Assembly (NCBI GenBank): GCA_002269645.1 | Contig: NIVC01000313.1 | Location: 1-64,000, forward strand | Direction: 5' to 3' | Length of the DNA: 64,000 bases | From: Macrostomum lignano | Taxonomy: Eukaryota | Part shown: one piece after another, positions 1-64,000 of the stretch | Layout of the letters: every line of letters begins with the position of its first letter | Position numbering within the stretch: position 1 is the stretch's first letter | The notes under the pieces: model-generated | The model's database searches: none | Told to the model about the DNA's origin: nothing | The model's input: only the letters and a program-made list of their open reading frames with translations | Made by a program: the position numbers and the translations under genes

Positions 1-1080
1 GGCGCTTAAAGGACCACAAAAGTGTGACTCTGTATATTTTCGACAGCTAAAGCAAACGGCTACGGTTTGTAGAAATGGCTATCCGCTTACCTGGCAGTAC
101 TGGAACCACAGTATTTTTCATTTTGTAGACGCTCAAATAATCTTTGCCACCACAAGATTTTGCGGCGTCTCCCGGACACCTAAGATCGCAAAGAAACTCA
201 TCCATCAGATTTGATGTGATTTGGTTTCCGCAGTAACAACTTTCTTTTTGTACACCAAAATATTTTTTACTACTTTTTTCACACTCCGATGCGCATAGAT
301 ACGGCTTCATGCTGGAGTCTTTAGCGACGAATCGGTTTAAAGCTTGCGTATGCTTAGAATGGAAATAACAACCCTTGTAGTATTCTTCTGAAATGGGTTG
401 GTAACGAGTTCAATTTTGATTGTTAGAAAACGTACCAGCAGGTTTAGAGAATTAATAGATACTTACTTTTCAGATCTGAAATTAAGTATGGAGCTCTGTA
501 ATTGTTTGTAAAATCTATATATTTAAAATACCGGTGCTCAGAAGTAAAACACAAAGTCAAAATAAAAATCAGACGCATAGTCAGAATTTTTTCACGCGGG
601 ATACAACTGGTGAGACTACTGATTATTAGTACTGCTTAAGGTAACTTTCATTAAAATTAAGATGTATGAGTACTACAATATAATACAGGGTGGCCCACGC
701 AACGCGCCAATTTTGTCAACATTTTTGCGAATGACACAAGTTATTAACGTTTTACTTTGAATCGCGCGTTACGTGGGCCACCCTGTATAATATACAATAT
801 ATAATAACTGCAAAGCTAATGCTAAAATAATTGATAAAAAACTTAACTTTGCAAAATTACCTTCACTTAGTAGCTAATCTAGCAAATAAATACCCATTTT
901 GCATTGGAATGACGAGTAGACACTTACCGTAGTGGCCTGAAAATTAAAGGCAGAGCCAGTTTAATTCTAATGCATAGCTTCATAAAATAAAATCCATACT
1001 AGTCTAGATAAAAGAGACTTACCTCCGAAGACGCTTGAACTCGCAGCAAAAAGGAGCAGAGCAAGAGTTGAGAACTGCAT
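1..1080 (-). CDS. Secreted WSC-domain protein, paralog A (multi-exon, 3' end off the left edge)
   Basis: Exons 1080-1023 (signal peptide MQFSTLALLLFAASSSVFG), 936-928, 475-467, 387-91 and 4-<1, all with GT-AG boundaries in phase 1. The 387-91 exon encodes YKGC...CASEC...YFGVQKESCYCGN...CDLRCPGDAAKSCGG, the WSC cysteine pattern. Confidence 0.8.
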
Positions 1081-2251
1081 TATTGCTTTTTTGCTTCGAG
1101 AGTTTGTTTTACTAGACTTCTCTGCGATCGTCGAAAACTTGATTCGGCAGCCTCGAGCCTCTCTCTTTTATCGAGCTAGATATTCTTGAAATTCTTGAAA
1201 TATTCCAATTTGAAAGTTTTCAAGTTAAAATTTTTATTGTAATTTTAACTTTCAGTTCGCATGGATTTAAAATGAATTCAATTAATTGGAATTTAAACTT
1301 GAATTCCATTCCTAGACATAGTTTCACTTGAATTTTTTATCGACAGCAAACATTTGCAACTTCGGAATAATTATCTCATTCATTTTATTTTTATCTGTAA
1401 ACTGCTTACGCAAAAAAATTTGATAACTAAGTATTATGTCATCGTTATTAAGAAAAGGCATTCCGATGAAAAAATGCCTTAATTACGGCATTGATGCCTT
1501 AATGGCAGAAGTAGCAGATGACACTAGCTTGTACAAGACATAGTACTTGCGCTTGTTTTAGCAACAAATTTTCTTGAGCTTTTTGGCAATGAAAGATAAT
1601 ATAGCCAGCCCATAGTTGAAGCATGAAGTGGAAATTCTATTTCAAAATTATGCTAATTGAAGTGCTGAAGATTTATTTAGCTACTAGGGCCCGTGCACTG
1701 CCACCTAAGCAAGTGGTAGCTCGTATCGGTTTGGTAATGGGTTACAGATCAGCTGTTTCTCAAGATACAAAACAGATTTACCTTACAATAAATTTTGGCT
1801 TAAAAACCCTGTAGGCTGTAAATAACTTTCAAAGCTTGAATAAAGAATTCAGCTTGCAAAGATGGAAGGAGAAAGGCCTTCCAGGCGCAGGAGGTACTTT
1901 GCTGTCGACTAAGCCCCGAGTGCTCGTCTGTCTTCGCAAGCTACTCAGCTGCACCTCCTGCACCGGCTGTGAGCAGAAAGTCTCCAGAGCAGGCGTAAGG
2001 GCCACTAGCAGTAAATATCGCGGTGTATCGTCAACCCGCAGAAAAGGTGTATCGAATCAAGGTCCTGCGCATATGCGAATGCGTTACAGCCACTTGGGCT
2101 ACTAAGTCGTATACTGTTGAGGTTGAGGGTCGACGTATTTTGCACGACATCGAACTGACCTCGAAATTTTTTTCGGCGTAACGATGTCGTAATTGGGACT
2201 TCCTTTCGTCGTTTTTTCGCCTTTTCGACTTAGTTTTGACCTAAATTCAAT

Positions 2252-2780
2252 TCTTGACTTCCTTGACTCAGCTGCATGGGATTCCGGGCATCCAGATTTA
2301 GCGAGGAAGCGTTGCCGCCTATTTCGCTAACCCATAGCGTCATAGCGATCACAGGCAGCGAGTGCTGCGGTGTCGCGCAGGGAGTTCCGGTGGTGCCGGT
2401 GTCCGCAGCGCGGTCCCCCTCCGGAGAGCCCAAGAGGTGAATGGACGCTCGCACGGTAGCCCTCAGGGTTACGAGCTGGCAGAGATTCTCGGGCCTGAAA
2501 ACTTTGGAGAGGTCCGGGTTTGGGCCGAGGTAGACGAGTGAAGGCAGGGCATTCATAGATGAAGTGCTCCGCATTCTCGCCACCGGAGAGCTGCAAAATG
2601 GGCGTTCCTCACTGCGGATTTTTCCCCTGGAGGTGGCGATGCCTGGCAAAACAGCTATGACCCGAGAGAGCCATGGTCACCGCCCTGAAGTCCTTTCGGT
2701 TGAGTCCCTGGTGGAGAAAGGACAGGGGGCAGCCACGTGGGATTTTCTGCAGTCAGGCGTTAGTCGAGCGTTAGTCCACC
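2252..2780 (-). mobile_element. 3' fragment of LOA/R1-like non-LTR retrotransposon
   Basis: Minus strand reads [20 protein letters not shown]...[17 protein letters not shown] (C-terminal CCHC-type motif), followed by an AAGTC-like tail. Similar to 40279-40700. Confidence 0.6.
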
Positions 2781-2829
2781 TCTCTCTGTGCTTTGAAGCA
2801 ATCCACTGGTTGATCAGACTCGAATGTGC

Positions 2830-3480
2830 AGAACAAGGTGAGTCGACTGGCTGACGAGGGGAAGCGCGTGGGGCTCCACATCAACTACGGCGAGACAGAG
2901 GTGCTGCATGTTGGCATTGCCAACTCTCCGGACGGCAACACCATCGCCCCGTGCAATCAGTTCAAATATCTGGGCCACTGATTCGGATGCCATTGTCAAC
3001 AACCGCAAGCAGCTCGCGTGGCGGGCCTCCCACCTTCTCCGCCCCATCTTCAACTGCCGGCTCGCCACCGACAGCCTGAAAGTCGGCCTATTTCGCTCGG
3101 CAGTTGAGACGGTGCTGACGAACGGGCTGGAAGCCGTCCCCATGACTGCCACTCGTGAGCCTGCCATTGCCAGTTCCTGCGCATTGCACTAGGCATCCGG
3201 TGAACAACTCTGCAAAAGCGACGCCAGATGTTGATCGACCACTGCCTGCGTGGCCACACACGGGGCACTGGGCCCTCGCTCGCCGACCTACTGCTCAGCC
3301 CGCCTTGTGGAAGACAAGGCAAGGCAAGACAAGCCGGGGGCCACGCTCGCTGCACCACTCTGACTGACACTTTTCTCTCGGACTTGCAGGCTATGGGCCT
3401 TACTCTCAGTCTGCAGCTAGGCTGGACTCAGCTGTTTGCCGCCAGCGGGTGCCTCGATGAACCTGGACTAGCGCCTGTTT
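2830..3480 (+). mobile_element. 5'-truncated RTE-like LINE fragment
   Basis: Reads [13 protein letters not shown]...CNQFKYLG (end of RT domain). Its 3' region (CTGCAGCTAGGCTGGACTCAGCTG) recurs near 30290-30330 on the opposite strand. Confidence 0.55.
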
Positions 3481-3989
3481 AATATAGCTTTTTGCAAGCC
3501 ATTTGAAATTAGGAGCAAGCAATTTAATAATCAGTGGGGAAACCCAGCGCTGAATGATAGATTTCACTGTACTCTATGGTCCAAACCATGGGCTTTGGAG
3601 CAACCAATTTAATAATCCTTAAACACCACACCCCAAGGATAGGAAGGCGGACGCAAGCGTTTGCGAAAATATAGTAGCGTGACAGTTCGAAAAGACACGA
3701 CGGTCCAAATTCCGAAAAAGGTGGAAGAAAATGAAGACGAGGGGGTGCGCAGGGTGGCTGGGGGATACGCTTGCAAACAAAGAGTAAAATAGACAGACAT
3801 AAAAACAGTACTCACTCAATAAAACAACAGTCATCATTGCAAACAAACGAAAAAAAATAAAAGGAAGAAATCAGAAACGCACGAGTTGAGAAAAACAAAA
3901 GTCTGTGCATTTGAGTTCAAGCCAGCAAAAAAGAGAGCAGACGACAAACCAACTGCTTCCAGGATTAAGGTTAAAGGAATAATTACAGG

Positions 3990-4990
3990 CATTGAGACAG
4001 TTTGCTAGCAGCCGCCAGCTGGAGGTCGAAGCCGTTCTCCAGCCCCAGGTACACCTAAACCGCCGAGCTCCGCCAGTAGCCAAGGGCCTTGACGACCGGC
4101 AGCGGCACATTGGCGCGGAACGCCAGCGAGGCACCGCTGCGTCGAAGGCTGTGAGGAGACAGACCGGTCTGCCAGGCCGGCACGGTGGACCACGTGGCGA
4201 AACAGGCAACAGAACCGGGTGCCGGTCAGAGGCGTCAGGCTGCTTCGGTAGGCGAAGAGGTGGGCAGCAGCGGCGCGGTCGGGCTGTTTGATGCGCAGGT
4301 GGTGAAGCAGCGCTGCCACCGGACAGAGCGGATGCTGCGCCGCGTGCCGGAGTCGCGGCAGGACCACGCGGTGCACTCACTGGCAGAACTGATTTGTCTT
4401 GGAGCGCCAAATGTGCAGGAAGGCCAGATCCGGTGATACTTGCATGTCGTCGCAGGTGACCGCCTCGCCAGCTGGTGGGAACGGCATCAGACAGCACAGG
4501 TTAACGCGGCGCGAGAGGCCCCAGAATCCGCCCAGGACCGCCGCCCAGAAGGCTGCATCTTGAGGCTGCTGCAGACGCAGGGTTCCTCACATTTTGAGGA
4601 GGTCACTCTGAGTGATGCGCACCTTGCGTGCGGGCGGCTTGGCGAGTTTGGCGATGAGCTCTTATTGCTGGCGCTGACTGCGGCTGAATGCAGGGCCGTG
4701 AGCCTTGATGTGCAGCGGCTCGATCTCGGTCGAGTCGCGGCGCCAGCCCATGATAGCCAGCTGGTTGTGTCTGGGCCGCGGATGATGCCGCAGCCGCTCC
4801 AGTTCGACGCGTCGGACTCGATGGCCCAGCTGGGCCCGGTGGGACGCCAGATTTTGCAGATCTTGGGGTCGTATATGATGGTTTCCGGAGTAAGTGACGG
4901 TGGCATCGAGAAGCTATCAACGGAATCGGACTACCAGATTTTTGGTCAATATCGTTGGTAAAGACAAACTGGGGCGTAACTGGGCTGCCC
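3990..4990 (-). mobile_element. Degenerate Ngaro/DIRS-like tyrosine-recombinase retrotransposon (RNase H + YR remnants)
   Basis: RNase H motif IESDASNWSGCG, then YR motifs AFWAAVLGGFWGLSR, RSKTNQF, LCPVAAL and SLRRSGASLAF...LGYWRSSAV*VYL, broken by stops and frameshifts. Confidence 0.75.
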
Positions 4991-5194
4991 GTCCACGATT
5001 CCACTTCGAGGACAACCAAGGAGAAGAAAGGGAAGACACTGAGGCTTTTTGATTTAGCTAACTCTTGAGAATGACCTAGCTCCGTGTAACTTGCAAACGG
5101 AAAAATCTATGATAGTTATCAGTCTTCTGGTTTTATCAAAAAATTCGCATCTCAGCAGTAGTTTAAACAGCAGCAGCAGCAGAGTACGCTGCCG

Positions 5195-5410
5195 GATCGC
5201 AAAAGCAACGTCAGATGGCACGCTTCGAAGCTTGGGCGCGAACAAAGGCCGCACCGCCGGCAGAGTCCGGGGCGCCGGCGTCAGCCAGCAGACAGTCGAC
5301 GTAGCGCCGTGTCCTCGCTTGTCCCCCCGGTAGGGTGCCTGCAACGTAAGTAGCAGCACCTCCTGCACCGGCTCCGGACAGTAGGCCTCGGCGCGGATGA
5401 CGCCGAATTG
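5195..5410 (-). mobile_element. RTE-like LINE 3'-end fragment
   Basis: Clear reverse-complement similarity to 29570-29735, the 3' end of the RTE-like copy. Confidence 0.55.
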
Positions 5411-5850
5411 TCATCCGAAGTTGTTTAAGTAGTTTAAAACAACAATAAAAACGTCTAAAACAATATACACTTATCTACCAGAGCGTTGTAGAGTATCATA
5501 AAATGCTACTGCGAGTAGACTAATGTGAACGGCGTAGCAAAACTACGAGCGTATGATGGAAGATGAATCATGTTGCGACTTAAGATGAAAGATGAGTTAT
5601 TTTACAACTTATGATGAAATATGAGTCATGTTACTAATAACATATCAAAAATTGTCTATAAATACAAACCAAAAATCCGAGCTGAAATCTCAGACTCAGA
5701 GCAGCCTCAAAAGATCTTGTGCTTTGCCAGAGCAACTAATCGAGGCTATATCTCTGAGAGATAATATTATCAATTGATAAGCGTTGTTCAAGTCTTTGTT
5801 ATTTCGATTAATTGAGAGCGATTTTATTGCCGGTTGTTATTGTCCAATTT

Positions 5851-6072
5851 GACTTCTGCACTCGAGGAATAAATTGACTTCTGCACTCGAGGAATACATT
5901 GACTTCTGCACTCGAGGAATAAATTGACTTCTGCACTCGAGGAATACATTGACTTCTGCACTCGAGGAATACATTGACTTCTGCACTCGAGGAATACATT
6001 GACTTCTGCACTCGAGGAATACATTGACTTCTGCACTCGAGGAATACATTGACTTCTGCACTCGAGGAATAC
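5851..6072. repeat. 25-bp minisatellite (GACTTCTGCACTCGAGGAATACATT), about 9 copies
   Basis: Head-to-tail units at 25-nt spacing with no spacers. Confidence 0.95.
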
Positions 6073-6989
6073 TTCGACGGAGTGTTACACTCTCACATTC
6101 GGCCGATTTTGGACTTCAAGGACTTCAAGAGGACTACTCCGGAGGAAGCGGACTTAAGAAGATGAGCTCAGTAGACACGCGCGACAAAGAAGAGGAGCCC
6201 GCAACAGTAAGTGATCACTGATTTTGTTCCCAGGCTTACGTGTCTGGAAGTGGGAGTTTTCGGGTGACTGATCACCACTCGACCAAACTCTTCAGCGTGT
6301 TTAAACTCATCTAAGCTTTTAAGCTTCAAATTATAGATAAAAATCTGTTGTCTGTGCTTTATCCTCATAAAATTGCGCGAAGGGTCTACGATTGAGGTGC
6401 AACAGAATCTATAGGACTGTGCTCTATTGGAAAAATGTTTTGTTTGCATTGTAATTTGATGTAGCCCAGGAGCAGGCAAACTTTTTTTAACTTAAGGGAC
6501 ATACATAAAATCTAGCGCATGTCTGCGGCCCAGAGAGAGAAGTTTTGAGAAGAGGGGAGAGGAAAGGAGAGAGGAGGGGAGAGAGGAGGCGAGAGAGGAG
6601 AGCTGAGAAGAGACCACTACAACAGGCCGCATTGATTATTGTGAAGTTGTGAAGTTTCAATGGATCCGAGGGCCGGATAGAGAGGCTTCGTGGAGTGCAT
6701 GTGGCCCACTAGCCGGAGTTTTGCGACCCCTGATGTAGACGGTGCGGAGGGCAAGGTGGTAAATTGGCCGAGGATTTATTAGCCAATAAGTTTGAACTGT
6801 CTGGCCAATTACAATAAAAATGAAAATGTATTTGAATTGAGCAAAAATTAGAATCAGAATTCAGAATTTGCACGCAGCGGTTTTTTATTTGCTGCGCCAA
6901 ATAAAAAAAGAAAATTCAAGCGGCTTTGATGAATAGCTGCAGTCAGTCTCCTATGGCTCGTATTAGCCAAAATTTATCACTTTGTTTTC

Positions 6990-8150
6990 CCCAGTTAAAA
7001 GCCACAGTGGAATTTAGATGCTGCATTCTTCCACGAGCCTGGGCAGAGGTGCTCCTCCCAACTTCTGTTGAAGGTCTCCAGCCATCTCTCAAGACACTGA
7101 TCTGGCAGGTTTTTTATGAAGCGCACTTCGATACCCTCCACAACGCCCTTCATGTCCGTGGCCATTTGTTCGAGAGCGTCGTTTAGCTCTTCCTTGACGA
7201 ACGGCACGCTAAATTCGGCTGCTTCGTTGTAGTCACTGAGACCCTTGGCCACCCGCCCTCGAAGCATCCTATCCTCTTTACCGATCTTGACTTTGCTGTT
7301 ACTAGCGTACATCTCCACAAACAGTTCCTTCACAACAATCTCATTCGAAATGTTTTCCTCTTTTACTGAGTGCAGCACCTTGATCGTCCTCCAGGTGCTC
7401 TTGCCAGCATCGCCTTCTTAAGGTTCTTTACGTGTTCTTTCCAGTTCAGCCTCTTTTCTCTGATCGTCGCGGCTAGCTGCTCGTTCGCCGCAATCCATGC
7501 AACTCTCTCTGCTGCTAGCGTCCCTGCGCGTCTAAGCATTCCCCTTTCTCTGAATGTCCGACAGCTCCTCGTCCCAGAACGGCATTTTGCGGTTAGATAA
7601 TTTCTTCCTCGGGACGCACTCTTCGGCTACCTCCAACATCACTTTGCTGAGGCATTTAATCTCCTGCACCACTGATCCCTTGGGGATACCCCGGAACGTT
7701 GCCTCGCACCTCTCCTGAACATAGACTAGTCTGCCTTCTACCAAGCCTACGACAGCCGTTTTCAACTGTCTCTAACTTTACGCTGTGACCACGGTGATGA
7801 TAATAGGGTGGTGGTCAAACTGAGACCGCGAGTGACCTCCCATTGGCAGAGCGTTCCCAAGTTGGAGGCCGGAACAACACCGGTCCTCCAATCAGTATGG
7901 GTTGCTGAACCATCTAGAATCTGGTAATCAAATTCAGCAATCCAACACAGCAGCGCCCTGGATTCTCTGCGATCCACTGCGCTCTGTTCCAGTGCGACTC
8001 TCCTTTCTCCACATTCAGGTTGAGATCTTCCAGAACAATCTCGCGGCTGTCGGGGCGAATCCAGCTCAAAATGTCTTCACTTTCTCTCGCGTCCTCACCT
8101 TGCATGCTCCTGACCAGAGGGAGATACACATTTATTATTGTGATTGTTTA
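6990..8150 (-). mobile_element. Degenerate LINE ORF2 fragment (AP endonuclease to pre-RT region)
   Basis: Fragments EIVLEDLNL (GDFN-like), KMPFWDEELS and ELNDALEQM...GIEVRFIKNLP...LETFNRSWEEHLCPGSWKNA occur in the expected LINE order. Confidence 0.6.
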
Positions 8151-11100
8151 AGTCGATGACGGTTTTCATGCTTTCCGTGACATAACAAAGCCATGCATAC
8201 TATCTATACTGTTACGTAGAGTGAACCAAATTCTGCCCAATTTTTTTCGAACGTCCACCCCTGACTGGACAAGGAGTGCGTCCCGCAACCGGCCATAGGC
8301 CACCCGGCGCCGCGCACCCTTGGGCGTACCAGACTGGCTGTACGAGCTATGCATCTGTCCGCACTTAATACTCGACCGAGTGCCGGACGACCGAGTAAAA
8401 GGGTCGGACCAAATGTTTCTCTGCGATAGTTTGCTGTCTCCCAGGAACAACTAGGCGGTCTTGCTTTGTTGTCATAAGCTAGTTTTACGCTCGTATTGCT
8501 TTTCGTCGCTTTTTGTAAACCTAACAGTAAACATAGCACAGCAAGCAGCATTTCACTTAGCGATTATAAGCGGTTGGATGACCTCCCGGTACGACAGCTT
8601 CGTTTTTGGCCTGCCCTTTAACTTTTAGTTCCTGTGAGTCTTGTTAAACATTGCTTGGAATCTTTTTGTAAGAAGGCAGTCGACCATGCCTGTGACTGAT
8701 CTGTCACCTATGGAGTACACCTGTCGTCGCAGATAAGCTGTCTGAAAATCAAGAACACTGTTTTTAAAACATCTGACAAGCTTACTTTGCTTGCGCACTG
8801 AGTTAGCTCGACAAGTGCAGTACACGTACGTTCATTTGTACGCTCATTCGACTGAATCGTCTATGGCCACACCCAACAAAGAGAAATCATTGAAGTACCC
8901 CCAATGTACTTTTAGGGGTAAAACGCATAGCTGTCAGAGCTGTCAAACGCTTGAGTGAACACGAACAATAGGTCCTGACCTCATAAATTTGATGGCCCTT
9001 CAAAAATGATGAGAAAAAAGCTACCGCCCGCATCTGCTCAGACCATCTGGCGCCAGCCTCAACACTAAGTAGGCGCAGGTGGCTGTCAGACAAGCTCACA
9101 AACAGTGATTTTTGACCCCAAAAGTAGCGAAGACCGCGCCTATGTTATTATGACTACAGGTATGGCAAAAAGATATAGCTACAAAAATCCTACTAATAGG
9201 AATTCTAGGAAAATCACATAAAAAGGAGAGAGCCTGCTGTTAGTAGGCTAACAGGTTCGGAACCCATGCTTGAGAGTGAAATTTGGAAAAAAGTGCATTT
9301 CTCATCATATGCCCCCCCCCTATTTGTGAGTTGATCGCAGATTAACTCAAACAAAGAAGAAAAATGAGCGCAGTTTTGTACTAAATCACAGCTTTCACAT
9401 AAAAAGCTGTGAACTAGAGGCTTTCTACCTGGTAAGCCTCTTGATGGCTTAATTCCTTTGCCGCGGAGTCGACTCGAGCCAGGATGGGCGAGGAGTTTGG
9501 GAAATGCGTTGCACATTCTCCCCTCCCGCCTGTGAAGTCCACGTGCCGGGAGTTTCTGAGATCGATTGGCGGCTGCTGGCGAATGGCGACCCTCAGAGGA
9601 TTAAGGGACCCTCGAATCATCTTCGTTGGCTGGCTGAGACGCTGCTGGGGGAGAATAGCATCTACCACCCCGAGTTTCAGAAGAATAAAGACGACTGACA
9701 CAGCCATCCACTCATGTCATCCACAATCTATCATTCTCGCCTTCGAATCTCGCAACAACATCTCGTTCGCCAGCCCGCGCCTCGCCACTTTCGCCGACTT
9801 TGCACCTCCCGATCTCCAATCGATAAGTCTCCTTTCGGCTTTGTGATTTTGTGATAATCTACCGTCCACTCCAATCAATTAGATAATCCCTGACCCATCC
9901 CACAATCCCAGCAACCTTCAGGGTACACTCCCTTCTACTCATTCGTCATTCAGTGCAGTACAGAATAGATATTTTAACATACAGTAGATCATTGGTAGAG
10001 TTTCAGAACAGAGGCCGAATAATTTTTGGACATCAGTGTTTTATTATAAAAGTTCTTTCGAATGTTTCTGTCTTTATAACTCCGCTTGAATCGCATTCTT
10101 TCTCAATTTAATTCACGCAATCATCCTATTTTGTTTTGCACTCAATATTACTACATGTCAGTAGTATCTCACGGCCACGAAATTCAACTTAGATTTGTCA
10201 TTTCGAGAGCAATTAAAGATTTGGAGAATTTCGTATCAATTCAGGTTGACCGCCTAAACTTATTTAAAACTTCACTAATTTAGCCTAGATCTCTTTCTTC
10301 GCTTCAGCGAAGATATAGTAATGCGGGAAAACCGATTATTTCAATTCCGACCAAGCGTGCATTTTAATTATTGGGAAAAATATTCACAATAAATTAGACA
10401 AGCAGGCAAGTATTTACACATAATCAAGCACCGCACCTATTTTCGCCTCACGATTTGGAAAGGTAAAAAAGAGCAAATATGCAGAACGACTACTAGTAGG
10501 AGGATAAATAGCAAAGCACAACAAGTAGTATGTACGCAGAAAAATAAGCTTTTGAGTATATGCGCATAAATAAATAGGAACACAACACATAACGGTAAAT
10601 AGGAGTACGCAAGCTTCATAGTATCACAACATTTATTCATCAATATAGATACTCAAAAACACCTTTTCAAAGCACCAGGGGGAAACTGTGGGGCATTTAC
10701 AGGGGTCTCGATCAAGCATACTCCTTATAGCTAGTAATAGAAATAGCAAATTTTCCTTAATACTGAGAAAATCCCGAAATGGATGTAACGAATTGATGAC
10801 AGCGATTAAGATTAAAATAACCCTACAACAGATTTGGAGGCATCTGTAGGACTCGAACAGGCAGGAAAATTGGAACTATTACAACCTGATGAAAGCGGTG
10901 GGATAATCAACTCAAAAGAGCACCCAAGAACGTTCAACTATTGCACAAACAACGCTCTGTAGACGCAGAGCTGGACGCTGAAGCAAGAAACATACGAGCC
11001 ATACGAGCGGATCTGCTTGTGCAGAGTTTTTATGGTTTAGCATGCATAAACTGACGGCTAATATAAGTTCAGCGGATAGTACAGCCGCAACAAGATATAA

Positions 11101-11860
11101 AACAATTAACCAACTAACAAGCCACATTTAGAAGCTGTTGCAGCGTTTAAATTCTGTTTCTGCAGGTAAAATGTCAAGGAAGCATTTTGCAGCAACATTT
11201 ATCAAGGCAGGTGCACTCAGAATTATTTGCACTCAGCTAGTTAGGAATGTCTTTTCTGTTTTTAAACGATTAGGTCTGAAGGGACCCTCGGGTCAGCCCG
11301 GGCTTATAATATATCAGCGAAAATATTGGATTAGCAAAGAATAAAAAGATTGTGAATTCGAAATGAGGTTTTGGTGTGTGCATTTGGGTGATAAAATACT
11401 CGCACTGGTTCATAGAGGGGAAACCAGAATAAAGAGGGGGTCCTCAAGGGGGTATATTGAATATTGGATTATTGGAATGATGAAAAAGTATGTAAAGCAA
11501 GCAGTCGGCGGAACACATTGACAGCAGGAATTACAGGAATCGCAGGAATGTCTTTACAAATTAAAAAGTTTTTATTTTAATTTTTTCTAATTCCATAAAG
11601 GTAGTATTTACCATTTCACTTTTTTTAATTTTCAAAGCACTCAGGGCATTGACAAAACCTCCAAGAAATCGCTCAGAAAAAAATGTAATCCGACCTCCCA
11701 TTCTCTTGGTTGAAACATTCAAATCATTTGAAAACTTTCGAATCCAAAGTCTTTTACGTAAAACAAATTCCAAAAATAAAATTTTAGTGGATACAATTCA
11801 AAATTTAATAATTGTTTAACAGTCTATTGTGCTCATTACGAGCTAATAGCTACATGTAGA

Positions 11861-13065
11861 GGGGCGCTTTCATTAGGCCGAAATTTCACTTCGCCGAAAA
11901 GCAGCCTCTTTCACTAGGCCGAAATTTCACTAGGCCGAAACTTCACTTTGCCGAAAAATCATTTTAGCAGCCTCTTTCACTAGGCCGAAACTTCACTTTG
12001 CCGAAAAATCATTTCAGCAGCCTCTTTCACTAGGCCGAAACTTCACTTTGCCGAAAAATCATTTCAGCTGCCTCTTTCACTAGGCCGAAACTTCACTTTG
12101 CCGAAAAATCATTTTAGCAGCCTCTTTCACTAGGCCGAAACTTCACTTTGCCGAAAAATCATTTTAGCAGCATCCTTCTTACTAATGGTCGAAAGGGTGT
12201 GCACTTTAAGACTCCAAAATGGAACCGCAAGCAAGCAGTGGCGATTTCTCTGCACCAGTTTCTTTATTTTGACCTAAGCGTTACTGCTACTAAAGTGGGA
12301 GCACGATATTGTCACTCAGTTTTTGTATGGAATATTTTCGACGTTCCATAATTACTTCATTTTTAGGGTTAACTTTGATTGCTTATTTCCATTGCATTTT
12401 TTGTCTCAGTCCGATGGACTTTTTAAGTTGTAGAGTGCTCGTTGTTTTAAGGCTCCTTTGAAAGTATGCAGATTTGCCTAGATTCCGATTCATAGAATAT
12501 GCATAGCTCTTAATCTCTAATTCTCTGGCTTCTGTGAACTGTCAGCATATACGCAAGCAAGATGATTGAAGACATTCACTGAAGACATTTCATTTGTGAA
12601 GACAAATTCCAAAGATGGTAAATTTTTTCAAAGAGATCTTCGATCATTAAAGACTTTCGGAGATGTTTTGGAGTATATTTAAACTGAAAAATATAGTATG
12701 TAACGGTAATAATTTTTAGTTTCATGATACCAGTATTTAGTAGTTTAGTAATTAAAAAAATTAATAGTTCGTATTTCGTATTTTTGAATCGCTATGAGTC
12801 GTTCTAAGTCACTGTTTCCCCATTACGCGATAGTCAGGCCCCCTTAGAATAGTCCGCCCCGTTTCCCTGGCAACTTTAGTCTATTTAGTCAACCTACTCG
12901 GAGATAATCAGGAATAGTACTGCTCAGGCACTGAAACGCTAATGTCTTCTAACTAGTCTAGTCATTTCGGCAATGTGAAGTTTCGGCCTAGTGAAGTTTC
13001 GGCCATATGAAAGAGCATGCTAGTCATTTCGGCAAAGTGAAATTTCGGCCTAGTGAAACCCCCCC
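11861..13065. mobile_element. Non-autonomous TIR DNA transposon (about 1.2 kb) with 8-bp TSD; Merlin- or hAT-like
   Basis: Left end GGGGCGCTTTCATTAGGCCGAAATTTCAC is an imperfect inverted repeat of the right end. TSD CATGTAGA at 11853-11860 and 13066-13073. About 49-nt subterminal tandem repeats at 11920-12170. No transposase ORF. Confidence 0.8.
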
Positions 13066-13224
13066 CATGTAGAAACATTTTAAAATCAAGCAAACTGCAC
13101 ACATGGTAGACACCCACTAAAACACCTGCAACCATGGTAGACACCCACTAAAACACCTGCATACATGACAGAAGCAAGGTACCTTCTGCATCCCAATTAC
13201 AAGCTGAAGCTTGGTAGGTGATTG

Positions 13225-13422
13225 GGGTGAGAGGCACAAGTGACTCATGGTTGGTGATCGGTGAGAGGCACAAGTGACTCATGGTTGGTGATCGGTGAGA
13301 GGCACAAGTGACTCATGGTTGGTGATCGGTGAGAGGCACAAGTGATTTATGGTTGGTGATTGGTAAGAGGCACAAGTGACTCATGGTTGGTGATCGGTGA
13401 GAGGCACAAATGACTCATGGTT
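13225..13422. repeat. 34-bp tandem array (GTGACTCATGGTTGGTGATCGGTGAGAGGCACAA), left part
   Basis: Units start at 13240, 13274, 13308, 13342, 13376 and 13410. The array resumes at 19122. Confidence 0.95.
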
Positions 13423-13512
13423 ACTTACTTACTTACTACTGACGGGGGGCGCAGGCGCCGCGAATAGGCCGCGAGGCCCCTATCGCAACCCTAAGGTAAA
13501 GGAGCTTAAGGA

Positions 13513-17530
<4,018 letters not shown>

Positions 17531-17699
17531 GAATAATGTGCAGGTTAACTGGTTGGTTCGCCGGCGGCGGATTATTAATTTGGTTGCTGGTGGCAGTGGC
17601 ATCATTGGGCTGGCAAGCCAGGTTCGCCCTCAGCGCCCCGCTCCTAGTTGGCACGGGGTTGGGAACGGCATTACTCGTTCCCATAGCTATCCGAGCTCG

Positions 17700-18570
<871 letters not shown>

Positions 18571-19121
18571 CCAGAGTAGGCTGGAAATGAAAAACTGAAA
18601 TTTAGAAAAATGGGGGGGTAACCGCTTGGGGACTGGATATACCCCCAGCCAGCTCCGTGGAGCTACCCTCTGCCACGGTAAACAGCAGAGAAGCTTTGGG
18701 TTGCCGTCTTATCCCAGGATTGCTCCCAGGCGAGGCTCCGGCAGGCCCCCGGTCCACACTCAGCAAGATCAGGGGGCGGGAGGCCGGCTGCGGGCTTGGG
18801 ACACAGGCGCTAGGTCGGGTTGACAGCCGACGCCCAAGCCCTCCCCCGCAGGAGCGGCCCTCGAGAAACCGTGTGTTACCAGTTGCAACTATAGGCTGTC
18901 GATAGGTAGTTGGCGCTTAGCCAGCAGCCAACTACTTCGCAGCCACCTGCCCTGCAAAAAGGCAGCAGGGGGATCCGTCCTCCATCAGAAGACCAAAAAC
19001 GAGGAAGCTGGCCGCTTCCACGCCAGGCCTGAGCGAAAGAGAAGGCGGAAAAGCCTCCTCGAAGAGCGAAAAGCTGGCGGGTGTCACAGAGTCCCTCGGT
19101 TTAAGTTTCCATTTGCCCCCC

Positions 19122-19217
19122 GTGACTCATGGTTAGTGATCGGTGAGAGGCACAAGTGACTCATGGTTGGTGATCGGTGAGGGGCACAAGTGACTCATGG
19201 CTGGTGATCGGTGAGAG
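19122..19217. repeat. 34-bp tandem array, right part
   Basis: Units at 19122, 19156 and 19190, same unit as 13225-13422. Confidence 0.95.
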
Positions 19218-20385
19218 GGCCCCCCGATGGCGTTTCAAAATGCCTCTGTAGTACGAGACAGACTAGGCCTATGGGCTATGGTCTGCGATGTTTCACGCCC
19301 CCCCCCCAACTGTGCACGTAAAGGTTGGTATGAGATCTGCACTATCTATTTGTCTCTTTTTGCCACAGACTCCCCCAAGCTGTTTCGTTAGCCAACTTAG
19401 AGAACTCTTCCCCACTGGTGTGCAAGGCAGACCCTCGGTCTCTGGTGCTGGCGACCCATCCAGTAGCTCCGGCCGAACTGGGGTATGTGGCTTGCAGGCC
19501 TTGGTTCTGACAAACGTACCCGGCCCTATAACGCCTGAGGCGTTCTCTGCGCTGCTAGGCTGGAAGGCCGGGGAGTAGTCCGGTCGCTAGTGGTCCACCT
19601 TCTGGTGTCAAGCCAGCCTTGAGGAATCTTTTTTTGGCATCCTGCCTGGTCAGGTGGAGCGGCCAGATAGGTATCGCGGCCCTCGTGGGTAACTCATCAA
19701 CTTGTATCATGGCTTCGAGCCGACTGTGGATAATGCACTCAAACTAGGGACGGGACCTTTCTAAACCCAACCTCGGTCCGAAAGACCGGCCGGCTCTACG
19801 GGCAGATCCCAACCGACTGACTCAACCATGGAGAACTGAAAAAAACAAGAACTGACGGGGTCTGCTTGCAGATCCAACTGGAGCCATAAAACTAAAGATA
19901 CCTGAAAACATGCCGGCCTTGCCAGTGGATCAAAGAGAACCTTGCGAGCTCTAAGCTCAAAGAACCGACCAGAGCTCGCAGATCAAAAAAAGCTCGACAG
20001 AGATCAGAAGATCACAAGTTAGTTGCAACAGGGGAAGATGAAAGAATGCTTAAGCCATGGGAGAAGTGTGTTGCTGCGAGTGAAGACTGTGATGAGAAGG
20101 CTGCTTCGAAGGCTTCTGAATATAAGAATGACAGCAATTTCTTCCCATATGGACAAAGCGCCTCTTTGAATATTCTGCCACTTTCACTTAAAGACTATCA
20201 GTGCGAGTCGATGGTTATTTAATGAAAGAAAGAAATGACTCAATCATTTTTCATTGCATCAATTTTTATGCAGATCTTAGATTTTTCATTAAACAATGTT
20301 TATTGAGCTTGAACTGTTACATTCTGCTGTTAGATAGTGTGTTTAAAGTTTTGGTCAAATTCCAGCTAGTCAGTAGCTGTTCGGC

Positions 20386-21975
20386 TCAGATAGGTGTAGT
20401 AAGCAAATCGAATACTTCCATTGCCTTAGGGCCACCACACGTTTCATTTTCAATGCCTTTCTTGCATCGAGCGTTACAGAGCCTGTTAGGCGCTGCTTTT
20501 CCTTGCAGTATTCTATTGCCACAGTGGCACTCGTTGCCTTTTGCTAGACCAAAATATTTGTATGACCATTGCAAGCAGCCTTCAGCACACATTCTTTGGT
20601 TCATAGCCGCAAAATTTTGTTCCAACTCGAAGTCCAAGACTTTATCTTTTTTAAAATAATAACATCCCTTTGACGGTGCTGAAAAAACCACAAAAGTGTG
20701 ACTCTGTAAATTTTTGACAGCTAATAAATCAAACGGCTACGGCTGTCCACTTACCCGGCACTATTACAGCCGTAGTAGGTGGCACTTCGTAGATACTCAT
20801 ACCAAAACTGCCACCACAAGTTTCCCGGTTGTTTCCCGGACACCTGCGATCGCACTGTGATGGCAAAATCGGCTCTGATATGATCTGGTCTCCGCAATAG
20901 CAGTTTGTTTCTTGTACTCCAAAATATAGTTTTTTCATGTCTCGACATGCCCAAATGCATGAACGAAGAAACATGTTGGAGTCCTCTTTGGCGAATCTAA
21001 TTAGAGCACTTTCATGCTCAAAATGCAAAAAGCAACCCTTATAATATGTTCCTGAAATTTTTTGGTAAAAGTTCAATTATTGTTGGTAGGAAATGTACGC
21101 CAGTGCATTATAAATACATATGAATACAATTTCCAAGGCCACCGAGTCACAACACATCTGCAAGCAGATCAACTTGGCCGCATATAAGGTAGTGTTAGTC
21201 GCTGCGAAGCCCAGGGAGTGGTCGCTGTGGCGGCTAACTATTGATTCGAATAGTCAGACATATGCATTGGTTTTGCAGCTTCACTATGAAACAAATTATG
21301 GTCCATCAGAAGGGCAAGACGCATTATGAAGGTAAGGCACTCTCGCAAAGGCGTGAGGAAGATAAGGGTCAACACGAGAGAGAAGCTGAAGAAGCGCACA
21401 AATACACAACAGACTCAACAGGACAAGGAAGTCAGCGAGTCGAGTCAAAATGTCACCTGGCATAACGGACCAAATTAAGATGCATTCTATCTAAGTAGCT
21501 GGAGAATGCTTGCTTTTATAAATGCGTACACCTATTTAACGTCTAGCCTATTTAGCCTAGCCGTTTATATGTTTTGGGGTTAATAGATACTTACCTAGTA
21601 AATCTGAAATTGAGATATGGGAACTCGGTTATTGTTGGTAAAATAGCACCGCAAATACTCAGAATTAAAATACGAAATCAGTGAAATACATCCTAATTGT
21701 AAAGCCAAAATTAAATAAATGCGTAAATTAATTTTTACTTTCACTTAGTAATTAATCTATGAATAAATATCAATTGGCATTGGAATGACGCGTAGGCACT
21801 TACTGACGTAGCCTGAAAGTAAAGCCCGGTATAATTTTTAATGCAAATACACATAAGATAACACTAATATTATTTCAATTAAATTCATACTAATCCATCC
21901 CGAGTATAGAGGCTTACCTCCGAAGACGCTTGAAACCGCAACAAGAAGGAACAGAGCAAGAGTTGCAAACTGCAT
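20386..21975 (-). CDS. Secreted two-WSC-domain protein, paralog B (complete)
   Basis: Exons 21975-21918 (MQFATLALFLLVAVSSVFG), 21812-21804, 21603-21595, 21051-20755 (WSC1) and 20678-20386 (WSC2, stop). GT-AG boundaries keep the frame. Exon sizes 58/9/9/297 match paralog A. Confidence 0.88.
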
Positions 21976-22070
21976 GATTGCTTCAATTGCTTTTTTGCTT
22001 CGAGAGTTTGTTTTACTAGACTCCTGTATTCGTCGAAAACTTGATTCGGCAGCCTCGAGCCTCTCTTTCT

Positions 22071-22076
22071 TTTATA
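22071..22076 (-). promoter_or_regulatory. Candidate TATA box of WSC paralog B
   Basis: TATAAA about 100 nt upstream of the ATG, within an upstream block conserved with paralog A (which has GATAAA at the equivalent site). Confidence 0.4.
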
Positions 22077-22589
22077 GAGCTCGAATGCAAATTCTTGAAA
22101 TAAATTTGTGCCACGTTGCAAATTCCTACATCAACTACCACGTAGAAATTGAATTTTAGAATGTGAGTGGCTAAAAGTTTTCGTTCAACTTAAAGTTTTT
22201 CAACTCATTTTTATTTTAAATTTCAGGAAGTTGAAACTCGGATTCAATTACTAGAACTCTGTTTTAAGCGTTTTTAAAATAATTAAGATCTTCTTCAGAA
22301 ATAAAAAAATGCAAAAAATTCAGAAAAAATGAAAACCAAGTATTGAAAGCAACTACGAATGGTGTTTCAAAAGTATTGCCGCATTTCTTTGCACTACCTT
22401 TCATGATCATAAATTGAAACAAAGGGAATAATCACTGAATAACGGCTTTAACTTTAACTGTGGGCGAAAGTCAGAGGACAGGGATTTTCACAGCAGAGGC
22501 AAGTGACTGTTGCCATCAACAGAGACCCAGGGATCCAATTACAATTACAGCAAAAATACTGGAAGGACAACAGGAACATGCAATCCGAT

Positions 22590-24530
22590 GTTAATTAGAT
22601 ACCGGAGCTGGTGTTTCAATAATGTCCGAAATGTTGTGGAACCAGTTGGGCAGGCCTAGACTGCAACCTTCAAGCACCAAGCTGGGTCGCTATGCCAACA
22701 ACCACACATTCCAAGTACTAGGACAGAAGTGACAGAAGTGTCAGCGAAATCATAGCAGGGCGTGGTTTCTAGGCCACATTCTAGACAATGGTCGCATCTA
22801 CCCGAACGACGAGAAAGTCAGTGCAATCAAGGAAATGGAGCCACCAAAAAGTTTGGCAGAATTAGAGTCATTTCTGGGATTAGTAACATTCTGTTATCGC
22901 TTCATACCTAACTTGTCAGAAATGACAACCACACTGATTTAACTGAAGCAGAAAGGTTCAAAGTTCCACTGGGGTTCAGGACAAATGGAAGCTTTCAACA
23001 ACATCAAAAGGTTAATTTCAAAAGACGCAGAGTTGTCCGCTTACGATCCGAAACTACCCGTAGAACTGGAGGTTGACGCATCGAAGAAAGCCTTGGGAGG
23101 GGTACTGAGTCAAGAAGGTCGCCCGTACTCTATATCAGTAAAGCTCTTTCCAAAGCAGAAAAAAACTACTCGAAAATTGAGCGTGAGGCACTGGCCATAG
23201 TCTGGGGAATTCGCAGATGCCATCGATTTCTCTGTGGGAGGAAGTTCAGCTTGGTCACGGACCATAGATCCTTGATCTACATTTTAGCAGTCGACAAGGA
23301 ACTTCCACCCCGAGTGTCTGCCAGACTACAGAGAGATGAGCGATTTTCCTTACAGCCTACGACTATGCAATCCAGTACCGGAACACAAAGGCTATGGCTT
23401 CTGATGCGCTATCTCGACTAGTCAAGACAGGGTTAGACGAAACTACTCTGGAAATTGGAAACGTAAATGTGTTTTGCTCGCTCGTGTCAGCTAATGAGAT
23501 GGTACATGCTACGAATAGTTGTCAGGACATGCGGATGCTAAAGAAAGCTGTGACAACAGGGGACTCCAGGCATTAGGCACTGAGACCCTTCAAGCCTATC
23601 CAGGATGAACTAACTGTTCAAGATGATCTTGTTCTGAGGGGACAGAGAATCGTTGTTCCAAAATCGCTACGTGACAGAGTGATCAAGGCCGTTCATCAAA
23701 CACACCTTGGAATCGTCAGGTCAACGTCTTTGACCAGAAAAAGAGTTCTGGTGGCCTGCTATGGACAAAGATCTCGAGAAAGCGATTGGCTTGTGTAAAA
23801 TTTGCCGCTCTGCTAAGCCACAGAACCGAAATTTTCGTACATCTTGGCCGGAAGCAAATGTTCCGTGGGATCGAGTTCATGCGGATTTTGCCGGTCCCGT
23901 TGAGAACCTACATCTTCTAGTGATAGCAGACTCGTACACAGGCTACCCCGAGATCCACATCACTAAAGATATGACATCGCAAACGGTGATTCAATGTCTT
24001 CGACGAACATTTTCTCAACTGGGAATACCTCGCACCATAGTATCAGACAACGGTCCAAGCTTCACGAGCAGGGAGTTCAGAGAATGGCTTGATGGACTCG
24101 ATTGCAAACATTTGATGACTGCACCATACCATCCTCAGAGCAATGGAGCTGAAAGACTAGTACGAACACTGAAAGAGGCAATCAGAAGGTGGTGCTTCCT
24201 ATCGGGCAGAGCATGGCGCTCATCAAGACAGATGAGGAACAACCAAAGTACTGGAAGGTTCACTTTGACCAAATTCAGCCATATGAACAGCCAAGTGAGC
24301 AAGCAGACGCAATGGCAGACCAACCGCGGACGGAAGAGCCTAGACCGGATGCAGAAGAAGACGCAAGTGCGAATAGTCCGGAGCCAGAACCGGATGGAGT
24401 TTAATGGGCTAAGGCGCAGTCAGCGATTAATGCAAAAACCGCGAGTTGACTATGGTTGCTGATGCTGACTTCAGCAGCGAATTGACTGTTTCCAGTCACT
24501 AACTGGCGTTACTTATTGTAAGGGGGAAGA
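22590..24530 (+). mobile_element. Degenerate Ty3/Gypsy pol (protease, RT C-terminus, RNase H, integrase)
   Basis: DTGAGVSIM; FLGHIL...LESFLGLV; VELEVDASKKALGGVLSQEGRP; VHADFAGP...IVSDNGPSFTS...TAPYHPQSNGAER. The RT core appears to be missing. Confidence 0.85.
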
Positions 24531-24700
24531 TGCTGTTTGTGGGCTCAATCAGTGCCATAGTGCCTTTTTGTATAAAATATAAGCTCTGCAGAGCGAAATA
24601 AAAAGTAATTCGTTTAGCAAGACTCCGAGCGCTGAAAATATACAAGCATAAGACTCGTGTTACCTTTATGACTCCGACTCCCTAGTGCTACATAACAGTT
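24531..24700 (+). repeat. Probable 3' LTR of the Gypsy element (right end uncertain)
   Basis: Starts with TG immediately after polypurine tract AAGGGGGAAGA; contains TATAAAA and AATAAA. Confidence 0.55.
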
Positions 24701-25789
24701 TGTGCTACACGTCTGCACTGCCCCAGCTCCACTAATACTTGCTTCTACCCAAAGTCGGAGTGGACTTTACGTCTGTGTAAATCTATAGCACATGAAACAA
24801 TGGGAGATTATACATACGGTACTAGAGGTAAACAATAAGCAAAATCACGAGTGGCGTAAGCTGTTTTGCAGGCAAAGGTAATTATTTCTAGCACCTCATC
24901 AGAATAATGATGGCAAGCAAAAGCGACACTTTGGAGTAGTTCTTTCATTTATACGAGATTTACGTTTTTATTTTTAGTAACTAAAAATGAGTACTTCAGC
25001 ACTTTTTAAAAGTAAGTAAAGACTTCTAGATGAAAATTGTGGAACATGATGTCTTGTTTACGAAATTAATGCCAATGACAAAAAGAACAATTAATGTCAA
25101 TAGATTTAGCTGAATGCATATATTAGCTGTCAGTTTACCTGTCACCTAAATTTTATGCAAAGTTGTGGATAAGGCGCTGTTAAAGGTACGCCCATTCTTA
25201 GAGTGCAGTGAGCTATGCATGCTTACTTCTAGCGACATTGCCATAAGGAATGGTATCTTTTTAGATTTGGGTTAAAACTGCTGCTTTGTAGGTGGTAAAA
25301 CAAATCTATCCTAATTAGCAAGTAAGCTGCAAAGTTTAAGGAGGGAATTCAGCCTGCGAAGGTCCAGACGGAGAAAGGCATTCGGAGACAAGTATTTCGG
25401 TGTACTTCGCTGTAGACTAAGCCTCGTCGGTCATAATCATAAGCCAGGCTTCAATGCAAACAAGACTCGAATTATTTTTTGCAAATTGTAGCTACTTCCT
25501 TAATAAGACTCGCTTTACGGTTCTTTCTAAGAGCTCATCTTCTTGCATTACAGTAATGTAGTACAAGCTTCAATAAAAAAACAAACGGATGATTTGCTTT
25601 GGCATCCCAAAGGAATCTAAAAGGGATCTGCTGGCACACTATCACTTCAGTTTATCCCTATTATTCCAGATTTACAGTGTAAGCACCTATTAGGTTACAC
25701 CCGTTAATGTAAGGAGATTTACTCAGCAATATTTCAATCTGAACCATTGCTAATTCCGTGGTCTTCAAAAACTGTTTTAATAGAATTCC

Positions 25790-26030
25790 GCCAACGTGGC
25801 ATCATGGCACTAGCGCTGCTGTACTAACACCGGATGGCCTGTCGGATTTCTTTGAGACACCTCTGGGATGCTTCAGGGAGACACGCTTGCGCCGTGCACT
25901 CACTGGGTGCTCTTTCTTCTAACGACGACGGCTTCCTGCTGCATCGACGCGTGGTTCGACGCCAACTGGAGTGGCGGCCCTCAGCACGCTTGGCTACGCC
26001 TGAAGAGTTTATTGGGTGGTGATCAGTCAC
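25790..26030 (+). mobile_element. RTE-like RT fragment
   Basis: VLTPDGLSDFFET...LQGDTLAP motif. Confidence 0.55.
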
Positions 26031-26869
26031 TCAATAACTCCCACTTCTAGACACTGGGGAACAGGTATATACAAAATCGAATAACTCTTACTGCAGCGGA
26101 TCATCTTGTAGTTTGTAGACGTCTGGGTCTTGTAGTGTGTAGCGCTGTCCGACTTGGCTGAGCGGTGGCGGCGGCCGGTTCCGGTGAACCGCTGTTGTTT
26201 CTTGGAGTCCTTAACTTTATCTGTGGGTCGACCAAAACGAGAGCGAATTAGAATTCTTGACGGTCCTTGAGCTCGGAATTAACAATAGAACGTATGAACA
26301 ATTGTCTTCTCTGAATATCTGTAATAGGTCCTCCTGAAGGGCGTCTTCTTTGTTACGTCCGAAACGTAACGGACAACTCAATTCAAATCAATAAATCCTT
26401 TAGGAATGTATCCTAGGAAACAAGGAGGCCTTTCTCAAATGTCTCGACAATAAATGGCTCTCGTAGACTGAATTAATCAACTTACTAGTGCTATAGGAAA
26501 GAACTAAATCGGGTAACGCTTGCCAATCTATCCGGATTTCTTCTTGGTTAACGTATTCCAAAGTCTTCATTAAGACCGCTCCGAGTCTGAATTTTTGACT
26601 TGGATTTTCGCTTATATTTATAGTAAAATTTTGGTGAAAAACTGGTTTAAAATCGGTTATTTACTTAGGTAACGTAGGTTTGATCATTACCATATATGGG
26701 ATTAAGCAAATAAAACTCCCGAGAACCGGTTTCTTGATCAAATAAACGTTGGTCCTACGTGGGGCTCTGACTCACTTCTGTTTGCATATGCAACTAATTC
26801 TAAAAATAGATAATTACTCATCATGACTCATTCTAAAAATGGATTGTTTAGAATTGTTTAGATTGTTTA

Positions 26870-28920
26870 GATAGCTGTAGGAATAAACTTGTCTCTGACT
26901 CTGATCAATTCTTTGCCCAGACTCACGCTATTGTGAGTAGCAAGAAGAACAGGTTGATTCATGAAACTTTGAAACAACTGAGGGCTAATAAAGAGATTAA
27001 GGTTGTTGGCTATGACAAGGGTTACGGAGTTGCCATTCTTGATAGTGATGACTATCATAGAAAGTTGAATGACATCGTTAGTGATCAATCCAAGTTTCGT
27101 TGCTTAGGTCCTAACGACGAGGTGACGATGATGCACCCTGTGCTAAAGGCTGAACGCAGTATCCAAACCTACATCAGAACTCAGGTGAAGAGGTATGTGA
27201 AAGAAGAAACGTACAAATGTATAATGCCCAGTGGTAGCCAGCCTGGCCAGTTGTATGGCCTGTGTTCAAAGTCCACAAAGAGGACAAGCCCCTGCGTCCC
27301 ATCGTGTCTATGATTAATACTGCTGAGTATGAGTTGGCCAGGTTTTTAGACTCTATCATCAAGCCAAAAATGCGCCAAGAGTTTAGTGTCAATTCTAACC
27401 ATCAGTTCATTGAAGCTCTGAAATCTGTGAGGCCGGACGGTAATGACAGTGTGTTCAGCTTTGATGTCACTTCGCTATTAACGAACATTCCTCTCAAGCT
27501 TGCTTTAGATCTTGCCACTGACGTTGTCTTTGTTGAGTCTCCTCCTGAAATACCTAAAGCGGTGTTTAGGAAGCTGCTGACTTTAGCTACTTCGGGTATC
27601 TTTCTCTTTCAAGACAAATACTATCGCCAAGTTGACGGGTGTGCTATGGGTAGCTCGCTTGCTCCAACGCTGGCTAACGTCTGCATGGCTTACTGGGAGA
27701 AGCAGTGGATGTCTCTTCCATGTGCTCCGACCTTTTATAGGAGGTATGTTGATGATATGGTACCTTTGCGATCTTCGATGAGGCTAGTAAGCAAAGTCAA
27801 TTTCTCCAAGCGCTGAACTCTACTCACCCAAACATTCGGTTCACCGTGGAAGGGGGTGATAAGATAAGAAGTTGCCCTTTCTTGACATTGAGGTTGAGTT
27901 GAGTCTGGACACTGTTAGCACTAAGGTGTACCGCAAACCCACGTTTACTGGTCTGATGCTCAACTTTAATGCGTTGTGGCCCGCGCCAATGGAAGGCTGG
28001 TCTTGTCCGTTGCATGATGCACAGAGCGTTCAGTATCTGTAGTACCTGGCAATCTTTCCACCAAGAAGTGGTCGAGCTCACTGACATTTTTCAACGTAAT
28101 GGTTTCCCTAGGGGTTTTGTTGGTAAAGTGCTGAACAGATTTCTGACTAAGAAAATGACTGAGTCTAGTTTGACTGACGAAGCTAAGAGGTCGAATTCCA
28201 GTGATGTGCTGATCAAACTCCCATTCCTTGGTGTCCCGTCCCTGAGTCTGGAAAAGAAGCTTAAAAGAACCGTCTTGAAGTATTTCAACTCTCGGGTCAT
28301 GGTTGTGTTTCAGACCGCCAAAATCGGCCAGTTTGTTAGCAGGTTGAAGTCGAAGGCCCCTAGAGCTCTGTCTGCTGGTGTCATCTATCAATTTTGTTGC
28401 TCTGGTGATCAGAGCATTTCCTACATAGGAAAAACCAAAAGGCACCTGTACACAGGGCTAGGGAGCATAGAATGAATAACTCTGCTGTGCATGATCACTT
28501 GCTTAGTTGCAATGCTTGTTGTGAGCATGAGCCGACTGAGCTTTTCATCGTTTTGGATAGATGTAAAATTGATGGCAAACTCAGAATGCTGGAAGCCTTG
28601 CTTGCAGGTGTAGGAGCCAGTTCACAGCTCAAAGTTTTCTAGGCTTGGTGTGGGTTTGCGGCTCTCTCCTCGCCATTATTGTTTGCTCTGTGTTTGTTTG
28701 TTCTTTGTGATGGCTAAAAATTTAATTTATTTTCGTCTCTTAATGTACAATTATCGACCGGACTGAACGTCTTATTGCCCTGTACAGTTTTTGATTTTCT
28801 TTATTTATTTAAATATACGGAACTGTTAATCATGAGTGCAAGCCCTGAAGATGACCGCCAGTGTCGAAACGCGTTGGCTGTAATAACAATTTACTCATAC
28901 GTTGGTGTTGGCCTTCATTT
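26870..28920 (+). mobile_element. Penelope-like element (RT + GIY-YIG endonuclease), frameshifted
   Basis: KVHKEDKPLRPIVS, FDVTSLLTNIP, GCAMGSSLAP, YRRYVDD, then GVIYQFCCSGDQSISYIGKTKRHL. Confidence 0.88.
28841..28879 (+). ncRNA. Candidate minimal type I hammerhead ribozyme at the 3' end of the Penelope-like element
   Basis: AGCC-CUGAAGA-U-GAC(loop)GUC-GAAA-CGCG-UU-GGCU: conserved core, stem I AGCC/GGCU, short stem II and palindromic ACGCGU stem III. Confidence 0.65.
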
Positions 28921-29029
28921 TTCTATTATTTATTAAACGAGCATCTCTACCAGATTGTGAGTTTAAAATGGTTTTATTAGAATATTACTTGAAGTAGTGC
29001 ATTACGGTATGACTAACGGCTCAATACAC

Positions 29030-29760
29030 GCCGACGATCTCGTCCTACTGTCATCGACCGTCAAGGCGCCCAACGCCAGCTGGAGCAGCTGGTAAATGTT
29101 GCGGCGAGCGTCGCCTTGTGGTCAAAACGCAGAAGACCGTCGTGCTCTGCGTGCAGGACGACATCGAGGCTGCTATTTTTTGCCGAGGCCGTGACGGACA
29201 GTTGACAAGGCTTCCGCGCTGTCAGCAGTTTTTCTATCTCGGCGGTCTGGTACCTGACGTTCGCCAGGATCTGCGACATCACCGTGGACTTTCCTGAGCT
29301 TCCTTCCGTTCCGCGAGGTCTGTCCTATAGTTCGAGGCCCTGTCTGACTTTGTAGGCGTCGATCGCGGTGTCGATCACTCCGAGGTTTATCACTCCGAGA
29401 CCTGGACGCTGACGGAATCGCTCGAACAGCAGATCGATGCGGCGTACGCTGACCAACTGCACGACGCCTTCAATATCGGCTACAAGCGAGTCAACAATGC
29501 GTCACTTTATCGCTGCACCGTCCCAGCGAACCGTTGCGCCGTCGGCGACTCCAGCTGGCAGGCTATTTCATGAGAGCCGAGTCGTACTGCCCGTAGCCGG
29601 TGTAGGAGGTGCTGCTGCTGACGCTGCAGGCACCCTACCGTCGACTGCCTGTCTGCTGATTCCGGCGCCCCGGAAACTGCTGGCGTTGCGGCCTACGTTC
29701 GCGCCCAAGCCTTGAAACGCGCCCTGTGACATTGTCCATAAGACACAGCCTGGCGTAATG
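29030..29760 (+). mobile_element. RTE-like LINE, 5'-truncated and degenerate
   Basis: ADDLVLLSSTV...QRQLEQL...TQKTVVL...FFYLGG, followed by a 3' region shared with 5195-5410. Confidence 0.65.
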
Positions 29761-30229
29761 ACAAACTCAAGTGGCCATTGTGTGATTATGCTGTACGCAC
29801 ATTACTCAACGCTTAGGAATTATTATTTAAGGCTACTAAAAAACATTCACGAGACAATGTGTTTGTGCATACGATTTGTCCATCTCCAAAACCTAATACA
29901 CAGTCTATCATTATTTCAGTCCCTTACCTACTACGCAATCACCATTGTCTAACGCTTGACTGGCTGAACAAAGTTTTTTGTTGTTTTTTGTGCTTAACAG
30001 AATATTCTTCCTTGGGGAAGATAGACAGTCGCTTGGGAATGCAGTGGAATCTGCATGACCAATCGCGGGATGCTTTCGGCTCATGTATTCATGGGTTCGG
30101 CCAGGCGTGGTAAAGGCGGCATCTAACAAAAGTTAATATTGGTATTATTGTTATGAAATATTAACTATACTTTTAGTATTATGATTATGATTATTAATAT
30201 GAATGTTATTATATTTTTTATTACTATAT

Positions 30230-30440
30230 AGTGTTACTAGACAACCGCACGCACAGGGGTTATTAAAGCACCCTCTGGTGGAAAATAGCTGTGTCCAGCC
30301 TAGCTGTAGATTGTGGGGTAAGGCCCAGACCCCGCAAGTCAAGGAGAAAATTTTGGTCAGAGTGGTGCGGCTTGGCCCCGGCGGAGTCTCCCACAGCCCA
30401 GACGCCTTGCTGAGGCGGCTCTCAGCGCCTGAAAACTTAA
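30230..30440 (-). mobile_element. RTE-like LINE 3'-end fragment
   Basis: Reverse-complement similarity to 3330-3480. Confidence 0.45.
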
Positions 30441-32574
30441 AAACAAAAACAAAAACAAACACAAAAAACAGCTTGCAAGAAGATTTTGGACAAAACCTAA
30501 TGGTTTGGTCTGTCACTTGATGATCTGCCACTATCTGTCACTGTGACTTGATAATGTTCTGTCACTTGAAAAAAAGTTTAAAATAATGACAAGACCGATT
30601 TAACATGAAAAATCGATTAATGCGTCGTTAGAGCAGCATGTGAGGCACAAAATATTGTGATTAGAACTTTCTCTGACACTTAAGAGACCCGATCACTGTT
30701 TTAGTGTTGAAAATCGTGAAATTTCCTATCTCCGTAGTGTATTATTTTGGTGAAACCTGCCTTTAAAACTATTTCTGAACAAAAAGCTTTATGAATATCG
30801 ATAGAGCTATAAGAAAGGCAGGCACAACATATCAAAAGATTAATACTGGATCTGCCTCCTCTCAAAAGCAATAACAATTTTTGTGCTGAAAAAATTAAAA
30901 CCTGCATTCTCTGTAGTCTTTTTTTTCGGCGAAAAGTTGCCTTCAAAACATTTACCATAGATTTCGAGTGTTGCGTCCTACTACTTAAGTTGTCCTTGCA
31001 CGGGTACACCGTGTTAACTTACTGTTCGAGCGAATCCCTCGAGCGGCTTCTAGCTCTTGCTACTAAAAAAAGAGGACGATCTGAACCACCAACTAAAACA
31101 ACGCCGCTTCCTCAAACAACAAAGCTCGTCGCGACGCTGCAGATTTTTGCAGACAAACTGGTAAAAGTTTTCGAACTTTTTATCGTCTGTTTGATAGAAG
31201 ATTGATACAAGATTGAAGCTGACACGCACAGCACGCACGCCGTCACTGGGTGCTCAAAGATTAAGAACACCGAGACGAGACCAATTATGGGTCTAGCTAT
31301 TGCTGCAGCAAAATTCGGTTCAGCTGACAGCTGACAAGTGTCAATAAGCTTGATAAAGCCAAAATCTTTGAATAGGAGAAAAATGGAGGCTACAAGCAAC
31401 TTAAAACCAATTAAGCCCCGGATATTAACAGCACACTGTGGAAATCTAGAATACTTCAAGCGTTGCTCACAGTTGCCGCCGTCCACCTGCAATCGAGTCC
31501 ATTATAGTTTTCCAAAAATCGTCCAATCCTGCGCGGACTGCGCCACTGGCATGTTTCTCTACGAAGTGTTAATGTTTTACAAAAAACAAACCATTATTTT
31601 TTTTACCACATTTAATATATTATTATTAAAAATTTTTGGGCCCATACCAGGGTATCAGTGTATATTTCTGGGAGCCGAAATTTAATCTTCAATGGAAATA
31701 CTGAAAGTTCAACCCACCCGTTAGCCGCATGGCCATGGTATATGACAGTATTCACTCAGGTTTGATTCACGTCACCCAGAAAACTAAACTATGGGCAAAT
31801 AATTTTAACACGTAAAAAATCAGCTCAGTTGTTCAAACTTTTCAATTGCTAAGAAACTCGAAATTGAGGCTTAGCCTTAAATAAGGCTTTGGATTAGTTA
31901 GTAATGGAAAATATTTTACCGAAGCAATATTCACACGAACTGCACGAATCAGAAAATCATCGCTTGGAAATTGCCAGGAGATTTCGGACAAAACTTAATG
32001 GAAAATATTTTCAAGTTAGAAAGTTATTTTCAGACGAGTTTCAATGCACTCTTATTTTTGATGGATGCCAAAAAGCAGTAAAATTTGCCTGCCGACGAAT
32101 TGTTTTAAATTTAAGTTTACAAGCCATAAAAATGCAAAAAATATCAATGAATAAAATGCGAAGAATTCTTCAGTAACTTAGATTGAAAGTTTTTATTTTA
32201 AATTCTACAAATCATAAAAAGTAAACTTGAACTTTTAAAATTTAAAAGTAAAAAGTAAAAATTTAAATTTACCATTTCATTTTTAAGCACTCAATCGGCG
32301 CATTGAAAAAAACCATAAAAATTCGATTCGATTTGAAGAAAATGAATTTCTCACCTCCCATTCTTTTGATTGAAACATGAATAATCTCGAAAACTTTCAA
32401 ATCGATAGATTTGTTAATTTAAACAAAATTTGCACTTCAAAATTGATGAAATTCATAATTAAATTACATGAGCACACTAGATACATTTTAATCATTGATA
32501 CTAAACATCCGTACTTTCAAACACAAATATTTGACTTAATACATTATTTTCCGAATACATTTTAAACTAGAACA

Positions 32575-32850
32575 ACCTGCACACAAGGCAGACACATGCG
32601 AAAAAACCTGCACACATGACATACACCCACCGAAACACCTGCACACATGGTAGAAGTAAGGTACCTTCTGCGTCCAAATTAGTTCTCTGCGCTGCTAGGC
32701 TGGAAGGCCGGGGAGTATAGTCCGGTCGCTAGCGGTCAGAGCGGTCGCTAGCGGTCGGTGGTCACAAAAATCGCTTCTGAGCCACCAGAAGGTGTCGAGC
32801 CTGGAGGAATCTTTTTTGGCATCCTGCCTGGTCAGGTGGAGCGGCCGGAT
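32575..32850 (+). repeat. Dispersed repeat matching 13090-13200 joined to 19545-19680
   Basis: Shared strings GGTACCTTCTGC, TTCTCTGCGCTGCTAGGCTGGAAGGCCGGGGAGTA and GGAATCTTTTTTGGCATCCTGCCTGGTCAGGTGGAGCGGCC. Confidence 0.8.
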
Positions 32851-33229
32851 AGTTTTCCTACGATTTTGCGGGCCACAAGGCCCTCGAAATCGCCAGTGTC
32901 TGTCTGTGATTTTAGTCTATGGCATTTTTTATCAAGTGAAGAAATACATTGGGACAAATTTTTGATTAAATACACATTTGATCTTTGTTCTTTTTGCATT
33001 TTTGTATTGTTTGTCAAGTGAGCTACTCTCTCCGAATGCTACTTTGATAGTTATCGTCGCTGCCCGGACGCAACTGTCCCCTTTCTTCGGAAGTTTGAGC
33101 GCTACACCACCGCCTTTGGCAAGTGCCGTCGGACGGACGGTCAGTTCATTCAACATTAAATTTAGCTGCAGCCTGAGCACCCTGGGCTCCTTGGCCACTC
33201 CCTGTGAGCCACACCATGTAAGTAATTCC

Positions 33230-33610
33230 CCTTGAGCTTTGACATCTCAAAATTTCCCTTATAAGCCACAACATTTCAGGAATTCCCTCATAAATCTCGT
33301 GACGTCTTAAAATTCCTCATGTGCTCTGACAACTTAACGATTCCCCATGAGTGTCTTGATACTTTGGAAATTCCCTATGAGCCTTGAGATACGAAATTTC
33401 AGCAATTTCCTGCCTAAGCCATGGACTTTCTCTTCCTAGCTCGTAATGAGCCTTTACATCTTAGCAATTCCCTATAAGCCTTGATATCGTAGCTATATTG
33501 CCTCCGTGAGCATTGAGAACTTGACAATGCCTCCACCAATGAGTCGCTTATGGCTGACAGGGCGATTACGTTATGGTTGAACCCTAACCCCAAACTTGAA
33601 CTTCATCCTA
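33230..33610. repeat. Degenerate GCCTTGACATCTCAG-AATTCCC satellite with a CCCTAA motif
   Basis: Same motif family as 42100-42850 and 45020-46600. Confidence 0.6.
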
Positions 33611-34399
33611 GCTTTCAGCTGCATCAATACACATGTTAATTATTTTATGTTTGACAGAGCGATTATTTTATGATTGGCATGGATGGCTGAGAATCGCTAT
33701 AATTATTCAAGTTATTTTACTTCTTTTTGATAAATCTGCATCAGTTTAAAAATTCTTTTGACTGGCTGGCCACGTCTTCCGAGCGGAAGCTCACTGCCCT
33801 GAGCGGCTGCACGAGGTGCTGCTGCCCAAGCTGCACAGACCGCGCAGGGCGAATAGCGAGAAATTCTGACAGGCTTTTGACCGATGCTGGCGCCCCGGAT
33901 CAAGCTGGGGGTGAGTTCCAACATGAAGTCGGCTAAAGTAAAAGTCTCAGGAAGCAGTTCTGACAGTCTTTATTAAGCTTAACTACGTCGTATATGATAA
34001 GACAATTGAATTATAAAATCCAAGTTGCAAATCAGTTAGTCTACTGACTGACTAAGGCGCTGCCTTAGTATGCAGTATTCATTATATTCCAATCAGAATA
34101 TCCCACCCATAGATCTTATATTCTTATGATCTTTGATCCCACCAATTCATTCATAGTGAAAACTCTGCTTAAACATTGCAAAAAAAGCATGTTTTTCCAA
34201 AAATGCGAGTAAAATCGTTCACATCGTCATAAAATAAGGCCAAATTTCGGTGATTACACAACATTACACAACAAATTTTGTTGTGATTACACAACAAAAG
34301 CAAGCCATCATGGCCCAGCTCGGACGAGCACTTGGCACTTCTTGGGGTATTTCCCCAAAGCAACTTTGGTGAAGCTACACTTCCGTAGTTAGACCTGCC

Positions 34400-35200
34400 A
34401 TTACGTACGCCTCGGTTGTCTGGGTTAGCGCTACCCAGGTCAAGTCATGCAGTTTTGGTCAACACGATCCAGGGCAGAGTGTGTAGGCTCATCTGCAACG
34501 CCACCAGGTCCACGCCCTTTGCCGGCATGGGGCCTTCCTTAATCTACCGCCTCTCGACCTCTTCGTCAGGGTTGAGGCGGCTAGAACGACGCGGCGTCCA
34601 TTGCCGGCGTCAAATTCCCCTACATGAGGGCACCTGCTAAGCGGAACTTCGTCCCGCATAGCGACCTGTGCCTCAAGATTCTCAACGAGTGTCAGGCCAA
34701 TCGCGTCTTCACCGATGGCAAATTATTGCCATTTCACGGTTTTCACGGCCATTTTGGCAAGACCGTTAAACTGCGGTGAATACAAAGGGGTCTCCATCTC
34801 TTGCACTCCATTGACTTCAAGCCAGGAAAGCAGAGGCGGGAGTAAACTCTGCTTCTTTGTCAGACCTAATCAAGTAAAGAAAGTACACAAGCAGTTTTAT
34901 GACTTCATTATACAGGATCGAGGAAGCCTCAATCCAGCCCGAGTATGTGCCCAAAACGATGAGGATATTTCCCGCGTCGGATATAAAATCCCAATCTATG
35001 TGAAGACGTTAGAACGGAAAAGCTCGTAGGTGGCCAAACGTATCTTGAATTTTGTAGGCGAGGTCGCAGCCGAGTATAAAGGAGACATTGGTGCACAAAT
35101 TTCTTGACATGGCGTTGCATTCCAGGCCACCAACAGGTCTGAACCAAAAGCCAAAGCGGTGGCATCCGAGTGTGTCATGGGCTGCTTAAAAAAGTCTCTC
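34400..35200 (-). mobile_element. Degenerate Gypsy integrase fragment
   Basis: CWWPGMQRHVKKFVHQC integrase zinc-binding region; the rest is heavily decayed. Confidence 0.5.
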
Positions 35201-36356
35201 TACGAAGCCTCGGCGGTGCATGTTAAACAAGCATTCTGAGACTTTTTTAAAGCCGATTCCGCTTGCGATCAGTTGTGGCTATCATTAGACAAGACGCGAC
35301 GGACGATTCTGGTCTGGTCTGGCTATTTTGGTCTGCTACTTTGTCGAGACTAGGAAGCAGTAAATGAAATGACTGCACATTTATTCAATTAGACTGCAAT
35401 GAAATATTGGATGTAGCCTTTATTCTAATGTATTTTCGCCGTTTCCAGATGTAGATATAGAGTCAAAACACTGCATCATGTTAAAAAACAAAATTTTGAG
35501 CAACCTGGCGAAAAAAGTATCAATTTAAGCGCAATTAACCCGAAGTTAGAAGCTTTTAAATTTCATCTGCAATGCAAACAAGCGTGCCTTCAAAAAATTG
35601 TCATAGATTTCGAGCGTTGCGTCCTTCTACATGTACTTAAGTAGTCTTTGGAGATTATCAAAGGATTTTTAAACTATCTGACGCACTCTGCTTTATCTGG
35701 CTGCGTATTTTATTGTTGTTGTTTTTGTTGTTTGGGACTATCGAAACAATGAAATAGCCAAAGAAAAGATGGCAGAAGGCATACTGATTTACAGAAACAC
35801 TCCCATCTACGATAGACGTATTCTCTCCATCATGCTGTATTGACACCCGGCCAAAGATTCCCTCCCTACTTATCGACAAAACCTTAACCCTGAGTGGCAC
35901 AGCACAATTCAAAAGATGGAGCAGCCCGCATCTGAGATTGACAAGACGGTGATGCAGCATCACGACCAAGAAGAGGTTATGGCCGAGTTTATATACATGG
36001 CCAGTTCGGTTTCAATACAGCCGACTGTAGCAGTTGAAAGTTCAGTTTGTCGGGTTAATGAGGATCAATGACCTGAAAGGAGAGATGGTCTAGATGATGA
36101 GTTATCTTATATATATCTATGACCCCGACCTAAAGCCTACGTGCTAAGAGACAGGGCAGACAAATTTACAGTAACAAAATATTGGCTCGTTATCAGAGCA
36201 GCCCACATATGTACGTGTACACTCCTAGATATAACACTCTGCATCAGCAGAGTTTGTCAGAGAAATTGTATCATCGGGAAACATAAAGGCTGAGATTGCA
36301 GGAAATCAGTTTATTTATTGGCTCACACAATATGAATGCTGTTTGGGGTTATTAGA

Positions 36357-39099
36357 TTATTCTGAGAAAAATATTTCAAACGCGAGCATTCCGATTTCTC
36401 CACCGCACTTTTCTTTTCTGTTGCCGGGACAGTTCAAGTTGCAGTATCGCTTATTAGTTAAATAGTCCTCCTTAACGATCTCGTTGCCACAGTAACATTT
36501 TGTGCCATTAAGAAGTCCGAAAAAGCTAGCAGTATATTGCTTGTTGCAAATTCTGGCACAGAATCTCTGATTCATGCTCACATCAGTGGCAGCCTGGGTG
36601 ACTAGGATGTTGTTGGAGCCGTCGTCGACGAAGCAACCCACCATTGGTGCTGAAAATGTTAATTAGTTTAGGTTGCAAAAGACCAGTGTAGCTAGTGACT
36701 TTGTGGGGATGGGTGCATTAAGAAATGTTGCTAAGGAGAGAGGGTGCTGTAGGAAACGATGCTTAGGAGAGGGTGCTGCAGGAGAGGGTGCTGTAGGATA
36801 GGGTGCTGTAGGAGAGGATGCTGTAGGAGAGGGTGCTGTAGTAGAGTGATGCTGTAGTGGAGTGATGCTGTAGTGGAGTGATGCTGTAGTGGAGTGATGC
36901 TGTAGTGGAGTGATGCTGTAGTGGAGTGATGCTGTAGTGGAGTGATGCTGTAGTGGAGTGATGCTGTAGTGGAGTGATGCTGTAGTGGAGTGATGCTGTA
37001 GTGGAGTTGTGTTTCAACAATAGCACGCGACGCACCAGGTATCATCAAGCTGGCAGTCCTAACTCCCTTGTAAATTTGCACATAACCCTTTCCGCCGCAT
37101 GTTTCGGCGGAGCTGCCGGTGCAGATCGTTTTGCAAAAGGATGGTAAAAGTTTGGGTGCCTTAATCCAGTTGCCGCACCAGCACTCTGAGCCCCTTTGTA
37201 GTCCGAAGTAAGCGTAGTCATTCAAGGCGCATTGCTCAGCGCAGACGTCCGCAGTCATTTTGGATGAGTTGTCAACTTTGTCCTTTAATGGCGCTACTTG
37301 TGCGTATGGGGCTTCTGGGAAGCAGCCTTGGTACTGATCTGAAACAGAAGTAAATAACAAAAAGTGATAGTCTATGTGGCAAGCCTTTTACTTCAGTATC
37401 GTCAGAACTAGACCCCAGAATATACATGACAATAATGCACTGGCGCACAGGGCATCCTCAATCAGCGAACTCAAAGACCAGTTGCACCTGCGTACTCTTC
37501 GGTAGCCTTTGAGATCCCCTGATAGAACCCAATTGAACGTGTGTGTGAATTCATCAAGCAGAGTATTCAACGGCAGAATCCGCCGCAGACAGTCGCTAAA
37601 CTGCGAAAAGCTTTTGTTGTTGCGTGGTAGGAAATCCACACGATTTTTTCGACGCCTTGTTCTGGAAATGCTCGTCGAGTCAACGGCCATGTTACTTGCG
37701 ATAGCAGGCTACACATGTCTCTGAAGCTCGATATGAACCATAGAGTTATGTGTTTTGACTCTACTCTTAATTTTCTCTCTGATTTTTCTTCTTTTTAGAG
37801 TGCTTGAGTTTTAAATGTTGCCAGTGTACTTCTAGAGAGAAATGATACACTTACAGTTTGAGTTGGTCTTGACTGAAATTGTTTTCGAATTGATTTTATT
37901 GCGGACCGGATGTAGTTCAAATGGTGATATTTTGTTAAGTATAGCGCATTTTGGATAACGTATTTAGCACCATGTCAGTCAGCGGTGGAAGAATTATCAA
38001 ACTGCAGAATTAGAAGTGCGCTACACTCGCAACAAAAACATTCATTGAAAACTGGTTTCGGTTCAAAATACGCTAAGGAAATACGTATACACTGACCTTT
38101 TGCCGGAACCTTGCTTGTCCGTTTTATAGGCTTTTGGGCACATTAGACAAAACAAATGCTTGCTTTATTTGCAATCCACAAGCTCATAACGCGATATTTT
38201 GTAAATTTAAAGCTAAAAATAAAAAAGACTGGTTTTGCCTAAAGCATTGAGAGCGAAAACCAGTCTTTAGCTTCAGTTGACCAACCTAAAAATCTTTTTT
38301 AGGATTACTAGCAATTTTCGTCCCCAGTTGCAGAGGCAAGAAAAAGGAATTATGCATGCAGTTTTTACAGTCAATATTGTTAGTTTTTTAGCTATCTAGC
38401 CTAAAATATCAGCATTATCTTTAAGCTTTGTACTTAACGCCATTCATCACGCGTATCCCTATTAGCCAAAGTTTTTATCACTTCAGCCAAGAATACGTAT
38501 CCTCATCAGCTAACGAAGTTTATCCAAATTAACCGACAAAATTTAATGTGAAGATTAGCCCAAACTGCCTAATTATAAAAGCAATAATTTCGTTTTTTGA
38601 GTAAAACGACTGTCCTTAACTGAACTGAGTGAATTATTCAGAGTGAAGCAAAAGGATAAAGCTACACAAATTCAACACAGCTTTCCGTTGCACAAAGTCT
38701 CACGGATGCATTTTGGGCTAAATGTGCCAAAATAGTTATTTAGCTTGTACGAGCGTATGTTTAATCCTATGTGGACTCATGGCAGTTAATTACTCGTAGT
38801 TAAATGTAGAATTGTCAGCATCTGTAATCTTAAGGCACGATCTCTTTCCTCAAGTTGACCGTAGCGAAAACAAGACAGAAATGAAACTACGAACTACGAG
38901 CGTATGTATCCATTTTGGCTTCTGTGGTGCAGTTTATGTATTTTATTCACGAGTGATTGTATTTAATTGTAGTTTTCCTGTGCATATGAATTAAAACAAC
39001 AGTTGGTAACTTACGGGACTCGACGTGTGTAAAGAAGTTGGCCAAGATGGCAGCGCTTATCAGCAAGACAGCAGTGCCCGTTGCTAAGGACCTCTGCAT
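36357..39099 (-). CDS. Secreted two-WSC-domain protein, divergent paralog C
   Basis: Exons 39099-39015 (MQRSLATGTAVLLISAAILANFFTHVES), 37872-37855 (18-nt microexon), 37338-37036 (WSC1) and 36649-36357 (WSC2, stop). All phase-1 GT-AG joins are in frame. Confidence 0.8.
36735..37007. repeat. Intronic tandem repeats: 15-nt GGAGAGGGTGCTGTA and 16-nt GTAGTGGAGTGATGCT (about 10 copies)
   Basis: Directly visible; lies between the donor at 37035 and the acceptor at 36650. Confidence 0.9.
37395..37724 (+). mobile_element. Tc1/mariner transposase C-terminal remnant in an intron of paralog C
   Basis: DNNALAH...RSPD-(frameshift)-NPIERVCEFIKQSI...AGYT matches the DDE motifs DNAxxH and SPDLNPIE. Confidence 0.65.
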
Positions 39100-40278
39100 C
39101 GCTTGTTTGTCTGTTTATTAAAAAAAAAAGTTATTGCTGGTTAAAACAGACTTGAAGATTTTTCATATCGAATGGTTCAAGCTTTTCAGGTAGTTTGTAT
39201 TGAGTTTTTTTAGCAACAATGGAATGTGAATTTAAAGAAAAATTAACATTCTTTTCACTGAAAAAACTTCGATCTCGATTTAGTCACCAGTTTAACCGGA
39301 ACATTCAGTTTGTTGAATGATACATTCTTGAGTTTAATACATGCAATAAATTACGATAAGTATTTTTTAATACGAAAGCAATGTCTCAAATAACTATAAT
39401 TGCAAAATTCACGAGTTGATAAGATCAAATACAAGTTGCTGGGTGAATTCTTCCTTCTAAAATGCAAGACCGTTTTTGCTAGGCAAATTTCTGAGGGTAA
39501 ACATTCGATCTAGTCAGTTGAACACAATGATTTTAGTGCTACACCATGGATTGACACCTGTGTTTTTCCATTCTCTGCAACTGTTAGGGGGGCTTTTTCG
39601 TAACGGAAGCGGTTTTACCTCTTAAAACCGCTTCTCGTGATGCGCAAGCAACAGGAGACGCGACCCAGAAAAATAAAGGCATGCAGTCAGGGTTCAAGTT
39701 TCCAGTCGGTCGCAAATTAAGAACTTATATACGAATAATAATAACTAACCTCAGCCTTCGCTGTTCATTTTTTTCATATGGAAACAAACTCTTATTTTGA
39801 ATAGTATATTTTGTGGTTTCGTCTTAGTATATTATATAAGTATATTAACGCAAGTCTTTATTGTATCCTATCTTGTCCTGCCCTAAAACAGTATATATCA
39901 CTAAGTCATGGTAGTGCTCCGCCTCACCCTTGATCCACCGGGTCAGTAGAAGCGATTTAAAGCAATGTTACAGCTGTGCTCTCTGTTAAAGGACTTTGGT
40001 CGTGGCACTCTTTTCAGCTCAAAAGACCGCTCGAAAGCTGACGAGTGCGCTGAGCTGCTCCGAGTGCGCTGAGTCTAGCTGCTGTTCTACCCAGGCCGCC
40101 AGCGCCCACGCCTCGACTGTCTCGACAGATAGCAGGACTGTCTCGAGCACCGCCTGCCACAGCCTTCTGGTGGTCAGGCAGCGCTTCGGACTGAAGAATG
40201 GCCCTGATGGATCTGTATGCCTCCAAGGTGAGTCATCATCTGCTACTGGATGTTCCTCCTCTATGTGGACACCACCAG

Positions 40279-41340
40279 ACTTGACTTACTTGACTTAGCT
40301 GCAGGGCTGTCCTGGAGGGGACACAGCGGAAAGGCGCGGACGCCCATTCCGCAAATCCCTGAACGGTATCGCTATGGACGAAGGGTTGGCGCCGCCCAGG
40401 GAGGTCCCCCAGTGTCGCCAGCAGCTATGGTGCTCTCTGGAAAGGAGAGTTCAGCCCTGCGGGTGGCCCGGAGGTAGCGCATGAGCTGGTTAAAGTTTTC
40501 GGGTTTGCACGCTTCAGTAATAGATGTGTGTGGCCCGAGGTAAGTGAGTCTGGCCCGCGTAAAGGCGGGACAGATGCTGACGAAATGCTCAGCGGTTTCA
40601 TCACCTGAGCTGCAGAAACTGCAGATGGCGTTGGTGGCGTTGCCTTGCCGGTACTGGTGCCTGAAGAAGCAGCCGTGATCTGAGAGGATCATGATGGCAG
40701 CCCGGATGTCTCTTCGCGAGAGGCGCGAGAGGAGTTTCCGGAGCTGGTGAGAGGGCTGAGGGACAGCCCCTCTGGATTGCCTGCAGGTAGTGCAGTTCGC
40801 CCAGGCAGAGCGATGCTGGGTCCTGATCCACGCTTTGATGCGCGAGTCGATGACACAGCCGGGAATCGGGACAAGGGGTTAGTTCGGGCCCGAGGGAGGA
40901 GCCGGAGGCACGAAAATTTTCAAGGGCGTCAGCCAACTCATTCCCTCGGATCCCCACATGTCCCGGAACCCACTTAAGGATAATTTTGTTGGTGGAACCC
41001 AATATTTTGAAGAGTTTGATACAGTCGAGGACTGTAGCAGAATTGGTACTACAGCCACTGATGGCGTGCAAGGCAGCTTGGCTTTCCGAATGGAAAATGA
41101 TGTTCTTACCGGATACGCAAGTGGTGAGAAGCTCTGCAATGCAGGAGCTGATGGCGAGAACTTCATTTTGGAAGACACTGGAGTTGACCCCAGTGTACTG
41201 AGCGTGGGTTGCGATGACCCACCCGTTCAGGAAGATTCCAACACCAAAACCGGTGTTGGCTGACTGCTTAAAACCGTCGGTGTAGCAATGAAGCTCACCA
41301 AGGTTCGAGTCGTCATTGATGGTATCGTGCGAGTCGATAG
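40279..41340 (-). mobile_element. 5'-truncated LOA/R1-like LINE (RNase H + CCHC)
   Basis: YTDG...SSVFQNEVLAI...HSESQAAL...WVPGHVGIRGNELAD...CSFCSSGDETAEHFVSICPAF, with an (AAGTC/TAAG) tail. Confidence 0.8.
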
Positions 41341-41869
41341 CTACGGAGTAGCTTTGTCTCAGGTTGAGCGTTGAGGCACTTCAGCTAGGCCTTGACCCAA
41401 CGCTGGGCTCACTTCACGTTTATTGCTTTTTGAAGAAGGCTGTTCGCGGGCGACAATCTCATGCTGACAGGAAAAAATCAACTGGGCCCAAAGATATAAT
41501 CGACCCCAACGTTTTCTAGTCCAACGAAGAGACCTCGAGAAGAATCGCAAGGGTCCCACAAATTACCTGGCTGATATCAGCCGTAGGAAAAATGAGCACA
41601 AAACTGATAGCTAAGCCAAAATTTTGATACCGACAGACACTTTAAAAAACATCACAAAGTTATTTCCATACGATAGAGGGTGATCTTTCGCCTTTTTAAC
41701 CCTAACCAAAACCCTAAATTCAATATTTTGTCCATGAGTTTTTGCATGATCGATGCTTCTATGATTTTTGGCATGACGCTTCCATTGTTTTTGCATGACG
41801 CTTCCATTATTTTTGCATGATGCTTCCATGATAAACATTTTTAATAAGCTAAATGAGCCAAGTTATAAG

Positions 41870-42850
41870 CTACCCTAACCCTAACCCTAACCCGAATCTT
41901 AACGCAAAAACCCTGAACCTAACCCTAAACCTAAACCCTAATACCAACCCTAACACTAACCCTACAGCCTGATATCTGCATAAGTTTGTGAAGAGCTAGT
42001 AGTATTTTTTAGCTTAGTATCTTAGCGTTAGGGAGCCAAAATACAGTACAAGTTTTGTAATAAACTACATGTAGCATCTCTTTGCAATATACCTCAGAAG
42101 TCCCTTGTAAGCCTTGAAATGTCAGTAATTCCCCCACAAGCTTTAACAAATCAACTCCCCCTTGACATCTCAGCGATGCCCCAAATAAGCCTTGAAGTCT
42201 AAAAAAATCTGTCAACCTTCTAACCCTAACCCTAGCCTAACCCTAACCCTAACCCTAGCCTAACCCTAACCCTAACCCTAACCTAACCCTAAAGCATTGA
42301 AATTTCAGTAATTCTGAGTCATTATAGCACTACTACAGCATTATAGCGATTCCCTGCAAGCCTCGACATCGTAGGGATTCCCAAATGAATCTCTTAACTT
42401 CGACATGAAGCTTCTTTTATTTTTTACATTATGCTTTTTCTATCAGTGAGCCCTGAGGAGCCAACAAAAAATGTAATAAAAAGTTTTCATTAAACTACAT
42501 GTAGCTTCTGACTTTAGCCTTGAAATCTCATTTATACCCCCGTGAGCCTTGACATCTCAGCTATTCCCCCCGTAAGCCTTGACATGTCAGCGATGCCCCC
42601 ATAAATCTTGAAATCTAAAAAAATCCCCTGTTAACCTTGAAACCGCGATAAAATATAACCCTCAACCCACACCTGACCTAAACCTAACTTTAACCCAACC
42701 TAAAGCCTCGAAATCTCAGCAATTCTTCTCCCCTAAGCCTTGGCATCAGTGTATTCCTTCTTTAAGAATCACAGCACTATAATCGATTTCCACCAAGCTT
42801 TGACATTGTAGCAATTCCCAAATGAATCTTTTAACTTCGACATGACTTTT
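41870..42850. repeat. Telomere-like (CCCTAA)n tracts interleaved with GCCTTGACATCTCAG satellite units
   Basis: CCCTAA/CCTAA runs at about 41875-41960, 42222-42290 and 42660-42705. Confidence 0.8.
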
Positions 42851-43849
42851 CTTATATGTATACATAAGTGCTACTTTTATTTTTTACATGACTCTGCTTC
42901 TCAGCGCCCCCCCTGTGGCGAGCACAACAATGAAAATAAAAAAAGTACATGAACTTCAGTAGCTTTTGACTTTTGCTTGACATCTCACCATTTCGACCAT
43001 TGTCATGACGAGATTTGCACGACTCAGTAATTCTCATGCGCTTGACGTACATAGCTTCATTCATTTTTATATGACACGCTTCATGTACACACACTGGCAA
43101 ACTTTTTTTTACATGACGCTTCTGATTGTTCTTCCACGCTTAATTTTTACAACGCTTTCATTAGTTTTGATTTTTTACATGAGCCTTCTACATGAGTTCT
43201 GACGCTGACGATTTTACCATTGAGCTTCCTGATTAACTTGTTTGAATGCGCATTTCGCCATCGTCGCTGCATGGCAGTTCAGTTTCACCTCTGGCTTCTC
43301 ACTTTTGATAACATCAAATTTTGCACTTATATAATCAACACACCAAATCAGGTAGTCACACGAAGCAGTTATGACATAATCAAGTCTTCTCAGTCAGTCA
43401 CGTATCAGTTAACAATATGGTCGCAATTTAAATCAAGTCGGTGCTACGCTTCCACACTGCATTTTCAATTCAAGTCGGATTACAATTCAGTGATGATGCA
43501 ATCTATTTCAGAATCAGAATTCAACCAGTCAGTTTTTTTCTCTAGCATTCTTACAATGCATTTCAAGTCGAAAAGTTTGCTTGACCTTTGCAAAAAAGCA
43601 TGTTTTTCGAATATTTAATGCCTTTAGCATCGAGCAATTTCTTAGCCACGATGCATGTACAGTCACGGGAAAATTTCTGATCGAACAGTGCAAGTTCGAA
43701 CAAAATCGGTCCAGCCATTTTTTCTCTAATCGATTTCGTACAAACAAACAACTCATTTTTAGTATATAGGACTAGCCAATCCAACCCCCGTTGGGGCTTT
43801 CCGTCCAAACTCCAATCACAGTTTTCCCACGCAATAAAATTTCACCCCA

Positions 43850-46670
43850 CTGAATCCCACATCCAAAGAATCCCTCATCCAAAAAATCCCCCATCTATAA
43901 AATCTCTGATGCAAAGAATCTCACATGCAAAGAATTCCCTATCCAAAGAATCCGCCATCTTAAGAACCTCCATCGATAGAATCCACTCAATTCCCCACTC
44001 CACACAATCCACACAATTCCCCACTCAAGGAATCCTCCTATCTGAAGAATTCCCCATCCAATGAATCGCCCATCCATAGAATCTCACATGCAAAAAATCC
44101 TATATCCAAAGAATCCTCCATTCAAAGAACCCCCCATTGATAGAATTCCGATTCGAAGAATCCCCATCCAATGAATTTCCTATCCAAGGAATCCCCCATA
44201 CACAGAATCCCCATCCAAAGAATCTCAAATCCATCCCTATCCAAAGAATCCCCCATCCTTCCATATCCAAAGAATCCCAAATCCATCCATATCCAAAGAA
44301 TCCCCATCCATCCCTATCCAAAAAATCCTCATCGATCCATATCCAAAGAATCCCAAATCCATCCCTATCCAATGAATCCCCCATCCATCCATATCCAAAG
44401 AATCCCAAATCCATCCCTATCTAAAGAATCCCCCATCCATCCCTATCTAAAGAATCCTCCTATCCATCCCTATCCAGAAAAACCCGGCATCCATTCCTAT
44501 CTAAAGAATCCCCCAATCCATCCATATCCAAAGAATCCCCATCTAAATAATCGACATCCAAATAATCCCCATCCACAAAATCCCCATCTAAATAATCCAA
44601 AGATTCTCAAATCCAAATTATCCCTTATCTAAAAAATCATTGACAAAATAATCCCCTCATCTAAAGAACCCCCGTCCAAATAATCCCAATCCAAAGAATC
44701 CAAAGAATCCCCCTCTAGAAAACCACCCTCTAAAGAATCCACATCCAAATAATCCCCATTAACAGAAACCCCATCCAAAGAATCCAAAGAATCCAAAGAA
44801 TCCAAAGAATCTCCCATCCAAATAGAATCCTTGGCCAAAGAATCCCATCATCTACAGAACACCCATCCAAATAATCCCCATCTAAAGAATCCCCTCATGC
44901 AAATAATCTCCGTCCAAACAATCCAAATCCAATCCAATCCAATCCAAAAGATCCCTTTATCGGAAGAACCCTTCATCGAAAGAATCCCCCATCGAAGGAA
45001 GTTCCCAATGAATCATTCTTACCAAGCCTTGAAATCTCAGTAATTCCCCTCCCCAAGACTTGACATCTCAAAAATTACCCTTAAGCCTTGACATCTCAGT
45101 AATTCCCCCCCCCCTAAGACTTGACATCTTAGCAATTTCTCCCCGTCTCAAGTCTTGACATCTCAGAAATTCCCCCCCCCACGCCTTGACATCCCAGAAA
45201 TTCCCCCAGAAAGCCTTTATATCTCAGTAATTTCCCCAGTAAGTCTTGCCATCTCAGCAATTCCCCTCTATAAGACTTGACATCTAAGGAATTTCCCATT
45301 AAGCAATGAAATCTCAGTAATTCCCCCCAGTAAATCTTGACATCTTAGCAATTTCTCCCAGTCAAAAGCGTTGACACCTCAGCAATTCCCCCCCTAAGAC
45401 TTGACCTCCACAGAATCCCCGTTCAAAGAATCCCTCATCCAAAGAACCCCCCATCCATCCCTATCCAAAGAACCCCCATCCATCCCTATCCAAAGAATCC
45501 CCCATCCACCCCAATCCAAAGAATCCCCCTCTTAAGAATCTCCCATTCAAATAATCCCCCATCAAAAGAATCCTTCGCCAAAGAATCCCCTCATCTAAAG
45601 AACCACCGTCGAAATAGTCCCCATCCAAAGAATCCCCTCATAAAGAATCCCCCCAAATAATCTCATATCCAAAGGATCACTCTATAGAAAGAAGCCTTCA
45701 TCTAAAGAATCCCCCATTCAAAGAACCCTTCATCGAAATAATAATCCCCCAACGAAGGAATTCCCCAATGAATCACTATCCAAAAATATATATTAGAAGC
45801 ACCCTCCCTCATTCAAAGAATCCCCAATCCATAGAATTCCCCCCAAAGATATGACATCTCAGCAATTCGCCCTCAGGACTTGAAATCTCTGCAATTCCCT
45901 TCCCTAAGATTTTGACATCTCAGAAATTCCCCCAAGCCTTCACATCTCAGCAATTCGCCCTCAAGCCTTGGCATCTCAGTAATTCCCCCCCCCCCCCAAG
46001 CCTTGAAATCTCAGCAATTCCGTCTTACGTCTTGACATCTCGGCAAGTCCCTCTAAGCATTTGACATCTCAGGAATTTCCCCACCAAGCCTTGGCATCTC
46101 AGCAAGTCCCTCTTAAGCCTTGGCATCTCAGCAAGTCCCTCTTTAGCCTTGGCATCTCAGCAAGTCCCTCTTTAGCCTTGGCATCTCAGCAATTCCCCCC
46201 CCCAAGACTTGACATCTCAGGAATTTCCCCACCAAGCCTTGTTATCTCAGCCTCTTAAGCATTGACATATCAGCAATTCCCTCTTAAGCCTTGACATCTC
46301 AGTAATTTCCTCAGTAACTCTTGACATCTTAGCGATTTCTAACCGTCCAAAGCCTTGACATCTCAGTGATTCCCCCGAAGCCTTGACATCTCAGTGATTC
46401 CCCCGAAGCCTTGACATCTCAGTGATTCCCCCGAAGCCTTGACATCTCAGTGATTCCCCCGAAGCCTTGACATCTCAGCAATTCCCTCCCCCCTCTAAGA
46501 CTTGACATCTCAGGAATTCCCTCCCCCCCTCTAAGACTTGACATCTCAGGAATTTCCCCACCAAGCCTTGACATCTCAGTGATTCCCCCAGTTAGCAATC
46601 TCCCCCGAGCAAGCATTCCCAAAAGCAAGCGTCCTTCCGATAGCAAGCATCCCCTGATAGAAAGTACCCC
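43850..46670. repeat. Composite satellite: ATCCAAAGAATCCCC-type and GCCTTGACATCTCAG(C/T)AATTCCCC-type blocks
   Basis: Alternating blocks at 43850-45000, 45020-45410, 45410-45840 and 45850-46600. Confidence 0.9.
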
Positions 46671-47262
46671 CAGCAAGATTGTGAAACAATTTCGTCAGCT
46701 ATTACAATAATTAATTTCTTATCTATTGGAATAGTCCTTTTTAAAACTTTTCAAAATTTAAAGTTGAATAAAATTTTTGATTATACTACATGAACGCTCG
46801 TAGCTTCTTCTCTTTTACCTGATTTACTTGACGTTTTTAAGGTTCCTTTAGCTTTCTTGAACTTAAATTTTTTAATAAAAAACTTCAACACTCTAAAAAT
46901 TCGAACCCACGTCGCTGCATTAGCAGTTCAGTCTGTTTACCTCTAGGCTAGCTCTTATCGTTTTGATAACATGAATTGTAGCACTTATATATTTCAACAC
47001 TTTGAAAACTCCCAGCATAGTGTAGAAATCACTCGAAGCAGTTACGACGTAATCAATTTCTCAGGCAGTCAATATCAGTTTCAATTAATAAAGTCAACAA
47101 TTAAAGTCAACAATATGGTTACGCAATCTAAATTTAGATCTAATGGCGCTGGCTTGAATTGTGGAGTTGCGATAAGTGGGGGTTTGCGATATGAGAGAGC
47201 GTACAATGAGAATATAGAGTAAAAAGTATAGAAATTTCTTTTTAATGCTGTGCTTTTAATTT

Positions 47263-47400
47263 TTCAAATCTCAGCAAACAGATTATATTCTCGAACTCAG
47301 CGTTTTATTTTCAAATCTCAGCAAACAGATTATATTCTCGAACTCAGCGTTTCATTTTCAAATCTCAGCAAACAGATTATATTCTCGAACTCAGCGTTTC
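47263..47400. repeat. Tandem repeat of about 45-50 bp, 3 copies
   Basis: TTTCAAATCTCAGCAAACAGATTATATTCTCGAACTCAGCGTTT repeated. Confidence 0.9.
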
Positions 47401-48929
47401 AAGCTCTTTCCAGCAATACAAGGCTCTCTTCTGAAAGTGAAAAACTCGAAGCACAAACAACGGTTGGACATTCCTGCTTTAAAGCAGTCAAATTCATAAG
47501 GTGTACATTCAGCGCCAGCTACAGTGAGAGGCCTGCAGTTGATGCATTGAAATTCACAACCAAGCCAATGCCCGGGACTCATTGAATGGCAATACCCGCC
47601 CCTCAATTCAATAACTAAAAGGGGTTGCGCAACCTTTCAACGCTTATAGCTCTCCACGCCAGTGTAGAGAACCAATGCTATAGTTGGCACTGAGTTATGA
47701 TGCAATACAATTCCATCGGCAGTCAGAATGCTTCTCAATCAGAAAAAAACTGTTTGAACTTTAAAAAACAGGGCAAAAATCGAGTTTTTCGAACATTTAA
47801 TCCCTAAAAATGAAGCAATTTCTTAGCAAAATTTTGTGTACCAGCGCACCATTAATACGCATCGAATGCAGAAAACCCCGCGAAATTCGGACCACGCAGA
47901 GTCAAGTTAAACTAAGGTTCCTATAGATAGGTAGGTACATAGTTTTGATTTTTAGTATATTGGGAATGGGAATTGGGAATTCAATTCGTGTTGGATATCA
48001 GGATAAACAAAAAAGTTGAAAAGAAAACTGGGAAGACCAATAACTTGTTCCTTAATTGAGAAACTCATAGCAGTATTTAGTTCAGAAAATTGTCCATTAT
48101 TTGTAGTAAATGTTGAAGGTGCAGCCGCAGAGTTCTCCGTCTCCACTGAAGCCACTAGACAATGATAATGTTGCAGCAGACGACAACGCAATCAGGCCAT
48201 TGGCCGCAAGCACTGCACTGCCGCCTGCGCTGGTGCTCTGTCCACTACGACTGATCGCATCAGATATGTTGGACAGTCGTGACTTCTTCTTGGAGTATCG
48301 AATGTAGCGTTGCGTTGAAACGAACAGAACGATGACTAGTCACGTGACCAATTTCCTTCATTTAAAATCCGGCATTGTGCAGCTCCGTGAAAACAGTCGC
48401 TCTGATGCAATGAGGTTTATGCCTCCTTGACAGTCCGGCTTTCTCCGAAATGGTCTGCATCATCGTGCCCAGTGTGTTGTGTCCAACAGCCTGCTTTCCG
48501 AAATACCACAAGTTTGATGTAGGTTTCGCCCAATTAAGCGCCGAACGACTGAACTGCTCGTAACACCCAAGTGCTTAGCAGTCAAAATCTTCTTCACAAA
48601 ATACTTTAATAATAAAACCAGCAGCTAAAGCAATTGGATAAGAAACTGTCGTGCCGTGTAGTTGGCATAAAGAAACTTAAGGTTTATTTTAACTAGCAAG
48701 TAGCCTAATTAATATTGACACGAGCAGGGGCTGAGAGAACACGAAAATAGAGTCACGTGATGACAATCAACTACGTACAAGTACATGGAAGCTTAGGGGC
48801 ATGGCCAGTCAGAGCGAAGGGAGAGGAAAGAATGGTGTGCACGTACGATGCACGTACATAGCATAAGTTAGTTAGTTAGTCAGTGCCTAGAGCTCAGCGC
48901 TCCGGCACCACATTCCGTCATCACCAACG

Positions 48930-50310
48930 AGCTGTCAAGCGATCAAGAGGAACTCCCTTGTTGCCGCGCTCGCTCCTTCTGGGCCGCGGATCAGCCGTAT
49001 CGAGTTCACCGGCTTGGGGACGCTCAACAGTCGCTGACTCTCTCGATCGTTAGACGCGCCTCCGGGACGTCGAGCTCCGGACGGCCTCCGTCGGCTTCCG
49101 GCCCGGCCGCGGCCAGAAGTGGCCAAAGCTGATCCCTGTGCGCCAGGACGGGCCGGTCCGACTCGGTCCGAGTGACGATCGCCGTGTTGTGCCCGGCCTG
49201 CACGACGAACTCGGCAAGTTCTGGCTGTGCGCTTTGGCGAGCTTGGTAAACAACCGGGGCGTCCGTCTCGAAGGTCAGCGTCAACGGGCTTCTCAGCTGC
49301 CGACCGAGGGGCTGCCTCGGCGAGCAGAGCACGAGCAGATTGCACGAGCAGAGCTACATCAGCGCCGAGGGGCTGCCTCGGCCGTCACTACGTGGAGTCG
49401 CTCGGTAGTTCAGCAGGAGCTTGGACAGGTATGCGTCAAACGGTCCTTGATGAGCTGCAAACGCCTTGAGTCCTCGCTTGACAGTCTGCACCATCCGCTC
49501 GGCGCAGCCATTGGACTGCGGGTGGTACGGCGTGAAGAGCTGATTGCAGCCGATCCGCTCCAGCCAGCCTTTTTTTTTATTTTTTTATTAGAGGCAGGGG
49601 GGTTGTGTGCACCCTGGCGCACTTTAAGCGACATTGTCACACAACCGGCGAGAGGCATTACTGCCCATTTCGCCGACTCCCCTGAGCAGGCATACAAGCG
49701 CGCGGATACGTACGCAGGCACACACTCACACAGGAGTGTACAGCGGCCCTAACTTATTTTTATCGTTAGGCATGTACACTTCACTGCGATTTGGGGGTTG
49801 GCTCTCAAGGCCGTTAATTGCACGAGCAGAGCCAAGCCGAGATTCCAATTCAGCCCCAAACTAATGTGACTGCACTTGGAATCGAGCCTGGGTCGCTGGC
49901 ACACCAGAGCCTGCGCTAGACCGCTGGGCTACGGCCCCCCTTCCAGCCAGCCTTGAAGCTCCTGATCGTGGAACTCGGGTGCGTTGTCAGACACCAGAGT
50001 GAGCGGCATGCCTTGCCTCGCGAGGATGGCCCGTAGAACTCGAATCACTGTCCTCGCGCTCTTGTCTGCCACTTGTACGTCTTCCGGCCAGCCAGAGAAA
50101 GCGTCAACCAGCACCAAAATCAGGCCGACTCCCGACACGTGAGCATGGTCCATGTGTACCCGCTTCCAAGGCGTCTCCTCGATAGGCCACGTGTGCACCG
50201 TGCGGTTGGGCAGTGGTCGGATCCTCGTACATGTCGTGCACTGCTTCACATACCGCTCAACATCATCGCAGTGCCCCGGCCACCATGCTTCGCGACTCAC
50301 GAGCCATAGG
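48930..50310 (-). mobile_element. Gypsy integrase fragment interrupted by a SINE
   Basis: WWPGHCDDVERYVKQCTTC...VHMDHA...LVDAFSGWPE...LVSDNAPEF...ELQGWLE-[SINE]-RIGCNQLFTPYHPQSNGCAERMV. Confidence 0.85.
49572..49941 (-). mobile_element. tRNA-derived SINE, second copy
   Basis: Near-identical to 14725-15085 in reverse orientation. TSD TCCAGCCAGCCTT at 49559-49571 and 49942-49954; poly(A) tail. Confidence 0.88.
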
Positions 50311-51536
50311 CCATAGGCATAAAATAAAGTAAGAAAGTGGTGCTTCGCGTTCCTCCAACTTGGTCATAGACATAAAAAAATGGCAGCGGTCATTGATCGA
50401 AATGGTAAATTGTATAGTATGCAACTGAGTTGAATAATGGCCAAAACATGAGTGCGCGTAGCATACTGTACAAGGGCATTGTATTTATACTTTTACCCAG
50501 CGCCATGTTATTATTTCGCACTTTTTGAGGTCACTATTCAACACTTTCAGGCTCTGCTGCTATTGGCTGTTTTGCGATTTAGTTTACCATACACGAAACA
50601 CACGAGAGCTATACGAGGTCTGCTATATAATTAGATGGGCCATAGACAAAACAATTTCCTCCCCAGTAGAAAAAACATTCCGCCTAATGTTCCGGCGACC
50701 GTCCGAATTTGGACGGGCGGACGGATTTTAGGCGGAAAAATGTCCGCCCGCCTGGCATGCCTGGCGGGCCCGCCCCGGGCGACTGCATTTTATTTTTTGG
50801 GATAAATTTTTTAGAGTCTACTGTAAGTAGTATGTTTTGAAAATTCAACATTCCTATACTCGTACGTAGCTAGCTGGATCGACCATGCCTCGATTTTTGC
50901 TTCTTTCCGCCCCTCTCCTTTTAGTAGAAAAATGTTGATTGATTGTTGATTGGTGATTGTTTCGACACTAGTTACTAAATATATATTACGAGTACGAGTG
51001 TATATTTTATAGTTTATCAATTGTAGATAATACAGAGAAAAGTTTCATCGACATAAGTAATATAGACGATAGTAATAACTAATTTCACAGTTTATCTTAG
51101 TAAAAACTGAATATTGAATAATTAATAAAGTTATTGATCCCATAAAAATCGGCCCACTTAATGTTGATGGCTTTTTTCAGCTCTCTTCTCAGTTATCTCC
51201 TCTCTCCCCTCTTATCTCTTATCTCGATCCTCTCCTCTCCTCTCTTATCTCCTCTCGTCTCTTCTCCCCTGCTCATATATATCTTCTCTCCTGCTATCTT
51301 TTCTCTCATCGCATCTCTAATCTCGCCTCTCACCTATCATCTCTTTCTTCTTCTCTCTCTCCTCTATTCCCGCTCTTTCTCGCTCATCTGGTCCGCAACA
51401 ATAATCTAGAATTTTCATCTGGACTTCTAGTTTAAAAAGTTTGCCGACCTCTGATTTAATCAGTGCACATGATATACTAATTTAATCATCGGATGAGGAT
51501 GAATCGTCAATGATGGGCCGGAAATGAGTCATTTGG

Positions 51537-54100
51537 CTAGATGATATCGTTTTTCTCTTCTTGGCTGCGGGCGAACGGCGCTGCTGCACCGGTGTCGTGA
51601 CGCTGCGGTGTGGCTGGTGCAATTGACAAGCGTTGCTGCTGCTGTGCGGGCTGCTGCTGACATGTGCCGGTGAAATCGGTCACAGTTCGACGCCTATGGG
51701 CTCTGGGAGTGACGCGATCGTTGGCGTGCTTCAACGTAGCCTTAATGGCCTCCTTCACATCGTGTTTCAGCGTTGAAGGCGGCTTCTCCGGCGGCACATA
51801 AAAGTGTTTAGCGGCGTCTGTTATAAAAAGATGAGTAAGAAATTTCTGAGCGCTTATCACTAGGCATGCCAATGATGCGTTTAGATATAGAATATAAAAT
51901 ATTGAATATAGGTATAGTACTGTTGCCTAAATAAAATAGCTGTGTACATTGGACTGGCTGCTTAAAACAAAATTAAAATCGTTTAAAATACGCTCATACG
52001 GCCTATGTTTGCGCCAAGGTCCTCTCATGACTCCCTTCACTGGCTGACAACGTATTTTTAGCTGTTGTTGTCCCGAGCTAAGTCTTTGAAGATAGTTAAT
52101 ACTAGTAAGTTTACTTTTAGTAGCACGTTCCGAAAATTTACTTATGCGAATTTGCATCTCTCATTAATTTTTTAACCGCTCGAAAATTCTTACCGAGAAA
52201 AAGATCCAGGAAATTTTTACGGAAGCTTAGCTGCTTGTCGGTCAAATCAGTAGGAACTTCGTGCTGCACCTTGGCTGCCATGTTTAGTCCCAAGAGATTT
52301 ACACCCGTCTGTATGACCAGTGTCATGGCCGTGTCCAGCATTGCCCGGACGGATGATCGGAGGTCTGTTCCTTGGCAGCAGCGCAGCAACGCCACCTGTT
52401 TCAGATAATTCAAGTAACCGATATTGGTAATCATGCGAGTTTGCGTCAACATTTTATTGATTATTTAATAAACTCACCAGTTCCCGAATATTATCCAATG
52501 GGGATTTTGCGAAGTGGACGTAGTCCTGCCAACTGGAAGTAGGCCAGAAGCGCCTCGGCTGGTCTGTGGAAGCAGAGTTTTCAACCGATGCGACAGGCGC
52601 TGAGGTCGCGATCGCCGATATGCTAGCAAAAGCAGCACGTAATCCTGCCATGTCTTGCTGAAGAGCAGATAAATGCTTTTCGAGAGTGGCACGCGTCCGG
52701 TTCCCTTCTCTTAATAAACAGAGCAAGAATGTATGGCCCTCGGGACTTTTTAGGCTGCATTTAACCGCATCTTGTGCTTTCTGTCCCAGCCGATGGATGA
52801 CATCGGGACCCCAGTTCAAAAAAGAAAAGTCGTCAATTTCTGCCGCTGCCATTGAAGCTGATGAATCAGCATCAGCACCGGAAGACTGTTGCTCGAATGC
52901 TAGCATCGTTGATTCTGCTGCTGCCGCAGACCCAGCTGGAGACTTTGGAAGGCAGGTCAAGTCGGCGCTGAGAGCTCGATTGACCGCTGAACTCGTCGCT
53001 GCTGCCGCTGCCGCAGACCCAGCTGGAGACTCGGCAGCTGCAAGCGCCTGCTCGTTGGCCTCGGACCCCGAATGCGTCTCCCCTTCTTGAGAATCCTCCG
53101 AGTCTTGAGCCTGGGGCATGGGGAGAAGTTGAGCCTCTGTCTCCGGCCTTCGAAGCGAAACGACGGGCACCTGTTCGGCTGTCCTAACTTTGACGGCCCG
53201 ACCATGCACGAAAGCGTCGCTGGCAGGCAGGCAGCTCAGACATCTCTGACCTCTTTGCCTGTGTAATAAAGAAATTATTTTTATACGTTACTGCTACTGC
53301 TAGAAATTACGAAAGAAAACAGAGTACAGAGCCCTCTCTACCCCTGAAAACAAATGCATGCAAAGAATGTATAACAACAGCATATTTATTAAGAAACGAA
53401 CCTGTGACTGCCATAAACGACGAGCCCCCCTGGCATCGGAAGACTCAAAGACACGCGGTTGTAGCCTCGTCAGGATGTCGGGGATGCTGAACTTCTTCCG
53501 TAAGAGCTTTCGAACATACAAAATGCTAAGTGCGGTGTCATTTAAACCCGCCCCATCTGGTTCATGTAGGTGGACCTGGACAATTGACAGTGAAATAGAT
53601 AAATGCGTTACAGATAGCTATAAATAGGGTTATAAGCAATTTTAAGCGTACCATAGCAAGTGAGAGATTGAAACATTAATAGGCAGACAGATAACCAACC
53701 TGAACAATTATGGCGTTGTATACAATGCCTTCGTAGCTTGCGTCGCATATCCACGCCTGCTGCGAGAACTTCTTTTCAAGCCACTCATCCCGTGTCCAGT
53801 TTTCCATTTCTTCGGGTAGGAAGACATGGGATCCGTCCACCTAGACGAACTTTCTGTCCTTCTTAAGAATCACGATGAACTTCATCGTTTTTTGCTAATT
53901 GACGTCGACGAAACGAACTTCGTTGTCTAAATAAAACATATGCGCCTTATGTAATAAAACTGCTAGATGATGGCAGAGACGGGAGAGGAAATCAGCGAGT
54001 GAACAAAGCTTCATATCTGAATTCGGGTTTGGGGAGGTAAAAACATGAGGTGGTTCCAGTCCCATTTCATTGGCTCCTAGAAGTAATGTGGCCCTCCCTT
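51537..54100 (-). CDS. Spliced gene resembling DUF4806-type transposon accessory proteins (5' exons uncertain)
   Basis: GT-AG intron 52477-52396 joins NIREL to VALLRCCQGTDLRSSVRAMLD; donor at 52193; last exon has VKEAIKATLKHANDR. Domain resemblance judged by eye. Confidence 0.5.
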
Positions 54101-54429
54101 TAGCCAAGAATGAAAATTATGATGAATTTCAAAGAAGTTCAATTCCAAAGAATTCCTTATATCATAAATTTTTATCGTATTCACAGTGACACTTCCTGAA
54201 ATAAATTCTGTGAGAAAATCTCATCAAACAGCAGAAGAAATGGAGACGTATTGAGAGGCTGGCAGACACTCTATTCTGTGCAAATAACCAAAAAGATAAC
54301 GAAGTGAAGCACTCCGAAAACATCGAATTCTTTGACGCACTACAGGACCCTGTTGCTGAAGCAACGCCAACGGACTCCGCTAGCTTGGAAAATTTACCTG
54401 AGGAGCCACTGACAAGCGGCTTGGACTAA

Positions 54430-54730
54430 GAAGAAGACGTATTCCCAGAGGCCAACACAGATGATCAGCGGAGCGAGGAAGAGAAACTACGGGACCTTCT
54501 CATTGTCTTCTTTATTCTTTACAATATCCCACGTGAAGGCATACACTTTCTCTGTCAACAAGCTTGAAGTACCGGCTCCAAAGTCTGCTCACTACATTCA
54601 ACGTTTTATTGACGATGGAAAATCTGGAGGAAAGGAGAGGAATATTTCGATGGAAAAAATGGATGACGGGTACTTTAAGTACGTTTCCATAGTCGACAAT
54701 CTTAAATGGTTATTCTCTTTGATTATGTTT
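54430..54730 (+). pseudogene. Truncated N-terminus of an EnSpm-like transposase
   Basis: EEKLRDLL...YNIPREGIHFL / PAPKSAH...MEKMDDGYFKYVSIVDNL resembles the N-terminal region of animal CMC transposases; frameshifted and truncated. Confidence 0.4.
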
Positions 54731-55449
54731 TGCGATTCTCACAAATTAAAACTCTCTCTACAAAGCAACTATGGCTGCGCTTATTAAATGGAAACATCTT
54801 CCCGTGGGCTCGTTTTATTGAGTGATCTATTCAGCCCTCAGTGCCGGTGCACCCGACATTGCACTTTTCCTCACATGCCCGCCACCTGGCTTTGTCTGAA
54901 GGTTAACAAGTTTACTTAGTTATTAAAGATTAGGAAATTTACGCACACCGCCCAACCCCTTTCTGTGTGATTGTCTGAGCTGCCCGCCTAGCGTCCCACG
55001 TAGCGTCCCACCTTCACTCAGTTGTGACTTGTTCTTTGTGTACGCGCTCGCGCCGGCCAATCGGCGGCCGAGAAAGGTCTGTGGTTCCAAACTCTCTAGT
55101 AAACTCTCGGCTCCTCTGGCACGCTCCTCTGAGAAGTAAACTGCCTTCGCTTAAATTTCTTGGGCAAACTGCCTACTAGAGCTTTCGAGTTGTGGGTTCC
55201 AGGGACGGAACGGCTCAGTGTTCGATGCGATGTCACGCTCAGATATTACAGTCAGTTCGGGCCAGTGGGCTGCAGCGATCCTTAGCTCGTCCGCTGAAGG
55301 GGATTCTGAGTCACACTAGATCAGGCCTAGTCACAACAGTGGTCGTCCTGGGACTGATGGATCTGATCGCCAGATGGGTCCTTCGTTGATCGCGTGATGA
55401 CCCTGCTGAAGTAGAAGGCATGAGGGGGCTTTTGGGACAAAATTTTTCA

Positions 55450-55665
55450 CGTCCTCCATAATCCCATTAAATCCATCCATATTATCCCCGACAGAATCAG
55501 AAAAAAGGGGGGTCGCACTCGCTCACAAAACGTCCTCCATAATCCCATTAAATCCATCCATATTATCCTTGACAGAATCATGAAAAAGGGGAGGGGCCGC
55601 ACTTGCTCCGAAAAATTCGAACATAATCCCATTAAATCCATCCATATTATCCCTGACAGAATCAG
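55450..55665. repeat. Tandem repeat of about 81-84 bp, about 3 copies
   Basis: CATAATCCCATTAAATCCATCCATATTATCC at 55457, 55538 and 55622. Confidence 0.9.
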
Positions 55666-56153
55666 AGCAGGTGTCCACTGATACCTGTTATGCTCACTGA
55701 CACAGACATAATCCACTGACATCCACCCATAGCATCTTCGAAACAATAAGAAAATAATCTGCATTCTTCTTCCCACATTCAATTTGCAACGCGAAACCAG
55801 ATCCCTAAAACTTTAAATCAACTTCTTGCTGAAGTTATAAGGCAGTTGCATGTAGTTGCCAACTACAAGGTAGTACCTTGTAGAGTGTAGACGTACGTTC
55901 TAAAAATAAAACCCATGCCACGCACTCCACATGTGCTTTCCATTTTACTTCCGCTTTGGCAACCATTAATTGTTATTAATTTTTAACCATAAATTGAAAA
56001 TACTGCCTAGGTATAAATAAAAATGCCTATGCCTATAAATAGATTTCCGAACCCACACCAATTGTATATATACAGCCGATTCACACCGCCCCTCGCCTCA
56101 CCCTGCCTGCTCCACCTCGCCCTTGCTAAACCTTACTCGAATTTTTTAATCTA

Positions 56154-57113
56154 ATGGCTTCCAAGACGCCAAGTAAAATTCTAAATAAAATTAAAAACAT
56201 CAATACAAAGCACACAACCAGCACAGCAATCACCATCTCGGCAATGACTGAGGAAGAACAAGCTGCATTATTGAAAAGCCTTGAAAAGATTGATGAGCAA
56301 TCTTCTAAGAAGGAAAGATCCGAGAGGCCAAACGCGTTGATGTCGAGAATGAAAGAAGAGACGTACGGTTCATAGCAAAGTTAAAGGAAACGATGAACAA
56401 CATAAGAAAGGAAGAAATTGTGATCCAGACAAGGTAAGTCTTTTGCTTATTAGTTTACTTGTGAGCGATACTTGCTTATTACTTTTGCTCTCTACTAGTT
56501 TTTTAGTGAAACACATTGACAAAATTTCTCAAAATTCTTGATTGGGTGATTTAAACGTGATCAAACATGATTATAGATAGATTTGACATTAGATTAGAGA
56601 TCTATGCAAGCAAACCTTTGATCTAATTCACATTATGATTGCATATTATTTCTTTTTAGATTTAACAACGCCAGGGAGTTGTGCACGGCCGATGTGCCAG
56701 ACGATGAAGAGAGCATGCGCACGCAATACATCAATCTGGACTTCTTTATCGCAGACGTTGAAGTTCTGGGGTGTCTAGCGAAGAAAAAACAAGCGGAAGT
56801 ATTTGCAAAGTACAAGAACAAGTTTGGTCTAACAACGGAAGAGACAGCCAGACGCTTGGATACTCCGGTTAAATTTGGTCAGCGGCTTTTCACATTTCAT
56901 GGTTTATTAACCAAATTTCCTAACATCTTGTTCTCCGGCTACAGCATGGAGACATTGCTTACGTTCAAAAAGACCATCGAGAAGGAAGAATTCAACGACG
57001 AAAACTTCCGATGCAAGCTAGAAACGGAGTTCACAATAATATGGGAAGGTGAAGACGAAGACGAAAGAAGCCTGTTGGAAGAGACAGAGGAGAAGATGGA
57101 GACATTTGTTTAA
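56154..57113 (+). pseudogene. Orphan two-exon gene next to the Polinton; one frameshift in exon 1
   Basis: ATG at 56154; intron 56434-56659 (GTAAGT...TTTTTAG) joins IVIQTR to FNNAREL in frame with ORF 56679-57113. A one-base frameshift is needed between 56309 and 56372. Confidence 0.55.
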
Positions 57114-57170
57114 GCAGTGAAGAGGAAGAAGGAAGACGATGGACAATATGAAGGTGACTCTGAAAAAATA

Positions 57171-64000: not shown

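Follow-up and report, generated by a model that had tools for sequence, protein, structure and literature searches.

Symmetric microexons of conserved position and divergent sequence behind the signal peptide of two-WSC-domain protein genes in the flatworm Macrostomum lignano

The first 64 kb of contig NIVC01000313.1 of Macrostomum lignano, a free-living flatworm, hold three related genes (A, B and C) in which exons of only 9 or 18 nt lie between a signal-peptide exon and the exons for a WSC domain. The question raised by this stretch (the window, 64,000 nucleotides in all) is whether exons so small are real and, if so, whether they vary the start of the mature protein by being skipped or by some other route. 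We put about three chances in four on the following reading as a whole: these are genes of a two-WSC seminal-fluid family, their microexons are constitutive, and the diversity of the short tail that they encode comes from divergence among gene copies and not from skipping.

All three genes are on the minus strand and share one design, a signal-peptide exon that ends in phase 1, one or two microexons (9+9 nt in A and B, 18 nt in C; five in total), and then the WSC exon or exons (Table 1). All introns of the three genes are in phase 1, and every microexon length is a multiple of three. The Pfam WSC profile (PF01822), with its gathering score of 27.8 bits as the cut-off for membership, matches all three genes above that score: twice in B (3e-27, 95 bits), twice in C (1e-33, 115.7 bits) and once in A (4.7e-14, 52.8 bits), which is cut by the contig end (also the window start), its second WSC exon lying beyond. 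B and C encode proteins of ~220 aa with a signal peptide (by inspection) followed by two WSC domains, the same architecture as that of the prostate-limited Mlig-pro candidates considered below. Their N-termini are hydrophobic and, by inspection only, have small residues at −3/−1 at the end of exon 1 (VFG/G, VES/L); the predicted cleavage site was set by eye using the −3/−1 rule. A, B and C belong to an expanded family of small secreted M. lignano proteins with two WSC domains; the paralogous family with signal peptide and WSC module described by the initial annotation is borne out. A tblastn search over the window found no WSC paralog beyond these three. No annotation is deposited for gene A, and a homology search with the truncated protein A as query found nothing.

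Table 1. Positions of the exons and 5' leader motifs of genes A, B and C in the window
Feature	Position	Strand	Description
A exon 1, start codon and signal peptide	1023..1080	-	58 nt, MQFSTLALLLFAASSSVFG+1, ends in phase 1; 88% identical to B exon 1
A microexon 1	928..936	-	9 nt GCCACTACG, G-H-Y; TTTCAG-N9-GTAAGT match; position homologous to B microexon 1, intron flanks conserved
A microexon 2	467..475	-	9 nt ATCTGAAAA, D-L-K; TTTCAG-N9-GTAAGT match
A first WSC exon	91..387	-	297 nt; Pfam WSC 4.7e-14; Mlig-pro11 forward primer match at 352-375
A 5' leader motif	1128..1150	-	CTGCCGAATCAAGTTTTCGACGA; same 23-mer in B and Mlig-pro5 mRNA RNA815_80.4
B exon 1, signal peptide	21918..21975	-	58 nt, phase 1; 0/58 differences among four B-type copies
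B microexon 1	21804..21812	-	9 nt GCTACGTCA, G-Y-V; TTTCAG-N9-GTAAGT match; in deposited protein
B microexon 2	21595..21603	-	9 nt ATTTACTAG, N-L-L; NIT, NIP in near-identical copies; TTTCAG-N9-GTAAGT match
B WSC exon 1	20755..21051	-	297 nt; Pfam WSC; deposited protein
B WSC exon 2 and stop codon	20386..20678	-	293 nt; Pfam WSC; deposited protein
B 5' leader motif	22030..22052	-	CTGCCGAATCAAGTTTTCGACGA
C exon 1, signal peptide	39015..39099	-	85 nt, phase 1; 93% nt identity to C-type paralogs, omega 0.05-0.14
C microexon	37855..37872	-	18 nt TCAAGACCAACTCAAACT, L-K-T-N-S-N; TTTCAG-N18-GTAAGT match; homologous 18-nt microexons in L005-L007
C WSC exon 1	37036..37338	-	303 nt; Pfam WSC; deposited protein
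C WSC exon 2 and stop codon	36357..36649	-	293 nt; Pfam WSC; deposited protein

A possible objection is that the microexons were wrongly predicted from chance AG...GT pairs within a single intron between the signal-peptide and WSC exons; the frame closes with or without them, hence frame consistency alone is no proof. This objection is refuted by three kinds of evidence. First, the deposited proteins hold exactly the microexon residues: the spliced model of B with both microexons included is identical to PAA85598.1 (P0002, 221 aa; gene Mlig011934), and that of C with its microexon matches Mlig003972g1 (P0006, 232 aa) at 100% identity and coverage. Second, all five microexons are bordered by a consensus TTTCAG acceptor and GTAAGT donor. 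On both strands of the 64 kb the pattern TTTCAG-N9-GTAAGT has four matches (expected 0.00), which are the A and B microexons, and TTTCAG-N18-GTAAGT has one (expected 0.03), which is the C microexon; because these border patterns occur only at the microexons, a chance origin is excluded. Third, they recur at homologous sites in some six to eight other copies. The design is kept in nine A-, B- and C-type copies on seven contigs (A; B, L002, L003 and L004; C, L005, L006 and L007), and the paralog Mlig026601g1, less than 50% identical, has exons of 64+15+9+294+305 nt, all phase 1. The microexons are thus real and symmetric (phase 1-1), with positions that are conserved and sequences that diverge, as initially annotated. 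They make up 18 of 666-699 nt of coding sequence (<3%), the remaining exons being 58-85 and 293-303 nt. Our literature searches on microexons in Macrostomum returned nothing relevant, the Mlig-pro literature searched held no description of a microexon architecture, and searches by gene ID gave no match.

Being multiples of three between phase-1 introns, the microexons could be skipped in any combination without loss of frame, and the initial annotation proposed just this, with several mature N-termini arising from each gene as in the micro-exon genes (MEGs) of schistosomes. The host is moreover a flatworm, the microexon residues are hypervariable, the products are putatively gland-secreted, and Weber et al. 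allow that some of their transcripts may be splice isoforms (PMC5977470). The deposited models argue otherwise, since every informative one (B, the L003 copy, C, P0007, P0008 and P0135) carries the full microexon set and no skipped form occurs among the informative deposited models and transcripts, at one deposited model per gene. In addition, every splice site fits the consensus in full, a feature more typical of microexons that are constitutive than of regulated ones. We therefore consider combinatorial skipping unlikely and leave that claim unsupported; to judge from the deposited models, the microexons appear to be ordinary exons that are constitutively included in vivo. With one model per gene, minor skipped isoforms may still accompany the full-length form. 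An exact look-up of ten hypothetical proteins, comprising skipped forms of B, C and L002-L004 together with full-length controls, in a collection of 15 billion proteins found all of them absent; as the controls were missing as well, the result carries no weight on skipping. In a protein-level comparison, the Mlig-pro5 mRNA (RNA815_80.4) has 12 residues from the signal peptide to the first WSC cysteine pair, and B has 11.

One deposited B-type model, PAA54186.1, might be taken for an alternative isoform with an 'SSEA/GTYY' junction. We reject this, because joining exon 1 plus 'G' to 'CAG' plus exon 4 reproduces the frameshifted model exactly, which marks it as an alignment artefact and fits a source transcript that contained one base from the start of microexon 1 and three from the end of microexon 2. 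Exons of 9 nt break transcript-to-genome alignment, hence the frameshift. The remark that ORF finders miss these exons holds for exon-unaware tools, PAA54186.1 being frameshifted exactly as the loss of both microexons would make it. Two further deposited B-type models are truncated at internal start codons; with one model frameshifted and two truncated, seminal-fluid gene counts and sequences for M. lignano are therefore affected.

If skipping does not diversify the tail, divergence among copies may. The signal-peptide exon is nearly invariant among copies and the microexon sequence is their most divergent part. Between A and B, 9 of 18 microexon positions are identical versus 160 of 192 in flanking intron (p=0.002), and B and its copy L002 differ at 3/9 positions of microexon 2 versus 7/923 in introns (0.8%) and 1/590 in WSC exons, comparisons that rest on 9-18 nt per gene, are partly post hoc and could be exaggerated by gene conversion of the flanks. 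Identity of C to L005 is 93% in the signal-peptide exon, 67% in the microexon and 80% in the WSC exon. The microexon substitutions are all nonsynonymous, omega for the signal peptide is 0.05-0.3, and omega for the WSC domain is ~1 in the M. lignano two-WSC family.

These same observations bear on a different explanation, that the microexon residues are a functionally neutral spacer under relaxed constraint, in which gains and losses of linker introns left tiny exons behind (9+9, 15+9, 18 nt). The linker from the signal peptide to the first Cys pair varies by subfamily, from 10 to 14 residues; GHYDLK, GYVNLL and LKTNSN share no common motif; the WSC-domain omega is already near 1 in this family; and the hexapeptide is not part of the folded WSC domain. 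The crystallised yeast Wsc1 WSC construct (7pz2) begins YEYVNCF, a stretch that aligns to where the large exon starts. All of this would suit a neutral spacer. Less easily accommodated are the frame, position and perfect splice signals kept across paralogs less than 50% identical, and the excess of microexon 2 differences over the neutral intron rate, small as these numbers are. We hold the neutral spacer to be possible, as a minority reading. Propeptide cleavage of the hexapeptide was rejected: the KK that stands before the WSC domain in A and L005/L006 is lacking in B and C, so there is no conserved processing site. An AlphaFold2 model of B from a seven-sequence alignment had a mean pLDDT of 39 and was unusable.

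The two-WSC family to which A, B and C belong is already known in the form of prostate (seminal-fluid) candidates. RNA815_80.4 (Mlig-pro5), whose sequence has two WSC domains, is prostate-specific (PMC4490696, Arbore 2015), and many prostate-limited M. lignano transcripts have WSC matches (PMC5977470, Weber 2018, Table S1); the WSC candidates include Mlig-pro5, Mlig-pro11 (RNA815_15432.2), Mlig-pro4, Mlig-pro46 and others (PMC4490696, PMC5977470 and PMC6953679, the last being Patlar 2019). Where the initial annotation suggested microbial glycan recognition or a role in secretion/adhesion, this literature points instead to prostate-gland seminal fluid. The likeness to the Mlig-pro candidates covers species, the signal peptide with two WSC domains, and transcript size (~0.9-1.1 kb). 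The Mlig-pro11 forward primer matches gene A at 24 of 24 positions and has at least four mismatches in B-type copies (the reverse primer site is beyond the contig end); on this match A may be expressed in the prostate. A 23-nt 5' leader is common to A, B and the Mlig-pro5 mRNA. Paralogy would make B a prostate gene too; for C, in which the shared leader was looked for and is absent, the assignment is weaker. Neither B nor C matched any of the 18 primer pairs, and B (Mlig011934) and C (Mlig003972) are absent from the 18-gene RNAi list.

In the reading that we prefer, the TTTCAG acceptors, the GTAAGT donors and the conserved adjacent intron sequence would hold the microexons in the mRNA, where they would jointly encode some six residues after the predicted signal-peptidase site. 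These residues would form a mature N-terminal tail that adjoins the folded WSC domain from just outside it, and they would be diversified by rapid sequence divergence among many gene copies, with exon skipping not the source, while 5' leader and signal-peptide exon stay nearly constant. The combination of a near-invariant 5' leader and signal peptide with a mature N-terminus of six hypervariable residues and a WSC omega of ~1 fits rapidly evolving reproductive proteins. The hexapeptide would lend itself to inexpensive swaps or deletions in work on seminal-fluid function.

The analogy with MEGs stands in part. In schistosome MEGs, nearly the whole coding sequence is built from 10-20 exons of 6-81 bp, and alternative splicing is documented (PMC10526429). 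The M. lignano genes resemble them in phylum, in a predicted signal-peptide exon followed by very short exons of multiple-of-three length (9, 9, 18 and 15+9 nt, all between phase-1 introns), in putatively gland-secreted products and in fast-evolving encoded sequences, so that exon symmetry and the predicted signal peptide hold up. Microexon number and coding share do not: instead of 10-20 very short exons forming most of the coding sequence, A, B and C have one or two, 18 of 666-699 nt, joined to two folded WSC domains, and the deposited models give no evidence of skipping. Because there are only one or two microexons per gene, A, B and C are not schistosome-type MEGs, and this limited resemblance is not in itself a reason to revise ideas on how MEGs arose. 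It is a long shot, at best, that a symmetric microexon cassette after the signal peptide is an old flatworm route to a hypervariable N-terminal module on gland-secreted proteins, driven in Macrostomum by sexual conflict over seminal fluid, possibly with condition-dependent skipping, and a small-scale precursor or parallel of the MEG organisation that is thought to be a gain of Neodermata.

Outside the flatworms, the WSC profile also matches yeast Wsc1 (PDB 7pz2) at 7.7e-11 and human KREMEN1 (5fww and others) at ~1e-8. These share the cysteine-rich WSC domain (PF01822); they are membrane sensors or receptors, unlike the flatworm proteins, which are soluble secreted two-WSC tandems of ~220 aa. 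A profile search of 1.84 billion representatives gave 9943 WSC proteins, with long multi-WSC proteins of fungi, an oyster and a diplonemid as top matches; the best 150 of the 9943 included just one new full-length relative with the small architecture, M. lignano Mlig026601g1. From the exon-shuffling literature (the work of Tordai and Patthy in 2004), secreted metazoan proteins reportedly tend to have phase-1 introns after their signal peptides and symmetric 1-1 exons. The M. lignano genes follow that pattern, in that the signal-peptide exon ends in phase 1 near the predicted cleavage site and the exons that follow are all 1-1; they depart from it in that the microexons are extreme in size (9 nt) and encode no domain.

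Spliced assembly of the three minus-strand WSC genes in the window, A, B and C, gave the structures tabulated here and reproduced exactly the microexon-encoded segments read in the initial annotation (GHY/DLK in A, GYV/NLL in B and LKTNSN in C). Introns are in phase 1 throughout. Pfam reports two WSC domains each for B and C and one for A, which is truncated by the contig end and for that reason has no annotated protein.

Exon structures of WSC genes A, B and C
Gene	Feature	Length (nt)	Encodes	Position	Strand	Basis
A	exon 1	58		1080-1023	minus	exon assembly from sequence
A	microexon 1	9	GHY	936-928	minus	exon assembly
A	microexon 2	9	DLK	475-467	minus	exon assembly
A	WSC exon (gene then cut)	297		387-91	minus	exon assembly
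B	exon 1	58		21975-21918	minus	exon assembly
B	microexon 1	9	GYV	21812-21804	minus	exon assembly
B	microexon 2 (ATTTACTAG)	9	NLL	21603-21595	minus	exon assembly
B	WSC exon 1	297		21051-20755	minus	exon assembly
B	WSC exon 2	293		20678-20386	minus	exon assembly
C	exon 1	85		39099-39015	minus	exon assembly
C	microexon	18	LKTNSN	37872-37855	minus	exon assembly
C	WSC exon 1	303		37338-37036	minus	exon assembly
C	WSC exon 2	293		36649-36357	minus	exon assembly

The reading frame stays open whether the microexons are included or not and so is no proof of them; further evidence is required. First, a search of both strands of the whole window for TTTCAG-N9-GTAAGT gave four matches (0.00 expected), all four being the A and B microexons, and TTTCAG-N18-GTAAGT matched once (0.03 expected), at the C microexon. 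Second, models B (221 aa) and C (232 aa) are matched from end to end by the deposited proteins PAA85598.1 (Mlig011934g3) and Mlig003972g1, and the microexon residues are part of the match. With the M. lignano annotation built from assembled transcripts, these two matches would be transcript evidence of microexon inclusion.

Third, we retrieved and compared the genomic loci of related deposited proteins. Three B-type copies on other contigs (L002, L003 and L004) each have exons of 58+9+9+297+293 nt; microexon 1 is identical in these and in the window copy, and microexon 2 is ATATAACAG (NIT) or ATATACCAG (NIP), versus NLL in B. In three C-type copies (L005-L007) an 85-nt exon 1 precedes an 18-nt microexon encoding LRISKK or LMISKK, residues found in the deposited proteins P0007 and P0008. 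Mlig026601g1 (P0135, locus L008), a paralog <50% identical, has 64+15+9+294+305 nt, again phase 1 throughout. In the published Mlig-pro5 mRNA (RNA815_80.4), 12 residues separate the signal peptide (…GVFA) from the first WSC cysteine pair, versus 11 in B. Since the L002-L008 copies share the design, tiny symmetric exons behind the signal-peptide exon are thus an old, family-wide feature; their number and length differ among subfamilies.

In L002, the NIT variant gives the tail at the mature N-terminus an N-X-T glycosylation sequon that is missing from NLL (window B) and NIP (L003, L004). The C-type L005, L006 and L007 (P0007, P0008) are annotated as 149 aa with one WSC domain and an unrelated C-terminus (…QGRLQQ.PTGPGCQ), the second WSC exon having been either lost or bypassed in favour of a different 3' exon. 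On L008, the neighbour of Mlig026601g1 is a second WSC gene (426-aa model), and a candidate 24-nt symmetric microexon, flanked by TTTCAG and GTAAGA, lies at 4890-4913 (minus), upstream of the neighbour's WSC exon at 1980-2258.

The -3/-1 rule predicts signal-peptide cleavage at, or close to, the exon 1 boundary (between VFG and G, or VES and L). The family profile matches the crystal structure of the yeast Wsc1 WSC domain (7pz2, E=7.7e-11) and KREMEN1 WSC (E ~1e-8). The start of the 7pz2 construct, YEYVNCF, aligns with the YxYxGCF that opens the large exon, so the tail encoded by the microexons lies N-terminal to the fold and outside it. An AlphaFold2 model reached a pLDDT of only 39.

Between A and B, identity is 88% in the signal-peptide exon, 77% in the WSC exon and 83% (160/192) in the intron flanks adjoining the microexons, and falls to 50% (9/18) in the two microexons, below the intron flanks (Fisher p=0.002). 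In the intron 3' of microexon 1, 50/57 aligned bases are conserved and the remainder is unalignable. The four B-type copies show 0/58 differences in the signal-peptide exon, 0/9 in microexon 1 and 0-3/9 in microexon 2; between window B and L002 the differences number 7/923 in introns, 1/590 in the WSC exons and 3/9 in microexon 2 (p=6.5e-4, post hoc). From C to L005, identity drops from 93% in the signal-peptide exon to 67% in the microexon, with the WSC exon at 80% and the upstream intron at 85%. Omega (Nei-Gojobori) is 0.05-0.3 for the signal peptide; for the WSC part it is ~1 in B-type pairs with measurable dS, 0.6-1.3 in C-type pairs, and 3.6-3.9 in two pairs with L004, a value resting on a single synonymous change. 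All microexon substitutions are nonsynonymous. The counts are small and their direction uniform: the microexon-encoded tail is the most variable part of the protein, the variation being between gene copies. L003 differs from window B, L002 and L004 by ~9% in the WSC exons and ~3.3% in introns (Fisher p ~1e-6; dN/dS ~1), which reflects either fast or relaxed evolution of the WSC domains or homogenisation of the non-coding parts by gene conversion.

The initial annotation also proposed that microexons could be skipped in combination, which the deposited models do not bear out: every informative one holds the full set, and none is a skipped form. Only PAA54186.1 (P0001; L002 10001-11654, on NIVC01002955.1) departs from this at a junction: deposited as 'partial', it is frameshifted and lacks a start codon, both 9-nt microexons are dropped, and …SSEA runs into GTYYKGCF. 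We rejected it as a skipping isoform: it is reproduced exactly when exon 1, lengthened by the adjacent genomic G, is joined to exon 4 with the CAG that ends the preceding intron added, an extension attributable to an aligner failing to place 18 nt split as 9+9. Such an aligner would greedily lengthen the neighbouring exons into this junction, which fits a source transcript whose unplaced stretch begins with G and ends with CAG, as in GCTACGTCA+ATATAACAG. The corrected protein has 221 aa with GYVNIT. In the same cluster, P0003 and P0005 are truncated models beginning at internal methionines, possibly also through dropped microexons. An exact-sequence look-up matched no hypothetical skip isoform but was powerless, as full-length controls were unmatched too. 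Judging by the uniformly perfect splice signals, inclusion is probably constitutive; minor skipped isoforms are possible.

The likeness to schistosome micro-exon genes (MEGs) suggested initially holds in part. MEGs are built almost wholly from 10-20 short coding exons (6-81 bp, most of them divisible by three), encode a signal peptide and are documented to be alternatively spliced (PMC10526429). The M. lignano genes share exon symmetry and a predicted signal peptide, but carry only one or two microexons (<3% of the CDS) attached to two folded domains, and are not MEGs. MEG organisation is listed as a proposed neodermatan gain, with the caution that older 'turbellarian' roots are possible (PMC4398949); the present locus offers no more than a faint pointer to such roots. 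GenBank already contains the genes with correct models, and family members are established as prostate/seminal-fluid candidates. Our literature search found no paper on the microexon architecture, its conservation among paralogs, its hypervariability or its consequences for annotation; the architecture adds a small new detail to what is known of the family.

Arbore et al. 2015 (PMC4490696) found RNA815_80.4, with its two WSC domains, to be prostate-specific, and its knock-down abolished prostate antibody staining. Many prostate-limited seminal-fluid candidates have WSC-type hits and lengths of ~0.9-1.1 kb (Weber et al. 2018, PMC5977470), and primers and gene IDs for Mlig-pro genes are available (Patlar et al. 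2019, PMC6953679). The forward primer of one such candidate, Mlig-pro11, matches gene A exactly at 352-375, with at least four mismatches in B-type copies; Mlig-pro11 knock-down had no significant fitness effect. A 23-nt leader, CTGCCGAATCAAGTTTTCGACGA, is common to A (1128-1150, minus), B (22030-22052, minus) and the Mlig-pro5 mRNA, and was missing from the C-type genes when looked for there. Given the prostate-limited WSC relatives, the primer match in A and the leader in A and B, the most likely role of A, B and C is as prostate-secreted seminal-fluid proteins, an assignment that appears to have a good basis for A, a reasonable one for B and a weaker one for C. Across the 120 nt that precede the start codon (1081-1200 and 21976-22095, minus), a stretch that includes the 23-nt leader, A and B are 94% identical, more than in any coding exon; a read-through ORF in protein P0004 suggests that this stretch is transcribed 5' UTR, and it may be a shared regulatory leader.

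A, B and C sit within a repeat-rich cluster. Gene A intron 2 contains a ~105-nt near-perfect palindrome (684-790; arms ACAGGGTGGCCCACGTAACGCGC / GCGCGTTGCGTGGGCCACCCTGT) that looks like a small MITE-like insertion and is missing from B's intron. The intron between gene C's WSC exons holds a 16-nt tandem repeat of ~13-17 copies (36738-37007), open in frame on the gene strand, by which an ORF finder stretches WSC exon 1 to a spurious 209-aa ORF (36731-37360). Retrotransposon fragments lie between the genes at 14905-18317 (minus), 23761-24462 (plus) and 27262-27816 (plus), and comprise a LINE-like endonuclease/RT (Exo_endo_phos_2, RVT_1), an integrase core (rve, 4.6e-18) and a further RVT_1. An interstitial telomere-like (CTAACC)n tract at 42220-42292 is followed by ~3 kb of C-rich minisatellite arrays (units ~15-31 nt; 43850-46590), which account for the extreme GC skew (-0.6) at 44-46 kb.
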